From positions 150,001 through 182,000 of the forward strand of contig NC_014537.1 in NCBI RefSeq assembly GCF_000148385.1: a stretch of DNA of 32,000 nt, given 5' to 3'. Positions within the stretch are counted from its first letter, which is position 1, and the number at the start of each line of letters is the position of its first letter. The notes beneath the pieces are model-generated. The model saw only the letters and a program-made list of their open reading frames with translations. It did not search any database and was not told the origin of the DNA. The position numbers and the translations under genes were made by a program. Positions 1 through 32,000 of this stretch are shown here, piece after piece. The DNA is from Vulcanisaeta distributa DSM 14429 (GTDB taxonomy: Archaea > Thermoproteota > Thermoprotei > Thermoproteales > Thermocladiaceae).

Positions 1-80
1 TTAGGTTTGATTATGGTAATACCGGTGTATTAGCTTCACAGAACCCTCTTAACAAGTTAATTAGGTACTTTGGGGCTGAC

Positions 81-635
81 ATGGTTGTTGGTGTCAGGGA
101 TGGCGCCGAGGCCAGGGCGAGGTTAGTTAGGGCGTTGGCTGATGAGGTTGAGGCTGTGCTTAGGGGGCATGGTATTCAATACCACAGAAGCCAGTGCGAG
201 GCATTAGCCGAGAAGTTGCTGGGCCTTGGGGTTAAGCCCTCGATTGCGGTTAAGGTCCTAGACTGCGCCCTAGACCCCGAGTGCGATGAGTATGGGCCTG
301 AGTTGAGGAGGCCTGTGGAGGGTGCCTTTGAGGATGTCTTCAACCAATCCCTGGGACCGAACGCCGTTGTTAAGGCCCAGATAATCACAGCCCTCAACAG
401 GTGGTTCCTAAACGACGTGATAAGCCCAGGCGAGGTTTACGGTGAGTACCAGGAACTAAGCGCCCTGGCTAGGGCATTAGGCAGGCGAGTGTACAGGAGG
501 AGCCTCATTAAGGCGGCAATAGCCAGCGTAATAGCCAGGGCACTGGGTATTGAGAGGGCTAGGGAGTTACTAAGGGATGTGGGTGAGGAGCAGGCAGTGG
601 AACTACTCAGGGAGTTAAGGAGGGCGGAGGGCTAA
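81..635 (+). CDS. hypothetical protein (184 aa)
   Basis: Longest ORF locally, with an ATG start and protein-like helical Arg/Ala/Leu/Glu-rich composition. The antisense ORF 176-397 looks spurious. No recognisable motif. Confidence 0.45.
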   Translation: MVVGVRDGAEARARLVRALADEVEAVLRGHGIQYHRSQCEALAEKLLGLGVKPSIAVKVLDCALDPECDEYGPELRRPVEGAFEDVFNQSLGPNAVVKAQIITALNRWFLNDVISPGEVYGEYQELSALARALGRRVYRRSLIKAAIASVIARALGIERARELLRDVGEEQAVELLRELRRAEG

Positions 636-753
636 GGCATGTTAAGGCAGACATCAAGCACCACCTCCCAATCGCCGTAATCTCTCCCAACCTCGATACA
701 CGTGAATCCCCGGTTATTGGGGTCACTTAATGGCTTAATCCCATCCTTAATGC

Positions 754-1299
754 TCATACAACCCTAACCCCCAGCTTGGTTAGGGCGTTGTTTATGTACT
801 GACCGGCGAGGCAGGGCCTCGGGAACCTCCAGAACGGCTTACCCACGCCGAGGGCCTCAACCTCGATTATCCCAACCAACACGGGTGTTGTGGAGGTCAT
901 TGCCTGTATATTGAGTATTGTGTCAGCCCTTAGGTAGCCCCGATCAACGAGCCTACGGTAAGCCCTAACAACATTCGGCGCCTCAGCAACCCTCTCAATG
1001 ACCAGGGCATAGCCAGAGTCAACCAGCGAAATAAGCGACTCAGCACTCTCGGGAGGCCATATGAAGTTACCATCCCAACAAAACCCCCTCCTAACCCTAC
1101 CCCTAACAAGCACGTCACCCAAGCCTATCGGCGACTCCCTAACCTCAAACACCCTGGGGACCACGGAGGCCACAACAACCAAGCCCCTAACCACCAAGGC
1201 AACGGAGCCAAGACCCACCGGGACAGGCCTACTGGGCCTGTCAAAGCCGTAGACGAACAAATTCCTCCTCCTAATAACCCCATCCCTAAAAACCAACAT
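754..1299 (-). CDS. hypothetical protein (ORF open up to 1383; ATG at 1299 preferred)
   Basis: The ORF track gives 754-1383. The internal ATG at 1299 (MLVFRDGV...) lies about 27 nt downstream of a TATA-like 'CTTAAAT' on the minus strand (plus coordinates ~1322-1330). The opposite-strand ORF 1061-1252 is low-complexity P/T-rich and likely spurious. No motif recognised. Confidence 0.4.
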   Translation of the reverse strand: MLVFRDGVIRRRNLFVYGFDRPSRPVPVGLGSVALVVRGLVVVASVVPRVFEVRESPIGLGDVLVRGRVRRGFCWDGNFIWPPESAESLISLVDSGYALVIERVAEAPNVVRAYRRLVDRGYLRADTILNIQAMTSTTPVLVGIIEVEALGVGKPFWRFPRPCLAGQYINNALTKLGVRVV

Positions 1300-1626
1300 C
1301 AATAATGAGTAAGTCACCGATTTAAGAGGGCCTACACACACCAACGGCCGGAGGCCCCTTGGGTTTGTATACCATGCATCCACGACTGCGGTCCTCGTTC
1401 ACGGCTCTTGGCTAGGCCGTATGGCATTGCGAGTGGGTCCACGCATTCAGTGTTACCCACCGTCCTTTGTTTGTAATGCCGTGTAACACGGGCTCGATTC
1501 TCCATGCCACATGCCCATGCTTCTTGACTGTGAACTTCGTGGCTTTTCGTGCTACACGGTTTCGTGGACCATGACACATTTAGTCCTGCGCATGGCCTTT
1601 TAAGTCCATGTTTCCTAACCATTGAG

Positions 1627-1944
1627 ATGAGGTTTAGGAGCGTTAGGGTTAGGGAGGATGTTTATGAGGTGCTCGCTAGGCTCTCCGAAATCAATGGCAC
1701 GTCAATCAATGAGTTAATTCGGCAACTACTCACGGCTTATTTAGCCATCAACGAGATTAAGGAAATGCTTAGGCAGTGCCTTGGCCGATTAAGCATTGGC
1801 ACGGGCCTCAACGCAGTCAGTACCGAGCCCATTAAGGACTCAATTAGGGAGGTTAATGAGCCATTGATTGAATTTGAGGGTAACCCATGGGTTCGGATCA
1901 TTAGGGCTAGGGTGGTCAATGGTGAGGGTCGAGAGGGACATTGA
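1627..1944 (+). CDS. ribbon-helix-helix (CopG/Arc/MetJ-like) DNA-binding protein
   Basis: The N-terminus 'MRFRSVRVREDVYEVLARLSEINGTSINELIRQLLTAYL' fits a beta-strand/helix/helix RHH pattern. ATG 1627 is preferred over the ORF-track start at 1549, because the preceding 26 residues are not protein-like. Confidence 0.6.
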   Translation: MRFRSVRVREDVYEVLARLSEINGTSINELIRQLLTAYLAINEIKEMLRQCLGRLSIGTGLNAVSTEPIKDSIREVNEPLIEFEGNPWVRIIRARVVNGEGREGH

Positions 1945-2500
1945 GGGGTTGGCAGTCGAGAGGCTTAGGGCTAGGTTCCCCGGTAAGGGCAATTCATGGA
2001 TTAAGCGGGCATTGAGGCGTTTTGAGGGTGGCTCGGTTAGGCAGTTGGGTGAGGATGCATGGGTCGTGAGTGGCGACCCAAGGCTTGGCGATAGGTACCC
2101 TAGCTACGTCGTTAGGCTTAGGGACGGTAGGTACCACTGCACGTGCTTCGAGACCAGCTGGGGCTTGCGTAGGAGTGCTGAGGTCTGCACCCACATCGCG
2201 GCGGTGATACTCCACAGGGAGTATTCGAAGTTAATGCAGCCGGTCTATGCCGCAGTCATGACCATGGAGTGCGATGGTGACCACCACGTCGAGGTGCTTG
2301 ATAGGGAGGTCAGGGTGATTAGGCAGGTAAGGGTATTGAATAATGACCTACTTAAACCGAGGTATCGCGTGACCTACGTAATAACGAGCGAGAAGCCAAA
2401 GACAGTAATGGTTAGGTACGCGTGTGGGGATGAGATAGGCGAGCAGGAGATAACACTAGGCAAGACAATGAGGTACATAATCGAGCTAATCATGAGGTAA
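1919..2500 (+). CDS. SWIM zinc-finger protein
   Basis: 'CTCFETSWGLRRSAEVCTH' matches the CxCx(n)CxH SWIM signature. ATG 1919 (ORF open from 1868) overlaps the end of the RHH gene by 26 nt. Confidence 0.65.
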   Translation: MVRVERDIEGLAVERLRARFPGKGNSWIKRALRRFEGGSVRQLGEDAWVVSGDPRLGDRYPSYVVRLRDGRYHCTCFETSWGLRRSAEVCTHIAAVILHREYSKLMQPVYAAVMTMECDGDHHVEVLDREVRVIRQVRVLNNDLLKPRYRVTYVITSEKPKTVMVRYACGDEIGEQEITLGKTMRYIIELIMR

Positions 2501-2968
2501 GGATACTGGGTATTAATTGGGTATTAATAAAGTAACCATTTACTTCTTCCACCCACGTAAGTATAGGTATTGTTACCCACCCTTATTCACGTATGCTAAA
2601 CTCACCATTAACCCTAACACTCACTAATTTACCTGAGGCCATGCTATACACCTCAGTAAACCCCTGACCGATTCCTCATCAACTACATTACTTATCAACG
2701 CATTGCTATAAATAATCTTACTCATTATAACAAATACATATCGGTAATTTCATATCATGCATTTAGTAAATCTCCATACCGACATTAATGACGTTCGTGG
2801 TATTTTTATGGTATTTATTTCATCATAAAATCCGCGAATATCATTAAGTGTCTTGTTATTGACATGATTAATCACTATACCTGTCTTTAGGTAATTCAAT
2901 GTGCTTGTACTTTAATGTTACCTTTATTCAATCAACACTCTGAAAGTTAAATTTTAATTATCAATATC

Positions 2969-3172
2969 ATGTTACTGACTGGCTGGTTACCCTATGCATT
3001 GCTTTCGATATCCACGGCGTATTATCTAGCTGCACTTACATGGAAATTAGCCCAATTAGCACGGTTGGCACTATTATTCTCGAGTGTGATTAGCTGGAGA
3101 TTTCTAGCTCTTTTTGAATTACGCTACATAACTTCACGTTTATTAGGGTCCCGGCATATTAATGATTTATGA
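2969..3172 (+). CDS. small hydrophobic (membrane) protein, 67 aa
   Basis: Hydrophobic sequence. Its stop TGA (3170-3172) overlaps the ATG (3169-3171) of the next gene as ATGA, which suggests translational coupling. Confidence 0.3.
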   Translation: MLLTGWLPYALLSISTAYYLAALTWKLAQLARLALLFSSVISWRFLALFELRYITSRLLGSRHINDL

Positions 3173-3819
3173 CAACCTTAACCATTAAGGATTTATACAT
3201 ACCCATTGGCTGCTTTATCATAATATTATTACTCATAGCGTTAATCGTAACCACGCAAACCGCGCTTGCCTTATCAATGCACTACGGTGATTTGATCTTC
3301 AACATGGTTCTATTTCTGACGTCGCCATTTAACCTCCACGAGTTCATAGCCGTGAAGGTGAACCCTTCAGTAGTATTCTATGAACTTTTCTTAACGTTCA
3401 TGGACCTATTATTGGCAATGTCCCTAATTGGATATAGGTTCAGTGAGTTTAGGAACGTTATATTTTCAATGTTCGCTATGTTCCTAACCATTGTTGTAGC
3501 TAATTACCTGGCCTTTGGAATCCACTACGTAATATGGAGGGAGCCCCTTACGGGCATTTCCGGAATTGCCACGGACTCATCAATAATAATTTTAATAATG
3601 AGTATAGATGCGATGCTCAAGACTTGGAGACGTGAGCCAATAAACACTTATGAATTAGCCTTAACATTGGCGTCACCACCATTCGCAATAGTCACACTAT
3701 ATCTGGCATTAATATCACCCTACTGGATAAATCACGTGATAGACATAATAAGCCTAACACCAACTCTAGCAATAATGTTAAAAATCTTAAATATTAAAAT
3801 ATTTAAAATGATGAGATAA
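3169..3819 (+). CDS. polytopic membrane protein (216 aa, several predicted TM helices)
   Basis: Repeated 20-25 residue hydrophobic stretches (e.g. 'IPIGCFIIILLLIALIVTT', 'FAMFLTIVVANYLAFGIHYVIW'). Lies in an AT-rich block. Confidence 0.5.
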   Translation: MTTLTIKDLYIPIGCFIIILLLIALIVTTQTALALSMHYGDLIFNMVLFLTSPFNLHEFIAVKVNPSVVFYELFLTFMDLLLAMSLIGYRFSEFRNVIFSMFAMFLTIVVANYLAFGIHYVIWREPLTGISGIATDSSIIILIMSIDAMLKTWRREPINTYELALTLASPPFAIVTLYLALISPYWINHVIDIISLTPTLAIMLKILNIKIFKMMR

Positions 3820-3900
3820 TTGCCGAGGAACACTGAAAACCCTTTAAGCAATCCTAACTATCTACTTAATTACATGGCATGCAAATAACAAGTTTAAATC

Positions 3901-3948
3901 TATCATTACCGTAGTTTTAATTTTGGCATTACTTTCATGGTAATGATA
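3901..3948. terminator. perfect 10-bp inverted repeat (TATCATTACC / GGTAATGATA) with T-runs, between convergent genes
   Basis: Arms at 3901-3910 and 3939-3948 are exact reverse complements. The spacer contains 'GTTTTAATTTTGG'. The element sits between the 3' ends of 3169-3819(+) and 3952-4980(-). Confidence 0.3.
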
Positions 3949-3951
3949 TAC

Positions 3952-4980
3952 TTAGCTAGTGCTTAAATCGCCCACCAACTCTGAGTAGCTCCTCATTATC
4001 TTTTCTACCTTTGCCTTTATTGTTTCCTCGCTTTTACCCCTCTCCATCGCCTTAACTATGTACTTCGCCGCTTGCTCAGCCTTCCTAAGCGTTACCCTGC
4101 CCATGTACTCCTCAACCACCTGCCTAACCCAGCCCGGCATCCTCGCGTTGGTGATTGACTCCATGAAGCCAATCAACTCATCAACGCTCGGCTGCGGCAC
4201 CTCAATGGGCACCAGCCTATCCATCAATGGCGCCCACCAATTCGCAGACCTAACCCTTGGGTTGAATGGGTTTGCCGCCGCGACTGCCCTGAGCCAGGGC
4301 ATTTCGAGGCTTACAGCCTTACCGTGCTTCGTAATCCTAAGCCTACCACCATGATCAAGCAACTGCAGTAGTGGGCTTAGTGCGATGTTCCTAGCCTTAT
4401 CAAGCTCATCCAGGAGTAGGTAGTCGACGCACCCAGCCTCGATTATTAAGTCCTCAATACCCGCAGCCGAAGCATCGGCCATATTCACGTAAAGCGGGTT
4501 ATTCGCTACCTCAGCGATTGCATCCAAAATAAGCGTCTTACCACTACCAGGCCCACCAAGCAAAACAACGTGATTACCAGCCTCAAGATTGATTATTAAG
4601 TCATCAACAGCCTCACCAAGGCTGGGCACGAGCTTAAGGACCCTACTACTCAGGTAGCTCGTGACCTCACCAATCGCCTTAGGCTCACACTTCGTTGCCT
4701 CCGCCTCTCCCCACCCCTTCCCACCAATGAGTGAGTTTACTACGTCGATTATGATCCTCCTAGCCTCGGCGCATGGCCTGTTTATTATTGCCCATGTGTA
4801 TGACCTAGACCTCTCAATCCTGAAGCCATACCTCACGAGTAAGGTCCTAAACCTATTGTAGTTCCCGGGGCCGAGGACGTCAATCAACACCCTAACACTA
4901 ACGGTACACTCACCATTATCCTCCCGCATGTATAAGCCATCAATTAATGACTGGGTGTTGAGGGCCCCCACACGACTCAC
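3952..4980 (-). CDS. AAA+ ATPase (MoxR/RuvB/RFC-like core) with N-terminal unknown domain
   Basis: Walker A 'GGPGSGKT' and Walker B 'YLLLDELDK', followed by 'AVAAANP' (sensor-1-like) and 'MDRLVPIEVPQPSVDEL'. The GTG start at 4980 directly abuts the stop (4981-4983) of the upstream gene. Confidence 0.8.
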   Translation of the reverse strand: MSRVGALNTQSLIDGLYMREDNGECTVSVRVLIDVLGPGNYNRFRTLLVRYGFRIERSRSYTWAIINRPCAEARRIIIDVVNSLIGGKGWGEAEATKCEPKAIGEVTSYLSSRVLKLVPSLGEAVDDLIINLEAGNHVVLLGGPGSGKTLILDAIAEVANNPLYVNMADASAAGIEDLIIEAGCVDYLLLDELDKARNIALSPLLQLLDHGGRLRITKHGKAVSLEMPWLRAVAAANPFNPRVRSANWWAPLMDRLVPIEVPQPSVDELIGFMESITNARMPGWVRQVVEEYMGRVTLRKAEQAAKYIVKAMERGKSEETIKAKVEKIMRSYSELVGDLSTS

Positions 4981-5859
4981 CTACTGCATTAGGCGTTCTA
5001 GCAAGCTCACACCCTCCTGCCGGCTCGCCTTAGCCAGCTTAATCACTAGGTCTAGGTGTTTCCTAACTTCATCAACCCTATCGTTGAGTAGGTCCTTGAT
5101 TAACCCACTAACCTCGTTAATGTTGAAGCCGTACCTCAGGGCTTTATGTATAAGCCCCACCAGTACGAACCTTAGGAACTTATTAACATTGTATTTGTGG
5201 AAGACCACAGCCCTAAATGCGTAGGTTGACTCGGGGGTGTCCAGCCCAATGGCATCCGCAATCGCCATTAATTCGGTAATGTTTTTCATGCTCATGAATG
5301 TACTCATCGCCGCCTGGTGCATGGACCGCGCCAGGGTCTTGTCATATGTATCGTAGGCGCCCAGGTTGAATAGGTTGATTATTGATTCCTTAACGAGGTT
5401 CATGGCATCGCTAGCCTCCCCACTTAGTTCATTGCTCACGTACTTAGTGTACATGTCTAGGTATGTGAAGAACGCGAGTGATGTGGTTGATGCAAGCACT
5501 AGGCCTATTGAGGTTGGTAATATGGACATAATCCTACAGCCCGTCTTCGACACTGCGCAGTCATAATCACTCGACCTGCACGTTGAGCCCCTCCTAAACT
5601 TCACAAGGCCATACTCACACAGCCTCCTCAGCATTCGGTAGAGCACACGATGGCTTGTGATGCCGAGGTAATCCCTGGCAAACCCCCTGATGGCCGTGAA
5701 CCTAGCCGCACCACCGGCCAGTGTGTCTAGGGATATCCTCATGAGGAGGATGTCCTCGCAGGTCACGGTTGTCATGAGTGATGGGGCGTTGTCCAAGCCA
5801 TCCACCCTGGCAACCTCATCAACAAACCAACACCACCTAACCCTCCCCAACTGACCCAT
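4981..5859 (-). CDS. winged-helix (wHTH) DNA-binding protein, 292 aa (TTG at 5862 also possible)
   Basis: 'RFTAIRGFARDYLGITSHRVLYRMLRRLCEYGLVKFRRG' fits a helix-turn-helix plus wing pattern. It is co-directional with the AAA+ gene and abuts it. It is divergent from the 5993-10060 operon. Confidence 0.55.
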   Translation of the reverse strand: MGQLGRVRWCWFVDEVARVDGLDNAPSLMTTVTCEDILLMRISLDTLAGGAARFTAIRGFARDYLGITSHRVLYRMLRRLCEYGLVKFRRGSTCRSSDYDCAVSKTGCRIMSILPTSIGLVLASTTSLAFFTYLDMYTKYVSNELSGEASDAMNLVKESIINLFNLGAYDTYDKTLARSMHQAAMSTFMSMKNITELMAIADAIGLDTPESTYAFRAVVFHKYNVNKFLRFVLVGLIHKALRYGFNINEVSGLIKDLLNDRVDEVRKHLDLVIKLAKASRQEGVSLLERLMQ

Positions 5860-5901
5860 CAAATCACCGGCAATAACTACCTTAGAATTTACACTTAAAT
5901 T

Positions 5902-5993
5902 AGTTACTGAAACCTCAAGTTACTGAACCCGATAAACAACTCGGTAACTAACCATAGAGAAAAGCAATTTAAAAATGCGTATCTCGGTAACTA
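5902..5993. promoter_or_regulatory. divergent promoter region with repeated AGTTAC/GTAACT motifs and TATA box
   Basis: 'AGTTACTGAA' occurs at 5902-5911 and 5918-5927. The inverted-orientation 'TCGGTAACTA' occurs at 5941-5950 and 5984-5993. The TATA-like 'TTTAAAAA' at 5968-5975 lies about 22-25 nt upstream of ATG 5993/5996. Confidence 0.4.
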
Positions 5994-7186
5994 TGATGAG
6001 CACTGGGGGCTTAGGTAATAAGTGCAATAGGTGTGATAGGAGGTGTGAGTTGAATCAGTTGCAGGGTAGGGGTTGTGGCTCAGTAACGATCGGTGATGAG
6101 GTGATTGACTACGGGGACCTCTGCGTAGACATTGGGGATGTAATAGGCATACTAGAGCACGGCGACATAGACCTTGCGGAGGCCCTGAGGCAATTCATCA
6201 ACACAAAGTCCTTCAATGCAGACCTATGCGAGCTTTGCGGCGATTATAACCAAAGGATTACCTGCACCGAGAACTTAGCCATTTACTGCTCAGATGAGGA
6301 TAAGATATACTACAACATTGATAGGGTCGCTGAGTGGTTAACTAAGCTTTACATAACGAATATGGGCACACTCATGAAGCAGCTAGCCAGTGAGTTAAAG
6401 GATGTGTTGATTAAGAATAGCAACTTCAAGCTTGGGGTACCACTGGGCCTCGTCATGAGAATCGCCGCCGAAGCGACTGTGGATGTTGCAATGACGTATC
6501 TACTCAGTCACGAGAGATACCACTGGGCGCATGGGCCTGGCGAATTCCCACCAGAGGAGGAGGTCATGGCCGCAGCGTATGGAATGTACACTGCTTACAC
6601 CGAATCACTCAATCCACTGGTTAAGTTCATATCAATGATTAGCAAGTCCCTGCCAGAAGGACATGCGCACCTGAGGTTTAGAGCATTCTCACTGCCGGGA
6701 ACTACTAGGTACTTGCTTAGCACGTTACTGAAAGGCTACTTCAAACACCTAACGCTGGCAAGGCTTGCCTACGATAATGCACTCCTAAAGGACTACTCAG
6801 GCTTTACCAAGTACCTAGACCCAATACCCAGCGAGCCTAGGCTCGTAATCCTAAGCAATGGCATAATAACCGTCCCAATCATCGGTAGGAGCTACGAGAT
6901 AATCGCAAACTTCGCAATGAATGATGATCAATACGTGCAAATAATTCATGACGACCGCAGAATCCTCGATGTGGAAATGAGCATAAAGTCGGTAGAGCCA
7001 AAATTCACGGGGGAGCCAAGGATAAGGAGGGGCGAGGTTCGTGAGGAGTATAAGCACTGTGAGGTCTGCATAGACCTTAAACCAAGCCAATGGCTAATAC
7101 CCATTGAGTCAATAATCAATTATAATTACCTAAAAATAAGTCAAGTGACTCCAGAAGTCTTAAAAGCAATTGTTAATGGTGATTAA
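5993..7186 (+). CDS. HExxH metallopeptidase-like protein with N-terminal Cys clusters (ORF open from 5975)
   Basis: 'SHERYHW' (HExxH at 6509-6523) is followed by 'EEEVMAAAYGMY'. N-terminal Cys clusters are 'CNRCDRRCE...C' and 'CELCGD...C...C'. It is paralogous to the 20775-21650 product ('IYYNIDRVAEWL' vs 'IYYVVPSIANDL'). ATG 5975 overlaps the putative TATA box, so 5993/5996 is preferred. Confidence 0.6.
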   Translation: MMSTGGLGNKCNRCDRRCELNQLQGRGCGSVTIGDEVIDYGDLCVDIGDVIGILEHGDIDLAEALRQFINTKSFNADLCELCGDYNQRITCTENLAIYCSDEDKIYYNIDRVAEWLTKLYITNMGTLMKQLASELKDVLIKNSNFKLGVPLGLVMRIAAEATVDVAMTYLLSHERYHWAHGPGEFPPEEEVMAAAYGMYTAYTESLNPLVKFISMISKSLPEGHAHLRFRAFSLPGTTRYLLSTLLKGYFKHLTLARLAYDNALLKDYSGFTKYLDPIPSEPRLVILSNGIITVPIIGRSYEIIANFAMNDDQYVQIIHDDRRILDVEMSIKSVEPKFTGEPRIRRGEVREEYKHCEVCIDLKPSQWLIPIESIINYNYLKISQVTPEVLKAIVNGD

Positions 7187-8396
7187 TGTGGCTCAGTCCC
7201 TACCAGCAATGGCTAGCGTTGGCAATATTGTTAGGAATTGGAATGACTGGGTCAAGAACTTCTTCAATGCCTATATAGCGCCCCTGAATCAATGTGCCGA
7301 GGAGCTACTGAAGCAGTTCGGCAATATTAATAATGAGTTCGTGGAGTACGTAAGGCTAATCCACGACCTAACGGATAAGATACTAAGTAGGACTGGGGTA
7401 ATCGCGGATTCGGCAATTACGCCATGCAGCATTGAGAGGTTTCTCGAGTATGCCGTGAACTCATCAGCAGGTCACAACCCATTCATGTTCTTCGCCTGGA
7501 GCATTAGAACAACAACGCCAATACACTTTAGGGCATACTACGGAGACCCAAGCAATTACACTACTATACTAAGTAACCTTGGTTACGACAAAATACAGAA
7601 CGCACCACAACCAGTAAGTCTATGCCCAGGTTGCAACCCAAGCGAGTACTCACTCCATGGCTACCCAGATTGGTTAATCAATGGAAACGTCGAATACGTA
7701 CCTGGCTACTACCCAAGGCTTTCCCTGAAATTCGAGGAGAATGCTTGGAATAAATTCATCAGCAGCGCCTCGACATTAGGCGGCTTACTCGCCAGACTTA
7801 ATGAAGCGATATGGAGTATGATAAATGATGCTACCTGGCTATCCTCCCTCTACTACTATTCACAGAATAACCAGATTATTCCATTGAGATCATCATTAAT
7901 TGACTACGCCATGAAAGTAAGCAAAAGCCTAGAACCAATCAGTGCGCAATATGTTAATCATTACGTATGCCGTGGTGGTGACGTTGATAGCAAATTTGAC
8001 GTATTCTGTAGAAACGTGGTTACAAGCGTTTATGCAGACATAAATACCATATCGCGATCATTAACCACATTACTCGATGCTCTTCATAATAAATTCAACA
8101 GTGATACTGCACGTGATGAACCCACATACCATATTTACTTAGTCAACAATAACGACCGTAACTGTAAAGCTGGTCGTTTTGAATATGGGCTTTATTACGT
8201 TCCTATGCCGTGGTGCTCATACATGGATATGGTAATACCTCAGGTAATGCTCGGCAGACTAGAGCTGGTAAGTATTAACATGAATAGTCTCATTAATGAA
8301 CTTAGTAAAGCTTATGTTAGTGAGGAACGTCAACGTATTATTCAGTTTCTTAATACATACACAGGCACATACACGGTTTTGCTTAGGTGGTTATGA
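7170..8396 (+). CDS. hypothetical protein (408 aa), paralogue of 16336-17526 product
   Basis: Shared block 'HNPFMFFAWSIRTTTPIHFRAYYGD' vs 'YNPFTFFIQSLDFTPKPYLRLMYCD'. The start is ambiguous (TTG 7170, ATG 7176, GTG 7188) and overlaps or abuts the upstream stop at 7184-7186. Confidence 0.6.
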   Translation: MLMVINVAQSLPAMASVGNIVRNWNDWVKNFFNAYIAPLNQCAEELLKQFGNINNEFVEYVRLIHDLTDKILSRTGVIADSAITPCSIERFLEYAVNSSAGHNPFMFFAWSIRTTTPIHFRAYYGDPSNYTTILSNLGYDKIQNAPQPVSLCPGCNPSEYSLHGYPDWLINGNVEYVPGYYPRLSLKFEENAWNKFISSASTLGGLLARLNEAIWSMINDATWLSSLYYYSQNNQIIPLRSSLIDYAMKVSKSLEPISAQYVNHYVCRGGDVDSKFDVFCRNVVTSVYADINTISRSLTTLLDALHNKFNSDTARDEPTYHIYLVNNNDRNCKAGRFEYGLYYVPMPWCSYMDMVIPQVMLGRLELVSINMNSLINELSKAYVSEERQRIIQFLNTYTGTYTVLLRWL

Positions 8397-10060
8397 TGGG
8401 TACGACGTACCTTACTCATGAACAACAAATTGTGCAGCAACTACTTAGAAGGAAGTATTTCCTAGTTCATGGAGGTGGTGCTAGGGAGTTAAACCCAGGG
8501 GAAGTGGCCCAGCTTGGTATTCAAACACAGCAATACGCGCATGTACCTATTCAGCAGCCGCAGGTTGTGCAATCCCTCGCGCCGCAGCATGCAGCGCCGC
8601 AGTACGCCGTGCCTACACCACCACAGCGATTACCTGAGCGACCACAGCCGCTGGGCGATATATTCTACGTATCATCCATAGAACTGGCAGGCCCTATCAA
8701 TGTGCGTAAATTGCCATTAATAATACCGCAGGTAACGCCCATATCCGCACAGTCAATTAATGTTTATCGCATGACCCCGCAAATACCCACGCCACAACTC
8801 ACGTTTAGTCCTGTGGCATCAATAATCTTAAATGAGGAGGCCTTAGAAGCAATGGGGCTTAGTAAGAATGAATTCGTGTTAAGGCTCGTAAGTACGGCAT
8901 CCGTAATTGGGAGGGGGTTAACAACACTTCAGTATTTAGTTGGTAGTGGGGAATTCGTTGATTTCCTAAATGGGCGTTTAGGACCAAGTAGTAAGAAGGC
9001 CGTGATACTACTTTGGGATTTGCACGACAATATCCATTACGATTTCATCAGGGAATTACTGCTCAGGAGGATGCGCGAGCTTGGTGATGAACCTGAATTT
9101 GTTAGGTCAGTCATTGATAGCGCTGGCTCGGTGAGTAACGGCGTCAAGACAGACCTTGAAGTCTCAAGCAACGTTAATCAATTACTCATGATAAGGTGTA
9201 TGTTAGATAAGGAGCAGTTAATGAACCTTAATTGGTTTAAGGATAGGCTCAGGGAATTAATGAGTAGGAGAGGTTCAACATACGTAGTCATAATATGTGA
9301 GAGAAGCGCCACCAATGTGGTGGGGTACGTCGTTAACGCATGGAGTGAAATATGTAAGGGTGAGGGCGCGCACAGTCCTATTGAGAGACTGTGTAATTAC
9401 GTGGTTGACAAACTTCATGTACCATTTATAATACTTCAACCCCCAGCAACAGCCGAGGGTATTAAATTGGCTTACTTAATTAATGGTGTTAAACCACCAG
9501 ATAACCCATCAAACATATTTGACGTGGCCTTTGGCGATGCCTTAATGCGGTATAGCTCGAGACTCAACGAGATAAAGAGTGATTATGAACTATACGTTGA
9601 GCGCGGCGAGAATGAGTCTGCCGAGCACTTTAAACTTAAGGCGTTTATTTACCACTACCTGGTTAAGACTAGGTTTAATGGTAAGCCCGAGGATTCGATA
9701 GGTCAAATAAGGACTGAGTATGCGGTATGCAGTGGTGTTAAGGCTGACGTGGCTTATGGCGGCGAGGTTTATGAGGTTGAGACCCTATTTGGCGAGGGTG
9801 AAAATAGCGTTAAGAAGGTTCAGGAGACCGTGATGAAGTATAAAGGCTGTGGTGCCATTTCGAAGGTTCACATCGTACTTGAGCCACTAACCACCGTCAT
9901 GCATCTAAAGGAGCTTTGGGGCTTAATGGAGCACTTCAATAATTTGAGGAGGAGGGGTTTATTGCCGTTTGGGGTTAGTATAGAGACTATAAATGTGGAT
10001 AGGGAGGAACTAGTGCCTCTTAAGGACTTTATTAGGGAGTTGGGTGAAGCACTGTCTTAA
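8387..10060 (+). CDS. hypothetical protein (557 aa) with Q/P-rich N-terminal region and conserved C-terminal domain; paralogue of 17523-19388 product
   Basis: ATG 8393 overlaps the upstream stop (8394-8396) as ATGA. Shared blocks are 'NWFKDRLRELMSRRG' vs 'LNRLRDRLRELFSQG', 'ESAEHFKLKAFIYHYLV' vs 'ESMTHYLTKAFVVRHLI', and 'YEVETLFGEGENSVKKVQETV' vs 'VEVETLYGTGTVVHKLLETV'. Confidence 0.6.
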   Translation: MVMMGTTYLTHEQQIVQQLLRRKYFLVHGGGARELNPGEVAQLGIQTQQYAHVPIQQPQVVQSLAPQHAAPQYAVPTPPQRLPERPQPLGDIFYVSSIELAGPINVRKLPLIIPQVTPISAQSINVYRMTPQIPTPQLTFSPVASIILNEEALEAMGLSKNEFVLRLVSTASVIGRGLTTLQYLVGSGEFVDFLNGRLGPSSKKAVILLWDLHDNIHYDFIRELLLRRMRELGDEPEFVRSVIDSAGSVSNGVKTDLEVSSNVNQLLMIRCMLDKEQLMNLNWFKDRLRELMSRRGSTYVVIICERSATNVVGYVVNAWSEICKGEGAHSPIERLCNYVVDKLHVPFIILQPPATAEGIKLAYLINGVKPPDNPSNIFDVAFGDALMRYSSRLNEIKSDYELYVERGENESAEHFKLKAFIYHYLVKTRFNGKPEDSIGQIRTEYAVCSGVKADVAYGGEVYEVETLFGEGENSVKKVQETVMKYKGCGAISKVHIVLEPLTTVMHLKELWGLMEHFNNLRRRGLLPFGVSIETINVDREELVPLKDFIRELGEALS

Positions 10061-10175
10061 TTTTGATGCTTGTTACTCTCTACCTAAGATTGCGAATCAG
10101 ATTGTTTTGTTTGTGCTTCGTAGATTATTACCGCCGTTACCACGTAGTTCTCGCGACTCCCCGCAACACTCACCT

Positions 10176-10304
10176 TCACATTAATAACTCTGCCACCCCA
10201 TTCTCCACCTCCCTTATTGCCTCATTAATCCGGGACTCCAACTCCCTCTCCACGTACCTACCACTCGCGGTTTCCAAGGCCACTACCTTAACCCTAGTTG
10301 GCAT
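10176..10304 (-). CDS. possible small ORF (42 aa) directly downstream of herA-like gene
   Basis: My hand translation gives 'MPTRVKVVALETASGRYVERELESRINEAIREVENGVAELLM'. It is on the same strand as HerA, about 31 nt downstream, and below the ORF-track length cutoff. Its composition is protein-like, but there is no motif. Confidence 0.2.
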   Translation of the reverse strand: MPTRVKVVALETASGRYVERELESRINEAIREVENGVAELLM

Positions 10305-10335
10305 TAACTAACACTGGCTAGGCCCTTGAAATACA

Positions 10336-12369
10336 TTACTTATGGCTCCTATGCCTTACCTGTGGTGGTGCCTTTATCATTACTGCGTGTGTTCTTAGGG
10401 CGTAGCTCCTCACCACGGCGACCCCGTCCTGGGCGTACATTATTTCGCCAGCATACTCCCTAAGGCCAACTCTCTCCAACACCTCAACCTCACTCCTAAG
10501 GGCGACCTTCGTATTCGTAAGCTGGAGGATTAGGTCATTCAAGTCGCCAGGGGTGTGGGTTGCAAAGATGACGCCAATCCTCCTAACCCTACCAAGCCTC
10601 GTTAACTTATTAATCATTGTCTCCACGGTGTCCTTATTGAAGTCCTCATCACCACGACCAACGGTCTGTGGGAAGTAGTTGTGGGCTTCATCAATCATTA
10701 TGAAGGTTGGTCTAGGCTGCCTGCCACCCCTCAACTCATTATCCCTCTCCTCAAACACCCTTGATAGGAACCTATAAACAATTATTGACGCGGCGCCGGG
10801 GTTCTCCCTGAAGAGCCTTAGGTCTAGGATTACGAGGCCTCTCAGGACATCCGCGTAGTTGCTCGGCTCGTTGAATACCACGGCGTACCTACCATCCCTA
10901 CTGGTGAACCTAACATCCATTATCCCCAAGCCACCAATCATTGAGAGCCCCCTGAAAATGTTATCCCTCTGGCTCGGCGCCAACTTCATGCATGCGGCGG
11001 CCAACTCAATACATGCATCATTACTCAGCAACTCGTCAATACCCGTAGAGCCCTCCTGAGCTCCCACGGCCTTGGTGGCGAGCCTACCCTGCCTCCTATC
11101 CTCTACCCTACACTTCTCCCTACCCCTCTCGCCAACCCTCTCCTCACAGTTAACACCAGCCCTTATGTAGTCCATAGCCCTATCAATGACCTTTGGGAAT
11201 AGTAGGGAAACCCTCTGACTAAACACTGGGAATACCCTGGGCAAGTCCCTATAGATGCTGCTGAAGCTTAGGGCCCACGGAATAAGCCTAAGCCTGAAGC
11301 TTCGCCCATCAACGGTGACCACCGCCTCAACCCCATCCAGGACAGCCTCATTACCCTGAACCCTAACCGACGCCGTGTAGTTTCTGGGGTCGACCTCAAT
11401 CTTAGAGCCTCCGTAGGTCTGCTCCAGCAGTGCCCTGAGTAGTCCATAGCCAATGGCCTGGGCGTACTTCCCCGGATCCTCGACGTCCGTGAGGGTTGCG
11501 TCACTGCCCTCCACCTCACCCACGTAGTAGTCCCCGTAGTCCTCAATGATGTCCCTATTAACCCTCAGGTAATCCCTCGTGATTGGCGCCACAATCGTTA
11601 GTGAATCCACGGGCTTGAAGATTAAATCATCAACAACCCTATCCGGGGGCAGCGCCATTAGTGGGTAGTCGCCCTGCAGGTCTAGGGCTACCACAGTTGA
11701 CTCGGGTATTGAACTCAGTATTGAGAGGGCTAGATTCTTTAGGAGGACTGTCTTACCACTACCCGTGGTGCCCACCACGAGCATGTGCTCGTAGAGTACG
11801 TGCTCCGGCAGGAGGACATCAACACCCCTAACCACCCTACCGCCGGAGTAGAGCCAGCCAATGAGGACCCCACTACTCGGTAATTGCAGCATCCTCTTTA
11901 TGAACGTGGGTGTTGGCCTGAAGACGATACTCAGTGGGTCTATTGGTGTGTGGACTGGTGATGGGTCGCAAGCCTCGAACCCATCCATTGGGCACTCGGT
12001 GAGTGGTTCGAGCATTACGGTGGCCGGCGTGGCAATGCCTGTGTAGTCCTCGGGAACCTCAAGCACGGGTGTTGTCCTCGTGAAGCCAATGACGTGGCTC
12101 CTCCTAACCTCGGTAACCCTACCCAGGACGAGAGTCCTGTGTATTATGGTTGCAATACCGAGGAAGTCCCCAACCCTAATCCCACTATTTACGTAGTTGT
12201 TGAATGGAACGTCGATGATTATCCTATGACCCTCAACACCCACGGACACGTAGTCCCCCATCGTGACCCTACCAATAACCGCATCACCAACACCCTTACT
12301 GTGTATGAAGTCCTCAATCTCCCTAGCCCTAGCCATAAGGTCAGGCGACTGCACTACCAACCACCTCAC
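10336..12369 (-). CDS. herA: HerA-like (DUF87, FtsK/HerA-class) ATPase, 677 aa
   Basis: Walker A 'VVGTTGSGKTVLL' and Walker B 'TFIMIDEAHNYFPQ'. The N-terminal barrel-like region is 'IGRVTMGDYVSV...VGDFLGI...LGRVTEVRR'. It lies immediately downstream of a NurA-like gene. An alternative ATG at 12336 would remove the 29-nt overlap. Confidence 0.85.
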   Translation of the reverse strand: MRWLVVQSPDLMARAREIEDFIHSKGVGDAVIGRVTMGDYVSVGVEGHRIIIDVPFNNYVNSGIRVGDFLGIATIIHRTLVLGRVTEVRRSHVIGFTRTTPVLEVPEDYTGIATPATVMLEPLTECPMDGFEACDPSPVHTPIDPLSIVFRPTPTFIKRMLQLPSSGVLIGWLYSGGRVVRGVDVLLPEHVLYEHMLVVGTTGSGKTVLLKNLALSILSSIPESTVVALDLQGDYPLMALPPDRVVDDLIFKPVDSLTIVAPITRDYLRVNRDIIEDYGDYYVGEVEGSDATLTDVEDPGKYAQAIGYGLLRALLEQTYGGSKIEVDPRNYTASVRVQGNEAVLDGVEAVVTVDGRSFRLRLIPWALSFSSIYRDLPRVFPVFSQRVSLLFPKVIDRAMDYIRAGVNCEERVGERGREKCRVEDRRQGRLATKAVGAQEGSTGIDELLSNDACIELAAACMKLAPSQRDNIFRGLSMIGGLGIMDVRFTSRDGRYAVVFNEPSNYADVLRGLVILDLRLFRENPGAASIIVYRFLSRVFEERDNELRGGRQPRPTFIMIDEAHNYFPQTVGRGDEDFNKDTVETMINKLTRLGRVRRIGVIFATHTPGDLNDLILQLTNTKVALRSEVEVLERVGLREYAGEIMYAQDGVAVVRSYALRTHAVMIKAPPQVRHRSHK

Positions 12370-12730
12370 TTAGCAATTGCCTAACCTCAACCTCCGTATC
12401 GTACGTGAAGGAGACCTGGCTACGCCTTGCCAATTCATAGAACGCCAGGTATAGGCCCCTGGTCAGAGACTTAGCGTACTTATCAACAACACCTATTACG
12501 TAGGGCAGACCATCAACACCAATATTCCTGGCGAGCCACTTAACGAGGCCTTCAACGACATCCCTCATCCCATCATACGTACTCCGCAGAACCTCAACCC
12601 TGAATACCCTTGACCCCAACCCACTGTACACGTACCAAAACACCCTCTCGGGGAAGGTGTACGTGGTTATCTTACCACTTTCGCGATAGACATGCCTGAA
12701 GGGCCCAATGATTATTGGGTCGAGGACCCC
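12341..12730 (-). CDS. nurA: NurA-like nuclease, C-terminal part (frame open from 12730; ORF track lists 12341-12643)
   Basis: 'GLPYVIGVVDKYAKSL' resembles the C-terminal NurA motif. The reading frame stays open upstream to 12730, where it meets the other frame at a G5 run. Confidence 0.55.
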   Translation of the reverse strand, partial: GVLDPIIIGPFRHVYRESGKITTYTFPERVFWYVYSGLGSRVFRVEVLRSTYDGMRDVVEGLVKWLARNIGVDGLPYVIGVVDKYAKSLTRGLYLAFYELARRSQVSFTYDTEVEVRQLLSEVVGSAVA

Positions 12731-13506
12731 CTAACCCTCCCACTGCCGATGGACTGAATAACCAGTGGGTCGCTGCAGTGCCTTGGGTTTATTGTGTCAA
12801 GAAGCCCAAACTCACTGAGCACCTCATCACTACAAAGCTTCCTTGAGTTCTCAACCCTCTTAACAACGCCAATAACGGGCACGCCAAGGCCCTCTAACCT
12901 ACCTATTGCCGAGACCCTCCTCATAGCCAACCCACCCTTCTCCCCAAGGCCGAGGTATGTTGGCCCATCAACAACCACCGCGTACTCACTACCGGCTCTA
13001 CCCAACTCGCTGTGCACCTTATCGAGAGCCCACGTCTCAAGCCCCATCCTAACCTCATCACTTATGTCATCCTCATTGTAATCACCCACGAAGTACTTAC
13101 CGTCATGCGACTTAACCATAACAAACCCACCGAGCTCCCCATCCTCCTCAATCCTCCTAAGCACATCCTCACTGGGCGCCTTAACTGCGAGGAATCTGAC
13201 CTGGGGAGCGCCACCAAGGCCTGGGTACAACTCAATGGGCGGCCTCAACCCATAAATCGCAACACCGGCTATGAAAACCCTAAAGCTAAGACTCCCAAGC
13301 CTCCTCGACGAACCATCAATCACAATCAACCTCCTAGGCGGCGCACCGCCAAGCCCCTCCACGTGCTTGGGCTCGGCATTTATGACCTCGGTCCTGAAGT
13401 TCTGGTCCTCGGTGGGTGGCGCCTCGGTTATGGCTGATAACTTACCGCTGGACGTGGTGAGGCTGGTCAATAACTTATTGAATATGCCAAGGACACCACT
13501 AGGCAT
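12712..13506 (-). CDS. nurA: NurA-like nuclease, N-terminal part (frameshifted relative to 12341-12730)
   Basis: 'RLIVIDGSSRR' (catalytic Asp region), 'AVVVDGPTYLG' and 'VIGVVKRVENSRKL' are NurA-family-like blocks. A TATA-like 'CTTATATAAC' (13530-13539) lies about 26 nt upstream of ATG 13506. Confidence 0.7.
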   Translation of the reverse strand: MPSGVLGIFNKLLTSLTTSSGKLSAITEAPPTEDQNFRTEVINAEPKHVEGLGGAPPRRLIVIDGSSRRLGSLSFRVFIAGVAIYGLRPPIELYPGLGGAPQVRFLAVKAPSEDVLRRIEEDGELGGFVMVKSHDGKYFVGDYNEDDISDEVRMGLETWALDKVHSELGRAGSEYAVVVDGPTYLGLGEKGGLAMRRVSAIGRLEGLGVPVIGVVKRVENSRKLCSDEVLSEFGLLDTINPRHCSDPLVIQSIGSGRVRGSSTQ

Positions 13507-13599
13507 TAATCAGCAACACATATACCCACTTATATAACTTGTCTATTACCACACAGCAAAAGCGAAACAAGGATTTAGAGTGAGAGGCATGAGAAGGCG

Positions 13600-13812
13600 A
13601 TGAGGCTCAGGTTAATCGCGAGTGATGGGGCCCTAGGCTACTACGAACTACCAAGTAGGCCGGATGACCCATGGAAGCCCATGAAACTCATAGTCAGGGT
13701 TGGCCCCAGGGAATACTACATCGTCGAGGCATACCCAGAGCACCTAAGTGGCAGGTGGGTCATAGCAATGCCCATAATTAAGGATGAGATCGAACTCATC
13801 AGCATTGCCTAA
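13600..13812 (+). CDS. small hypothetical protein (70 aa)
   Basis: ATG start, protein-like composition ('...KLIVRVGPREYYIVEAYPEHLSGRWVIAMPII...'), divergent from nurA. No motif. Confidence 0.4.
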   Translation: MRLRLIASDGALGYYELPSRPDDPWKPMKLIVRVGPREYYIVEAYPEHLSGRWVIAMPIIKDEIELISIA

Positions 13813-13936
13813 GCATTGCATGTGTACTTCTTGGGTGATGACTTGGTTTATAACCCACTGAATTAATTAGGTATGGCGTGGGTTGGTGCCTTAGGACTTA
13901 GGAGTGCTGTTGAGGGGTTTGGGCTTGGTGGTTGTT

Positions 13937-15310
13937 ATGGGTGGTGTTGAGTTCATAGGTGTTGACCTGGATTCCATTGATGGTAGGCTTAGGGCGGTGA
14001 TCGACTATGCAATCAAGGCTTGGATGGGTGTTGAGGTGGGTGGTGAGTCTGTTAGGGGTTTGTTCAGTGATGATGTTGATTACAGGCTATTCACCGGCTT
14101 GGGGTTTAGGGATTTGGCTGGTATTGCCGTGTCGAGGCACTACGCAGTCCTAGTCATGGGGGTTGGTGAGCACTACCACCCAACATACGTGGTTGGGGTG
14201 AACGATGGCGGTAAACTATTCATAAACGGTGGTGGGTGGGCATACGCAGACCATTGCAGTGCCGAGCCAAGCTTCATGAGGCACTTCCTAAGTGGCGGTG
14301 CGCTGAGGGTTGTTGGTGTTGACGACTCGGAGGTTAAGGGTTTACTGGGTTTTGACTTGGACGCCGGTTATGAAGGTGTTGACTTGGGTAGTGCATTGGG
14401 TAGTCGTGTTAGGGTTAGGGGAGACCTGGTGCTTCAGGTGTTACCCATTGAGGATTACGTGGATGAAATCACTAGGGCGGCTGAGGAGCAGTACGTGAAT
14501 GCCGCATCCCACGTAATCATGAGGAGGGCAATGAACGCGCTGGATAAGTATGGTATAGCGGCGACTCTGGATGGTGATGTGTTGATGGTTGAGGCTAGCG
14601 GCCTTGGTGGTGATGTTAATTCCATACTCAACGAAATCGCGAAGCTGCTGGCGAGGGACTTGGTAATTGATGATATGCTAACCAATGGTCACCCGGATGT
14701 GGAGGTTAAGCGGGTGGCGAGTGATTGGGTGTTGGTTCACTACGGCTATTCAGGGCTTAATGAGTGGTTCCTTGAGCTAGGCGTTAGGTACATGGAGTAC
14801 CTGGGCGTGGGCTTAATAACGATCAAACCCACAGCACAGCCAAGCGGCTGCAGGTACGTAGTTGGTTGCGGTGATTTACCGAGGCTCGTTAGGGAGTCCC
14901 TGTGGGGTGGTGAGGGGGTTCAGGAGGTGGACATTGGTGGTTATGAAATCACGTACCACGGACTACCACGCTCAGTGACGCTAAGCCTAAAGCCAAGCTT
15001 CATGGGAAAGCCGCTCATGATAACGGCCAATGCGGAACCAAGTGACTTGGGGGTCACGAGGGACTTGGTCATTGAGCACCCGAGGCACGGAACATACAAG
15101 GCAGTGCTCACTGAGGCTAGGATGATTAGGGCCTCACGCGTCACGGACACACTAACACCATACAAAAACGCACTGAGGCTACGCAAGATGACTGCCAAGG
15201 CAGGGGGTATTGCGGAATACGCACTGCCGCAGGGAGTCAGAGGCATAACACTGGGCATAAACCTATCAAGACCAATCACGAAAAACTGCGACGCAGAAAA
15301 CGACGAGTGA
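13937..15310 (+). CDS. hypothetical protein (about 457 aa; ORF open from GTG 13904)
   Basis: Long ORF with protein-like composition. The antisense ORFs (14455-14685, 14941-15279) are Ser/Leu-rich and look spurious. No motif recognised. Confidence 0.55.
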   Translation: MGGVEFIGVDLDSIDGRLRAVIDYAIKAWMGVEVGGESVRGLFSDDVDYRLFTGLGFRDLAGIAVSRHYAVLVMGVGEHYHPTYVVGVNDGGKLFINGGGWAYADHCSAEPSFMRHFLSGGALRVVGVDDSEVKGLLGFDLDAGYEGVDLGSALGSRVRVRGDLVLQVLPIEDYVDEITRAAEEQYVNAASHVIMRRAMNALDKYGIAATLDGDVLMVEASGLGGDVNSILNEIAKLLARDLVIDDMLTNGHPDVEVKRVASDWVLVHYGYSGLNEWFLELGVRYMEYLGVGLITIKPTAQPSGCRYVVGCGDLPRLVRESLWGGEGVQEVDIGGYEITYHGLPRSVTLSLKPSFMGKPLMITANAEPSDLGVTRDLVIEHPRHGTYKAVLTEARMIRASRVTDTLTPYKNALRLRKMTAKAGGIAEYALPQGVRGITLGINLSRPITKNCDAENDE

Positions 15311-15356
15311 AAAGGGTGGTGCTGTTTATAACATTCATTGGTGGTTTCGCAACTCC

Positions 15357-16196
15357 TTAATCACCCTCAGGTTGTGCTATTAAGGAGTTAATTAACTCCT
15401 CGACTGTGTAGTTGCTGGGTACTGTTGCGTATTTAATGGACTTAATGTTACCCATCGAGTCAGCCCTAAGCGTCATTATTGACTTGACCAATAGCCTGGA
15501 GTTCTGCTTAACCCTAACCATGGCGTCGATTAGGTGTATGTAGTAGATTGAGTATGACGCTGCCAGCCTAATCAACATGCTTGGGCTATATGGCTTGAAG
15601 AATTCATGGGGCCCAATGACGGCGGTCCAGATCCCAAGGCTTGATCCGCCACCATCAATCCTAACAATCACGTTATAGCCCGGTGGGTCGAAGATGTTGA
15701 AGAAGTGGCTATTACCATTGATGTAATGCACCTTACTCCAACCATTACTAGCCCTGGCAGCCTCCCTGAAGGACTCCTCATCAAACTCACCAATGTCCAC
15801 AATTCCTGACTCAGGCCCTAACCAACCTAAGTCATCAATGAGTCTCTCCGGATCTATCCTAGGCCTAGCCTCAAACTCAACAATAAAGGCTTCCAGGGCC
15901 TCCGCATCGCTGGGTATAATGATACCATACTTACTTACCAAATTCTCCTCAACCAACTTAGCTATCTTAACCATGGTATAGTCACTCTCAACAAGCTGCT
16001 TACCGGCATCCGTAACCCTATAAACGCCAACACCAACCCTCTCAATTAAGCCACGCTTAATAAGGTAATTCAGGTAATTACCACAAGCACCCCTACTCAT
16101 GTTAAGAAAACTACACAACTCACTAAACCTAGCCGAACCACCCTTCTCAACCACGTACTTAAGCAGGGCTAGGTAAAGCCCCCTCCTACCACCCAT
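15357..16196 (-). CDS. wHTH (MarR/ArsR-like) transcription regulator with about 200-aa C-terminal domain
   Basis: 'LLKYVVEKGGSARFSELCSFLNMSRGACGNYLNYLIKRGLIERVGVGVYRVTDAG' is a classic winged-helix pattern. It is similar to the 19617-20666 product ('GTVGRLLERLVKADLIERSGKGIYKLK'). Confidence 0.7.
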   Translation of the reverse strand: MGGRRGLYLALLKYVVEKGGSARFSELCSFLNMSRGACGNYLNYLIKRGLIERVGVGVYRVTDAGKQLVESDYTMVKIAKLVEENLVSKYGIIIPSDAEALEAFIVEFEARPRIDPERLIDDLGWLGPESGIVDIGEFDEESFREAARASNGWSKVHYINGNSHFFNIFDPPGYNVIVRIDGGGSSLGIWTAVIGPHEFFKPYSPSMLIRLAASYSIYYIHLIDAMVRVKQNSRLLVKSIMTLRADSMGNIKSIKYATVPSNYTVEELINSLIAQPEGD

Positions 16197-16207
16197 AGAG
16201 CCTCACC

Positions 16208-16329
16208 AAGCCATCAAGTTCTAAATTTATAAACCATACGTTAGAATGCAAATTAGAATTACGAGATAATTAACGATGTTCTAACTCTAGTTCTAACATG
16301 TAACTTAAAAACTTAGAACTTGATGGCTT
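16208..16329. promoter_or_regulatory. divergent promoter/operator: perfect 17-bp inverted repeat plus internal TTCTAA/TTAGAA hexamer array
   Basis: 'AAGCCATCAAGTTCTAA' (16208-16224) is the exact reverse complement of 'TTAGAACTTGATGGCTT' (16313-16329). Further copies are TTAGAA at 16241-16246 and 16253-16258, and GTTCTAAC at 16278-16285 and 16290-16297. A palindromic TATA 'TTTATAAA' lies at ~16225-16232 and 'CTTAAAAAC' at 16304-16312. Confidence 0.55.
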
Positions 16330-16335
16330 AAGTGG

Positions 16336-17526
16336 GTGGGTGTGATGGCTGAGTGCACGCCTAGGATTAGGGAGGTCAGGTATTGGGATGAGGCGTGGTG
16401 GGAGGAGGGGTTTAAAGGCATTGACGAAGCCTACTCAAGGCTAAGAGGTCTACTAGATGCCGTTAAGGAGGTTGAACTCAAATTAACCGGCAGTGACCTA
16501 AGCCAGCTACTGAGGAGTCAGCAAATGAGGGACTTCACGATGAAGGTTATCCTGGGTGGTTTCAGGCAGGAATGCGTAAATAAAACGCTGAATGCCGACG
16601 ATGTTAAGGGGTGCTTTAACAGTAACGCCTTAGCTAGATTCTACAGGGAGGTCTTCGGAATAGGGTTAAGCAATGATGACATTGCAAAGTTCGTTAATGT
16701 AGCGCAGTATGTAGGGCTGGAGAAGGCTGGTGAAGGCTTGAGGATAGTGAGTATGAGGAGTTACGTAATGGATACTTTAAATGGTATTCTAACTAGCTTC
16801 ATTAACGTATATAAGGTTGCCGGGAGGCAGGTGCCGAACCCGATGAGGTATAATGTAGATAAGCCTGAGGATTTAGCCCAGGCATTCATAGACACTACCA
16901 ACGCATTACTTAAGCTTCTCCCACTCTACAACCCATTCACATTCTTCATACAGTCACTGGACTTCACGCCAAAGCCGTATCTAAGGCTAATGTACTGCGA
17001 TAAACTATTCAGCAGCGACGTAACGAACCTAATGGCTAAGTACGGGATTAGGTTAACAACACTACTGAAACCCAGCATTAGTAAGGAGCTTGATGAGGAA
17101 CTAGCCATAATAGGGCATGAGGAAAACAGCCTAGGAAGACACCTACTAGCCACAGTATGGCACATTTACGAATTAACGTATTGGCTTAAGGGTAAGGATT
17201 ATGTTAAGAATATCGATGATGAGTTCAGGAAGTACGTCGAAAAATACTCAATCTACCTTGACGAATTCTACAGAAGATTAACAGGCAGCGGCTTTGAGGG
17301 TGTATGTAGCATGATGCTAGATATTAATATTTATTATGGTAGTAATATTAATATATATGGTCGTAGTATATTTGGACGTGATGTATTCTCATTTAGTCGT
17401 CGTGGTTGCGGTGAAATTAGAATGTCGTTAAGTTATAGCGAATTTCTCGAGCTATTCTCGCCGTTGATGTTCCTTGGACTGATTTTTAGACACCCATTAT
17501 CCAATGAGATATTTACTGTTGGGTGA
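16336..17526 (+). CDS. hypothetical protein (396 aa), paralogue of 7170-8396 product
   Basis: Shares the 'NPF.FF...Y.R..Y.D' block with the 408-aa protein. GTG 16336 lies about 28 nt from the TATA-like 16304-16312, and ATG 16345 is an alternative start. The 3' end (about 17300-17526) is AT-rich and uses CGT Arg codons. Confidence 0.6.
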   Translation: MGVMAECTPRIREVRYWDEAWWEEGFKGIDEAYSRLRGLLDAVKEVELKLTGSDLSQLLRSQQMRDFTMKVILGGFRQECVNKTLNADDVKGCFNSNALARFYREVFGIGLSNDDIAKFVNVAQYVGLEKAGEGLRIVSMRSYVMDTLNGILTSFINVYKVAGRQVPNPMRYNVDKPEDLAQAFIDTTNALLKLLPLYNPFTFFIQSLDFTPKPYLRLMYCDKLFSSDVTNLMAKYGIRLTTLLKPSISKELDEELAIIGHEENSLGRHLLATVWHIYELTYWLKGKDYVKNIDDEFRKYVEKYSIYLDEFYRRLTGSGFEGVCSMMLDINIYYGSNINIYGRSIFGRDVFSFSRRGCGEIRMSLSYSEFLELFSPLMFLGLIFRHPLSNEIFTVG

Positions 17527-19388
17527 TTTGCATGAGTATTGAGGTTGCTGTTGGTGAGGTTGATGAGGGGGTTGTTAATGTTATTTATAGGCTTAGGGGT
17601 GGTGAACAGGTCGGTGTCTCCGGCTTACCCACGTCTCAGGGGGTCCTGGAGTATGGGTTTAAGGTGCATGTGGCTAAGCCTGACCTAGGCCTGCCTAAGG
17701 AGCCTAGGCTTGAGATCACTCCACTTGACTCCACCACACCATCCATAACACCCATTGGGCTTAGGCCGGGTAATCCTGTTGAGGCCCTCTTCATCATACC
17801 TAGCGGTTTATTGATGAGTGTTAATATTAATTACGAAACACCCCAATTACCTCAATCATCACTCCTCAGCCCCATACCCAGTCTCCCGGCAGTTAATGTT
17901 GAGTTCGTTAAGGAAGCCACCGTTGAGTTGGTTGGGCTTGAGGACCTGCTACCAAAGATAAGGCCTGTATTAAGTCCTCAGTTGGGCGCCGTTGATGTCA
18001 GTTTCATCGAGGTTGGTAGGGTTGGCTTAAACCTAGACCCCTCAACATCAATCCTTCCAAGCGGTAGACCGAGTATGTTAAACCCGGTTGAGGTTTCCTT
18101 CCAGCAGGCAATGGCTTCGATGGACATCTCAACCACAGTACCCCTAACCGAATCGCAGAGGCAGGTCAATACGACAACATTAACTGAAGAGGAGATTAAG
18201 ACTGCCCAGGCGGTTGAGGAAGTATACAGTGCCGAGGAGCACCCAATTCTAGGCCTAGGCAATGTAACCCCGGAGAAGCCAGTAATTATACTCGCCCATA
18301 GGCCTAAGGAGGAGAAGGCTAACTACATTGAGTTTCTTAAGAGGTTTCTTAGGGAGGTTTATAGGGTTAGGGTTGGTGGTTTGCCGGCACCTAAGCATGT
18401 GAGTAATCCACTGGATCTTAGGCTCCTCCTCCCAATCGAGGTTGGTGCCGGCGGTAGGTTATTCATCCTAGACCTAACCAGCGAGTTGGGAAGCCATCCT
18501 AAATTCGATACTGACCTTAATAGGCTTAGGGATAGGCTTAGGGAGCTATTCTCACAGGGCTTCGGCTTCATAGTACTCTACGGTGATGAGGATTCGTTGA
18601 GGAGTATTCGAGGGAGCCTGTGGAGGGAGTTCAACATATGGAGGCCCGTTGATGTTTCAATAATGGGTGAGGATGTTGGGCTTCTCAAGCTCCTAACTCA
18701 CTTAATGTGGGGTGATGTTGAGGGTTCGGTTAGGGATGAGGCTGGCGCAGGTCTAGACGTGGTGACTGTGTACCTAGAGGATGAGTTTTGGAGAAGACTT
18801 GGGGAGGTGGCTAGGGACTTCAATGTCCTGGTTAAGGTTAGGCCAAGCTCAAGCCCTGATGAGGGTGGTAGGGAGTCTATGACGCACTACCTAACCAAGG
18901 CATTCGTAGTTAGGCACCTCATCGATGAGTTGAAGAGGGAGTTCATGGAGAGTGGGTTGGGTGAGGACGATGCGTTTAAGAAGGCATTAGATTGCGTTGA
19001 GACTGAGTACCAGTACCCGTTGGAGAAGGAGAACATTAGGCTTGACATCTATGTCAAGCAAAATTGCGGTTCAAGGCTAAGTGGATTGGCTGTGGAGGTC
19101 GAGACCCTATACGGCACTGGGACCGTCGTTCATAAGTTGCTGGAGACCGTGGAGTCCAGGGTTGGTGCTGGTGTTAAGGGGCTTTGGGTTGTGGTCCCAA
19201 ACCCGCAGGCCGTGATTTACCTACCGCTACTGCTTAGGCTTAGGAACCACGTGAGGAGTAAATATGGTGACATTGAACTCTACACACTCGATATACACAA
19301 CGGCAAGTTAGTGAAACTAACCGAGGTAGCAAAGAAAATACTAAACACAGTTAAGGAGGTGAGCGAAAAACAAAAACAACAAACATGA
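17523..19388 (+). CDS. hypothetical protein (621 aa), paralogue of 8387-10060 product; P/S-rich N-terminal region, conserved C-terminal domain
   Basis: GTG 17523 overlaps the upstream stop (GTGA), and ATG 17532 is an alternative start. See the shared blocks listed for 8387-10060. Confidence 0.65.
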   Translation: MICMSIEVAVGEVDEGVVNVIYRLRGGEQVGVSGLPTSQGVLEYGFKVHVAKPDLGLPKEPRLEITPLDSTTPSITPIGLRPGNPVEALFIIPSGLLMSVNINYETPQLPQSSLLSPIPSLPAVNVEFVKEATVELVGLEDLLPKIRPVLSPQLGAVDVSFIEVGRVGLNLDPSTSILPSGRPSMLNPVEVSFQQAMASMDISTTVPLTESQRQVNTTTLTEEEIKTAQAVEEVYSAEEHPILGLGNVTPEKPVIILAHRPKEEKANYIEFLKRFLREVYRVRVGGLPAPKHVSNPLDLRLLLPIEVGAGGRLFILDLTSELGSHPKFDTDLNRLRDRLRELFSQGFGFIVLYGDEDSLRSIRGSLWREFNIWRPVDVSIMGEDVGLLKLLTHLMWGDVEGSVRDEAGAGLDVVTVYLEDEFWRRLGEVARDFNVLVKVRPSSSPDEGGRESMTHYLTKAFVVRHLIDELKREFMESGLGEDDAFKKALDCVETEYQYPLEKENIRLDIYVKQNCGSRLSGLAVEVETLYGTGTVVHKLLETVESRVGAGVKGLWVVVPNPQAVIYLPLLLRLRNHVRSKYGDIELYTLDIHNGKLVKLTEVAKKILNTVKEVSEKQKQQT

Positions 19389-19616
19389 CATCAAACTGCC
19401 TAATCCTTTCTATCCTACGTCATCATCCGCATCAAACCCACAAACCAGCAACCCTGCTCAATAAAATACTGCATACTCCCCGTAAACCAGGGTGGTTTAC
19501 ACAGAGAATAATTAATAATCAGCATAAAAGAATAATGTGTGGTAAGATCATTATAGTGTTTATTGTGATGGTTGATGGTTCGCGTTATATATTAAATTTA
19601 AGGATTTAAGGAGTGG

Positions 19617-20666
19617 CTAGTGTGGTTCTTTAGTGAGCGTAAGTAGGGTGTTTGGTACATTTGATGGTTCTAGGTTCTCAATTTTCATTATCGTGTTTAT
19701 TAACTTAGTGAGGTCGTAACCCTGTGTAAATGGTATGTAGTGAATGAATCCTTTACGACTCTCTGTATATATCATGGAGCGAGGTATTACGTTATTACTA
19801 AATAATCTAAATAATGATAAAAACTTCATGGTATTTACTAATGAAATCATAATTAGCAGTCTTATTATTGATTCGTACGTGCCATCACTCAATTGCTCAT
19901 CACCGTACGTCGCTGACGAGACGACGCCCATGTACCTAAAGCCCTTATTCAATATTACCATGGTGACAAATTTAACGGGTTTCACAATTGAAGAATCAAC
20001 TTTAAGTTCAGTTGTACTGTATATGTATAAGTTCGATCCATCATGCCTGCACCCATCACCCCCCTGCTTAAGTACATTGAATAACTCCTCGTGTTTCTCG
20101 ATCTCACTAAGCTCTATATTTTCATAACTCGATGCAAATGCTTCTCCTAAAATGACAAGCCCAAAGTATTCAGTATTATTTTGATGATAATAAGGATTAT
20201 AATGGTATTCCCTGGCTAAATATTTACAATTTATAACTCTAGGAATTGCGTTAATAATGTTAATAATTTTATTGGTATTTTGAGCATTGGTCTCAAAGCG
20301 TGAAAGCAATAGGTCCATTCCTGACAATGTGCCGAGATCTCTCGGTAGTATTACCGGTTTAAAATAACTCAGCTCATTCAGTATTTGATTATTAATGTCA
20401 TACAATGTACGCTTAATGGCACTGTAATTACTCAGTTTTAATTTATAAATTCCCTTACCACTTCTTTCAATCAAATCTGCCTTTACCAGCCTTTCTAATA
20501 ATCTACCCACTGTACCTTTACTTTTTACGCTGTACTTTTTATGAAGAAACTCAAAAATCTCTTTAAACGAAGCGCTGTAATCAGAAGGTTTAGAACTTAA
20601 GTAATCTAAAACGTCTATCTCCTGCGCCCTTAACCCACTGGTCACACCTGCCCTCTTCCTTACCAT
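19617..20666 (-). CDS. wHTH transcription regulator with about 270-aa C-terminal domain (TTG 20681 also possible)
   Basis: 'DVLDYLSSKPSDYSASFKEIFEFLHKKYSVKSKGTVGRLLERLVKADLIERSGKGIYKLKL' fits a wHTH pattern. ATG 20666 lies about 26 nt from the TATA 'TTATAAAAA' (20690-20698). It is divergent from the 20775+ operon. Confidence 0.65.
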   Translation of the reverse strand: MVRKRAGVTSGLRAQEIDVLDYLSSKPSDYSASFKEIFEFLHKKYSVKSKGTVGRLLERLVKADLIERSGKGIYKLKLSNYSAIKRTLYDINNQILNELSYFKPVILPRDLGTLSGMDLLLSRFETNAQNTNKIINIINAIPRVINCKYLAREYHYNPYYHQNNTEYFGLVILGEAFASSYENIELSEIEKHEELFNVLKQGGDGCRHDGSNLYIYSTTELKVDSSIVKPVKFVTMVILNKGFRYMGVVSSATYGDEQLSDGTYESIIRLLIMISLVNTMKFLSLFRLFSNNVIPRSMIYTESRKGFIHYIPFTQGYDLTKLINTIMKIENLEPSNVPNTLLTLTKEPH

Positions 20667-20687
20667 AACATGTTTGCGCAAGAAATG

Positions 20688-20757
20688 TATTATAAAAATT
20701 ACGCGCGAACAGCACGAACACCATAGAACGTAATCCAGTTCGCGCTAAAAATAACTC
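20688..20757. promoter_or_regulatory. divergent promoter pair with 8-bp inverted repeat and helically phased GAAC repeats
   Basis: TATA-like elements are at 20690-20698 and 20745-20754. 'GCGCGAAC' (20703-20710) and 'GTTCGCGC' (20738-20745) are inverted repeats. GAAC occurs at 20707, 20716 and 20726 (spacing 9-10 bp), and GTTC at 20738. Confidence 0.45.
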
Positions 20758-20774
20758 GGGGTAGAGCCAGCACT

Positions 20775-21650
20775 ATGTTGGTGAGCCAGATGGGTCAGGT
20801 GGAGTTAGAGGGTGTTGATGAGGTCCCGTTAAAAACAGGTCTCGAGTGGGTTCCGGAGGAGGGTGTTGAGTTTAAGGGGCGTAGTGGGGTTGATTGGCAT
20901 GGTGGGTTCTGTGAGGGCATGGTGTATGACGTACTCGCCTATTACAAGCCGTATACGCACAATAGGGATTGGGGTATTTACTATGTGGTGCCGAGTATCG
21001 CCAATGATTTAGAGAGACTTATTGAGACTATGTATCATCAAGGCATTAATGAGGAATTGATAGCATTAACGGTAGCCATATACCCAAGCTTAATAACAAT
21101 ACATGAGGTTTGCCACCACACTCTCGAGAATGTAAGGAGGTTAATGGGGCTAAGAAACATCTATGAATCACATGATGAGGGCTTGTGCGAGTATACTGCG
21201 TTCAAATTAATTGAGGGGTCGGGTATTGCCCATCCATACCCGCTAGTAGCTTTGCTGAACCCGTTAACGCCCATGGACATTCATTTCCATGGCGACCACA
21301 TTCACGTAATAACGAGGTTTGGGGACTTCGTAATACCATTCCCAATATCAATACGCTGGCGTTGGGGAGTTAGATATCCACTAATGGTTAGTGGGGGTGA
21401 TGTTAGGAGGGCGCTTACCATACTCTATAAATGGTGGGGTAGGGGTAATGACCCCATTTATAGGCCTAGAATAAGCAATAACTATACCGCGGAGTTCCTG
21501 AGGAATTACTGGCTGCAATTGAGGGGTGACTTGGTACCATTCATGGACCACGCACTAACAAACAAGCCAGTCAAGGAGAGCCTATGGACAAAACTCAACA
21601 CTGACGATAAAAGAATCAGCATAATTACGAAATGCGGTGATAAGGCATGA
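20775..21650 (+). CDS. HExxH metallopeptidase-like protein (291 aa)
   Basis: 'TIHEVCHHTLE' (HExxH at 21102-21116) is followed by 'HDEGLCEYTAFKL', which resembles the HExxH...E..A..FA layout of ImmA/IrrE-type (M78-like) peptidases. It is a paralogue of the 5993-7186 product. Its stop overlaps the next ATG as ATGA. Confidence 0.65.
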   Translation: MLVSQMGQVELEGVDEVPLKTGLEWVPEEGVEFKGRSGVDWHGGFCEGMVYDVLAYYKPYTHNRDWGIYYVVPSIANDLERLIETMYHQGINEELIALTVAIYPSLITIHEVCHHTLENVRRLMGLRNIYESHDEGLCEYTAFKLIEGSGIAHPYPLVALLNPLTPMDIHFHGDHIHVITRFGDFVIPFPISIRWRWGVRYPLMVSGGDVRRALTILYKWWGRGNDPIYRPRISNNYTAEFLRNYWLQLRGDLVPFMDHALTNKPVKESLWTKLNTDDKRISIITKCGDKA

Positions 21651-24600
21651 TAAACAACGAAGAAACAATACTTAAAAACGGGATTGAAATAAATAACAAA
21701 ATGTCTAAGTCTCTCCCCTGCTCGCCTTGGATTGATTATACTAAGGCCCATGAAAATATTCGTAATGAATTAGAGAATACCATAACGAACTACGTAATAA
21801 AGCAGGTAAAGGGTATACGAACGCCCGTGATCGTGGCCCCCTACGGCTCAGGAAAAACAACGCTTCTAAGGCACTTACTATGTTATTCAATAGGGCAGGG
21901 TATACCTGCCATAAAGATAAACTTACTTGATTTCGTAAGTTTCCTAGAGTCGCAAAATATTAGTGATATAAATGAGGATAACCTTATCGGCTATATATCA
22001 TTATTTTGTACTAAAGCGATAGAACAAACAATTAACTGTTTGCAATCAAGTGGACAAAACTGCTTATCTTATGTTAGGAGTATTATTGATGAATTTAGTA
22101 CCATAAACATTAATAAGGATATTGCAATTGAAGTGTTAAGTAAATTCCTGAAAACTAAAGATCAAAGGTGTGTACTGCTTATTGACGAAATCGAGGAGGG
22201 TTACGAACATCTAAGGAAGATTGTAAGATTCGGAACAACGCCTTTCAGGGGAATTTTTGACTTGGTATATCAGGGTTTGCCAAGAATATTCCCGATTCTC
22301 GCGTTTGGACCATCATCGATTTACAGCGAGATTGTTTCTAACGCTGGCTCATGGAGGGTAGTCTCGTATGTAATACCGATGATTATGCCAACAAATATTA
22401 CGCAAAGGGTTACGAATTTGTCTCCGTACATTTCTAACTTAATTTGGTGGATAGGTAAGGGTAGACCTGGGCATGTTGATAAATTATTACAGATGAAAAT
22501 ACATGTTGAGGCTCAGAATGCATTGACTAACTGCCAGGGTATACTAGAGACAGATGCTGTGAAGAACCTGCAGGGTACATACGTAGTAGGCAATATACCG
22601 TACATTGATCAAGCAGCCTACAGGAGAATAGAAACAAGCTTAAATAATGATGAAAGAAATCTCTTCCGCATCTTATCAGTATTAGTGGGTCCTGTTCCCG
22701 AGTCTATGCTGAGCAAATGTATTGATATGAATAAAATAAAGTATAGCAAATTACCAGAGTATTTCATAAAATCCACACAGCTTATTAAGGTTGATGATGC
22801 CTTAAATATTCTCAAGAAGGTGCTCCTAAACCTTGGCTACACAATAAATGATTTTGCTAGAGACATACTTTACGCATTATTCTATTCATGGAGTGATCAT
22901 GATATGATGATACTCGATAAGAGGGGCCTAACCGAGTTGATAGGTATTGCTAAGGATATGGCAATCGAATTCTATCAAAACGACCTATTCAATGCATTAA
23001 GTAAACTGGACCTGGACGCACTATATACGGAGTTATTAAACAGTAAGAGAGATAGTAATGAGCATTACTATGCCCTAGCACCCTTAACGACCCTTGGCGC
23101 TATTTATCCCCCTGTTTTGTTAATGCCATTAATTGGTTGCTGTAAAGAAAAATCGCTTGATGATTTATATAGAATATTTGACAAATTTACAATAAAAGAT
23201 TTACTCAATCTAAGTGATAGACTTCAGGAAGAAATAATTAATTATGCCCACATGAGAGGTATGGACAATGAGACAATCCAAAATATGAATAAGTATAAAG
23301 TAGTTTTTGTATTAAGCAAATACATAAAGAATGATGAATTCATAAAACAAATTAAGAAACTCCTCACTAATGACTATATACATGGTATAGTATTTATACC
23401 ATTGCCTTATAATGAGGACCCAAGCTCGATAGTAAGCTCACTAAGAGAGTTGTGGCAGGATTACATTGATGTTGGATTAATCGACATTATGTACCCAAGT
23501 GCTCGCGCAATACTGTTCTTAATGGGACTTATTTATAATAAGTACGTAAGATGTGACGTTAAGTATACGGATAGAGAATTAGGTATGTATGATCAATTCA
23601 TGAGGGCTATAATTGAATTACTAAAAGAAATCATTATTAATAGATTACCGTCAAAAAGAAATAAAATAGCTCAAGCCATAGTATCCAGCAGAACCACTGA
23701 AGCAATTAAAGAGGAGCTTGAAAATATACTAAGTGAAGGATATAATAAAGTGGGAAGCGGAAAGGAAAGGTATTTACTCCTTCTCGCCGGCGCTGAACAT
23801 AGAAATATACTTGAGCAATATCTAAATACATTAATAGCAAAGAAAAGCGGCAAATATGCTTCATCAACAGGCATTATTGAAGATGTGGTAAAAAGATTTA
23901 AGGAACTTATTAATACATTGCATGATCATGGAATTGAAATAAAGCATGAAGTGACGAGCGGATTTGAAAGCTTTTTGGATAATGCCTGGGATTATTACGA
24001 TGACATAAGAAGCAGATGGGATCAAATATATGATCAGATCCAAAGCGGAGACGTATTTAATAAAGTACTCGAGGTATTAAACGATTTATACACGATTTCA
24101 AACTTGCCGAAGGAGGCGGAGACTCGTCAGTTAATTGAGGAGGAATTTAATAAAATAACGAAGAAAGTGATCGGCAACAATGAAAATAATATTAAAAGTT
24201 TAATTACTTGGATAGTACTACAAAAAATGCTCAATAAACATCCAGATAAGCTACCCTTTAATGATGAAGAGGAATGTAAAGATTCCACGGAAGAATTAAG
24301 CTCTTCTCTAAGTAAGTTAGGGGATCTCGATAATATCGTTAGTGACATAGATAAGATACTTAATAAAATTGGAAAATACATTGATAATAAATCGGTAGGG
24401 ATATTAAATGAACTAGAAAAAATTAAAGAAATAATAAATAATACTAAAGATAGTATTAATGAGGTATCGCATTATATAGAAGATTGCACTAATCGGCTTG
24501 TGGCTTTGAACACAGTAGAGAAAATGTGGTTTTTAGAATTTATAATGAGAGGCTGGAGTTCAGGGAGAAAAAGAAATAAAGGATTAATGGCTAACTTGCT

Positions 24601-25006
24601 CGATAATATTTCTAGTATAATTGATGATATTAATTCTTCACTACTTAATAACTTAAAGACTGTATTAAGGAATTTGAATGATATTGAAGCAGATCTTGAA
24701 GAACTTAAAAAATTAACCGCAAGTGATAATGAGTTATCATTAGGAAGCGTATTCGCGATAGCGGATTATGGTGCGTTAATAGAGCGTTATAGAAAAGACC
24801 TTGAGCAGGTATTGTTGAATTCAGGTACAATTCCTGAATTAGCTCAAAAGCTAAGTATACTAAAAGACGCCGTTAATGACTTAGCAAACACAATTAAAAC
24901 TATTAGGAGGGACAATGAGGTACTAGCGTTAATAAAAAAGATTGAATATAATATTAATAGGTTATCTAAGGAGATTCAAGAAATTGAAGGAGGTGAGATT
25001 TCATGA
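21647..25006 (+). CDS. large P-loop (AAA+/STAND- or BrxC-like) ATPase with about 800-aa helical/coiled-coil C-terminal region, 1119 aa
   Basis: Walker A 'APYGSGKT' (21836-21859) and Walker B 'CVLLIDEIEEG' (22172-22189) lie about 110 aa apart. 'GKGRPGHVDKLL' is sensor-2-like. The C-terminal third is K/E/N/I/L-rich with heptad-like character. Confidence 0.8.
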   Translation: MINNEETILKNGIEINNKMSKSLPCSPWIDYTKAHENIRNELENTITNYVIKQVKGIRTPVIVAPYGSGKTTLLRHLLCYSIGQGIPAIKINLLDFVSFLESQNISDINEDNLIGYISLFCTKAIEQTINCLQSSGQNCLSYVRSIIDEFSTININKDIAIEVLSKFLKTKDQRCVLLIDEIEEGYEHLRKIVRFGTTPFRGIFDLVYQGLPRIFPILAFGPSSIYSEIVSNAGSWRVVSYVIPMIMPTNITQRVTNLSPYISNLIWWIGKGRPGHVDKLLQMKIHVEAQNALTNCQGILETDAVKNLQGTYVVGNIPYIDQAAYRRIETSLNNDERNLFRILSVLVGPVPESMLSKCIDMNKIKYSKLPEYFIKSTQLIKVDDALNILKKVLLNLGYTINDFARDILYALFYSWSDHDMMILDKRGLTELIGIAKDMAIEFYQNDLFNALSKLDLDALYTELLNSKRDSNEHYYALAPLTTLGAIYPPVLLMPLIGCCKEKSLDDLYRIFDKFTIKDLLNLSDRLQEEIINYAHMRGMDNETIQNMNKYKVVFVLSKYIKNDEFIKQIKKLLTNDYIHGIVFIPLPYNEDPSSIVSSLRELWQDYIDVGLIDIMYPSARAILFLMGLIYNKYVRCDVKYTDRELGMYDQFMRAIIELLKEIIINRLPSKRNKIAQAIVSSRTTEAIKEELENILSEGYNKVGSGKERYLLLLAGAEHRNILEQYLNTLIAKKSGKYASSTGIIEDVVKRFKELINTLHDHGIEIKHEVTSGFESFLDNAWDYYDDIRSRWDQIYDQIQSGDVFNKVLEVLNDLYTISNLPKEAETRQLIEEEFNKITKKVIGNNENNIKSLITWIVLQKMLNKHPDKLPFNDEEECKDSTEELSSSLSKLGDLDNIVSDIDKILNKIGKYIDNKSVGILNELEKIKEIINNTKDSINEVSHYIEDCTNRLVALNTVEKMWFLEFIMRGWSSGRKRNKGLMANLLDNISSIIDDINSSLLNNLKTVLRNLNDIEADLEELKKLTASDNELSLGSVFAIADYGALIERYRKDLEQVLLNSGTIPELAQKLSILKDAVNDLANTIKTIRRDNEVLALIKKIEYNINRLSKEIQEIEGGEIS

Positions 25007-26274
25007 GTATTTCATTAAGTATAAAAGAGTATACTAATAAATTAAATAGTAATTATCAGCAAATTAAAAACTCCCTAAAGGAGTTAAACAATATTTTAGA
25101 ATCTCTAATGGAATTAATTTCATTGGCTAAAAAATTAAGGTTGAAAGTACCGCCTTTTCCAAGTATCGAAAAAATTGAATTGGATCAAAATAAATTAAGC
25201 AATGTTATTAATGGCTTAAGAAATTACTCCAATAATGTAATTTTGGTCATTATGAATCAATTATTGCCTGGCCTAAGTAATGATATTAATGATTGCGAAA
25301 TAATAACAGATATGTTAAATGGTACTAAAAACATACTTAAGGACTTTATTGATAGCGTGCAGGATTTATGGAAATATCGTAATGAACTTAAGTATTTACG
25401 CCAGTGCATCAAAGGGTATTGTGATCTTGTCACTAGGGTAATACATGATGGAGAACTGAAGGAGGAGGTAAAGGTATTGTCTGAGATATTCAGCATTAAG
25501 GATAAGCTTAATGGAATAAGCTTGCCTATTACGAAAGGGTTAAATCAATGCATAGATAATGTTATAAATAATGTAATAAAGGATTGCAATCTTCCTTCAT
25601 TTAACGATATCGAGAAGAGTCTCAAGAATATGCTTGACTTGCTCACGTATTTTGATAATATGATAAGTGTAGTTAATGGATTACGTACTTTGCAGTATAA
25701 TGAGTATTCACAACAAAAGGGAGATTATTGCCCTGAAATAGCGAAGATCTTTGATGATTTTATGAGCACCATTAAGGGACTTAATCTCAATGAGCTAACA
25801 TTAAAATGCGGTACACCTGAGGAATTAATAGGTCTCGTTAAAGAGATTGAGGATAAAAGGGATCAATATGTCAAGAATATACGAGATAGTCAAGCTCAGG
25901 TGATGAATTACTTAAACAGATTTAAAAAGGTATTAAGCAATAGTGAATTACGAGAAGAGTTTGAGAATACGCATAATTCGTTGGAAAAAATAACTAATCA
26001 ACTTATTACGGAGATATCCGGCAAAAGTGTGGAAGGAGAGAATATTAGACAGATATTGGATGAACTGCAGAATAAGTTAAACAGTATTTTACAGTTCATA
26101 TGTGAGAAGTTGATACCCGGGTTAGGATTGAAAGATGAGGAGTTTAAAGTAATAGTTGAATTAATCAGGAAAGGTGGAATCGCAGATTTTAAAGATTTAA
26201 GTGATGTAGGTCGTGACATAATCATCGAGCTTTGTGAAAAGGGTATATTGAGGTGCCAAGTAAGTTTGGGGTGA
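25003..26274 (+). CDS. coiled-coil protein (423 aa) with possible C-terminal wHTH
   Basis: ATG 25003 overlaps the upstream stop (ATGA). The sequence is N/K/E/L/I-rich and helical throughout. The C-terminus 'EEFKVIVELIRKGGIADFKDLSDVGRDIIIELCEKGILRCQV' is wHTH-like (tentative). Confidence 0.65.
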   Translation: MSISLSIKEYTNKLNSNYQQIKNSLKELNNILESLMELISLAKKLRLKVPPFPSIEKIELDQNKLSNVINGLRNYSNNVILVIMNQLLPGLSNDINDCEIITDMLNGTKNILKDFIDSVQDLWKYRNELKYLRQCIKGYCDLVTRVIHDGELKEEVKVLSEIFSIKDKLNGISLPITKGLNQCIDNVINNVIKDCNLPSFNDIEKSLKNMLDLLTYFDNMISVVNGLRTLQYNEYSQQKGDYCPEIAKIFDDFMSTIKGLNLNELTLKCGTPEELIGLVKEIEDKRDQYVKNIRDSQAQVMNYLNRFKKVLSNSELREEFENTHNSLEKITNQLITEISGKSVEGENIRQILDELQNKLNSILQFICEKLIPGLGLKDEEFKVIVELIRKGGIADFKDLSDVGRDIIIELCEKGILRCQVSLG

Positions 26275-26278
26275 GCCT

Positions 26279-29206
26279 GTGATTTGTTATAAGTTCGATA
26301 AGCCATTAATACCTTCTGTTGAGGAATTATTCCGTGAATGCGGTAAGGACGTTAATTTCATGAATAACTACATTATTAATAGTGTGCTTTCGTACATTGA
26401 AAGGAAAGAGCAGGATTTAGTGCTTGGAATGCAATATAATGATTGGGTAATCATCGACAGTAGCGCTAAGGACGAGATTAAGGAGCAAATAATTAATTAC
26501 ATTACTAAGTTTGCGATAGCTTGTAACGGGACTAATCGTAATAAGGACTATCTAAAGAAGGTGAGAGAGGAAGTTGATAGTAATAGGGTTGTTGAAAAGG
26601 CCCTATGCTACTTATATGCATTTGGCATATACGGTGACTGCATTAGTAGGTATTTGTTGATTAAACCCCCTGATGGTGATGAAGTACCTGACTATGAAAT
26701 CCCTGGTTTAGATAATGAAGTTGTTGAGAGGGCGAAGGACGTATTTAATAAATGCGTTGAGAAACTTAGTAAGTGGCGTGAGTATTGGGTGAGGAGTAGG
26801 TTCATAGAGATTGTTCGTGACTTATACCTACTCAAGCAGAGGTTCCCTGATAAGTCGGTGTTTGAGTCATACATGCTTATTGATAGGGTATTTGCATATG
26901 CATACCCACGTAATTTACCGCTTGGTGTTTACACGGTAAGTGACGTATGTGGTGATGGCACGTCAACGATTAACCTAAAGAAGTTAACTTACAGCTTCTT
27001 CAAGTCATACCATGATTACCTAATAGGTGCGGTAAATGAAAATATAGATGAGGAATTCGAAGAATTTTGGGAAATATTCTGTTATTTTCTACGTAAGGCA
27101 TTTAGTGATAGAAGATTCTATAGGTTTCAGATAAGGGGCGTTGAAACCGCTATTAAGAAATTATTGGGTATCTTCAATACATCCGAAAGCCGAGGGGCTG
27201 GTAAGATTGATTATTTAATAATTGCCGCACCAACAGGTAGCGGTAAGACGGAGGTTATGGTATTAACAGTATTAATTGCTGCGCTGGCGAGAAAGATAAT
27301 CCTAATAAGGCATGGACTTGATGATGAGAAAAACGTACCGATCGCATTAATGGTATATCCAAGGAGGTCCCTAGCCAATGATCAAGTATCAAGATTAATA
27401 GAGTACCTGAGTATAATAAATGAGAGGTTAAAGAACAAACTGCTGCTAACGATCAATTATACGGATATAAGAGACAAGAGAGAGTATGAAGATGCCATTA
27501 ATTCTGTTAAAGTCGGCGCAAAGCCAGTCCCCTTGCAGCTTAAGTATGGGGTTCTAGCATCCTTAATTAAAGATGGTGAGAATTATTATGTCGAACTTAG
27601 ATTTTTGACATGCCCCAGGAGGTTCACGTCAGGGTCTGGCAGTATTTATCCGAGATTTAGGGTTGTGAGGAGGGGTGATAGGTACGAGGTTGATGATTCG
27701 GTTGTGTACTGTGGTGATAATGCATTGAGTTTCATAGCCCTAACTAAGGACAGGGTTAGGGAGAGATTGGGCGATATTCACATAACAATATTCGAAACAC
27801 TTAGGCATAACTTATTTTCGAGAAGTTTCGAGAATTTATTCGGCATCTGTAGAAAGGCTGGGGATAACAAGGTGGTGTTTGATTACCCACTGATAATAGT
27901 TCTTGATGAGATACACACATACACTGACATACCTGGTGTAAGGTACACTTACATGCTTAGGAGGGTTCTAAATAGAATTAGGTATTATAGCGAGAATTGT
28001 AATGGGGATGGGTTACCAGGTAATCTCGTAATAGGCATGAGCGCAACAATACCTAATGCGGGTGAATTCCTTAGTAAATTATTCTTTTCCGAGGATATTG
28101 AAAAGAATATTAATGACTACCTAATTACTGTTGATGATGAGGAAACAATACCTCTCGGTAATGAATACTTCATAATAACGGTACCGACGCGTGGGGCTCC
28201 CGTGGATGCGTTAACGGTATCTATACAGACGATAATGAATACATTTTACAACATACCATCCATACCAATAGATAGTGGATATGTAAAGAAGGGCATAGTC
28301 TTCCTGGAAGAATTCAATGTATTGAGGAGGATGAAAAGGGAACTTTGGAATAGGGAGCAGGGAGCAATATATAGAGTTGTTGAAATTAACAATGAAGAGG
28401 TTGCTTTTGGTCTTCAAGACTTGAGAAATCCAAGAAATAGGTATTTTTACGAGGTAACACTGGAGGATTACGGTGATGATGCGAAAGTCGTCGATAATAT
28501 AAGAAGGGGTAAAATAAGCAGAGTTATTAGCGCTAGGTCGTGGCTTGATGGGGAGTTATGGTGGGGTTACATGCTAGATACTATAATCAATTACTATCCG
28601 AAGAATAACTTAAGTGATTACGTAACCACTAGATTTAACAGGGTTGTTGAGTATTCAAGTAGAAAGCGAGGGGATTTAAGGAGGGCCGATATAGTGGTCT
28701 CAACGAGTAGTTTAGAGGTGGGTGTTGATTATTCAGATGTTGTTTTAATATATCAACATGGTGCTCCCCCCAATATATCATCGCTCATACAGAGGGCGGG
28801 CAGGGGTGGTAGAAGGCTTTTTGAGAATCCGTTAATGAGGATTATAGTGGGTATTCAATTGTCGCCGGATCTACCGCATCAATCCTGGCTTTTCGAAATA
28901 TTTACCAGGGTCAAGGACTTAAGAAAGGCGATTGATTATGACAAGCTATTCCTGCCGAAAGCGAGTGAGGAAATAATGAAACAAGTGCTCGCTGAATTAG
29001 CCCTTGAATACTATGTATTGAATAACGGAAAGTTAACAAATAATTGGGAATGCAGATTAACTGGTTGGCTTAAGAAAAATAAAGAAAATATAATTAATTA
29101 CTCACAGTGGGTTTTCGCTAATGTTGAAAAAAGTAGGTTAAATAGCTTCATTGATGAGATAATAAATTACCTTGATAAAAATTGCAGAGATCAAAGTGGA
29201 AGATAG
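26279..29206 (+). CDS. SF2 DEAD/DEAH-box-type helicase (DrmA/Lhr/Ski2-like core) with about 300-aa unknown N-terminal domain, 975 aa
   Basis: Motif I is 'AAPTGSGKTE' (27224-27250), Ia 'VYPRRSLANDQ', II 'VLDEIHTY' (DEIH at 27905-27916) and III 'MSATIPN'. Motif V is 'VVSTSSLEVGVDYSDV' and VI 'QRAGRGGRR' (28790-28816). The GTG start lies 4 nt after the upstream stop. Confidence 0.9.
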   Translation: MICYKFDKPLIPSVEELFRECGKDVNFMNNYIINSVLSYIERKEQDLVLGMQYNDWVIIDSSAKDEIKEQIINYITKFAIACNGTNRNKDYLKKVREEVDSNRVVEKALCYLYAFGIYGDCISRYLLIKPPDGDEVPDYEIPGLDNEVVERAKDVFNKCVEKLSKWREYWVRSRFIEIVRDLYLLKQRFPDKSVFESYMLIDRVFAYAYPRNLPLGVYTVSDVCGDGTSTINLKKLTYSFFKSYHDYLIGAVNENIDEEFEEFWEIFCYFLRKAFSDRRFYRFQIRGVETAIKKLLGIFNTSESRGAGKIDYLIIAAPTGSGKTEVMVLTVLIAALARKIILIRHGLDDEKNVPIALMVYPRRSLANDQVSRLIEYLSIINERLKNKLLLTINYTDIRDKREYEDAINSVKVGAKPVPLQLKYGVLASLIKDGENYYVELRFLTCPRRFTSGSGSIYPRFRVVRRGDRYEVDDSVVYCGDNALSFIALTKDRVRERLGDIHITIFETLRHNLFSRSFENLFGICRKAGDNKVVFDYPLIIVLDEIHTYTDIPGVRYTYMLRRVLNRIRYYSENCNGDGLPGNLVIGMSATIPNAGEFLSKLFFSEDIEKNINDYLITVDDEETIPLGNEYFIITVPTRGAPVDALTVSIQTIMNTFYNIPSIPIDSGYVKKGIVFLEEFNVLRRMKRELWNREQGAIYRVVEINNEEVAFGLQDLRNPRNRYFYEVTLEDYGDDAKVVDNIRRGKISRVISARSWLDGELWWGYMLDTIINYYPKNNLSDYVTTRFNRVVEYSSRKRGDLRRADIVVSTSSLEVGVDYSDVVLIYQHGAPPNISSLIQRAGRGGRRLFENPLMRIIVGIQLSPDLPHQSWLFEIFTRVKDLRKAIDYDKLFLPKASEEIMKQVLAELALEYYVLNNGKLTNNWECRLTGWLKKNKENIINYSQWVFANVEKSRLNSFIDEIINYLDKNCRDQSGR

Positions 29207-29220
29207 ATGGTGATGAATCC

Positions 29221-31965
29221 ATGAGCACTCTTCAGAAGATAATTGAATCGTCTAAATTATTAAGAAATTACATACCTGATAGATTATTCGCCGAGTCAAA
29301 TTTGCCCCAGGTTAAAGTAGTGCTTGATGGCAAAGTCATTGCAGTAGAAGATGCATCATTGGTAGTCTCATCCTCTGGGTACATACCAGGAAAGCCCACG
29401 TATAGGGCATTACCAACAACAGGCACTTTCATACCCCTAGATAATAGCCGTTTTGACGAAAATATTAGGCCTATTATTACTCGAATTTCATATAATGATA
29501 GGAAATTGTATGAACCATCACCTGGTTATCCGAGTCGCTATAGTATTGATGAAATAGAGATTCCCGATGAATACAAGTATTTACTGTATTTACTTAAGGA
29601 GGTACTTAAAACTGATTATTTACCAATTGAATTTTATGCTCTTAGTAAGATTAACCCATTAAGATTTAGATGCCCAGCCAGTAAAAAGAAAAGAATATCT
29701 CTGGATAATACTCATTGGTTATTCTTTTCAAGAGCAAGAACCAATGTTGAGGTTACTAACAACATTAGTTTTTCACACTCATTTTATGCATACTTAGATA
29801 GAAGCAATTCATTTCCTAGGTTCTCGATTTATAACCCGCAGGGATTAATAAAGCCTATTAAGCAATATAATATTTGTGGAATACTTGATGCAGAGATTTA
29901 TACTGTTAAAAATGCATTTTACGGTATTTATGCTGTCGATGTATATGCGGTTTTAAAGGGCAAGTACGTAGTTGGCGATTCTAAAGGTGGGTGGTGTCGT
30001 TACACAATTAAGAGCTCCGATATAAAGACGCCTAGAGATAATACCAGCTCTACTTCAATGTATTGTATAAGCACTAAAAATGGCTGTAGATATAGTAACT
30101 ATTTCGTTAAGATTTTTGTAGACGGTGATCATAACAATTGGAATCCTGTAATACTTGGATACGAGATTAAAAACACGAGAATGCTCACGCTAGACATTAA
30201 GGATTTAATAAGAAAAATAGCCTCATCAATAGTCAATATCGGTGAAGTAGAGCAAGGACAGGACTTAAAGCTTGATTATGAATATAAAACCCTCAGCACA
30301 AATACTGCAGTAGTTAATCTACTAAGGCATTACCTATCTCATGACTTGGTAATAACGTATTACTTAACAAGGCTTGGCTTCACAAAGATCGATAAATACG
30401 TTAATCTTTCAATACTAATAAATGATTTATTCCTCGGTAATAAACTAACCGTGAAGTTGGAAAAGGACGATGTTAAGGATCTTGCTAGTGATATTATTAA
30501 TGATTTCATTAAATCATTTGATAAGGAAATAAGGCAGTCCTGGATATCATTATTACGATATGTATTATCCACGGTCAAAGGTGAGAGGTTAGAAACATAC
30601 CGTATATTTCGTGAATGTAAGAATAATAAAAATACTCAAAGATACTGTATTCCTCACGAGGAAGCGGAGAATATTTGGAATAACATAGAAAAGCGAATAG
30701 AAGGTATCTTAAAGAACTATAGTGAAATACCGAGTTACTTTGGGGTTAGGACTACTTATTGGTACGTTGGCGCTATTATTGATATCATAAAGCATACATT
30801 AAGTCATCATTTAATAAGAACTATTAGCACAAGATATAGTGTTAACCCAAGTAAACTTATTGAGTATTATTACGAAATGAGAGGAGACGCTAAGGTTTCC
30901 ATCATGGAAAGGGACTCTGGGGGTATTGGTGTATTAAATGTGGCCTTTGAGTCATGGGAAAAATCTGATAAGGAATTGAGGGAGAGACAAGTCGCTATTG
31001 AGGACCTCATACTATCCTTAGGTAAGTGCCTTGTCGGTACTCCTGAAGACTTACTGCACTTCGCGTTGCTGAATGATGATATTCGTGAAAGGTTATGTAG
31101 CGGTAAAGATAATGATGTAAGAGAGGGTATAAGGGAGATTATTAGGAGATTGAACATAATAGTTACCCCAGATGAGTTTGAGGAGACTATTAAGTTATGG
31201 AAATCAATATACGAGGAGGCTGATAGACTTACACGAATATTACGCAATGGGAATAATTACTTAGGTAATGAACCATGTAAATTATTAAGGGCTGTTCATG
31301 AGTTAAGACATGAACTGGAGAAGAAAATGAGGAGGTTTCCGGACATGGACGAATTGATGGCTTATATGCTCGAGAATATTGATGAATACTCCATACTTAA
31401 TGATTTGCTAACTAAGATGCTAGAGAGGGGGCTTAGGACCTCTGGCAGGTTTAGGGAATTTCTTCATGAGTTGTATGGAACGAATGATTATGTTAAGAGG
31501 TTCATAGGGGGTGTTAATTTTATCCTGAGAAGCAGAATACAGGACATCGATCATTTAAAGGAACTGGTGAGAAACAGTAATGATATCGTGTCAAAGTACG
31601 GCACTAAGGCGCTTGAGAAAATAACTGAATGTGTAGGTAAGCGAAGGGATGGTGATGATACGTGTAAAGCAGTTATACATGCATTGAAGCTTTTGGGTAG
31701 GGCACTCCGTGCGGTGTTAATGAGGATCTCGCTACTTAGTTGTAATGGTGCATGCGGTATGTGCTATGTGAATACTAAGTCATGCAGTAGGTTTGGCGCA
31801 CCCTTCATTCAGGCCAGGACACTTGATAGGAGGGTCCTTAAGGTACTTGCCTCCGAACTCGTTAGGCACATGAGCGATATCGTTAGGGATTACTACGGCG
31901 TTAATAAGGATGTTGATGTTATTGTGGAGCTTGGCGGTGAGCCCCGTACATTGAGGTGTGAATAA
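29221..31965 (+). CDS. DUF1998-like (DrmB/MrfA-C-terminal-like) protein with C-terminal Cys cluster, about 914 aa (ORF open from TTG 29182)
   Basis: 'HTLSHHLIRTIS' (from 30793) and 'ERDSGGIGVLN' fit the DUF1998 core as I recall it. The terminal 'CNGACGMCYVNTKSCSRFG...ARTLDRRVL' (Cys codons at 31741, 31753, 31762 and 31783) has the same layout as the DUF1998 Zn-cluster. ATG 29221 lies 15 nt after the helicase stop. Confidence 0.8.
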   Translation: MSTLQKIIESSKLLRNYIPDRLFAESNLPQVKVVLDGKVIAVEDASLVVSSSGYIPGKPTYRALPTTGTFIPLDNSRFDENIRPIITRISYNDRKLYEPSPGYPSRYSIDEIEIPDEYKYLLYLLKEVLKTDYLPIEFYALSKINPLRFRCPASKKKRISLDNTHWLFFSRARTNVEVTNNISFSHSFYAYLDRSNSFPRFSIYNPQGLIKPIKQYNICGILDAEIYTVKNAFYGIYAVDVYAVLKGKYVVGDSKGGWCRYTIKSSDIKTPRDNTSSTSMYCISTKNGCRYSNYFVKIFVDGDHNNWNPVILGYEIKNTRMLTLDIKDLIRKIASSIVNIGEVEQGQDLKLDYEYKTLSTNTAVVNLLRHYLSHDLVITYYLTRLGFTKIDKYVNLSILINDLFLGNKLTVKLEKDDVKDLASDIINDFIKSFDKEIRQSWISLLRYVLSTVKGERLETYRIFRECKNNKNTQRYCIPHEEAENIWNNIEKRIEGILKNYSEIPSYFGVRTTYWYVGAIIDIIKHTLSHHLIRTISTRYSVNPSKLIEYYYEMRGDAKVSIMERDSGGIGVLNVAFESWEKSDKELRERQVAIEDLILSLGKCLVGTPEDLLHFALLNDDIRERLCSGKDNDVREGIREIIRRLNIIVTPDEFEETIKLWKSIYEEADRLTRILRNGNNYLGNEPCKLLRAVHELRHELEKKMRRFPDMDELMAYMLENIDEYSILNDLLTKMLERGLRTSGRFREFLHELYGTNDYVKRFIGGVNFILRSRIQDIDHLKELVRNSNDIVSKYGTKALEKITECVGKRRDGDDTCKAVIHALKLLGRALRAVLMRISLLSCNGACGMCYVNTKSCSRFGAPFIQARTLDRRVLKVLASELVRHMSDIVRDYYGVNKDVDVIVELGGEPRTLRCE

Positions 31966-32000
31966 TGCTATGGATATGTAAGGACTCTAGTAGAAGCCTT
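31965..32000 (+). CDS. 5' end of a further operon gene (partial, truncated by window)
   Basis: ATG at 31965-31967 overlaps the TAA stop (31963-31965) as TAATG, and the frame stays open to the window end (MLWICKDSSRSL...). Only 12 codons are visible. Confidence 0.25.
   Translation, partial: MLWICKDSSRSL

Follow-up and report, generated by a model that had tools for sequence, protein, structure and literature searches.

There is precedent for defence operons that are headed by a repressor and a metallopeptidase, and the CapH/CapP pair occurs on CBASS, DISARM and other systems (bioRxiv 10.1101/2022.04.27.489752). The Dpd system (dpdA-K) is a bacterial 7-deazaguanine DNA restriction-modification system (PMC10164549). 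A locus of the archaeon Vulcanisaeta distributa DSM 14429 resembles both. It shares with CapH/CapP, and with ImmR/ImmA and DdrO/IrrE, a DNA-binding regulator and a small HExxH zincin gene that meet at the divergent promoter of an operon, as well as the presence of this pair on different payloads. The differences are in the proteins and their arrangement. The repressor is of the Xre/cI HTH type in the described systems and of the AbiEi/MarR wHTH type here, and their zincins belong to M78, whereas those of this locus form two orphan families without an M78/DUF955 match. CapP and ImmA are co-transcribed with the repressor, on the side opposite the operon that is regulated; the zincins here are instead the first gene of the payload operon and overlap the next gene. 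The hosts here are archaea, and cleavage of the wHTH protein is a proposed step.

The window, i.e., the whole stretch of 32,000 nt that was analysed, had been described in a first-pass annotation as carrying three divergent cassettes. This layout is borne out, and every ORF was found in its place. The features are listed below by position in the window; F4 denotes the family of P408 (A4) and P396 (B2), and F5 that of P557 (A5) and P621 (B3).

3952..4980, minus strand: A1, AAA_5 (MoxR/McrB-type) P-loop ATPase (Pfam AAA_5 33.9 bits, cut-off 22)
4981..5862, minus strand: A2, regulator-like, divergent from A3, with a probable wHTH around residues 49-96
5863..5993: A control region, with (T)AGTTAC / GTAACTA repeats flanked by TATA-like A/T boxes
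5975..7186, plus strand: A3, Cys-cluster and HExxH...E zincin-like protein that opens operon A, 17-nt overlap with A4
7170..8396, plus strand: A4, F4-family protein, A-type (leave-out profile match), overlaps A5 by 10 nt
8387..10060, plus strand: A5, F5-family protein (AF2 model, Foldseek, family alignment)
10336..12369, minus strand: HerA-type ATPase (PADLOC HerA 203 bits; Pfam DUF87, HerA_C, FtsK_SpoIIIE)
12341..13506, minus strand: NurA nuclease, split into ORFs 12712-13506 and 12341-12643 in different frames (Pfam NurA)
13904..15310, plus strand: X3, 468-aa orphan ORF between NurA and B1
15357..16196, minus strand: B1, wHTH regulator with AbiEi/MarR-like N-terminus and a C-terminal domain (Pfam)
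16197..16335: B control region, imperfect palindrome with 51-nt arms (inverted repeat 16208-16258 and 16279-16329)
16336..17526, plus strand: B2, F4-family protein, B-type (family homologues, AF2 model)
17523..19388, plus strand: B3, F5-family protein, B-type, overlaps B2 by 4 nt
19617..20681, minus strand: C1, wHTH regulator related to B1 (BLASTP, hhalign, PADLOC AbiEi)
20682..20774: C control region, inverted repeat GCGCGAAC(27 nt)GTTCGCGC beside TAAAAATA box
20775..21650, plus strand: C2, HExxH...DE zincin-like protein that opens operon C (family alignment)
21647..25006, plus strand: C3, 1119-aa P-loop ATPase with long helical/coiled-coil tail (weak matches)
25003..26274, plus strand: C4, 423-aa coiled-coil protein (weak matches, including NCBIfam DpdI, E=0.014)
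26279..29206, plus strand: C5, DpdJ-like SF2 helicase, N-terminal part of DpdJ (NCBIfam, PADLOC DpdJ)
29182..31965, plus strand: C6, 927-aa DUF1998/MZB-like protein (sub-threshold matches)

Two small ORFs, at 10063-10311 and 19385-19609, look like non-genes, being of low complexity and having no homologues. The reading preferred here, with somewhat better than even confidence, is a patchwork defence island with three payloads, each behind a divergent wHTH gene: two copies of F4-F5 and one Dpd-like cluster. Genomic context suggests the defence function.

The two-gene body claimed to be common to cassettes A and B holds for both genes. A5 and B3 are paralogs by BLASTP (E=4e-5, 25% identity over 279 aa), and the invariant motifs of a 29-member F5 alignment are common to them. 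A4 and B2 go undetected in a BLASTP comparison (E=0.18), and their paralogy is evident at the profile level only: A4 scores 125 bits (E=4e-37) against a profile grown from B2 with A4 and its close ortholog excluded, and the reverse leave-out test gives 152 bits (E=3e-45). A4 is 59% identical to its ortholog in locus L003, and B3 is 39-42% identical to the first F5 protein of L012, L014 and L017. Among about 60 loci, F4 is directly upstream of F5 in 44 of the 49 readable cases, and the arrangement varies between single pairs, F4-F4-F5 triplets and tandem pairs. Start and stop codons within the cassette operons overlap by 4-17 nt. The start codon of A5 is GTG.

F4 and F5 have no family match in Pfam, NCBIfam or PADLOC, and a Pfam domain is found in none of the more than 140 homologues of B2. 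F4-F5 is a previously undescribed two-gene nuclease-like operon. As part of the preferred reading, and with the same modest lean in its favour, the window would hold two anciently diverged copies of this translationally coupled operon. The suggestion that these genes correspond to paREP-type families, present in many copies per genome, did not survive. Pfam and NCBIfam searches with A2, A3, A4, A5, B2, B3 and C2 show no family at E<=0.05-0.1, and V. distributa yielded two F4-F5 copies only, both in the window. A scan of genome contigs revealed one distant haloarchaeal locus and no other.

In the AF2 model of A5 and its pLDDT profile, F5 consists of a disordered Pro/Gln-rich N-terminus, an AAA+-like middle and a PD...ExE C-terminal domain. 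A Foldseek search with the whole model detected p97, ClpX and ORC (E 4e-4 to 1e-2, TM about 0.2), i.e., AAA+ matches only and none to a nuclease. The Walker A motif [AG]xxxxGK[ST] is present in 0 of 29 F5 members. In the preferred reading, and with its slightly favourable odds, the middle of F5 would be a scaffold of the AAA+ kind from which Walker A has been lost. Residues E410, S411, H414, K418, E444, D454, E463, V464 and E465 are invariant in the 29-member alignment, and most members display a PD...EVYEVET motif. The predicted elements of the C-terminus (helix H411-428, strands E440-447, E450-456 and E459-463, helix H475-482 and strand E492-497; pLDDT above 85) follow an alpha-beta-beta-beta-alpha-beta order that includes the invariant D454, E463 and E465.

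In BamHI-type PD-(D/E)xK restriction endonucleases Glu replaces Lys. The C-terminus of F5 is similar to these enzymes in the predicted element order and in an invariant Glu of the first helix, a (P)D in strand 2 and ExE in strand 3. It differs in the lack of a sequence or Pfam match, in the fusion to a Walker A-less AAA+-like domain and a disordered repeat tail, and in always having an F4 partner. Searches of Pfam, including CoiA, and of PDB sequences with profiles of F5 and of its C-terminus found nothing. These motifs and the predicted topology point to a nuclease-like fold, and F5 is the likely effector, with a putative C-terminal domain of the restriction-endonuclease type. CoiA, the NCBI name of A5, was rejected: there is no Pfam match in 29 F5 members at E<=1, and no NCBIfam match for A5 or B3. 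The AF2 model of B2 is confident (pLDDT 91, pTM 0.90), and Foldseek comparisons with PDB and BFVD give no match at E<0.1. F4 would be an orphan-fold partner of F5, probably a sensor or specificity subunit.

Between cassettes A and B lies a HerA-NurA pair. The HerA-type ATPase gene is convergent with operon A. The 264-aa part of the split NurA matches Pfam NurA with 30.6 bits, and the 100-aa part matches the end of the NurA profile (positions 198-253 of 254). X3 has no match in Pfam, NCBIfam or PADLOC and no homologue among the more than 60 related loci. Rather than in immunity, F4-F5 could act together with HerA-NurA in DNA repair, in recombination or in the maintenance of mobile elements, its presence in variable regions being incidental. 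HerA or HerA-NurA is beside F4-F5 in the window and HerA homologues adjoin it in L009, L010, L036, L015 and L017; F5 joins an AAA+-like scaffold to a nuclease-like domain; and the family is absent from defence databases. Against this stands a patchy distribution over a few Thermoproteota genera and rare haloarchaeal variants, with variable copy number and fast divergence of paralogs. The best match of the window HerA is the PADLOC defence-associated HerA model, and restriction-modification (RM) and toxin-antitoxin genes adjoin F4-F5 in every contig with Pfam-annotated neighbours. At other loci F4-F5 has RM enzymes, toxin-antitoxin pairs and sets of NurA, HerA and a methylase around it; among the neighbours are a type IIG-like MTase, MazE/PIN, MT-A70 with BglII, ParE, HsdM, NmeDI_C, NurA-HerA-DUF1156-type MTase and EVE. 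Viral contigs of IMG/VR contain no relatives. A repair or maintenance role is considered unlikely. A viral or proviral origin of the window was also rejected, as IMG/VR has no matches to the F5, A3 and C2 profiles and a tRNA and Rfam search of the window had no match.

Cassette A had been described as a wHTH protein with an AAA+ domain. The AAA+ part is found, as the separate gene A1 that directly abuts A2 in the same orientation; the wHTH of A2 is weak. Orthologs of A1 adjoin every A-type F4-F5 pair in L003 and L013-L019. The constant pairing of an AAA_5 ATPase with the nuclease-like F5 in the A-type system is similar to McrBC, which combines an AAA_5 GTPase with a PD-(D/E)xK nuclease. However, B-type loci and most of the remaining F4-F5 loci have no A1, and McrB and McrC models give no match here.

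The wHTH regulators of cassettes B and C are clearly related, as was first noticed from the sequence. B1 and C1 match by BLASTP (E=9e-6) and by hhalign (E=1.4e-6, probability 90%), and the motif G..G..L..L.K..LIER.G.G.Y is exact in both. B1 passes the Pfam cut-offs for HTH_45 (27.9 bits, cut-off 25.5) and AbiEi_4 (26.4 bits, cut-off 25), the latter with its N-terminus, and C1 matches PADLOC AbiEi (21.6 bits, E=3.4e-5). Both also resemble the AbiEi antitoxin/autorepressor in divergent orientation and in the inverted or direct repeats of the promoter region; no AbiEii nucleotidyltransferase toxin gene was found beside B1 or C1. A2 has no match in Pfam. Its hhalign match to the B1 and C1 wHTH profile (E=5e-5, probability 68%) suggests a weak relationship to these regulators.

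The short intergenic regions display operator-like repeated words that are specific to each cassette and overlap TATA-like boxes. In the A control region, which has direct and inverted repeats, 3 of the 5 TAGTTAC copies of the window are found within 93 nt. The corresponding regions of L015, L017 and L003 contain ATTAGTTAC and GATAACTAA as well. In the B control region, GTTCTAA/TTAGAAC words abut the TATA-like boxes, which may lie at 16226-16233 and 16305-16311, and 139 nt contain 4 of the 7 GTTCTAA copies of the window. The inverted repeat of the C control region has arms of 8 nt that are 100% complementary. The A and C regions likewise read as putative promoters.

The HExxH motifs reported in A3 and C2 are present and are accompanied by a downstream Glu, each invariant within its own family. 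In A3 the motif is HERYH (residues 179-183), and all 15 members of a family alignment have H179, E180, H183 and E196; in C2 it is HEVCH (residues 110-114), and H110, E111, H114, H115, D134 and E135 are invariant in 19 sequences. The A3 family has 18 representatives among 1.84 billion, and C2 has 26 homologues. The true start of A3 is probably near 5993. A3 has no Pfam or PDB match, and PDB profile searches with A3 and C2 were empty. In the conserved HExxH and downstream Glu both families resemble the M78 metallopeptidases (ImmA-IrrE-CapP), but the 15 A3-family and 19 C2-family members have no match to Peptidase_M78/DUF955 at E<=1.

The view that A and C share an HExxH head held in part. Profile-profile comparison of A3 and C2 by hhalign with deep profiles (15 vs 19 sequences) gives E=0.1 with an alignment that misses the motif, and shallow profiles likewise gave no support for homology. 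The two families are not detectably homologous, thus A and C have just their architecture in common. The link between heads is that of B with C, through the wHTH protein and the C2-type zincin. Orthologs of A2 face an HExxH gene in L014, L015, L017 and L019; the 366-aa zincin that faces them is weakly linked to the A3 family (E=6e-4).

The strongest evidence for module exchange lies outside the window. A C2-type HExxH gene heads a B-type F4-F5 operon in six Caldivirga-like contigs (L012, L014, L015, L017, L065 and L066; L012-L017, L065 and L066 are metagenomic). In L012, L014 and L017 the gene and the operon start share 4 nt, in L065 and L066 the two abut (0-5 nt), and in L015 a 273-aa and a 79-aa gene lie between them. 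In two of the six, L014 and L015, the zincin gene faces an ortholog of B1. Opposite it in L017 and L066 is an unrelated gene of 411 aa, which looked like a wHTH gene by eye, a reading without hhalign support. In L062/L063 a C2-type gene precedes an ankyrin gene next to a type I RM system, and in L062 the zincin has no wHTH partner. Control heads move between payloads: one zincin type, that of C2, is found in front of the Dpd-like cluster in this locus, in front of F4-F5 in related archaea and, elsewhere, in front of an ankyrin gene. Comparative data support the exchange of modules in a region resembling a defence island, as first proposed, and the further proposal that the P408/P557-type pair is an alternative payload under the same kind of control as the helicase system. 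The divergent wHTH gene is specific to certain clades, and most F4-F5 loci are without one.

It should be asked whether the three-cassette pattern could be a coincidence of common divergent HTH regulators and unrelated HExxH motifs, with no exchange of modules. The absence of an hhalign relationship between the A3 and C2 families would fit, as would the scarcity of divergent wHTH genes at F4-F5 loci. Against an expectation of about 0.18 HExxH motifs for the 9.9 k residues of the window, the count is 3, and two of these belong to the first gene opposite a regulator. The third, in C6, probably is chance, which would again fit coincidence. But one wHTH type is common to B1, C1 and, weakly, A2, HExxH...E is invariant in both zincin families, and C2 and B1 orthologs head B-type F4-F5 operons in other genomes. 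Coincidence is thus highly improbable, and largely refuted already by the cross-locus data.

Under the preferred reading of exchangeable heads, a control switch can be proposed. Each payload lies divergent to an AbiEi/MarR-like wHTH gene, the product of which would repress its own gene and the payload operon. In cassettes A and C the zincin would cleave the wHTH repressor upon a stress or infection signal and so turn the operon on, by analogy with ImmR/ImmA, DdrO/IrrE and CapH/CapP. Positive feedback would follow, as the zincin gene belongs to the very operon that is repressed. Against this model, cassette B and the A-type locus L003 keep the wHTH gene but have no zincin.

The HExxH proteins could instead be components of the payload (an effector or maturation protease, or one part of an independent two-gene unit with the next gene), with the wHTH protein an ordinary autoregulated repressor and no switch by proteolysis. 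Several observations agree with this: the zincin genes run into the payload gene that follows, with overlaps of 4-17 nt, and are on the payload strand, unlike CapP/ImmA; the M78 signature is absent; the C2-type gene accompanies the ankyrin gene without a wHTH gene in L062/L063; and the opposite partner varies between a B1-type wHTH, C1, the 411-aa protein and HsdM. However, the zincin gene is always the first gene, beside the control region, whatever the payload, and the F4-F5 body can do without it, as in cassette B and L003. In addition, the place opposite related wHTH genes is taken by two zincin families that are unrelated to each other, which agrees better with a regulatory position than with a role in the payload. 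A payload role is a possibility to which less than an even chance is given.

The payload of cassette C had been described as an ATPase, a coiled-coil protein, a helicase and a DUF1998 protein. The SF2 helicase is confirmed in C5 (Pfam DEAD 51 bits, Helicase_C 32 bits), which matches NCBIfam DpdJ with 117.6 bits (E=3.9e-34; equivalog cut-off 800) and PADLOC DpdJ (E=3e-40). DUF1998 in C6 is sub-threshold only (Pfam MZB E=0.049; PADLOC DpdJ positions 768-817, E=0.0027), and C6 probably is the DUF1998/MZB half of a split DpdJ/DrmB. C3 has weak AAA/STAND matches at about residues 58-98, and its tail matches the coiled-coil tail of ZorA.

The sequence past the window end was read in contig L001, which ends at the dpdA gene. 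Just past the window are genes for a DpdK-like PLD protein, a preQ0 (queuosine-precursor) transporter and a DpdA-DpdC fusion. The DpdA protein (615 aa, L001 9780-11627, 1.8 kb past the window end) scores 275.8 bits with NCBIfam DpdA (cut-off 200) and E=6.7e-76 with PADLOC DpdA. Its C-terminal half matches Pfam DUF6884 (30.5 bits, cut-off 30) and PADLOC DpdC (E=1.9e-9), at the domain level only; DpdC converts preQ0-DNA to ADG-DNA. The PLD protein has a PLDc_2 domain and scores 33.1 bits with DpdK, for which the cut-off is 100; DpdJ and DpdK are the best-matching families for C5 and this protein, yet below the equivalog level. As for DpdD-DpdI, C3 matches no Dpd model and C4 has the DpdI match at E=0.014 only.

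Judged from its gene content, cassette C is an archaeal Dpd-like 7-deazaguanine restriction-modification cluster. It shares with the bacterial Dpd system (PMC10164549) a DpdA transglycosylase above cut-off, a DpdC-like DUF6884 domain, a DpdJ-like helicase, a DpdK-like PLD and a preQ0 transporter. It differs in the fusion of DpdA with DpdC, in the probable split of DpdJ into the C5 helicase and the DUF1998-like C6, in its archaeal host and in the attached wHTH and zincin head; DpdB, the ATPase that DpdA requires, and DpdD-H are not found in the cluster as read up to dpdA, and C3 and C4 are ATPase and coiled-coil proteins. The order of helicase, DUF1998-like and PLD genes (C5, C6 and the downstream gene) is also that of DISARM (DrmA, DrmB with DUF1998, DrmC PLD). 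DISARM membership was rejected: DrmA models score 45 bits at most vs 136 for DpdJ, the MZB/DUF1998 match has E=0.049, and the cluster is without the DISARM methyltransferase, the modification module being DpdA/DpdC. The GC content of cassette C is 0.31-0.40, which suggests recent acquisition.

A wider reading is offered tentatively, as one that may well prove wrong. F4-F5 would be an undescribed archaeal anti-virus system, with F4 as sensor and F5 as a nuclease that carries a BamHI-like PD...ExE domain on a dead AAA+ scaffold. A portable wHTH/zincin switch, present in Vulcanisaeta and Caldivirga, would control it and would also drive a chromosomal Dpd system; this switch would have arisen in archaea independently, as the counterpart there of CapH/CapP.

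Apart from CRISPR and classical RM, little of archaeal immunity has been mapped, and F4-F5 is a compact, testable candidate. F4 alone has at least 140 members in hot-spring Thermoproteota, and its confident model corresponds to no known fold. With this locus, a Dpd-like system of 7-deazaguanine DNA modification is placed on the chromosome of a crenarchaeon. Finally, the locus suggests that repressor-plus-protease heads swap between archaeal payloads, as CapH/CapP does in bacteria. The archaeal heads are built from different protein families than CapH/CapP, and thus would represent convergent regulatory logic.

The three divergent gene groups of the window, cassettes A, B and C, are arranged as follows in the ORF listing.

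Cassette A: A1 (AAA_5 ATPase) and A2 (regulator-like, probable wHTH), minus strand; A3 (HExxH zincin-like protein), A4 and A5, plus strand
HerA and a split NurA: minus strand, between cassettes A and B, with the orphan X3 next
Cassette B: B1 (wHTH-type regulator), minus strand; B2 and B3, plus strand
Cassette C: C1 (wHTH-type regulator), minus strand; C2 (HExxH zincin-like protein) to C6, plus strand

Gene junctions within the operons of all three cassettes are overlaps of 4-25 nt or a gap of 4 nt, and thus the genes are probably co-translated. NurA (12341-13506, minus strand) is divided into ORFs of 264 aa and 100 aa in different frames, and the 100-aa ORF aligns with the last, C-terminal part of the NurA profile. 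The split may reflect a sequencing error, or a frameshift that has made the gene a pseudogene. X3, a 468-aa ORF divergent from NurA (13904-15310, plus strand), has no family match, and none of the related loci contains a homologue. Upstream of the cassettes, an ORF with a ribbon-helix-helix domain (CopG/VapB-antitoxin-like; 1549-1944, plus strand) is a hint that the edge of the island holds another toxin-antitoxin element.

The first-pass annotation had paired A4 with B2 (P408 and P396, family F4) and A5 with B3 (P557 and P621, family F5) as paralogues. All-against-all BLASTP of the window proteins backs A5/B3 (E=4e-5) and gives no support for A4/B2 (E=0.18). An F5-profile search yielded 50 metagenomic loci, contigs from an exact look-up were added, and the HMMs were then iterated. 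Against a profile grown from B2 in which A4 and its orthologue in locus L003 were never included, A4 aligns almost end to end with a score of 125 bits, and the reverse leave-out test gives 152 bits. By the BLASTP match for F5 and these profile scores for F4, both pairs are genuine paralogues, as had been proposed, and ancient ones. In 44 of the 49 cases that could be read, F4 lies directly 5′ of F5. The order F4-F4-F5 occurs in twelve loci (L024-L030, L032, L049, L053, L055, L056), and five have tandem double F4-F5 pairs. The pair has a variant form, haloarchaeal or other, in L011 (Natrialba sp. SSL1, 8118-10528), L035 and L048, where the 5′ partner of a distant F5-like gene is an unrelated acidic protein of 211-248 aa and not F4.

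Neither F4 nor F5 has a match in Pfam, NCBIfam or PADLOC. F4 has more than 140 homologues; a Foldseek search of PDB and BFVD with its AF2 model (pLDDT 91, pTM 0.90) gave no match. The AF2 model of F5 shows three parts: a disordered N-terminus of about 150 residues, an AAA+-like middle and a C-terminal domain. Within the N-terminal ~200 residues of many homologues the motif hP[FIL]hxL occurs four times with an exact 33-residue period (e.g., positions 52, 85, 118, 151), with 63 matches vs 7.1 +/- 2.4 in shuffles. Carriers include L009 (7552-9315), L033, L039, L047, L040, L031 and L052; the repeats are degenerate in A5 and B3. The middle domain resembles AAA+ modules in a Foldseek search with the predicted model, and a Walker A motif is absent from every F5 member checked. 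The C-terminal domain, confidently modelled with an alpha-beta-beta-beta-alpha-beta order, carries the invariant residues ES..H...K, TE, (P)D and EVE. It is read as a putative PD-(D/E)xK nuclease of BamHI type (‘ExE’), for which sequence searches gave no confirmation. A5 matches a Vulcanisaeta distributa DSM 14429 protein at 100% identity. The NCBI name of A5, ‘CoiA’, was not reproduced for F5 by Pfam.

Among the regulators, B1 scores above the Pfam cut-offs for HTH_45 and AbiEi_4, and its expected relationship to C1 is borne out by BLASTP (E=9e-6) and hhalign (E=1.4e-6). For the A2 family, hhalign gives an alignment with B1/C1 at E=5e-5 and a probability of 68%. A3 and C2 belong to small orphan families (18 representatives and 26 proteins, respectively), in each of which HExxH and the downstream acidic residue(s) are invariant; neither family matches any Pfam or PDB entry. 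The two have no BLASTP support in the all-against-all comparison, and profile-profile comparison detects no relationship (E=0.1). Thus the wHTH/HExxH head attributed to both A and C is shared only as architecture. At the start of A3 (5975-6050), the public gene call begins at ORF residue 26; because a Cys cluster conserved in homologues (residues 17-24) precedes it, translation probably starts at the ATG near 5993. A third HExxH among the window proteins, HELRH at residue 706 of C6 (29182-31965), is probably a chance occurrence, since its surroundings, a long helical stretch, show no conservation.

Cassette C has a different payload. The best match of C5 is DpdJ (NCBIfam 117.6 bits; PADLOC E=3e-40), and C6 is weakly DUF1998-like. 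Three further genes downstream were read from a Logan contig that is identical to the end of the window.

First gene past the window end: PLD protein, DpdK-like (33 bits)
Second gene: queuosine-precursor transporter
Third gene: 615-aa protein, DpdA (275.8 bits, above cut-off) joined to a DpdC-like DUF6884 domain

Cassette C and these genes together form a cluster like Dpd, the bacterial 7-deazaguanine DNA restriction-modification (RM) system (PMC10164549). It differs from Dpd as described there in a DpdJ that is probably split, and no DpdB or DpdD-H was recognised as far as the dpdA gene. The GC content is 0.31-0.40 across cassette C (21000-31000) vs 0.50-0.55 at 10-15 kb, and this low value suggests recent acquisition.

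Exchange of modules between the cassettes, proposed from the window, is supported by other genomes. Caldivirga-like contigs L012, L014, L015, L017 and L019, with orthology assigned by identity, have one gene order in common, complete only when the fullest contigs are combined.

1: B1-type wHTH (minus) opposite C2-type zincin (plus)
2: B-type F4-F5, then a 77-aa gene
3: A-type F4-F5, then a 79-aa gene (minus)
4: A1 (plus), A2 (minus), a 366-aa HExxH protein (plus), HerA (minus)

The C2-type zincin is also followed by F4 and F5 in L065 and L066. Thus this zincin, which heads the Dpd-like cassette in the window, normally stands at the head of B-type F4-F5; the B-type operon of the window has lost it. 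In L062/L063 it stands 5′ of an ankyrin-repeat gene, next to a type I RM operon; in L062 (8001-9789) it overlaps the ankyrin-repeat gene (310 aa) and is transcribed divergently from the operon (HsdM, HsdS, HsdR-like). Archaeal proteins seldom carry ankyrin repeats. The L064 copy is a pseudogene. A2 orthologues face an HExxH protein: A3 in the window and elsewhere the 366-aa family, whose link to A3 is weak (E=6e-4). No zincin at all is present in L003, the locus closest to cassette A. The divergent wHTH expected at homologous loci is present in the Caldivirga-like contigs and at no F4-F5 locus outside the Vulcanisaeta/Caldivirga-like clade. Another junction of Dpd-cassette-type with F4-F5-type genes is L046 (8527-10651), where C3-like ATPase fragments, 35% identical to C3 residues 26-80 and 171-275, abut a 5′-truncated F5 gene. 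The 77-aa and 79-aa proteins are mutually related, are found 3′ of each F5 in L012, L014, L016, L017 and L019 (e.g., L014 5829-6062 and 9163-9402), and have no window homologue or family match.

Each divergent intergenic region carries its own repeated words: three of the window's five TAGTTAC copies in A, four of its seven GTTCTAA copies in B, within a palindrome with 51-nt arms, and the inverted repeat GCGCGAAC/GTTCGCGC in C. L003, L015 and L017 have the A-type word in their corresponding regions too. The words appear to abut A/T-rich TATA-like boxes about 22-35 nt 5′ of the start codons. The B1/B2 palindrome (16208-16329) is imperfect, spans nearly the whole region and ends in a near-perfect 15-nt inverted repeat, CCATCAAGTTCTAA/TTAGAACTTGATGG.

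Neighbours of F4-F5 in other loci include RM enzymes, toxin-antitoxin pairs, an EVE protein and a NurA-HerA-MTase set; HerA adjoins F4-F5 in six loci, window included. Profile searches of IMG/VR with the F5, A3 and C2 families found nothing. For the wHTH + zincin heads, the nearest known logic is that of CapH/CapP, ImmR/ImmA and DdrO/IrrE, from which they are excluded as members by sequence and gene placement; that they may work like these systems is therefore put forward with no more than moderate confidence. In the main rival reading the zincins are proteases of the payload. The best-supported reading of the window is a defence island whose diverse payloads stand behind interchangeable wHTH or wHTH + zincin heads.

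Follow-up and report, generated by a model that had tools for sequence, protein, structure and literature searches.

A probable Dpd-like 7-deazaguanine restriction module in an AT-rich operon of Vulcanisaeta distributa

The AT-rich operon at positions 19617-32000 of the window (the complete stretch of 32,000 nt of Vulcanisaeta distributa DNA that was analyzed) is probably the restriction module in a Dpd-like 7-deazaguanine restriction-modification system of Thermoproteales, plus a wHTH/HExxH add-on specific for Vulcanisaeta. Dpd is a bacterial defence in which 7-deazaguanine marks the host DNA and unmarked DNA is attacked. The locus would be a Thermoproteales member of a group comprising Dpd, BRIGADE, and DISARM, an assignment and a predicted function that come from sequence comparison.

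A sequence-only reading had described a single coupled operon of defence-type genes with a divergent wHTH regulator, different from canonical DISARM, Druantia, or BREX, and had considered it a candidate for an undescribed system. The gene chain and the database matches agree with the operon. HMM searches of Pfam, NCBIfam, and PADLOC, which included the genes beyond base 32000, gave Dpd-type assignments and no canonical DISARM, Druantia, or BREX system. The locus can nevertheless not be called undescribed, because the top-matching families of the helicase are DpdJ and because genes for DpdA/DpdC, a preQ0 transporter, a PLD nuclease, and a second TGT follow downstream; it is of the known Dpd kind.

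Gene chain, composition, and the divergent promoter region

All ORFs of that reading were recovered at the same positions. Six tightly packed genes form the chain, and the wHTH gene is divergent from them:

19617..20681, minus strand: wHTH protein of 354 aa if started at TTG; ATG 20666 is the likelier start
20682..20774, no strand: divergent promoter region with short repeats, between the wHTH and HExxH genes
20775..21650, plus strand: zincin-like HExxH protein of 291 aa, which opens the operon in Vulcanisaeta alone
21647..25006, plus strand: 1119-aa ORC/Cdc6-type AAA+ ATPase, in the DpdH position
25003..26274, plus strand: 423-aa coiled-coil protein with a small conserved C-terminal domain, in the DpdI position
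26279..29206, plus strand: 975-aa YprA-family DExH helicase, corresponding to the N-terminal part of DpdJ
29221..31965, plus strand: predicted DUF1998/MZB protein of 914/927 aa, corresponding to the C-terminal part of DpdJ
31965..32000 (first 36 nt), plus strand: PLD-family nuclease, 255 aa, DpdK/DrmC-like

The junctions were read from the sequence. ATGA overlaps connect the HExxH gene with the ATPase gene (21647-21650) and the latter with the 423-aa coiled-coil gene (25003-25006), TGA, GCCT, and GTG leave a 4-nt gap (26275-26278) before the helicase gene, and TAATG (31963-31967) positions the start of the sixth gene at the end of the 927-aa gene, all as described before. The gap between the helicase stop codon (TAG, 29204-29206) and the next ATG (29221) is also present, but has a length of 14 nt (29207-29220) instead of the 15 nt reported. 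NCBI lists a 914-aa product with the start at 29221, and the alternative start TTG 29182 of the 927-aa gene would lead to an overlap with the helicase gene instead of a gap. Since the start/stop overlaps are preserved, the genes should be translationally coupled.

The block was A+T-richer than the sequence to its left, as claimed (GC 0.367 at 19617-32000 versus 0.481 at 1-19616). The products had also been described as N/K/I-rich, which agreed with four of the five operon proteins (N+K+I 21-30%) and the wHTH protein (23%) but not with the HExxH protein (16%); three proteins to the left of the block had 12-16%. GC was 31-42% in the restriction module and about 49% in the modification module, so both modules may have separate histories.

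Short repeats are present in the divergent promoter region, where an operator-like repeat array had been noticed: an 8-nt perfect inverted repeat, GCGCGAAC (20703-20710) and GTTCGCGC (20738-20745) with a spacer of N27, and two tandem 9-mers at 20703-20720. These repeats are modest and short enough for chance, leaving a candidate operator. Two TATA-like boxes, TAAAAAT(T/A)AC, likewise short enough for chance, begin at 20693 and 20746, and a start codon lies about 27 nt away from each. Residues ~16-107 of the wHTH protein matched MarR_2 weakly (E 7e-4) and AbiEi (3.4e-5, PADLOC). A homologue with 31% identity occurs at the same divergent position in a locus of a Vulcanisaeta sp. MAG (L009) only, and the gene is missing from the remaining Dpd-like loci compared, which is consistent with a putative lineage-specific regulator. 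The HExxH motif is real and conserved, with H110, E111, H114, and E135 invariant in 29 aligned homologues. This family has 42 cluster representatives in a search of 1.84 billion proteins; no family could be assigned in Pfam, PADLOC, NCBIfam, or PDB, and the protein has no similarity to DpdG, in which the HExxH motif is absent. Among the Dpd-like loci, the gene is found in the window and in L009 only. The wHTH/HExxH pair, previously counted among the parts of the system, is confined to Vulcanisaeta and lies outside the conserved gene set; in analogy to repressor/metalloprotease pairs, it probably regulates the operon.

Protein families within the operon and beyond base 32000

The pairing of a YprA-family helicase with a DUF1998 partner, recognized earlier, was borne out by DpdJ, YprA, and MZB matches. 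The 975-aa protein is an SF2 helicase, as proposed (Pfam DEAD 1.6e-13, Helicase_C 1.7e-7), with the motifs GSGKT, DEIH, SAT, and QRAGRGGR in its sequence. In PADLOC it matched DpdJ (3.1e-40), DrmA (1.3e-12), and DruE (3.4e-11), and its top PDB sequence match was YprA/MrfA (6znp). The NCBIfam DpdJ model scored 117.6 bits over model positions 150-529 of 1482, not reaching the cutoff of 800.

The N-terminus of the 927-aa protein resembled DpdJ residues ~786-870 (three independent DpdJ proteins and one PADLOC DpdJ model), and its C-terminal half aligned with the DpdJ-like helicase of Allocoleopsis at residues 1235-1611 (probability 33%), a stretch that takes in the Cys cluster as well as the C-x-VG-x-x-ED-x-L motif. 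The claimed DUF1998 similarity was weak in the intact protein (Pfam MZB 14.8 bits, E=0.049), but the MZB domain, split by a helical insertion of ~240 residues, became recognizable after removal of this insertion (22.2 bits at E 2.3e-4, covering positions 1-79 of the 80 in the model), just short of the gathering cutoff of 24.2. The cysteines C841, C845, C848, and C855 are invariant. AlphaFold produced a poor model, and Foldseek was uninformative. These alignments identify the 927-aa protein as the DUF1998/MZB half, encoded separately, of a DpdJ/YprA-type helicase.

The giant ATPase with a coiled-coil tail and its coiled-coil partner are, as noticed before, present as neighbouring defence-type genes. 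The 1119-aa ATPase contains an invariant Walker A motif GSGKT (residues 67-71) and Walker B D180/E181, followed by a C-terminal coiled coil of ~470 residues. Its AlphaFold model (pLDDT 82.8) has helices at 642-1113 and a small beta-hairpin at 970-977, and the best Foldseek matches in PDB were ORC/Cdc6 proteins (7jgr_G, 2.9e-4; 2qby_A); the modelled architecture is BrxC/DpdH-like. Its family comprises only 43 members, nearly all from Thermoproteota. An alignment with DpdH (hhalign) gave a probability of 0.6% with the Walker A motif alone matched, and 24 family members searched had no DpdH or BrxC match. The 423-aa protein had weak coiled-coil-type matches only, including a DpdI match that was not significant (E 0.014); its conservation is densest in the last ~60 residues (...LCEKGxLxCxVSL), and its gene directly follows the ATPase gene in each of L004, L009, L010, and L011.

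Genes past base 32000 were read from two assemblies with an identical 927-aa protein (L001 and L002). No PLD nuclease had been visible to the earlier reading in the window, where just the first 36 nt of its gene are located; the gene begins at 31965 and ends at the window-equivalent position 32732 (extrapolated). The product carries a single HxK...D...GSxN motif and matched Pfam PLDc_2 (7.9e-10), PADLOC DpdK (2.4e-10) and DrmC (2e-6), and NCBIfam DpdK (3.6e-8, 33 bits, cutoff 100). A gene for a YhhQ-type preQ0 transporter (Vut_1 queuosine-precursor transporter) follows, with an in-frame stop codon in this strain, present in two independent assemblies. The 615-aa protein is a DpdA DNA-transglycosylase according to NCBIfam (275.8 bits, above the equivalog cutoff of 200); the model for archaeal tRNA TGT gave it no more than 32 bits (cutoff 350). 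A DpdC-type DUF6884 domain is fused to its C-terminus (PADLOC DpdC models 1.9e-9, and Pfam DUF6884). The DpdA part retains the catalytic residues Asp95, Asp130, and Asp256, and the DUF6884 part retains the motifs CxxxK and [LI]SAxxG (reference residues and motifs from PMC10164549 and PMC11701544). The set also contains a 218-aa wHTH protein, a 316-aa AAA+ ATPase that matched the BrxD and BrxC_BrxD models, and a second TGT-like protein without an equivalent of Asp95, the general acid/base aspartate, which may be a non-catalytic partner. The window and the next 12.5 kb yielded no DpdB, DpdD, DpdE, DpdF, or DpdG.

Distribution, proposed mechanism, and other readings

The gene order and sizes parallel dpdG-H-I-J-K of the canonical E. 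cloacae cluster. Against the Dpd reading, the DpdJ and DpdK matches are far under the NCBIfam equivalog cutoffs, and by homology search the ATPase is without detectable relation to DpdH and its partner has no significant match to DpdI. The missing DpdB and DpdD-G, the MZB score under the Pfam threshold, the stop codon in the transporter gene, and the GC difference between the modules also count against it, as does the locus without the ATPase/coiled-coil pair described below.

The locus has a patchy distribution outside the core genome, as had been expected: it was present in only three other Thermoproteales in a collection of 185,579 species, each represented by a single genome, and about 30-40 homologues exist among 5.8 billion proteins. 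Nine genes occur together in varying order in six or more divergent loci from Thermoproteales or hot springs, with 26-76% amino acid identity to the window proteins. All nine are present in L004/L005, L009, L011, and L014, and eight in L010 before the end of the fetched stretch. The modules are always adjacent, while their order and orientation vary. A seventh locus, in Thermoproteus sp. CP80, possesses seven of the nine genes without the ATPase/coiled-coil pair, which should therefore be dispensable or replaceable.

In the proposed mechanism, the DpdA-type transglycosylase would, by homology, exchange selected guanines of the host DNA for preQ0, which would come from the archaeosine pathway or be imported by the adjoining YhhQ-type transporter. 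The fused DUF6884 domain may convert preQ0 to a 7-amido form. DpdB is an ATPase required by the bacterial modification reaction; here it is probably replaced by the BrxD-like ORC-type AAA+ ATPase, the 218-aa wHTH protein, and the second TGT-like protein. The large ATPase and its partner would load on DNA and act in sensing or as a scaffold, a role also proposed for BrxC and DpdH/I. Unmodified DNA would then be the track of the split helicase, composed of the 975-aa motor and the 927-aa "canopy" protein with DUF1998, and would be cut by the PLD nuclease.

A DISARM-like system, with DrmA, DrmB, and DrmC represented by the split helicase/DUF1998 pair and the PLD protein next to an unrelated tRNA-modification cluster, is improbable. 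Separate helicase and DUF1998 genes are typical of DISARM (Bell et al. 2025, bioRxiv 10.1101/2025.09.15.676423), the 975-aa and 927-aa genes being DrmA-/DrmB-like, as far as sequence tells, in this respect, and the PLD protein and the helicase do match DrmC and DrmA models. The helicase, however, scored 135.8 bits for DpdJ and 45 bits for DrmA (PADLOC), no DrmMI/MII methyltransferase, DrmD, or DrmE was found in the window or any related locus, and the 615-aa protein scored as DpdA, not as tRNA TGT, and is fused to a DNA-binding domain. The TGT genes remain next to the helicase genes through rearranged loci.

There is likewise little probability that V. distributa contains a decaying or partly inactive remnant of a Dpd-like system. 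The interrupted transporter gene, the absence of DpdB, and the second TGT without Asp95 would fit, but the last two recur in all related loci and thus characterize the family rather than its decay. No large ORF is disrupted, the coupling overlaps persist, and the catalytic motifs are kept: Walker A/B, HxK of the PLD protein, motifs I, II, III, and VI of the helicase, three aspartates in DpdA, and CxxxK and SAxxG in DUF6884. Least probable is a non-immune module of YprA/MrfA type for DNA repair or chromosome maintenance. This reading, suggested by the PDB match to this repair helicase, the HerA/NurA pair present elsewhere in the same window, and a coiled-coil ATPase loosely recalling SMC or Rad50, disagrees with the patchy occurrence, the compositionally foreign AT-rich operon, the linkage, known from restriction-modification systems, with a PLD nuclease and a DpdA that modifies DNA, and the ORC/Cdc6 AAA+ rather than ABC/SMC fold.

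Comparison with known systems

DISARM shares the adjacent YprA-family helicase and DUF1998 genes followed by PLD; the Vulcanisaeta locus lacks the methyltransferase, DrmD, and DrmE, and its self-mark would be a 7-deazaguanine base instead of methylation. From BREX it differs by the absence of PglZ, PglX, and BrxA/B and of a significant BrxC match for the 1119-aa protein. The ORC/Cdc6 head, mixed alpha/beta and helical middle, long coiled coil, and small apical beta element are nevertheless shared with BrxC/PglY, the published BrxC architecture being an ORC/Cdc6 fold plus coiled coil with DpdH/I equated to BrxC, and the 316-aa ATPase resembles BrxD.

BRIGADE systems are Dpd-like, reported only in Halobacteria, and usually contain two unsplit ARMADA-like YprA helicases of ~1800 aa (Bell et al. 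2025). BRIGADE is archaeal, too. The modification module matched a haloarchaeal Salinigranum plasmid locus (E 1e-17 to 7e-5), likened to BRIGADE by its published description, which contains TGT, DUF6884, second TGT, w218-like protein, and BrxD-like ATPase, and in the same overall order a large ATPase, a small protein, a YprA helicase, and PLD. In contrast, the Vulcanisaeta locus has one split helicase with top matches to DpdJ, no preQ0 biosynthesis cluster, and an unrelated ATPase family.

Compact long-DpdA islands (Allocoleopsis/Microcoleus PCC 7113 plasmid; Paenibacillus pART37) share the DpdA-DUF6884 fusion, albeit in reversed order, with DUF6884 N-terminal in the bacterial islands and C-terminal in Vulcanisaeta. 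Their helicases are unsplit, and Allocoleopsis keeps a DndB/DpdB-type protein. As in Vulcanisaeta, the Allocoleopsis helicase is DpdJ-like with a retained MZB Cys cluster and precedes PLD, and pART37 has counterparts in VUT, a second TGT, a P-loop protein of ~1055 aa, DpdJ, and DpdK.

Compared with canonical Dpd (dpdA-K; Salmonella Montevideo, E. cloacae pPOL9A), the locus is without DpdB, D, E, F, and G, DpdA and DpdC are fused, and the helicase is encoded by two genes with the 4-Cys DUF1998 cluster kept, which canonical DpdJ has lost (Bell et al. 2025). Further differences are the hyperthermophilic archaeal host, an ATPase without detectable homology to DpdH, and the additional second TGT-like protein, BrxD-like AAA+ ATPase, and wHTH protein. 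Shared with canonical Dpd are DpdA, the DpdC-type DUF6884, and the YhhQ-type preQ0 supply, as well as a P-loop ATPase of ~1100 aa and a small helical protein directly upstream of a YprA helicase that resembles DpdJ, with a DpdK-like PLD protein after it.

Operon layout, candidate promoter region, and neighboring genes

Sequence comparison predicts that the locus belongs to the YprA-centered restriction-modification systems of the Dpd/BRIGADE/DISARM group, as a new variant from the Thermoproteales. Within this group, Dpd is a bacterial defense that marks host DNA with 7-deazaguanine, and BRIGADE denotes Dpd-like systems of halophilic archaea. The sequence-only reading, which had proposed an undescribed system, is partly supported: the predicted system is not categorically new.

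The gene order of the operon is HExxH protein (291 aa), ATPase (1119 aa), coiled-coil protein (423 aa), helicase plus DUF1998 protein (975 plus 927 aa), and PLD nuclease (255 aa). The six chained open reading frames (ORFs) were present as described before: the ATGA overlaps at 21647-21650 and 25003-25006 could be read in the sequence, the 4-nt gap is the GCCT preceding GTG 26279, and TAATG at 31963-31967 contains the start of a further gene. The gap before ATG 29221 exists but comprises 14 nt instead of the 15 nt counted earlier, with the helicase stop codon TAG at 29204-29206. The region is A+T rich, with a GC content of 0.367 (19617-32000) versus 0.481 leftward. The alleged richness in N, K, and I applied to all products except the HExxH protein: N+K+I amounted to 21-30% in four of the five operon proteins and in the wHTH protein, to 16% in the HExxH protein, and to 12-16% in three proteins left of the operon.

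Operator-like repeats had been postulated upstream; short repeats are indeed located in the intergenic region, but they are short enough for chance matches:

20682-20774, 8-nt perfect inverted repeat, GCGCGAAC-N27-GTTCGCGC
20682-20774, two tandem 9-mers
20682-20774, two TATA-like boxes, at a distance of ~27 nt from a start codon in each case

This region is plausibly a candidate divergent archaeal promoter with an operator.

The HExxH protein had no match in Pfam, PADLOC, NCBIfam, or the PDB. The motif itself, which had been recognized from the sequence, defines a real family of 42 cluster representatives, in which HExxH and a downstream Glu are invariant. Its unannotated members also occur elsewhere in unrelated contexts, and the two genomic contexts inspected for distant members gave no information. 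An assignment as DpdG, which has the same size (291 aa) and position, was rejected because there was no similarity and DpdG does not possess an HExxH motif. The wHTH protein displayed weak MarR and AbiEi matches. Among the Dpd-like loci, the HExxH and wHTH genes were found only in two Vulcanisaeta loci.

Other features were located left of the operon:

3952-5862, − strand, AAA_5 (dynein/McrB-type) ATPase (342 aa), then a 293-aa protein without matches
5975-10060, + strand, three overlapping, apparently coupled ORFs of 403, 408, and 557 aa
10336-13506, − strand, HerA-like ATPase (677 aa; PADLOC HerA “Type III coevolved,” 1.9e-60) adjoining a NurA-domain protein (264 aa)
16336-19609, + strand, three overlapping, apparently coupled ORFs of 396, 621, and 74 aa, ending 8 nt before the wHTH gene

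The first of these could be a McrBC-like pair, and the HerA/NurA pair may be a separate defense- or CRISPR-associated pair and not the housekeeping one. The five large ORFs of 5975-10060 and 16336-19609 had no Pfam or PADLOC match.

Helicase, DUF1998 protein, and the AAA+/coiled-coil pair

The helicase predicted earlier was recovered with Pfam DEAD and Helicase_C domains. DpdJ was the top family for this 975-aa protein in both defense libraries (PADLOC, 3.1e-40; NCBIfam, 3.9e-34), with DrmA (1.3e-12) and DruE far behind, and the NCBIfam match reached 117.6 bits at a cutoff of 800 and covered model positions 150-529 of 1482 only. The nearest solved structure by sequence was YprA/MrfA (6znp, helicase core). 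A candidate equivalent of DpdJ is formed here by two genes, that of the helicase and the following one:

29221-31965, + strand, DUF1998/MZB module, 927 aa (914 aa from ATG 29221)

Proteins of the YprA/MrfA family have a DExH helicase core and, behind it, an OB-CON-DUF1998 module that includes a four-Cys cluster. The DExH core was recognized by the match to 6znp, and the partner protein contains MZB and four invariant Cys residues, together with a presumed OB part.

For the intact 927-aa protein, the MZB/DUF1998 match was weak (Pfam, E 0.049). The N terminus resembles DpdJ residues ~786-870 (one PADLOC model and three independent DpdJ proteins), and the C-terminal half can be aligned to residues 1235-1611 in the DpdJ-like helicase from Allocoleopsis (probability 33%). 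Shared by these two proteins are the motif C-x-VG-x-x-ED-x-L and a Cys cluster at the terminus, and C841, C845, C848, and C855 of the 927-aa protein were invariant in 18 homologues. A helical insertion of ~240 residues separates the two halves; when it was deleted, the Pfam MZB score increased from 14.8 bits over model positions 1-57 to 22.2 bits over positions 1-79 of 80 (E 2.3e-4), compared to a gathering cutoff of 24.2 bits. The AlphaFold model had a pLDDT of 57, and the presumed OB region (residues 1-320) was poorly modeled; Foldseek against the PDB yielded noise and a profile search of PDB sequences yielded no match. From the DpdJ alignments, the invariant Cys residues, and the gain in MZB score, we conclude that this protein is, by prediction, the C-terminal module of a YprA-type helicase that bears DUF1998 and has a gene of its own, as in DISARM DrmA/DrmB.

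The 1119-aa protein has an identical counterpart (100%) in Vulcanisaeta distributa, encoded on a 2.37-Mb contig. In the domain libraries, it produced matches only at the P-loop level (mad8, nSTAND, AAA), but its AlphaFold model was good (pLDDT, 82.8). The head is an AAA+ domain with ORC/Cdc6 as top PDB structure matches (Foldseek), followed in the model by mixed alpha/beta and helical domains and by long helices at residues 642-1113 with a tiny beta-hairpin at 970-977, in agreement with the giant P-loop ATPase with a coiled-coil tail seen in the sequence. This layout is the published BrxC architecture (PMC12839542). DpdH plus DpdI have been equated with BrxC (Bell et al. 2025, bioRxiv 10.1101/2025.09.15.676423), and a GATOR-GC preprint describes DpdH as an ATPase of the DNA-replication type. 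The 1119-aa protein agrees with DpdH in its location, its length, and an AAA+ fold of the ORC type. No sequence homology to DpdH was detected: alignment of 24 family members with 20 DpdH proteins (hhalign) gave a probability of 0.6% at the Walker A motif only; comparison with single DpdH-position proteins (hhalign) and hmmsearch with both profiles also yielded Walker A only; and the 24 members had no DpdH or BrxC match in PADLOC (hmmscan). The 423-aa protein gave only coiled-coil noise, including a nonsignificant DpdI match (E 0.014).

Homologues of ~900 aa corresponding to the N-terminal half of the ATPase are present in Hyperthermus butylicus (L003, 10001-12712) and Pyrodictium P0022, with no helicase, PLD, or TGT neighbors, which indicates that the ATPase family also serves other contexts in the Thermoproteota. 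The contexts of distant homologues (Hyperthermus, Myxococcales) were unrelated.

Genes past base 32000 and conservation of the two modules

A search for exact copies of the 927-aa protein identified two assemblies, L001 and L002, that extend the locus:

Starting at 31965, + strand, PLD nuclease, 255 aa, Pfam PLDc_2 7.9e-10
L001 5998-6738 (window-equivalent 32724-33464), − strand, Vut_1/YhhQ queuosine-precursor transporter
L001 6726-8573, ~1.5 kb past the window end, − strand, DpdA::DUF6884 fusion, 615 aa
Beyond the window, + strand, wHTH protein, 218 aa
Beyond the window, + strand, BrxD-like ORC-type AAA+ ATPase, 316 aa
L001 10394-11308, + strand, second TGT-like protein, 304 aa

The PLD gene starts within the window, where no such nuclease had been noticed before. 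Its top family was DpdK (PADLOC, 2.4e-10; NCBIfam, 33 bits at a cutoff of 100), and it also matched DrmC (2e-6). The proposed assignments to DpdH, DpdI, DpdJ, and DpdK are below curated cutoffs or are based on architecture and position. The YhhQ gene contains one in-frame stop codon in L001, and it is likewise called as two pieces in L002. An intact version (197-216 aa) is found in related loci, and the V. distributa gene may be a pseudogene of a preQ0 transporter.

The 615-aa protein passed the NCBIfam equivalog cutoff for DpdA (NF041059, 275.8 bits; cutoff, 200; PADLOC DpdA, 6.7e-76). Asp95, Asp130, and Asp256, which Salmonella DpdA has been shown to require (PMC10164549), all have equivalents in its DpdA part. 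Residues 403-577 matched PADLOC DpdC (1.9e-9, positions 4-181 of ~312) and Pfam DUF6884 (30.5 bits; cutoff, 30), so that DpdC, the enzyme converting dPreQ0 to dADG, is represented by its N-terminal half only. CxxxK and ISARYG were kept, corresponding to the DUF6884 motifs CxxxK and [LI]SAxxG (PMC11701544). No equivalent of Asp95 is present in the archaeal second TGT (L001, L011, and L013), which keeps Asp130 and Asp256, whereas the Paenibacillus second TGT keeps all three aspartates. The absence of Asp95 suggests that the archaeal protein may be a noncatalytic partner, like QTRT2 to QTRT1. After the second TGT, a 133-aa protein (L001 11354-11755) had a faint GIY-YIG match (E 0.052), and its position is conserved in Caldivirga (L014 17983-18378, 30% identity).

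DpdB, the ParB/DndB-like ATPase needed for preQ0 insertion, had no counterpart by DpdB, DndB, or ParB matches in the window and the eight downstream proteins; instead, the BrxD-like AAA+ ATPase is conserved. For DpdD, DpdE, DpdF, and DpdG, there was no PADLOC or NCBIfam match except generic Helicase_C-region matches to DpdF.

The gene set occurs together in six other distinct loci, with amino acid identities to the window proteins of 26-76%; one locus was recovered twice from two metagenomes:

L009 (same contig as L012), Vulcanisaeta sp. MAG
L004 (duplicate L005), L010, and L011, three hot-spring or metagenome loci
L014, Caldivirga sp.
L013, Thermoproteus sp. CP80

Two modules can be distinguished, one restriction-like, with the ATPase, the coiled-coil protein, the helicase, the DUF1998 protein, and the PLD, and one modification-like, with DpdA::DUF6884, the wHTH protein, the AAA+ ATPase, and the second TGT. 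They vary in order and orientation by locus but are adjacent in all, often with a YhhQ-type gene nearby. This adjacency despite rearrangement is good evidence that both modules belong to one predicted functional system. Thermoproteus CP80 (L013, 2653-19158) contains seven of the nine conserved genes, with the ATPase/coiled-coil pair missing; a 1484-aa P-loop protein downstream of its PLD was considered as a substitute for the ATPase and rejected, as it showed no similarity.

A pattern scan of one genome per species (185,579) yielded only three other carriers, viral contigs scanned with the DUF1998 protein and DpdA contained no relatives, and tRNA integration sites were absent from the window and related loci. 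Given this patchy distribution, the locus is accessory and not a conserved core locus. The GC content of the restriction module was 31-42% and that of the modification module ~49%, like the rest of the window. When loci were compared, the modification proteins proved much better conserved (mostly 45-60% identity) than the restriction proteins (26-50%) in loci outside Vulcanisaeta. The GC gap hints at differing histories or evolutionary rates of the modules.

Possible mechanism and comparison with known systems

In the proposed mechanism, DpdA as writer would exchange guanine for preQ0 in host DNA, with the AAA+ ATPase, the wHTH protein, and the second TGT standing in for the absent DpdB, and the DUF6884 domain may hydrate the nitrile to the amide (ADG). 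The BrxC-like AAA+/coiled-coil pair would load on DNA as reader, the split YprA helicase would translocate on unmodified DNA, and the PLD would cut. With low confidence, the wHTH/HExxH pair of Vulcanisaeta may control expression in the manner of the repressor/metalloprotease pairs of other defense and mobile systems.

A more far-reaching reading, to which we assign somewhat less than an even chance, is that the loci of the Thermoproteales constitute a separate lineage, so far unclassified, of YprA-based immunity by base hypermodification, with a DpdB-independent writer, a Thermoproteota-confined AAA+/coiled-coil reader, and HExxH/wHTH gating in Vulcanisaeta. The writer, composed of the DpdA::DpdC fusion, a probably noncatalytic second TGT, the ORC-type AAA+ ATPase, and the wHTH protein, would put 7-deazaguanine into a hyperthermophile chromosome. 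The AAA+/coiled-coil pair, with BrxC architecture and no detectable DpdH homology, would direct the helicase and PLD, while a new HExxH protease family and the wHTH repressor would gate the Vulcanisaeta operon. With a compact Dpd-like system in the Thermoproteales, the range of 7-deazaguanine genome marking would come to include hyperthermophilic Thermoproteota. The ATPase, its partner, the split helicase, and the PLD would be a natural “minimal” restriction set, which comprises only the helicase, DUF1998 protein, and PLD in Thermoproteus. Together with DpdB-free insertion machinery, this set would help to find the essential parts of Dpd, in which the roles of DpdD-K are still undefined (PMC10164549). 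Thermostable components may also suit structural work.

In the literature searched, Dpd is described as bacterial, and the only archaeal relatives described are the halophile-confined BRIGADE systems. The Thermoproteales loci were not mentioned in the papers and the Bell et al. supplements searched. In BRIGADE, which is found in Halobacteria, Dpd-like modification genes accompany an ARMADA-like YprA helicase that is usually present twice (Bell et al. 2025). A Salinigranum plasmid locus, BRIGADE-like by its match to the published description, shares the whole modification module with the Thermoproteales system at the sequence level:

TGT, E 4e-20
DUF6884, separate gene, 3e-13
BrxD-like ATPase, 1e-17
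Protein like the 218-aa wHTH protein, 7e-5
Second TGT, 2e-5

The overall order of large ATPase, small protein, YprA helicases, and then PLD is also common to both. BRIGADE differs from the locus here, which has one split DpdJ-like helicase and a Thermoproteales host.

Canonical Dpd of Enterobacter cloacae pPOL9A is arranged as dpdE-F-G(291 aa)-H(1068)-I(282)-J(1478)-K(176)-D beside dpdA and dpdB. The operon follows this order from H to K, its first gene is unrelated to DpdG, and the Thermoproteales system does not contain the DpdB and DpdD-G of canonical Dpd. DpdA of canonical Dpd is a DNA transglycosylase of the TGT family, and the 615-aa protein beyond the window is its predicted counterpart. 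Fusions of DpdA with DUF6884 are also encoded on the Allocoleopsis PCC 7113 plasmid and on Paenibacillus pART37, with the domains in reverse order: TGT precedes DUF6884 in the Thermoproteales, DUF6884 precedes TGT in the bacteria, and both are separate adjacent genes in Salinigranum (domain order read at L001 6726-8573, L007 753-2849, L008 6683-8752, and L019 10001-12931). Paenibacillus pART37 also has VUT, a second TGT, a ~1055-aa P-loop protein, DpdJ, and DpdK.

Neither a canonical DISARM nor a canonical BREX locus was found. PglZ and PglX of BREX were absent, leaving the BrxC-like architecture and the BrxD-like small ATPase as the only likenesses. The split helicase/DUF1998 arrangement and the PLD are DISARM-like, with DrmA matches weaker than those to DpdJ and DrmC at 2e-6, but no methyltransferase such as DrmMI or DrmMII, no SNF2 protein, and no DrmD or DrmE was found in the window, the downstream 12.5 kb, or the related loci, which bears out the earlier statement that no methyltransferase is visible in the window. 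A DISARM-style split helicase is joined to a predicted Dpd-style modification, which fits the proposal of one YprA-centered ancestor for both systems.

Follow-up and report, generated by a model that had tools for sequence, protein, structure and literature searches.

A MarR-like winged-helix regulator divergent from a conserved HExxH gene that heads a variable, probable defence operon in a Vulcanisaeta-like archaeon

The window, that is, the whole 32-kb stretch of DNA that was analysed, harbours two genes that diverge from a common promoter region, set in a variable island of defence type in a Vulcanisaeta-like archaeon. On one side lies the gene of a winged helix-turn-helix (wHTH) regulator and on the other the gene of an HExxH protein followed by four cargo genes (Table 1). 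The two divergent ORFs and the HEVCH and EGLCEYTAF motifs are present as described in the first-pass annotation, which had also correctly placed the HExxH gene at the head of an operon: this consists of five closely spaced genes ending at 31965, and the HExxH stop codon overlaps the start of the first cargo gene by 4 nt (21647-21650). Because of this overlap, the HExxH gene is expected to be at least co-expressed with the cargo. The wHTH ORF stretches upstream to a TTG at 20681 (19617-20681, minus strand, 354 aa); the ATG at 20666 is the more likely start, as it gives 349 aa and the database protein P0093 is equally long, while the database form of the HExxH protein counts 286 aa and starts at Met6. 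The locus is mosaic in composition, with a GC content of 0.46 for the HExxH gene versus 0.36 for the wHTH gene and 0.32-0.39 for the cargo, and the contrast is alike at the related locus L004 (0.46 versus 0.41 and 0.32-0.37). The operon headed by the HExxH gene is likely a defence operon. Searches of the 32-kb window for tRNA and Rfam matches retrieved none, and neither p621 nor the 1119-aa ATPase or the 927-aa protein recovered anything useful from the PDB.

Table 1. Genes, motifs and promoter features of the divergent unit and its operon (positions in the window)
Feature	Position	Strand	Description
wHTH regulator gene	19617-20666	minus	349 aa from ATG 20666; MarR-like winged helix of ~85 aa, then ~260 aa
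TATA-like box of wHTH gene	20690-20699	minus	ATTTTTATAA on the minus strand; ~28 nt upstream of ATG; read by eye
Dyad left arm	20703-20710		GCGCGAAC; at BRE position of wHTH promoter
GAAC-containing repeats	20712-20729		GCACGAAC at 20712-19; TAGAAC at 20724-29; GAAC cores 9-10 nt apart
Dyad right arm	20738-20745		GTTCGCGC; abuts TATA-like box of HExxH operon
TATA-like box of HExxH operon	20745-20754	plus	CTAAAAATAA; ~25 nt upstream of ATG; read by eye
HExxH gene	20775-21650	plus	291 aa; first cistron of operon; predicted soluble gluzincin-like zinc hydrolase
HEVCH motif	21102-21116	plus	Residues 110-114 (H110, E111, H114); within long predicted helix 93-123
EGLCEYTAF motif	21177-21203	plus	Residues 135-143; opening of helix 134-149; putative third zinc ligand, ExxxE/D motif
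Cargo gene 1	21647-25006	plus	1119-aa P-loop ATPase with long coiled-coil tail
Cargo gene 2	25003-26274	plus	Coiled-coil protein, 423 aa
Cargo gene 3	26279-29206	plus	975-aa DEAD/DEAH helicase resembling N-terminal part of DpdJ
Cargo gene 4	29182-31965	plus	927 aa; weak likeness to DpdJ C-terminal region and MZB domain

The intergenic region contains, between the two A-T-rich, TATA-like boxes, a perfect 8-nt inverted repeat, GCGCGAAC-N27-GTTCGCGC, and, inside it, GAAC repeats at 20716-19 and 20726-29, in agreement with the inverted and GAAC repeats reported there previously. Within the 32-kb window, GCGCGAAC is found at these two sites only, against a chance expectation of 0.21, and two occurrences were reached in 1 of 100 shuffles. 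Moreover, both arms are perfectly kept in the Vulcanisaeta-type loci L004 and L049 despite diverged flanks, and in other sub-lineages the TATA box is adjoined by repeats of other sequence (GTTCTAC, GTTCTAA, AGTACTAC and CGGTAcAAA). The promoter elements and the leaderless starts are by-eye readings of the sequence; on this reading, the distance of ~28 nt between the TATA-like box and the ATG of the wHTH gene would imply a leaderless transcript.

The regulator is a genuine wHTH protein, as first annotated: its family profile matches MarR (2eth, E 3e-4) and the PhiH1 repressor (3b73, E 6e-4), and its N-terminal ~85 aa weakly match the MarR_2, Penicillinase_R and AbiEi models. Specifically, PF03965 (Penicillinase_R) scores E 0.016 and 15.9 bits on the window protein, below the cut-off of 22.6, and is matched by three of nine family members (best E 8e-4), with the MarR models scoring better; the AbiEi models reach E 3.4e-5 on the wHTH domain (PADLOC) and E 7.7e-6 for a paralogue (AbiEi_4). 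The C-terminal ~260 aa gave no match in profile searches, and a word-index homology search with the wHTH protein retrieved itself only. Identity to the orthologue at L004 amounts to 31% over the whole protein, with 49% for the wHTH domain and 31% for the remainder. The paralogue, encoded in the same window (15357-16196), heads the p396-p621 operon, which has no HExxH gene.

The HExxH protein belongs to a family not previously described, of predicted gluzincin-like zinc hydrolases, a fold assignment based on motifs and one marginal profile match. In the classic gluzincin (clan MA(E)) arrangement, a beta-sheet is followed by a helix with the HExxH motif and then by a second helix with the third-ligand Glu, some 18-30 residues downstream. 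The family was collected as 62 representatives, and conservation was derived from 54 diverse members, in which HExxH-x20-ExxxE is essentially invariant: H110, H114 and E135 do not vary, E111, H115 and E139 are conserved in at least 90%, and E135 opens its helix, 20 residues beyond H114. HExxH and the downstream Glu are thus kept across the family, so that the objection foreseen at the outset, namely that the motif might not be conserved in homologues, falls. In the structural model (pLDDT 82, pTM 0.82), the motif residues lie on consecutive helices after four beta-strands, and the block-mean pLDDT of helix 93-123 is 91-96. No clear transmembrane segment was detected, the maximum 19-residue Kyte-Doolittle value being 1.69, over the catalytic helix.

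The HExxH protein has no match in Pfam, NCBIfam, PADLOC or PHROGs, including none to M56 or transpeptidase Pfam models, and a Pfam scan of the 54 relatives yielded only single sub-threshold matches to DA1-like, DUF4344 and M78. An ImmA/IrrE (M78) identity, which the first-pass annotation had suggested checking, was rejected, PF06114 (Peptidase_M78) matching only one of the 54 members (E 0.17) and not the window protein at E<=1. Whole-family profiles retrieved nothing from PDB sequences, and no profile match passed the usual thresholds; the core profile found its best PDB match, and sole peptidase, in the minigluzincin projannalysin (4jix), at a marginal E 0.026, in an alignment that covers a beta-strand, the backing helix, HELxH and the Glu. 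Foldseek reported no match at E<0.1 and no metallopeptidase neighbour for either of two models (pLDDT 64 against PDB and BFVD, pLDDT 82 against PDB); a match to FtsH was dismissed (E 0.76, rmsd 24 A). A second homology search with a wider HExxH alignment gained little, and no relatives were found in IMG/VR viral contigs, PLSDB plasmids or GenBank phages.

The neighbourhood of the HExxH gene across its relatives is variable on both sides. At 47 loci the upstream gene could be seen; it belongs to the wHTH family of the window (C2) in 19, to an unrelated 410-aa family (C4) in 16, and to others in 12, so that a divergent wHTH or C4 neighbour is present in 35 of the 47 (74% of close relatives). The C2 and C4 families show no relation in hhalign comparisons (E 0.27; E 0.2 with the N-terminal regions only), and C4 is no more than a possible DNA-binding protein; by the same method, the C20 neighbour at L001 is unrelated to C2 or C4, and the 370-aa neighbour in Saccharolobus islandicus is unrelated to C2. 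Downstream, at least eight different cargo sets follow the HExxH gene, usually with a junction of -4 or 0 nt, and the gene is independent of the cargo type, as expected of a regulator-like module. At L021, L023, L028 and L033 the wHTH/HExxH pair has no obvious cargo. One relative, P0034, continues into the N-terminal portion of a P-loop ATPase of the DUF499 (BrxC/PglY) type as a single fusion protein, mirroring the HExxH-then-ATPase gene order of the present locus.

The boundaries of exchange are sharp. Loci L036 and L037 encode HExxH proteins that are 96% identical beside unrelated upstream genes, with nucleotide homology beginning 15 nt inside the HExxH ORF, and L019 and L014 have in common the HExxH gene only, from -17 to +100 nt. 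Because these recombination breakpoints lie on both its sides, the sequence comparison suggests that the HExxH gene is an anchor for cassette exchange. Moreover, no wHTH gene adjoins it at L001, L005, L010, L011 and the Stygiolobus-type loci, nor in Saccharolobus and Acidianus: the Acidianus homologue lies within a type I-D/III-B CRISPR-Cas locus, and the S. islandicus family member (WP_012718847.1) in an integrated conjugative element, beside a Piwi gene. The contexts of the distant relatives P0030, P0039, P0043 and P0048 were uninformative.

The best reading of these observations is that the wHTH protein is an exchangeable local repressor controlling the operon and the HExxH protein a conserved, island-associated zinc hydrolase. 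Specifically, the MarR-like wHTH protein would bind the dyad and its internal GAAC repeats; since the dyad arms would occupy required TFB/TBP sites at both divergent, probably leaderless promoters, binding would repress both its own gene and the five-gene operon. The HExxH product would be made only upon promoter firing and would act, as a proteolytic accessory or effector, on a non-adjacent target, be it a host, viral or cargo protein. It would not serve as the cognate anti-repressor for the wHTH protein next to it, which would be an ordinary, swappable local repressor. The HExxH gene would be the conserved anchor of an arrangement whose regulator and cargo can both be exchanged, and would be translationally coupled to whatever cargo gene comes next. 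This explanation is favoured tentatively. It is consistent with the unique dyad kept at L004 and L049 along with a wHTH domain that is better conserved than the rest of the protein, and with the wHTH paralogue and the Sulfolobales homologues, in which each partner occurs without the other. However, a cargo-specific role is difficult to reconcile with a protease that accompanies eight unrelated sets of cargo, the recurrence of a divergent putative regulator at 74% of close relatives is also expected of a regulatory cassette, and the HExxH gene is itself part of the adjacent repressor's presumed regulon, as are blaR1, immA and capP in the known switches.

In bacteria, pairs of an HTH repressor and an ImmA/IrrE-type Zn-peptidase de-repress mobile elements and defence operons by cleavage of the repressor, and the same logic had been proposed for this locus in the first-pass annotation. 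The recurring divergent pairing and the lineage-specific operator-like repeats speak for the proposal in part; the protein is not an M78 peptidase, and its partner is not an XRE-type HTH protein. In such a switch, a stress or infection signal would lead the HExxH protein to cut the adjacent wHTH protein, between its DNA-binding and C-terminal domains, and the de-repressed operon would sustain a positive feedback; its parts would be closer to BlaI/BlaR1 (wHTH and gluzincin) than to ImmR/ImmA (XRE and M78). The divergent regulator-like neighbour in 35 of 47 loci, the independence from cargo type, the putative operators overlapping both promoters, the marginal minigluzincin match together with an M56-like ExxC[DE] motif and the weak Penicillinase_R matches all point in this direction, and protease genes in the repressor's regulon have precedents (10.1101/2022.04.27.489752; PMC6925264). 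Nevertheless, the evidence argues against a dedicated protease that cuts the adjacent wHTH regulator, given that nearly identical HExxH proteins sit beside unrelated upstream genes with breakpoints at the gene boundary, that the wHTH paralogue operates with no HExxH gene in the same window, that many HExxH genes have no wHTH neighbour, that the family is not M78, and that its translational coupling is to the cargo and not to the regulator. The switch is therefore judged unlikely, and so, to the same degree, is the broader proposition that the HExxH protein founds a new family of archaeal zinc proteases which, once activated by a signal, inactivate the adjacent divergent repressor, whether C2 wHTH or C4.

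Three further explanations were weighed. That the HExxH protein is no peptidase, and that the metal bound by its His/Glu cluster serves another kind of hydrolysis or a structural or sensing site, would fit a confident model with no peptidase neighbour in the PDB and the lack of a profile match past the usual thresholds, but the invariant HExxH-x20-ExxxE on consecutive helices after a beta-sheet and a minigluzincin as best PDB match make it rather improbable. The breakpoints that flank the HExxH gene and the mosaic composition would equally be produced if no functional link existed, with the gene serving as a conserved anchor for homologous recombination and the wHTH protein regulating itself or the cargo only; as the HExxH gene shares a divergent promoter/operator region with the regulator and overlaps the cargo start by 4 nt, this has a small probability. 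The least credible is a toxin-antitoxin or abortive-infection pair, in which an AbiEi-like autorepressor would be the antitoxin, the protease the toxin, and the cargo a later recruit. The AbiEi model matches and the loci at which the pair has no obvious cargo had recommended it, yet the AbiE-type reading was rejected with the likeness confined to the generic wHTH; an AbiEii nucleotidyltransferase is absent nearby, the genes are divergent and not co-transcribed, their partners are freely shuffled, and lone HExxH genes occur.

To our knowledge, little is known of the regulation of archaeal defence islands and of most genes in them. The HExxH family newly defined here has an invariant zinc-hydrolase signature and is not represented in Pfam, NCBIfam, PADLOC or PHROGs. 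In Vulcanisaeta and Thermocladium it marks the heads of variable operons, and in Sulfolobales it is found also within integrated conjugative elements and CRISPR-Cas loci. Saccharolobus islandicus is genetically tractable, which makes the function of the family, as a switch or as a defence effector, open to direct test in that host. Moreover, the breakpoints at the HExxH gene bear on how archaeal islands diversify. If the switch were true, it would be a portable induction module for defence and mobile-element operons of Thermoproteota and an independently evolved archaeal counterpart of ImmR/ImmA, CapH/CapP and BlaI/BlaR1.

Compared with known systems, the locus resembles ImmR/ImmA, DdrO/IrrE and CapH/CapP in that a repressor gene and an HExxH gene adjoin where mobile-element or defence operons begin; in CapH/CapP-type modules this adjacency is likewise independent of the cargo (10.1101/2022.04.27.489752). 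Unlike in those systems, the protein lacks an M78 signature, no GAF-type domain can be recognised in its C-terminal part, its partner is a MarR-like wHTH and not an XRE protein, the genes are divergent and not co-transcribed, the partners seem not to co-vary, and many members have no repressor neighbour. With BlaI/BlaR1 and MecI/MecR1 it shares a wHTH protein, dyads between divergent promoters (whose binding is here presumed) and a protease gene, predicted here, in the regulon, and the HExxH and downstream ExxC[DE] motifs of BlaR1/MecR1 recur in the present protein, the HELSH ... EKVCD of MecR1 (PMC6925264) being paralleled by HEVCH ... EGLCE. In contrast to BlaR1/MecR1, however, the present protein has no transmembrane segments, penicillin-binding sensor domain or M56 Pfam match, and, in contrast to BlaI/MecI, the Penicillinase_R match of its regulator stays below the Pfam cut-off. 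Among the minigluzincins (projannalysin, proabylysin) and the M48 family, projannalysin (4jix), the match of the core profile, is likewise a small soluble archaeal protein. Proteins of the present family are about three times its size, however, with a conserved EW-P and YYxPY/WGIY region near the N-terminus and a C-terminal part of ~140 aa that the minigluzincins lack, and the match is marginal and was missed by Foldseek. The AbiEi antitoxin/autorepressors also combine an N-terminal wHTH with a sizeable C-terminal domain and give weak model matches, but the likeness lies in the wHTH only, the C-terminal domain is unrelated, and no AbiEii partner accompanies it here. Lastly, BrxR/CapW are single DNA-binding regulators, divergent from varied defence operons and exchangeable (10.1101/2022.04.27.489752); they bear WYL domains, whereas the C-terminal domain of the present regulator has no detectable relative, and they share with it both the divergent arrangement and the exchangeability.

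The divergent gene pair, the two motifs and both classes of repeat that the first-pass annotation had read from the sequence were recovered. The winged-helix (wHTH) regulator and the 291-aa HExxH protein are encoded back to back, the latter with HEVCH at residues 110-114 and EGLCEYTAF at residues 135-143; since the database form of the regulator has 349 aa, its translation probably begins with the ATG at 20666. The genes are 93-108 nt apart, and two TATA-like boxes, read by eye, each lie 25-28 nt from their own ATG. The boxes enclose a perfect dyad, GCGCGAAC and GTTCGCGC, with additional GAAC copies in the same stretch, and its octamer is confined to these two sites within the 32 kb of the window (0.21 occurrences expected by chance). 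Both arms are perfectly conserved within diverged flanks in the syntenic loci L004 and L049, and across related loci the repeats adjoining the TATA box differ from one regulator sub-lineage to the next.

Positions of features in the window and in related loci (L numbers)
Feature	Sequence	Positions	Strand
AAA_5 (MoxR/dynein-type) ATPase gene	window	3952-4980	minus
293-aa neighbour of AAA_5 gene	window	4981-5862	
X + C1 gene pair	window	7170-10060	
HerA-like ATPase (677 aa) and NurA-domain genes	window	10336-13506	minus
70-aa ORF (C7)	window	13600-13812	
Paralogous wHTH gene (279 aa)	window	15357-16196	minus
Intergenic region of the paralogue	window	16197-16335	
17-nt perfect inverted repeat	window	16209-16225, 16313-16329	
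p396-p621 operon (X + C1 pair)	window	16336-19388	
wHTH regulator ORF	window	19617-20681	minus
TATA-like box	window	20690-20699	
Dyad, first arm	window	20703-20710	
Dyad, second arm	window	20738-20745	
TATA-like box	window	20745-20754	
HExxH gene	window	20775-21650	plus
HExxH-ATPase gene overlap	window	21647-21650	
Split DpdJ likeness	window	26279-31965	
Intergenic region with 13-nt inverted repeat	L001	9860-10000	
HExxH-DUF499 ORF (P0034)	L058	492-2129	
Saccharolobus islandicus HExxH member	L067	10001-11068	
Acidianus sp. HS-5 HExxH member	L070	10001-10774	

The N-terminal ~85 residues of the regulator are predicted to form a MarR-like winged helix, in which the single protein gives weak Pfam and PADLOC matches and the family profile matches MarR (2eth, E 3e-4) and the PhiH1 repressor (3b73, E 6e-4), while the remaining ~260 residues are family-conserved and had no match in profile searches. 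Identity to the L004 orthologue is 49% over the wHTH and 31% over the remainder, which fits the conserved operator. A paralogous wHTH gene, matching HTH_45 and AbiEi_4, is divergent from another operon, the two genes p396-p621, that has no HExxH gene; the intergenic region of the paralogue holds many GTTCTAA/TTAGAAC repeats and has one arm of a 17-nt perfect inverted repeat towards each end. Homologues of p396-p621 directly follow the HExxH gene in most metagenomic relatives.

Close homologues of the HExxH protein (n=26) occur in Vulcanisaeta, Thermocladium, Stygiolobus and hot-spring metagenomes, and an exhaustive profile search yielded 62 family representatives at the 50% identity level. In the 54 that were aligned, Y57, G67, I68, H110, H114 and E135 are invariant and E111, H115, E139, A142 and F143 are kept in at least 90%, giving the family signature HExxH-x20-ExxxE; the motif on whose conservation the first-pass annotation had staked its peptidase reading is thus kept. 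Membership of ImmA/IrrE (M78), which it had proposed to check, did not hold, with an M78 match in one of the 54 members (E 0.17). A first structure model was poor (pLDDT 64); a second, from a wider alignment (pLDDT 82, pTM 0.82), has four beta-strands and helices at 72-88, 93-123 (carrying HExxH) and 134-149 (with E135 at its start). As for a metallopeptidase fold, Foldseek returned no significant neighbour for either model in the PDB or for the first in BFVD. The sole peptidase matched by the core profile (residues 40-152) was projannalysin (4jix), a minigluzincin, at E 0.026, with the alignment covering a strand, HELxH and the Glu. The putative ligand motifs of MecR1, HELSH and EKVCD (PMC6925264), resemble HEVCH and EGLCE. 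On its motifs and that one marginal match, the protein probably represents a new family of gluzincin-like zinc hydrolases, and it lies outside ImmA/IrrE. The family appears undescribed, as it has no counterpart in Pfam, NCBIfam, PADLOC or PHROGs and goes unmentioned in the 2014 survey of archaeal 'dark matter' (PMC4158269).

At its stop codon the HExxH gene overlaps by 4 nt the start of a gene for a 1119-aa P-loop ATPase, followed by three closely spaced genes for a 423-aa coiled-coil protein with a faint DpdI match (E 0.014), a 975-aa DEAD-box helicase like the N-terminal part of DpdJ (PADLOC, E 3e-40) and a 927-aa protein like its C-terminal part (model positions 768-817, E 0.003), so that the DpdJ likeness is split over two proteins. 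Judged by these matches, the cargo may be a Dpd-like restriction module, although no modification genes are visible in the window, which ends at 32000; further operon genes are possible beyond. GC content is 0.46 in the HExxH gene, 0.36 in the wHTH gene and 0.32-0.39 in the cargo, with a similar contrast in L004 (0.46 vs 0.41 and 0.32-0.37), and the sharp break at the 4-nt overlap suggests that AT-rich cargo was joined to a resident-like HExxH gene.

Other modules also recur. Pairs of a C3, C6 or C13 gene (~400-480 aa) followed by a p621-like C1 gene (~550-660 aa) occur twice in the window and as many as three times in a single metagenomic locus (L012, L013, L034, L043); hhalign shows a weak relation of C3 to both C6 and C13 (E ~4e-4), matches in Pfam, PDB or PHROGs are lacking throughout, and the pair is an abundant, uncharacterised Thermoproteales module. 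The HerA/NurA genes and the small conserved ORF after them form a block that is syntenic beside wHTH/HExxH modules in many metagenomic loci, and the AAA_5 gene and its neighbour (C16, C29) are also kept in synteny with metagenomic loci.

Genome and metagenome scans gave 57 related loci, whose ORFs were then clustered; 47 of the loci have a visible upstream gene. This neighbour is a divergent wHTH gene of the regulator's cluster (C2) in 19, a divergent ~410-aa gene (C4), unrelated to C2 by hhalign and without a Pfam or PDB match, in 16, and another gene (hsdM, a TnpB fragment, ArsB or a CARF gene) in 12. Downstream, joined mostly at -4 or 0 nt, are p396-p621 homologues (17 loci), C17 (five), an ankyrin protein neighbouring a type I R-M system (four) and, in three loci each, the ATPase-helicase set of the window, C30 with an SF1-type ATPase, a PMT_2-like protein and a 78-aa ORF. 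In L001, where the HExxH gene precedes an ankyrin-repeat gene and is divergent from a type I R-M hsdM gene with no regulator gene adjacent, the intergenic region has a perfect inverted repeat of 13 nt, AAATTTTTTGTAC ... GTACAAAAAATTT. Searches of viral, plasmid and phage collections yielded no relatives. The S. islandicus member (WP_012718847.1) stands alone in an integrated element of conjugative-plasmid type, near genes for a Piwi-domain protein and an integrase, and the element also encodes a TraG-like ATPase. The Acidianus member has Csc1/Csc2 genes (type I-D) to one side and Cas6/Cmr genes (type III-B) to the other; neither member adjoins a wHTH gene. P0034, a distant member, shares a 545-aa ORF with the N-terminal part (~140 positions) of a P-loop ATPase of the DUF499 (BrxC/PglY) type; whether this ORF is a genuine fusion or two neighbouring genes joined by a frameshift, the two are adjacent, like the HExxH-then-ATPase order in the window.

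The HExxH gene behaves as an anchor for the exchange of both flanks, as breakpoints coincide with its ends. L036 and L037 encode 96% identical HExxH proteins beside C2 and C4, respectively, and homology between them at the nucleotide level (94.7%) sets in 15 nt into the ORF and continues through the cargo, while L019 and L014 have the HExxH gene alone in common (-17 to +100 nt, 91% identity). The picture that we tentatively prefer, at just short of an even chance, is that of a swappable wHTH repressor and a conserved island zinc hydrolase heading variable operons: the regulator would act as an exchangeable local repressor occluding the BRE/TATA region at both of the divergent promoters, and the island-associated hydrolase would be co-translated with its cargo.

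The switch proposed in the first-pass annotation, in which the HExxH protein is a protease acting on the adjacent repressor, draws on the frequency of regulator-like neighbours, on the independence of the HExxH gene from cargo type and on the precedents BlaI/BlaR1, ImmR/ImmA and CapH/CapP, which keep the protease gene within the repressor's regulon (10.1101/2022.04.27.489752; PMC6925264). It is nonetheless unlikely, as nearly the same HExxH protein accompanies C2 or C4, the gene is shared without its neighbours between L019 and L014, its GC content departs from that of the wHTH gene and the cargo, the paralogous wHTH works without it, the S. islandicus and Acidianus members dispense with a wHTH neighbour, and P0034 places a family member next to an ATPase, much as in the window. 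That the metal site serves a non-peptidase role is decidedly unlikely, that the gene serves purely as a recombination anchor, functionally unlinked to its neighbours, is highly improbable, and a toxin-antitoxin-like relation of wHTH and HExxH proteins is more improbable still. The general kind of arrangement, a regulator beside a metallopeptidase-like gene heading a defence operon, is already known; if the cleavage switch were real, BlaI/BlaR1, which pairs a wHTH with a gluzincin, would be a nearer parallel than ImmR/ImmA.

Follow-up and report, generated by a model that had tools for sequence, protein, structure and literature searches.

BrxC, the large ATPase of BREX systems, has a lid that is followed by a wHTH, an α+β domain of about 200 aa, and a second wHTH, and a C-terminal coiled-coil arm of 250–500 aa that carries a distal two-strand subdomain (PMC12839542). 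An arginine at the base of strand 5 is a hallmark shared by ORC, Cdc6, and BrxC (PMC12839542). BrxC associates with itself, binds DNA under the control of ATP, and also binds BrxB-PglZ (PMC13326643). In Dpd systems, DpdHI has been equated with BrxC (Bell et al.), and DUF6884 is the DpdC domain (10.1101/2025.02.24.639861). BRIGADE systems are haloarchaeal Dpd/ARMADA hybrids, reported only in halophilic archaea (Bell et al. 2025).

Here we analyze a large ATPase and its helical partner from Vulcanisaeta distributa DSM 14429 (the window, 32,000 nucleotides of NC_014537.1). The pair stands first in the restriction operon of a Dpd-like (7-deazaguanine) island in this archaeon, and on balance we consider it probable that the two proteins are a BrxC/DpdH-DpdI-like component of a Thermoproteota Dpd-like DNA modification–restriction island.

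Organization of the locus

Five genes follow one another on the forward strand.

20775–21650, + strand: HExxH-motif protein, 291 aa
21647–25006, + strand: ATPase, 1119 aa
25003–26274, + strand: partner, 423 aa
26279–29206, + strand: SF2 helicase, 975 aa
29182–31965, + strand: Cys-rich DUF1998/MZB-like protein, 927 aa

The end of the ATPase gene is joined to the start of the partner gene by an ATGA overlap (25003–25006), both reading frames and the overlap being as the first-pass annotation had described them. A second ATGA overlap (21647–21650) joins the end of the 291-aa frame to the ATPase start. The translationally coupled operon runs from the ATPase through the partner and a split DpdJ-like helicase to the DUF1998-like protein. 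GC content in the block that bears the pair is low, 0.31–0.42 versus 0.45–0.55 upstream in the window. The same window also encodes HerA-NurA and further ATPases.

The 291-aa protein has a conserved HExxH motif (IHEVCHH) that is kept in a 57% identical homologue at a second Vulcanisaeta locus (L001). It is confined to these two Vulcanisaeta loci, is absent from the other loci compared, has no Pfam, NCBIfam, or PADLOC match, and is a lineage-specific accessory. A DpdG-like identity was considered and rejected, BLASTP showing no such likeness.

A helicase–DUF1998 pair had been noted beside the ATPase and partner, and the two genes downstream encode a helicase with Pfam DEAD and Helicase_C domains and a protein whose MZB/DUF1998 signal is weak (MZB, E 0.049). 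The helicase matches the PADLOC DpdJ profile at E 3e-40 and positions 150–529 of the NCBIfam DpdJ profile at 117.6 bits (cutoff 800); the N terminus of the 927-aa protein matches positions 768–817 of the PADLOC profile at E 0.0027. Every Dpd-type locus keeps a protein of the 927-aa type following the helicase. Judged from these matches, the two proteins appear equivalent to the N-terminal and C-terminal halves, respectively, of DpdJ, a YprA-family helicase.

Locus entries L030 and L031, which come from the same organism, encode an identical 927-aa protein followed by PLDc_2, Vut_1, DUF6884, ATPase_2/BrxD-like, and TGT genes; L030 extends about 7 kb downstream of the 927-aa gene. By their profile matches, the genes just past the window in these assemblies encode a DpdK-like PLD nuclease, a queuosine-precursor (preQ) transporter, and a DpdA-DUF6884 fusion, and after these come a BrxD-like ATPase gene and, adjoining it, a second TGT-like gene. 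The DpdA-DUF6884 gene lies on the strand opposite to the pair, helicase, DUF1998, and PLD genes. A 615-aa protein of L030 scores 275.8 bits against the DpdA model, and the corresponding score at L007 is 233.5 bits (cutoff 200 for both). L001, L002, L005, and L007 encode DUF6884 and DpdA as one fused protein; in L030, the DUF6884 match is weak. The PLD protein of L007 has DpdK as its best match. For DpdJ (117.6 and 154.7 bits, NCBIfam cutoff 800) and DpdK (33 and 50.6 bits, cutoff 100), the scores are best matches that lie below cutoff. No DpdB (ParB/DndB-like ATPase) was found among the genes scanned in the fetched regions of L007 and L030. The first-pass annotation could map the arrangement to no named system; the DpdA-DUF6884 fusion, the DpdK-like PLD protein, and the preQ transporter, encoded just past the window and at related loci, identify it instead as the restriction half of a Dpd-like island.

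Predicted architecture of the ATPase and its partner

The features below combine motifs of the ATPase, whose invariance was judged over 38 homologous sequences, with regions of its predicted structure and a conserved domain of the partner, read from a separate alignment.

21845–21859, + strand: Walker A GSGKT, residues 67–71; G67, S68, G69, and K70 invariant
22175–22198, + strand: Walker B LLIDEIEE, residues 177–184; D180, E181, and E183 invariant
22355–22357, + strand: candidate arginine finger R237, with invariant W236 and R237 at the base of strand β5 (238–242)
22532–23566, + strand: conserved mixed α/β middle of the ATPase, residues ~296–640, from the secondary structure of the model
23567–25003, + strand: all-helical, fast-evolving tail, residues 641–1119, from the model and the identity gradient
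24551–24580, + strand: predicted β-hairpin in the helical tail, residues 969–978 (strands 969–972 and 975–978 of the model)
26116–26271, + strand: conserved C-terminal domain of the partner; invariant L410, C411, and C418, motif [LI]CxxGxxxC

The model of the ATPase is confident (pLDDT 84.7). In it, strand 2 (88–92) is followed by helices (93–169), Walker B sits on strand β3 (175–180), and lid helices span 248–294. The top Foldseek matches in the PDB are ORC/Cdc6 proteins (1w5t, 7jgr, and 2qby; E 5e-4 to 3e-3), with classical AAA+ proteins ranking next, and the ATPase is an ORC/Cdc6-type AAA+ protein. These matches agree with the AAA+/STAND-type head that had been proposed in place of an SMC/Rad50 one, and the spacing of about 110 aa on which that proposal drew separates the two invariant Walker motifs as described. 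An SMC/Rad50-type ABC ATPase, in which the coiled coil parts Walker A from Walker B, was rejected: here a single AAA+ domain holds both motifs, 110 aa apart, and the helical arm follows at the C terminus.

The region after the head had been read as about 800 aa of helix. In the model, residues 296–640 are mixed α/β, with strands at 312–314, 373–381, 420–422, 468–477, 550–556, 580–586, and 612–614, and conserved alignment columns extend to C636. This middle region is a candidate equivalent of the wHTH, α+β, wHTH triad of BrxC. Only the last ~480 aa (about 642–1119) are all-helical, with helices of 15–45 residues and a β-hairpin among them, flanked by helices 956–968 and 980–1024; the hairpin is a candidate apex subdomain of a coiled-coil arm. 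By the identity gradient, the tail evolves fast. By a crude a/d-core score set against shuffled sequence, heptad character is clear only in residues 878–1119 (80% of residues versus a shuffled maximum of 31%). Residues 640–880 are not heptad-like.

The partner is predicted to be all-helical by a single-sequence model of low confidence (pLDDT 41). It had been described as nearly all helix and coiled coil, but its heptad character is limited to residues 5–41, 119–149, and 332–369. Its only well conserved part is the C-terminal ~50 residues, in which a small HTH or wHTH is a plausible candidate. The [LI]CxxGxxxC motif is present in the partner-position frames of 14 locus entries and the window, with a variant in L010, and occurs also in Saccharolobus shibatae.

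Distribution of the pair

The ATPase family comprises ~224 clusters at 50% identity, and its named close relatives are all archaeal; none of the members tested is covered by a Pfam or NCBIfam model for the family. Wherever a locus offers sufficient sequence, the partner gene directly follows that of the ATPase, the outcome of the co-occurrence analysis that the first-pass annotation had proposed, and the two are an obligate pair. At least eight loci have a Dpd-type operon. The layout is the same at L001 and L009 (Vulcanisaeta), L002 and L003, L005, L007, L010, L014 (Culexmicrobium), and L025 (Caldivirga), metagenome loci included.

At three more loci the pair is part of a different helicase cassette, surrounded by toxin-antitoxin, IS, pAgo, and R-M genes, and DpdA was not seen in their retrieved regions. 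In Saccharolobus shibatae, the ATPase is followed by proteins of 356 and 130 aa and then by a DEAD helicase. At a Helarchaeota locus and related metagenome loci, the order is ATPase, a ~520-aa protein, an SNF2 helicase, and a 200-aa protein, beside a C5 methylase and an HhH-GPD gene. Since the pair is joined to different SF2 helicases elsewhere among the archaea, it behaves as a portable sensor or scaffold module of restriction-like systems. In Pyrodictiaceae and Hyperthermus, a shorter ATPase (about 870–900 aa) and its partner stand alone in a conserved housekeeping neighborhood; no helicase, nuclease, or DpdA gene lies within 10 kb of the Pyrodictiaceae pair. The pair can therefore exist without a role in a restriction island.

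Comparison with BrxC

In its layout the ATPase resembles BrxC, although no existing sequence family matches it. The two share an AAA+ head of the ORC/Cdc6 clade with a helical insert after strand 2, a strand-5 arginine, and a helical lid, and, at the level of the model, a variable C-terminal helical arm with a hairpin (642–1119). The conserved α/β middle (~296–640) is of the right size to be a candidate counterpart of the DNA-binding-type middle of BrxC. For both ATPases, a neighboring gene encodes an SF2 helicase, and the system relies on DNA modification. Unlike BrxC, the ATPase has an obligate separate helical partner, and the modification enzyme is the transglycosylase DpdA, not a methyltransferase as in BREX. 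PglZ, PglX, BrxA, and BrxB were not found near the ATPase, and PglZ and a PglX-type methyltransferase are absent from the window, the ~7 kb of L030, and the related loci.

The first-pass annotation had named a clear full-length BrxC/PglY as fatal to its own reading; at the sequence level, the ATPase is not one. Searches at E ≤ 0.1 gave no match to Pfam DUF499 or BrxC_BrxD, NCBIfam BrxC, or PADLOC BrxC/PglY, and the N-terminal family profile misses the BrxC chains 9zdx, 9zn5, and 9zll. Aligned with E. coli BrxC by hhalign, the family reaches a probability of 16%; the control, DpdH against BrxC, reaches only 19%, so this profile–profile test is a weak one for homology here.

Comparison with Dpd islands, DISARM, and BRIGADE

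On a Paenibacillus plasmid, dpdG-H-I-J encode proteins of 287, 1078, and 217 aa and then DpdJ; the window has 291, 1119, and 423 aa and then the helicase. In bacterial Dpd islands and here alike, a large ATPase and a smaller protein lie directly upstream of DpdJ, with DpdK after, and DpdA and a DpdC-type domain belong to the same island. By position, the ATPase corresponds to DpdH and the partner to DpdI. NCBIfam DpdH (cutoff 450 bits) matches neither protein, and DpdI gives 15.4 bits (E 0.014, cutoff 150). The profile of the ATPase family aligns with that of DpdH over the Walker A/P-loop alone (probability 24%), and the partner profile reaches 0.5% against the protein in the DpdI position. 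The partner is twice as long as DpdI, and, unlike in bacterial Dpd systems, DpdJ is split in two and DpdA and DpdC are fused. No homologue of DpdB, DpdD, DpdE, DpdF, or DpdG was found at the archaeal loci examined.

The helicase, DUF1998, and PLD genes after the pair recall the DrmA, DrmB, DrmC trio of DISARM, but the helicase scores 135.8 bits to DpdJ versus 45 to DrmA (PADLOC), and the locus is without the DrmMI/MII methylase, DrmD, and DrmE. DISARM itself is without a BrxC-like ATPase. BRIGADE is likewise archaeal and combines 7-deazaguanine genes with a DpdHI/BrxC-type factor, a YprA-family helicase, and a PLD nuclease. It has two YprA helicases and DpdG, whereas the loci here have one split DpdJ-like helicase, belong to Thermoproteota, and encode an ATPase family that standard models do not recognize. 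In the part of the BRIGADE supplement text available (Bell et al. 2025), no entry for Vulcanisaeta or Caldivirga was found.

A proposed role for the pair

The pair shares an operon with the helicase/DUF1998 module, which makes it reasonable to propose that a putative ATPase–partner complex acts as a scaffold or recruiter; the suggestion that the two proteins form a filament found no specific support. By analogy with BrxC, we infer an ATP-driven DNA-binding scaffold that would license the helicase–nuclease on unmodified DNA. The DpdA-DpdC fusion would place a 7-deazaguanine base on host DNA. Held to its partner, perhaps by heptad segments in both proteins, the ATPase would bind DNA and oligomerize under ATP control, as BrxC does, and the conserved C-terminal domain of the partner may contact DNA or the helicase. 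Where the DNA is unmodified, the ATPase would then recruit or license both the DpdJ-like helicase and the PLD nuclease.

The pair could instead belong to the modification half, replacing DpdB and powering the base exchange catalyzed by DpdA. None of the archaeal loci examined showed a DpdB/ParB-like gene, and another NTPase has been proposed to replace DpdB in a different TGT-containing system (PMC12839542). Such a replacement is nonetheless unlikely, given that coupling links the pair with the helicase, DUF1998, and PLD genes while DpdA-DUF6884 is on the opposite strand, that the BrxD-like ATPase beside the second TGT is a closer candidate, and that the pair also occurs alone and with helicases where the retrieved region shows no DpdA. 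We are equally doubtful of an autonomous chromosomal function, in which an ORC-like AAA+ protein with a coiled-coil arm would act in DNA organization or loading and defense islands would have borrowed the pair secondarily. The Pyrodictiaceae and Hyperthermus pairs, in their housekeeping neighborhood without helicase, PLD, or DpdA genes, speak for this reading. The window pair, however, is coupled to defense-type genes in a low-GC block, the Dpd-type operons at eight or more loci and the three other cassettes amid defense and mobile genes speak against it, and the fast evolution of the tail is as expected under an arms race. Defense genes do cluster, and with HerA-NurA and other ATPases in the window the pair might be an independent system merely adjoining a DpdJ/DpdK-type module; we regard this as very improbable, since the genes overlap or nearly abut in one unvarying order (ATPase, partner, helicase, DUF1998, PLD) throughout the Vulcanisaeta, Caldivirga, Culexmicrobium, Pyrodictiaceae, and metagenome loci, whose identity is 25–70%.

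Beyond the BrxC/DpdH-DpdI-like component that we favor, there is a more tentative possibility: that the pair is an unannotated module, sister or convergent to BrxC/DpdHI, in which an ORC/Cdc6-like AAA+ protein with a coiled-coil arm and a helical adaptor serve at least three types of SF2 helicase and different DNA marks, with a stand-alone core pair in Pyrodictiaceae. If so, the helicases would be of the YprA/DpdJ, DEAD/DpdF-BrxHI-like, and SNF2/DpdE-DrmD-like types, the marks would differ between 7-deazaguanine and possibly C5-methylcytosine, and the stand-alone pair of Pyrodictiaceae may have a chromosomal role.

The operon and its setting

Five ORFs follow one another on the + strand of the window.

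ORFs called in the operon
20775-21650, +, 291-aa ORF
21647-25006, +, 1119-aa ORF, the ATPase
25003-26274, +, 423-aa ORF, the partner
26279-29206, +, 975-aa ORF, the DpdJ-like helicase
29182-31965, +, 927-aa ORF, the DUF1998-like protein

The ATPase gene is joined to both the 291-aa ORF and the partner by ATGA overlaps, only 4 bases separate the partner from the helicase, and the 975- and 927-aa ORFs, read together as a split DpdJ, overlap by 25 bases. The GC content falls from ~0.45-0.55 upstream to 0.31-0.42 over 19000-32000, and the GC skew is strongly positive within this low-GC block. The drop and the skew suggest horizontal acquisition of an island; no tRNA gene that would mark an integration site was found in the window.

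The first gene (20775-21650), coupled to the ATPase start, encodes a protein with a conserved HExxH motif (IHEVCHH) that is confined to two Vulcanisaeta loci and may be a metallopeptidase-like accessory. Profile and sequence comparison ruled it out as a DpdG-like protein. Divergent from the operon on the - strand (19617-20681) is the gene for a 354-aa protein that begins with a MarR/AbiEi-like wHTH and may be a regulator. A 321-aa gene occupies the equivalent position in L001, one of the related loci.

Predicted structure of the ATPase

None of the Pfam, NCBIfam or PADLOC models reaches its cutoff in the ATPase, sub-threshold matches being limited to P-loop/AAA models in the head and, in the helical tail, some short stretches. 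The models without a match include BrxC, DUF499, PglY and DpdH, so the possibility raised in the first-pass annotation, a clear full-length BrxC or PglY, found no support at the sequence level. Across 38 homologues, Walker A (GSGKT, 67-71), Walker B (LLIDEIEE, 177-184), R201, W236, R237 and a WWxxKGR motif at 267-273 are invariant. An AlphaFold2 model built on the alignment of these homologues is confident (mean pLDDT 84.7).

Elements of the ATPase in the AlphaFold2 model (residues)
59-63, strand 1
88-92, strand 2
93-169, helical insert
175-180, strand 3, bearing Walker B
214-220, strand 4
238-242, strand 5, with invariant R237 just before it
248-294, helical lid
after the lid to ~640, conserved mixed alpha/beta region
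642-1119, all-helical region with a beta-hairpin inside at 969-978

A Foldseek search of the PDB with this model places ORC/Cdc6 structures at the top (1w5t, 7jgr and 2qby; E 5e-4 to 3e-3), followed by classical AAA+ proteins. Profile searches of the PDB were uninformative: the full-length profile gave coiled-coil noise and no usable match, and matches to the N-terminal profile were confined to the P-loop. By a crude heptad test, strong heptad periodicity is restricted to residues 878-1119. The earlier description of a P-loop ATPase with a coiled-coil tail and a coiled-coil partner is largely right, but it overstated the helical tail, which is all-helical only at 642-1119. The tail is 49% identical to that of the closest homologue and the head 68-75%; for other relatives the values are 15-21% and 37-50%, respectively, so the tail is evolving far more rapidly. 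Residues 1 to 18-23 (window 21647-21700) are modeled with low confidence and have a counterpart only in the Vulcanisaeta MAG. Other homologues begin at the position corresponding to M19, so 21701 could be the true start.

BrxC, the P-loop protein of BREX, consists of an ORC/Cdc6 AAA+ head, a wHTH, an alpha+beta domain, a second wHTH and a 250-500-aa coiled coil that bears a distal two-strand subdomain (PMC12839542). The ATPase model appears to show the same succession of elements. At the level of sequence, the ATPase family profile (Neff 7.1) aligned with the DpdH profile (Neff 6.5) at Walker A alone, with a probability of 24%, and gave 16% with E. coli HS BrxC. In a control comparison, the DpdH profile itself gave just 19% with BrxC, so these comparisons cannot decide remote homology. 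The ATPase is best described as probably laid out like, and by analogy working like, BrxC/DpdH, rather than as a member of either family.

The partner protein

A homology search with the partner returned only itself, and partners were gathered instead by their position next to the ATPase and by a C-terminal motif. In every locus with enough sequence, the gene directly downstream of the ATPase homologue can be aligned with the partner, bearing out the co-occurrence that the first-pass annotation had proposed to check. The partners share their C-terminal ~50 residues, in which L410, C411 and C418 are invariant (motif [LI]CxxGxxxC). The Saccharolobus shibatae homologue carries this motif too. A single-sequence model of the partner is all-helical but unreliable (pLDDT 41) and too poor for a fold search; a wHTH in this protein is a guess. 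Overall, ATPase length tracks partner length (r = 0.81); within clades it does not (0.41 and 0.08), and the correlation was rejected as evidence of co-adaptation.

Distribution and neighborhoods

Homologues of the ATPase are few: a word-index search found 43, and when 1.84 billion representatives were scanned in full with an HMM, 224 clusters passed E <= 1e-3. All close relatives that bear a name are archaeal (Vulcanisaeta, Caldivirga, Pyrodictiaceae, Hyperthermus, Culexmicrobium, S. shibatae and a Helarchaeota MAG), and the distant members tested are without a Pfam or NCBIfam family. The weakest matches include Myxococcota proteins (P0041 and P0043), which were rejected: they have the AAA+ head alone in common, and their context is not comparable.

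The loci are of three kinds. In the Dpd type (L001/L009, L002/L003, L005, L007, L010, L014 and L025), the ATPase and partner genes come first, followed by those for a DpdJ-like helicase, a DUF1998-like protein and a PLD, a candidate nuclease, with a 615-631-aa DpdA-DUF6884 fusion alongside; DUF6884 is the DpdC domain (10.1101/2025.02.24.639861). Often added are a Vut_1 queuosine-precursor transporter, a second TGT-like gene, a BrxD-like ATPase and QueF. The window itself is of this type. Two assemblies with an identical 927-aa protein, read past the window end, continue with a 255-aa PLD, Vut_1 and a 615-aa DpdA-type protein (275.8 bits on NCBIfam DpdA; cutoff 200), followed by a BrxD-like ATPase and a TGT-like gene. 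The first-pass interpretation was partly right; its view that the arrangement could not be mapped to a named system gives way here to a Dpd-like assignment.

In the stand-alone type, found in Pyrodictiaceae and Hyperthermus, a shorter ATPase and its partner sit in conserved housekeeping surroundings. The third type carries other helicases. In S. shibatae, the ATPase is followed by 356- and 130-aa proteins and a SngC/BrxHI/DpdF-like DEAD helicase, with toxin-antitoxin and IS genes around them. In a Helarchaeota locus and related metagenome loci, it is followed by a ~520-aa protein, an HmaA/DrmD/DpdE-like SNF2 helicase and a 200-aa protein, and these cassettes adjoin genes for a C5 DNA methylase and an HhH-GPD glycosylase. 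The latter two genes are convergent to the cassettes in three loci representing two divergent ATPase clusters (L035:19250-21412, L036:15027-17223 and L037:11075-13271), with an RHH gene and a HinfI-like endonuclease in addition in L036 and L037. They could be either part of the system or a neighboring type II R-M system.

Comparison with Dpd islands

In canonical islands of Dpd, the 7-deazaguanine DNA modification-restriction system, DpdA, DpdB and DpdC mark DNA with preQ0/ADG and DpdD-K restrict; DpdHI is the BrxC equivalent according to Bell et al. (10.1101/2025.09.15.676423). A Paenibacillus plasmid shows the canonical order of DpdG (287 aa), DpdH (1078 aa), a 217-aa protein at the DpdI position and DpdJ. 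In the window, proteins of 291, 1119 and 423 aa stand in this order, after which DpdJ is split into two genes. The NCBIfam DpdI model gave 15.4 bits against a cutoff of 150.

This Paenibacillus plasmid (NZ_CP043762.1) has two dpdJ genes, and a 1055-aa P-loop NTPase (L027:23851-27018) lies before the first dpdJ-dpdK pair. This protein was rejected as a relative of the ATPase family or of DpdH, the P-loop being all that they have in common. An unrelated ATPase in this place suggests that the large-ATPase position before DpdJ is a recurrent, replaceable slot. The literature searched on DpdH and Dpd-like systems yielded nothing on Thermoproteota and mentions only "uncharacterized Dpd-like classes" and haloarchaeal BRIGADE.

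Other genes of the window

A HerA-like ATPase (677 aa; PADLOC HerA 203 bits) lies near a NurA nuclease (264 aa) on the - strand (10336-13506), a module that could be of defense or repair type. A 342-aa AAA_5/MoxR-like ATPase and a 293-aa ORF that matches no family are directly adjacent (3952-5862, - strand) and may form a two-gene ATPase system. Three overlapping ORFs of 403, 408 and 557 aa (5975-10060, + strand), with no Pfam or PADLOC match, look like an operon. Two overlapping ORFs of 396 and 621 aa (16336-19388, + strand) are also without family matches; the second (17523-19388), suspected from its length to be a DpdA-DUF6884 gene, proved unrelated on comparison. A 279-aa protein (15357-16196, - strand) weakly matches PADLOC CRISPR type III-associated WH/CARF models (E 8e-5 and 6e-4).

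Proposed mechanism and implications

The observations comprise the gene order and translational coupling, the co-occurrence of the pair, the fold class, the conserved motifs, and DpdA together with a DpdC-type domain; a working model can be drawn on this basis. The DpdA-DpdC fusion would modify host DNA. The ATPase-partner complex might bind DNA and oligomerize under ATP control, after the example reported for BrxC (PMC13326643). On unmodified DNA, the complex would recruit or license the split DpdJ-like helicase and the PLD nuclease.

Other roles for the pair are less likely. It could substitute for DpdB, which in the regions examined is absent from the compact Thermoproteota architecture with its DpdA-DpdC fusion and split DpdJ. 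It could have an autonomous chromosomal role, as the stand-alone loci would allow, or, least likely, be a chance neighbor of a Dpd-type module, a reading to be set against the gene order repeated among Dpd-type loci.

Overall, the window locus is a Thermoproteota Dpd-like island whose BrxC/DpdHI-like component comes from a family whose members, where tested, match no Pfam or NCBIfam model; current defense finders would therefore miss or under-annotate such loci. The BrxC/DpdH-type ATPase is the least understood part shared by Dpd restriction and BREX, both of which are mechanistically obscure. A family that retains the layout of BrxC although no sequence similarity can be detected, and that has its putative adaptor as a separate polypeptide, would help to sort out which features matter. 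The locus extends Dpd-like systems to hyperthermophilic Thermoproteota and predicts 7-deazaguanine in Vulcanisaeta DNA, a prediction that is directly testable.

What the first reader, a model, noticed from the sequence alone, without database searches (positions are those of the whole stretch)
26279..31965. Separate helicase and DUF1998-like genes: DrmA/DrmB-like pair or split DruE-like protein with large unassigned domains
Seen: the 975-aa protein has all SF2 motifs (I, Ia, II DEIH, III, V, VI). It also has a 300-aa N-terminal region and a roughly 150-aa insert between motifs Ia and II ('LTCPRR...VYCGDN') with no motif I recognise. The 927-aa partner carries the DUF1998-like core only in its last 400 aa or so ('HTLSHHLIR', 'ERDSGGIG', CX3CX2CX6C at 31741-31785). 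The first 530 aa or so are unassigned. The combined length of about 1900 aa is close to the fused DruE-type proteins. Inference: the unassigned regions could be sensor or effector domains specific to this system.
Basis: partly seen in the sequence, partly recalled or inferred. Interest (0 to 1): 0.7.

Follow-up and report, generated by a model that had tools for sequence, protein, structure and literature searches.

The report
Split DpdJ-like helicase, archaeal Dpd system
The two genes encode the two halves of one defence helicase (a DpdJ/YprA-type enzyme cut into a motor protein and a zinc-binding "canopy" protein); in every related hot-spring archaeon with enough sequence they sit next to a nuclease and to enzymes predicted to write 7-deazaguanine into DNA, so this is an undescribed archaeal variant of a known restriction-modification system.

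Summary
The window comes from Vulcanisaeta distributa. It carries a 975-aa SF2 helicase gene (26279-29206) and, next to it, a 914-aa partner gene (ATG at 29221; 927 aa from the TTG at 29182). The partner has an invariant HTxSHH…ExxxGGxG…CX3CX2CX6C signature.

The split resembles DrmA/DrmB, and DrmA is the closest solved fold. By sequence, however, the pair is a split DpdJ. The helicase family aligns to residues 88-738 of a fused bacterial DpdJ-like protein (E 1e-41). The partner family aligns to residues 865-1555 of the same protein (E 1e-19), in the same order. That bacterial protein lies in a dpdC-dpdA-dpdB-dpdJ-dpdK cluster.

Most of the "unassigned" regions are inherited DpdJ features:
- the insert in RecA1
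- the region after RecA2
- a roughly 240-aa helical insert that splits the DUF1998/MZB domain

They are not system-specific effectors. Only the first ~167 aa of the helicase has no counterpart.

In 7 of 7 related loci the pair is followed by a DpdK-like PLD nuclease. In V. distributa this gene is Vdis_0180 and starts 7 nt past the window end. The same loci also carry a DpdA-DpdC fusion, a second TGT paralogue and an AAA+ ATPase. DruE, DISARM and housekeeping readings are rejected.

Verdict: a new variant of a known kind, of moderate interest.

The parts
26279..29206 (+). Helicase half of a split DpdJ-like (YprA-family, SF2) helicase, 975 aa. It contains an N-terminal domain, RecA1 with a beta-rich insert, RecA2 and a C-terminal helical tail.
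   Evidence: Pfam DEAD and Helicase_C. PADLOC DpdJ 3.1e-40 and NCBIfam DpdJ 3.9e-34 are the best hits. hhalign to DpdJ-like P0169 residues 88-738, E 9.6e-42. AF2 pLDDT 87.6. Foldseek top hit is DrmA, 7s9w_A.
27227..27250 (+). Motif I (Walker A), APTGSGKT
   Evidence: invariant in 26 homologues.
27461..27778 (+). Beta-rich insert in RecA1 (aa ~395-500) with two invariant Cys (C445, C478). It looks like a degenerate form of the Zn-binding module that DpdJ-type proteins carry at this position.
   Evidence: Strands E417-483 in the AF2 model. The region aligns with P0169, which has C..C…CxxC here. Bell et al. report one Zn module inserted in RecA1 of Dpd helicases.
27905..27916 (+). Motif II, DEIH
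28790..28813 (+). Motif VI, QRAGRGGR
29221..31965 (+). Canopy half of the split DpdJ-like helicase (914 aa from the ATG; an alternative TTG at 29182 gives 927 aa). It corresponds to the OB-CON-DUF1998 module of YprA helicases.
   Evidence: 100% identical to the NCBI V. distributa hypothetical protein of 914 aa. hhalign of the 44-sequence family to P0169 residues 865-1555, E 1.2e-19, colinear. The family always sits directly after the helicase.
29251..30210 (+). Partner N-terminal, beta-rich region (aa ~11-330). It is homologous to the segment that follows RecA2 in fused DpdJ proteins and is the candidate OB-CON part. The fold itself is not confirmed.
   Evidence: PADLOC DpdJ model positions 768-817 match aa 4-57 of the 927-aa form. 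The family profile hits P0167 and P0169 just after their Helicase_C domains. hhalign blocks. AF2 pLDDT is below 50 here.
30793..30972 (+). First half of the MZB/DUF1998 domain (HTLSHH … ERDSGGIG)
   Evidence: Pfam MZB model positions 1-57 at E 0.049 on the native sequence. Full-model match once the insert is excised. Motifs invariant.
30973..31689 (+). Helical insertion of ~239 aa that interrupts the MZB/DUF1998 domain
   Evidence: Confident helices in the AF2 model, aa 607-840. Also present in, and alignable with, DpdJ-like P0169. Bell et al. describe helical insertions in the Dpd canopy.
31690..31860 (+). Second half of the MZB/DUF1998 domain. It holds the four-Cys cluster CX3CX2CX6C (nt 31741-31785) followed by N…Q…LDRR.
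   Evidence: Invariant in 44 sequences. Pfam MZB model positions 51-79. Aligns to CRCNCPSC of P0169.
21647..25006 (+). 1119-aa P-loop ATPase (Walker A GSGKT, Walker B LLIDEIEE) with a long helical C-terminal part. It is a conserved upstream partner of the pair.
   Evidence: Weak AAA/STAND/ATPase_2 Pfam hits. Present in 6 of 7 related loci with conserved Walker motifs. The 4-nt overlaps with its neighbours suggest one operon.
25003..26274 (+). 423-aa all-helical (coiled-coil-like) protein that always follows the big ATPase
   Evidence: Only weak coiled-coil-type hits. Same position in 6 of 7 loci.
20775..21650 (+). 291-aa protein of unknown family and first gene of the row. Contains HEVCHH (an HExxH-like motif). 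Its membership in the system is uncertain.
   Evidence: No family hits. A clear homologue exists only in the Vulcanisaeta MAG L001 (57% identity).
19617..20681 (-). Divergently oriented wHTH (MarR/AbiEi-like) protein, a candidate regulator
   Evidence: Pfam MarR_2 7e-4 and PADLOC AbiEi 3.4e-5. A homologue occupies the same position in L001.
31965..32000 (+). Run-up to the DpdK-like PLD nuclease gene Vdis_0180. The annotated ATG (MSIEELMRRF) lies at window-equivalent position 32007. An in-frame ATG at 31965 overlaps the partner's stop codon.
   Evidence: L008 extends 71 nt past the partner and reads …SMSIEELMRRF. P0172 is Vdis_0180, 241 aa, PLDc_2, with the HxK…D…GSxN motif. The L001 orthologue hits DpdK at 1e-9 and 2.8e-11.

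Best explanation
The two genes encode one YprA-family defence helicase of the DpdJ type, split into two polypeptides. The 975-aa protein is the motor: an N-terminal domain, RecA1 carrying a degenerate Zn-module insert, RecA2 and a helical tail. The 914-aa protein is the canopy that covers the motor in YprA-family helicases. It holds the post-RecA2 (OB-CON-like) region and a four-Cys MZB/DUF1998 domain that is interrupted by a ~240-aa helical insertion.

Together with the PLD nuclease gene that starts 7 nt beyond the window, the pair forms the restriction arm of an archaeal (Thermoproteales) Dpd-like system.

Inferred mechanism, by analogy with bacterial Dpd and with DISARM DrmAB:
1. A DpdA-DpdC fusion, helped by a second TGT-like protein and an AAA+ ATPase, swaps guanines in host DNA for preQ0 and converts them to a 7-deazaguanine derivative.
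2. The helicase-canopy heterodimer loads on single-stranded ends of incoming DNA and translocates using ATP.
3. On unmodified DNA it licenses the PLD nuclease to degrade the DNA.
4. The conserved 1119-aa P-loop ATPase and 423-aa helical protein upstream probably act as an additional sensor or scaffold.

Shown here: the homology, the split, the colinearity with a fused DpdJ-like protein and the gene neighbourhoods.
Inferred only: complex formation, the chemistry of the DNA modification, self/non-self discrimination and nuclease recruitment.
For: - Best family hits for the helicase are DpdJ: PADLOC 135.8 bits (E 3e-40) and NCBIfam 117.6 bits. DrmA scores 45 bits and DruE 39.8 bits. Family members P0022 and P0028 match DpdJ model positions 45-627 in one stretch (E 1e-47 and 1e-48).
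- Colinear mapping onto one fused protein. P0169 (1652 aa, NCBIfam DpdJ 528 bits) lies in a dpdC-dpdA-x-dpdB(DndB)-dpdJ-dpdK cluster. The helicase family aligns to its residues 88-738 (E 9.6e-42). The partner family aligns to residues 865-1555 (E 1.2e-19). The alignment covers the N-terminal IPxxLFxExNLPxV motif, GGxG, the helical insert and the Cys cluster.
- The MZB/DUF1998 match passes Pfam's cut-off once the insert is excised (26.6 vs 24.2 bits, model 1-79 of 80). Five of ten diverse members behave the same way.
- The helicase model (pLDDT 87.6) is closest to DrmA of the DrmAB complex and next to MrfA.
- Neighbourhood, 7 of 7 loci from Vulcanisaeta, Caldivirga, Thermoproteus and metagenomes: helicase, partner and PLD (DpdK 1e-9 and 2.8e-11); a DpdA-DpdC fusion (NCBIfam DpdA 279.8 bits, above the 200-bit cut-off; PADLOC DpdC 3.5e-14); a second TGT; an ATPase_2/BrxD-like ATPase; and, in some loci, a queuosine-precursor transporter or a QueF-like gene.
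- The V. distributa PLD gene Vdis_0180 abuts the window.
- DrmA and DrmB form an obligate complex in which the DrmA C-terminus wraps the DrmB N-terminus (PMC9142583). DpdD-K confer restriction in Salmonella (PMC10164549).
Against: - Neither protein reaches the NCBIfam DpdJ equivalog cut-off (117.6 vs 800 bits).
- On the native sequence, Pfam MZB is sub-threshold (14.8 bits). Full-length profile comparison to a generic YprA alignment is not significant (E 0.23).
- The partner's AF2 model is poor (pLDDT 56; aa 1-325 and the MZB core below 50). The OB-CON fold and the Zn site are therefore not confirmed structurally, and Foldseek found nothing.
- The modification genes are not in the window. They could not be fetched for V. 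distributa itself, so the link rests on relatives.
- There is no DndB-type DpdB and no DpdD-I homologue in any locus.
- No experiment shows 7-deazaguanine in Thermoproteales DNA.
- No long disordered loop comparable to DrmA's trigger loop is seen in the helicase model, so the activation mechanism may differ from DrmAB.
Confidence: 0.78

Rival explanations
1. It is a DISARM system: DrmA helicase, DrmB DUF1998 protein and DrmC PLD nuclease, with self-marking by DNA methylation.
For: The three-gene layout is the same: a split helicase, a DUF1998 protein and a PLD nuclease. DrmA is the best solved structural match (E 4.8e-14, ~949 aligned columns). PADLOC DrmC hits the PLD at 4e-7. Bell et al. state that DISARM is the only YprA branch that is consistently split.
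Against: - No DNA methyltransferase, DrmD or DrmE in any of the 7 loci.
- NCBIfam DrmA models score 15 bits against cut-offs near 1000, while DpdJ scores 118-165 bits.
- The PLD matches DpdK better than DrmC, and its PLD domain starts at aa ~10, leaving no room for DrmC's N-terminal four-helix bundle.
- The neighbouring genes are DpdA/DpdC/TGT-type.
- No trigger-loop-like disordered segment.
- No DpdJ structure is available in the PDB for comparison, so DrmA ranking first does not discriminate.
Confidence: 0.07
2. It is a split DruE, that is, a Druantia-type helicase cut in two.
For: The combined length of ~1890 aa is similar to DruE. PADLOC DruE models give weak hits (E 3e-11 to 1e-5). The top PDB sequence hit, 9tu7_Y, is a 2108-aa DEAD/DEAH helicase.
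Against: - The DruE hits cover only motif I or motifs V-VI (about 40-60 aa) and are about 100 bits weaker than DpdJ.
- No DruA-D, DruH, DruM, DruF or DruG genes are present.
- No match is seen to the features that define the ARMADA/Druantia branch in Bell et al.: a BrxA-like insert after RecA1, a beta-barrel Zn module and MarR-like insert in RecA2, and a C-terminal nuclease domain. This point rests on sequence evidence only.
- The colinear match is to a DpdJ-like protein.
Confidence: 0.02
3. It is a housekeeping DNA-repair helicase pair (MrfA/YprA-only, Lhr or Hel308-like) and is unrelated to defence.
For: MrfA is the second-best fold match. NCBIfam Lhr-type and ligase-associated helicase models hit at E~1e-13.
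Against: - Those hits cover only ~50 aa around motifs V-VI.
- The family is tiny and patchy: 37 partner hits in 1.84 billion representatives.
- The operon has 31-40% GC against ~50-55% in parts of the flank.
- It always sits with a PLD nuclease and DpdA-type genes.
- The surrounding genes are AbiEi-like regulators and unannotated ORFs, typical of a variable island.
Confidence: 0.03
4. In V. distributa itself the locus is an orphan or decayed restriction arm, consisting of the helicase, canopy, PLD and the big ATPase pair. The 7-deazaguanine writer would be absent or elsewhere in the genome. The pair would then either work without base modification or be non-functional.
For: The modification genes are not in the 32-kb window. 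They could not be retrieved downstream: the Logan contig ends 71 nt past the partner, and the genome is absent from the searchable collections. The DISARM core can restrict without its nuclease and without methylation sites (PMC9142583).
Against: In all 7 relatives with enough sequence the writer genes lie within ~7 kb of the PLD gene. This includes the closest relative, the Vulcanisaeta MAG L001, which is 65-71% identical and has the same upstream genes. All catalytic motifs of the V. distributa helicase, partner and PLD are intact.
Confidence: 0.1

Closest known systems
DpdJ + DpdK of the bacterial Dpd (7-deazapurine in DNA) restriction-modification system (Thiaville 2016; Gedara 2023, PMC10164549; Bell et al. 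2025, bioRxiv 10.1101/2025.09.15.676423)
   Same: - DpdJ is the best profile match.
- The pair aligns colinearly end to end with a DpdJ-like protein from a dpdA/B/C/K cluster.
- The Zn-module insert sits at the same place in RecA1.
- The helical insertions sit at the same places in the canopy.
- A small PLD nuclease without an N-terminal four-helix bundle is encoded directly downstream.
- A DpdA-type transglycosylase and a DpdC-type domain lie in the neighbourhood of all relatives.
   Different: - The helicase is split into two genes throughout the family, whereas DpdJ is one polypeptide.
- The four-Cys cluster is retained, whereas Bell et al. report it lost in canonical DpdJ.
- Scores fall far below the NCBIfam equivalog cut-off.
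- The helicase has an extra ~167-aa N-terminal extension.
- No ALBA-like C-terminal domain was detected.
- DpdA and DpdC are fused.
- There is no DndB-type DpdB; an ORC/BrxD-like AAA+ ATPase and a second TGT paralogue are present instead.
- There are no DpdD-I genes. A 1119-aa P-loop ATPase and a 423-aa helical protein take that position.
- The hosts are hyperthermophilic Thermoproteales archaea.
DISARM core DrmA/DrmB/DrmC (Ofir 2018; Bravo 2022, PMC9142583; PDB 7S9V, 7S9W)
   Same: [quoted passage not shown]
- DrmA is the closest solved structure to the helicase model.
- Both belong to the same DISARM/Dpd branch of YprA helicases as defined by Bell et al.
- A four-Cys DUF1998 domain is present.
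   Different: - No methyltransferase, DrmD or DrmE.
- DrmA and DrmB profiles barely score.
- No trigger-loop-like disordered segment.
- The PLD lacks room for DrmC's N-terminal four-helix bundle.
- The DUF1998 domain is interrupted by a ~240-aa helical insertion.
- Self-marking is predicted to use 7-deazaguanine rather than methylation.
BRIGADE systems of haloarchaea (Bell et al. 2025)
   Same: Both are archaeal Dpd-like hybrids. Both combine a YprA-family helicase, a PLD nuclease and a predicted 7-deazaguanine pathway.
   Different: BRIGADE usually encodes two YprA-like helicases, at least one of them ARMADA-like with a BrxA-like insert, and was reported only in halophilic archaea. Here there is a single, split helicase of the Dpd branch, in Thermoproteales, with different accessory genes.
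MrfA/YprA (Bacillus subtilis repair helicase; PDB 6ZNP)
   Same: Same helicase family. It is the second-best fold match. [quoted passage not shown]
   Different: MrfA is a single 750-aa chain without the N-terminal domain, the RecA1 insert or the helical insertions. It pairs with the MrfB exonuclease in repair and is not in a defence island.

Membership tests
YprA-family SF2 helicase (DUF1998/MZB helicases) | Complete SF2 motifs I, Ia, II (DExH), III, V and VI, and two RecA-like domains | tested here: met
   Motif positions. Invariance in 26 homologues. Pfam DEAD and Helicase_C. AF2 model with Foldseek hits to DrmA and MrfA.
YprA-family SF2 helicase (DUF1998/MZB helicases) | MZB/DUF1998 domain with a four-Cys zinc cluster, fused to the helicase or encoded next to it | tested here: met
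   The native sequence is sub-threshold (14.8 bits vs 24.2). With the helical insert excised it scores 26.6 bits (E 9.7e-6) over model positions 1-79 of 80, and 5 of 10 members hit MZB. hhalign to a YprA DUF1998 region gives E 3.9e-4. The four Cys are invariant in 44 sequences. Zinc binding itself was not tested.
YprA-family SF2 helicase (DUF1998/MZB helicases) | OB fold and CON beta-sheet between RecA2 and DUF1998 | tested here: inconclusive
   Partner aa 12-~330 aligns with the post-RecA2 segment of DpdJ-like P0169 and P0167. The AF2 model of this part has pLDDT below 50, and the fold search was empty.
DpdJ (NCBIfam NF041067, equivalog) | Whole-protein score at or above the curated cut-off of 800 bits | tested here: not met
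   117.6 bits for the window helicase, 159-165 bits for relatives, and no significant hit for the partner.
DpdJ (NCBIfam NF041067, equivalog) | Single polypeptide carrying both helicase and canopy | tested here: not met
   Two genes in the window and in every relative. Helicase homologues are 808-1024 aa and partner homologues with E below 1e-29 are ~750-917 aa.
DpdJ (NCBIfam NF041067, equivalog) | Colinear homology over the full length to a DpdJ located in a dpd cluster | tested here: met
   The helicase family aligns to P0169 residues 88-738 (E 9.6e-42) and the partner family to residues 865-1555 (E 1.2e-19). P0169 lies between dpdB (DndB) and a PLD gene, next to TGT and DUF6884 genes.
Dpd restriction-modification system | DpdA, the TGT-like DNA transglycosylase that is the signature gene | tested here: inconclusive
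   Present next to the pair in 7 of 7 related loci. The L001 protein scores 279.8 bits against a 200-bit cut-off. It is not in the window, and V. distributa downstream DNA could not be obtained.
Dpd restriction-modification system | DpdB (DndB/ParB-type ATPase) and DpdC | tested here: not met
   A DpdC-like domain is present but fused to DpdA (PADLOC DpdC 3.5e-14, Pfam DUF6884). No DndB-type protein is present. An ATPase_2/BrxD-like ATPase is found instead.
Dpd restriction-modification system | DpdK, the small PLD nuclease after DpdJ | tested here: met
   The L001 orthologue hits NCBIfam DpdK at 1.1e-9 (38 bits, below the 100-bit cut-off) and PADLOC DpdK at 2.8e-11. V. distributa Vdis_0180 is 77% identical, has an intact HxK…D…GSxN motif and starts at window-equivalent position 32007.
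Dpd restriction-modification system | 7-deazaguanine (dPreQ0 or dADG) present in genomic DNA, and restriction of unmodified DNA | not testable with these tools
   Requires LC-MS/MS of the DNA and transformation or infection assays.
DISARM | DNA methyltransferase (DrmMI or DrmMII) plus DrmD or DrmE in the operon | tested here: not met
   None found in the window or in the 7 related loci.
DISARM | DrmA and DrmB profile membership | tested here: not met
   NCBIfam DISARM_DrmAL scores 15.1 bits against a cut-off of 999. PADLOC DrmA scores 45 bits, on motifs V-VI only. No DrmB hit for the partner.
Druantia (DruE) | DruE profile membership and companion genes (DruA-D, DruH, or DruM/F/G) | tested here: not met
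   The DruE hits are at most 39.8 bits and confined to single motifs. There are no companion genes; the one DruC hit to the 423-aa protein has E 0.02 and is coiled-coil noise.

The most novel reading that the evidence does not exclude
Hyperthermophilic Thermoproteales (Vulcanisaeta, Caldivirga, Thermoproteus) mark their own chromosomes with a 7-deazaguanine base: preQ0 or ADG, or archaeosine or preQ1 in loci that also carry a QueF-like gene. This would use a previously undescribed Dpd-type system with three distinctive features. The writer is a DpdA-DpdC fusion working with a second TGT paralogue and an ORC/BrxD-like ATPase instead of DpdB. A new 1100-aa P-loop ATPase and coiled-coil pair replaces DpdD-I. 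It would be the first cellular 7-deazaguanine DNA modification system in Thermoproteota, and a second YprA lineage, after DISARM, in which the motor/canopy split is fixed.
Probability: 0.5. Interest if true: 0.7.

Novelty: new variant of a known kind. Interest (0 to 1): 0.5.

Why it matters
7-deazaguanine in DNA is known from bacteria and phages, and it is predicted for haloarchaea (BRIGADE).

A conserved Dpd-like cluster in Thermoproteales would extend this chemistry to hyperthermophilic crenarchaea. V. distributa DSM 14429 is a cultured type strain, so mass spectrometry of its DNA is a direct test.

For helicase biology, the family shows that the motor/canopy split seen in DISARM arose, or persisted, in the Dpd branch as well. 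It also retains the zinc cluster that canonical DpdJ has lost. That makes it a useful intermediate for reconstructing how DISARM and Dpd diverged.

The unannotated 1119-aa ATPase and 423-aa helical protein are candidate new defence components.

For annotation, both genes are now "hypothetical" or "DEAD/DEAH helicase". They can be renamed as the DpdJ-like helicase subunit and the DpdJ-like MZB (DUF1998) subunit.

Tried and rejected
- Sequence-profile search of the partner family against all PDB chains: no hit even at E 10.
- Full-length hhalign of the partner against a generic fused YprA alignment: E 0.23, not significant. It became informative only after trimming the insert or using a DpdJ-like target.
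- AlphaFold2 of the partner with a 21-sequence alignment: poor model (pLDDT 56; N-terminal 325 aa and the MZB core below 50). Its Foldseek search against the PDB returned only membrane-protein noise. The OB-CON fold is therefore not structurally confirmed.
- Fetching V. distributa DNA downstream of the window failed:
  - the genome-collection scan returned relatives but not V. distributa
  - the only contig carrying the partner ends 71 nt after it
  - Vdis_0180 is not on record as a called gene
- The large 1484-aa ORF downstream in Thermoproteus CP80 (L006) was tested as a possible fusion of the 1119-aa and 423-aa proteins. HMMs of both families found nothing, so it is unrelated.
- ZorA, MakB, spectrin and similar hits to the 1119-aa and 423-aa proteins were dismissed as coiled-coil composition matches.
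- The supplement of Bell et al. (as held) does not mention Vulcanisaeta or Thermoproteales. No paper in the library links DpdA with Thermoproteota; the co-occurrences with "Crenarchaeota" that were opened were reference-list titles.
- No AlphaFold-Multimer run was possible. There was no complex option, and the two chains together exceed the 1200-aa limit.

Full report
**Source and layout.** The window is from Vulcanisaeta distributa (Thermoproteales). The partner ORF is 100% identical to an NCBI "hypothetical protein [Vulcanisaeta distributa]" of 914 aa on a 2,374,137-bp contig. Five co-directional, tightly packed ORFs occupy 20775-31965. They encode proteins of 291, 1119, 423, 975 and 914/927 aa. 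GC content drops to 31-40% over this row, against ~50-55% at 10-15 kb.

**Checking the observation.**
- The 975-aa protein has motifs I (APTGSGKT, aa 317), Ia (aa 360), II (DEIH, aa 543), III (SAT, aa 588), V (aa 809) and VI (QRAGRGGR, aa 838). All are invariant in 26 homologues. Pfam scores DEAD at 1.6e-13 and Helicase_C at 1.7e-7.
- LTCPRR (aa 443) and VYCGDN (aa 476) lie in a beta-rich insert between motifs Ia and II.
- In the partner, HTLSHHLIR, ERDSGGIG and CX3CX2CX6C lie at nt 30793-30819, 30907-30930 and 31741-31785. These residues are kept in all 44 family members examined.
- One correction: the real start is probably the ATG at 29221 (914 aa). That is what NCBI annotates and what the homologue N-termini support.

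**Family size.** The families are small. There are 28 full-length helicase relatives (34-71% identity) among 5.8 billion clusters. An exhaustive HMM search of 1.84 billion representatives found 37 partner relatives. All named sources are Thermoproteales or hot-spring-type metagenomes.

**What the helicase is.** The best profile hits are DpdJ: PADLOC 135.8 bits (E 3e-40) and NCBIfam 117.6 bits (E 3.9e-34). These cover aa 269-720, including the RecA1 insert. DrmA (45 bits), DruE (39.8 bits), Cas3 and Lhr-type models hit only ~50 aa around single motifs. Relatives P0022 and P0028 match DpdJ model positions 45-627 in one stretch (E 1e-47 and 1e-48). The AlphaFold2 model is good (pLDDT 87.6, pTM 0.87). 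Its best PDB matches are DrmA in the DrmAB complex (7s9w_A and 7s9v_A, E ~5e-14, ~949 aligned columns), then MrfA (6znp, 8e-11), then Brr2, Hel308, PolQ and Lhr. No DpdJ structure turned up in the PDB searches, so DrmA ranking first does not argue against a DpdJ assignment.

**What the partner is.**
- On its native sequence the Pfam MZB (DUF1998) match is sub-threshold (E 0.049, 14.8 bits vs 24.2). It covers only the first half of the model. Another family member hits only the second half.
- This is explained by a ~239-aa helical insertion (aa 585-823) between the GGxG motif and the Cys cluster. The insertion is confidently helical in the otherwise poor AF2 model.
- When I removed this insertion in silico, the window protein matched MZB over model positions 1-79 of 80 at E 9.7e-6 and 26.6 bits, above the gathering cut-off. 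Five of ten diverse members behaved likewise.
- hhalign of the trimmed core against the DUF1998 region of fused YprA-like helicases gave E 3.9e-4, in register.
- Independently, the partner's N-terminus (IPxxLFAESNLPxV…SS(A/S)GYxPGKPTYR) matches DpdJ model positions 768-817. It also matches the segment just after Helicase_C in two fused proteins, P0167 and P0169. NCBIfam calls both DpdJ-like, at 255 and 528 bits.

**The decisive comparison.** P0169 (1652 aa) lies in a compact bacterial-type cluster: DUF6884/DpdC, TGT/DpdA, a 274-aa gene, DndB/DpdB, P0169, then a 174-aa PLD.
- The helicase family aligns to P0169 residues 88-738 (E 9.6e-42, 611 columns).
- The 44-sequence partner family aligns to residues 865-1555 (E 1.2e-19, 631 columns).
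- The order is the same. The alignment includes the RecA1 insert, where P0169 has C…C…CxxC and the archaeal family keeps only C445 and C478. It also includes the N-terminal canopy motif, GGxG, the helical insertion and the Cys cluster.
- The pair is therefore a DpdJ-type helicase split between the post-RecA2 helical region and the canopy.

This fits Bell et al. (bioRxiv 10.1101/2025.09.15.676423). They describe YprA helicases as RecA1-RecA2 plus an OB-CON-DUF1998 canopy. They note a single Zn module in RecA1 and helical insertions in the canopy of Dpd helicases. [quoted passage not shown] They also state that only DISARM is consistently split.

The parts with no counterpart in P0169 are helicase aa 1-167 and its C-terminal helical tail (aa ~875-975). 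The first is well folded and has four nearly invariant Cys. The tail may play the role of the DrmA C-terminus, which wraps the DrmB N-terminus (PMC9142583); this is inference.

**Genomic context.** I examined seven independent related loci:

| Locus | Source |
|---|---|
| L001 (same contig as L005) | Vulcanisaeta MAG |
| L002 (same as L003) | assembly GCA_015521735.1 and a Logan run; organism not named |
| L004 | ENA metagenome |
| L006 | Thermoproteus sp. CP80 |
| L007 | Caldivirga MAG |
| L011 | JGI metagenome; distant family member |
| L013 | Logan metagenome; distant family member |

In all seven, helicase and partner are followed directly by a ~240-265-aa gene. It carries a Pfam PLD domain in five of the five loci with precomputed Pfam calls except L011, and it is a BLAST homologue of the L001 PLD in L006 and L007. 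The L001 protein hits DpdK at 1.1e-9 and 2.8e-11, and DrmC at 4e-7.

Within a few kb lie:
- a ~600-630-aa DpdA-DpdC fusion (NCBIfam DpdA 279.8 bits, above the 200-bit cut-off; PADLOC DpdC 3.5e-14)
- a second ~300-aa TGT paralogue
- a ~315-aa ATPase_2/BrxD-like ATPase
- a ~220-250-aa protein of unknown family
- in some loci, a queuosine-precursor transporter (Vut_1) and/or a QueF-like gene

The 1119-aa P-loop ATPase, with conserved Walker A and B motifs, and the ~420-aa helical protein precede the helicase in 6 of 7 loci. No locus has a DNA methyltransferase, a DndB-type DpdB or DpdD-I homologues.

In V. distributa itself, the PLD gene is Vdis_0180 (241 aa, 77% identical to L001, HxK…D…GSxN intact). 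It begins at window-equivalent position 32007. A short contig that extends 71 nt past the partner reads …SMSIEELMRRF. I could not obtain sequence further downstream. The presence of the writer genes in V. distributa is therefore inferred from synteny, most strongly from L001, which shares even the upstream regulator and the 291-aa gene.

**Mechanism.** Shown here: the homology, the split, the colinearity and the gene linkage. The rest is inferred from established knowledge.
- In Salmonella, DpdA with the DpdB ATPase exchanges guanine in DNA for preQ0, DpdC converts it to ADG, and DpdD-K confer restriction (PMC10164549).
- In DISARM, DrmA and DrmB form an obligate heterodimer that binds ssDNA with a 5' overhang. 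ATP hydrolysis is essential. DUF1998 acts as an allosteric hinge (PMC9142583).
- I therefore propose that the 975-aa and 914-aa proteins form a heterodimeric translocase. It would load on ssDNA ends of incoming DNA. On DNA lacking the 7-deazaguanine mark it would engage the PLD nuclease.
- The helicase model has no long disordered loop like DrmA's trigger loop, so autoinhibition probably works differently.
- The big ATPase and helical pair may be a sensor or scaffold. Its ATPase domain weakly resembles the small BrxD-like ATPase of the writer module.

**Rivals.**
- DISARM proper is rejected for lack of a methyltransferase and of DrmA/DrmB profile membership.
- Split DruE is rejected on scores, absence of companion genes and the colinear DpdJ match.
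- A housekeeping repair role is rejected on patchy distribution, low GC and defence-type neighbours.
- An orphan restriction arm in V. distributa remains possible, at roughly 10%.

**Novelty.** This is a new variant of a known kind. [quoted passage not shown] Their text and the held supplements do not mention Thermoproteales. No paper in the searchable library links DpdA with Thermoproteota.

The new points are:
- a fixed split of a Dpd-branch helicase that retains the zinc cluster
- the DpdA-DpdC fusion, with a TGT paralogue and an AAA+ ATPase in place of DpdB
- a new ATPase and coiled-coil pair
- a hyperthermophilic crenarchaeal host that is cultured and can be tested directly

Interest is moderate (0.5). 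It would be higher if 7-deazaguanine were found in V. distributa DNA.

Noticed in passing
window 10336-13506 (- strand): A 677-aa HerA/FtsK/TrwB-like ATPase (10336-12369) lies next to NurA-like ORFs. The NurA domain is divided between two ORFs: 12712-13506 matches model positions 3-168, and 12341-12643 matches positions 198-253. This suggests a frameshifted or split NurA in a HerA-NurA pair.
   Followed up: partly
window 5975-10060 and 16336-19388 (+ strand): There are two runs of sizeable co-directional ORFs (403, 408 and 557 aa; 396 and 621 aa). None has a hit in Pfam; the 396/621-aa pair also has none in NCBIfam or PADLOC. Together with the AAA_5/MCM-like ATPase at 3952-4980 (-) and an RHH/CopG gene at 1549-1944, the left two-thirds of the window looks like a variable island or integrated element. 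No tRNA gene is present.
   Followed up: partly
window 15357-16196 (-) and 19617-20681 (-): Two AbiEi/MarR-type winged-helix genes are present. The second sits divergently upstream of the operon, and a homologue occupies the same place in the Vulcanisaeta MAG (L001 129-1094). It may be the system's regulator.
   Followed up: partly
window 20775-21650: The first gene of the row (291 aa) has no family hit but contains HEVCHH, an HExxH-like metalloprotease motif. A clear homologue exists only in L001. Other loci have unrelated genes at this position.
   Followed up: partly
L001 13940-15805 (-), 17594-18514; L011 16751-18652, 15863-16747; L013 1028-2833, 13434-14324: In the related loci DpdA is fused to a DpdC-like (DUF6884) domain and is always accompanied by a second, shorter TGT paralogue. 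This recalls the eukaryotic QTRT1/QTRT2 heterodimer. A DndB-type DpdB is replaced by an ATPase_2/BrxD-like ATPase.
   Followed up: partly
L011 18668-19015; L013 13106-13444 (-): A ~112-115-aa QueF-family gene sits in the cluster of two distant loci. In Crenarchaeota, QueF-like is an archaeosine synthase. The DNA base written by some of these systems may therefore be G+ or preQ1 rather than preQ0 or ADG.
   Followed up: no
P0168 (871 aa, metagenomic): A weak partner-family hit (E 2e-4, to the middle helical region) is fused at its C-terminus to a PLD nuclease domain (PLDc_2 4.5e-18; DrmC and DpdK models hit). This could be a canopy-nuclease fusion, which would support a physical link between canopy and PLD.
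   Followed up: no
L006 14704-19158: Thermoproteus sp. CP80 lacks the 1119-aa ATPase and 423-aa pair. It has an unrelated 1484-aa ORF with no family hits downstream of the PLD gene, possibly an alternative accessory component.
   Followed up: partly
window 22000-31000: The operon shows strongly positive GC skew (up to +0.35) and low GC (0.31-0.40) compared with the rest of the window. This is consistent with horizontal acquisition.
   Followed up: no
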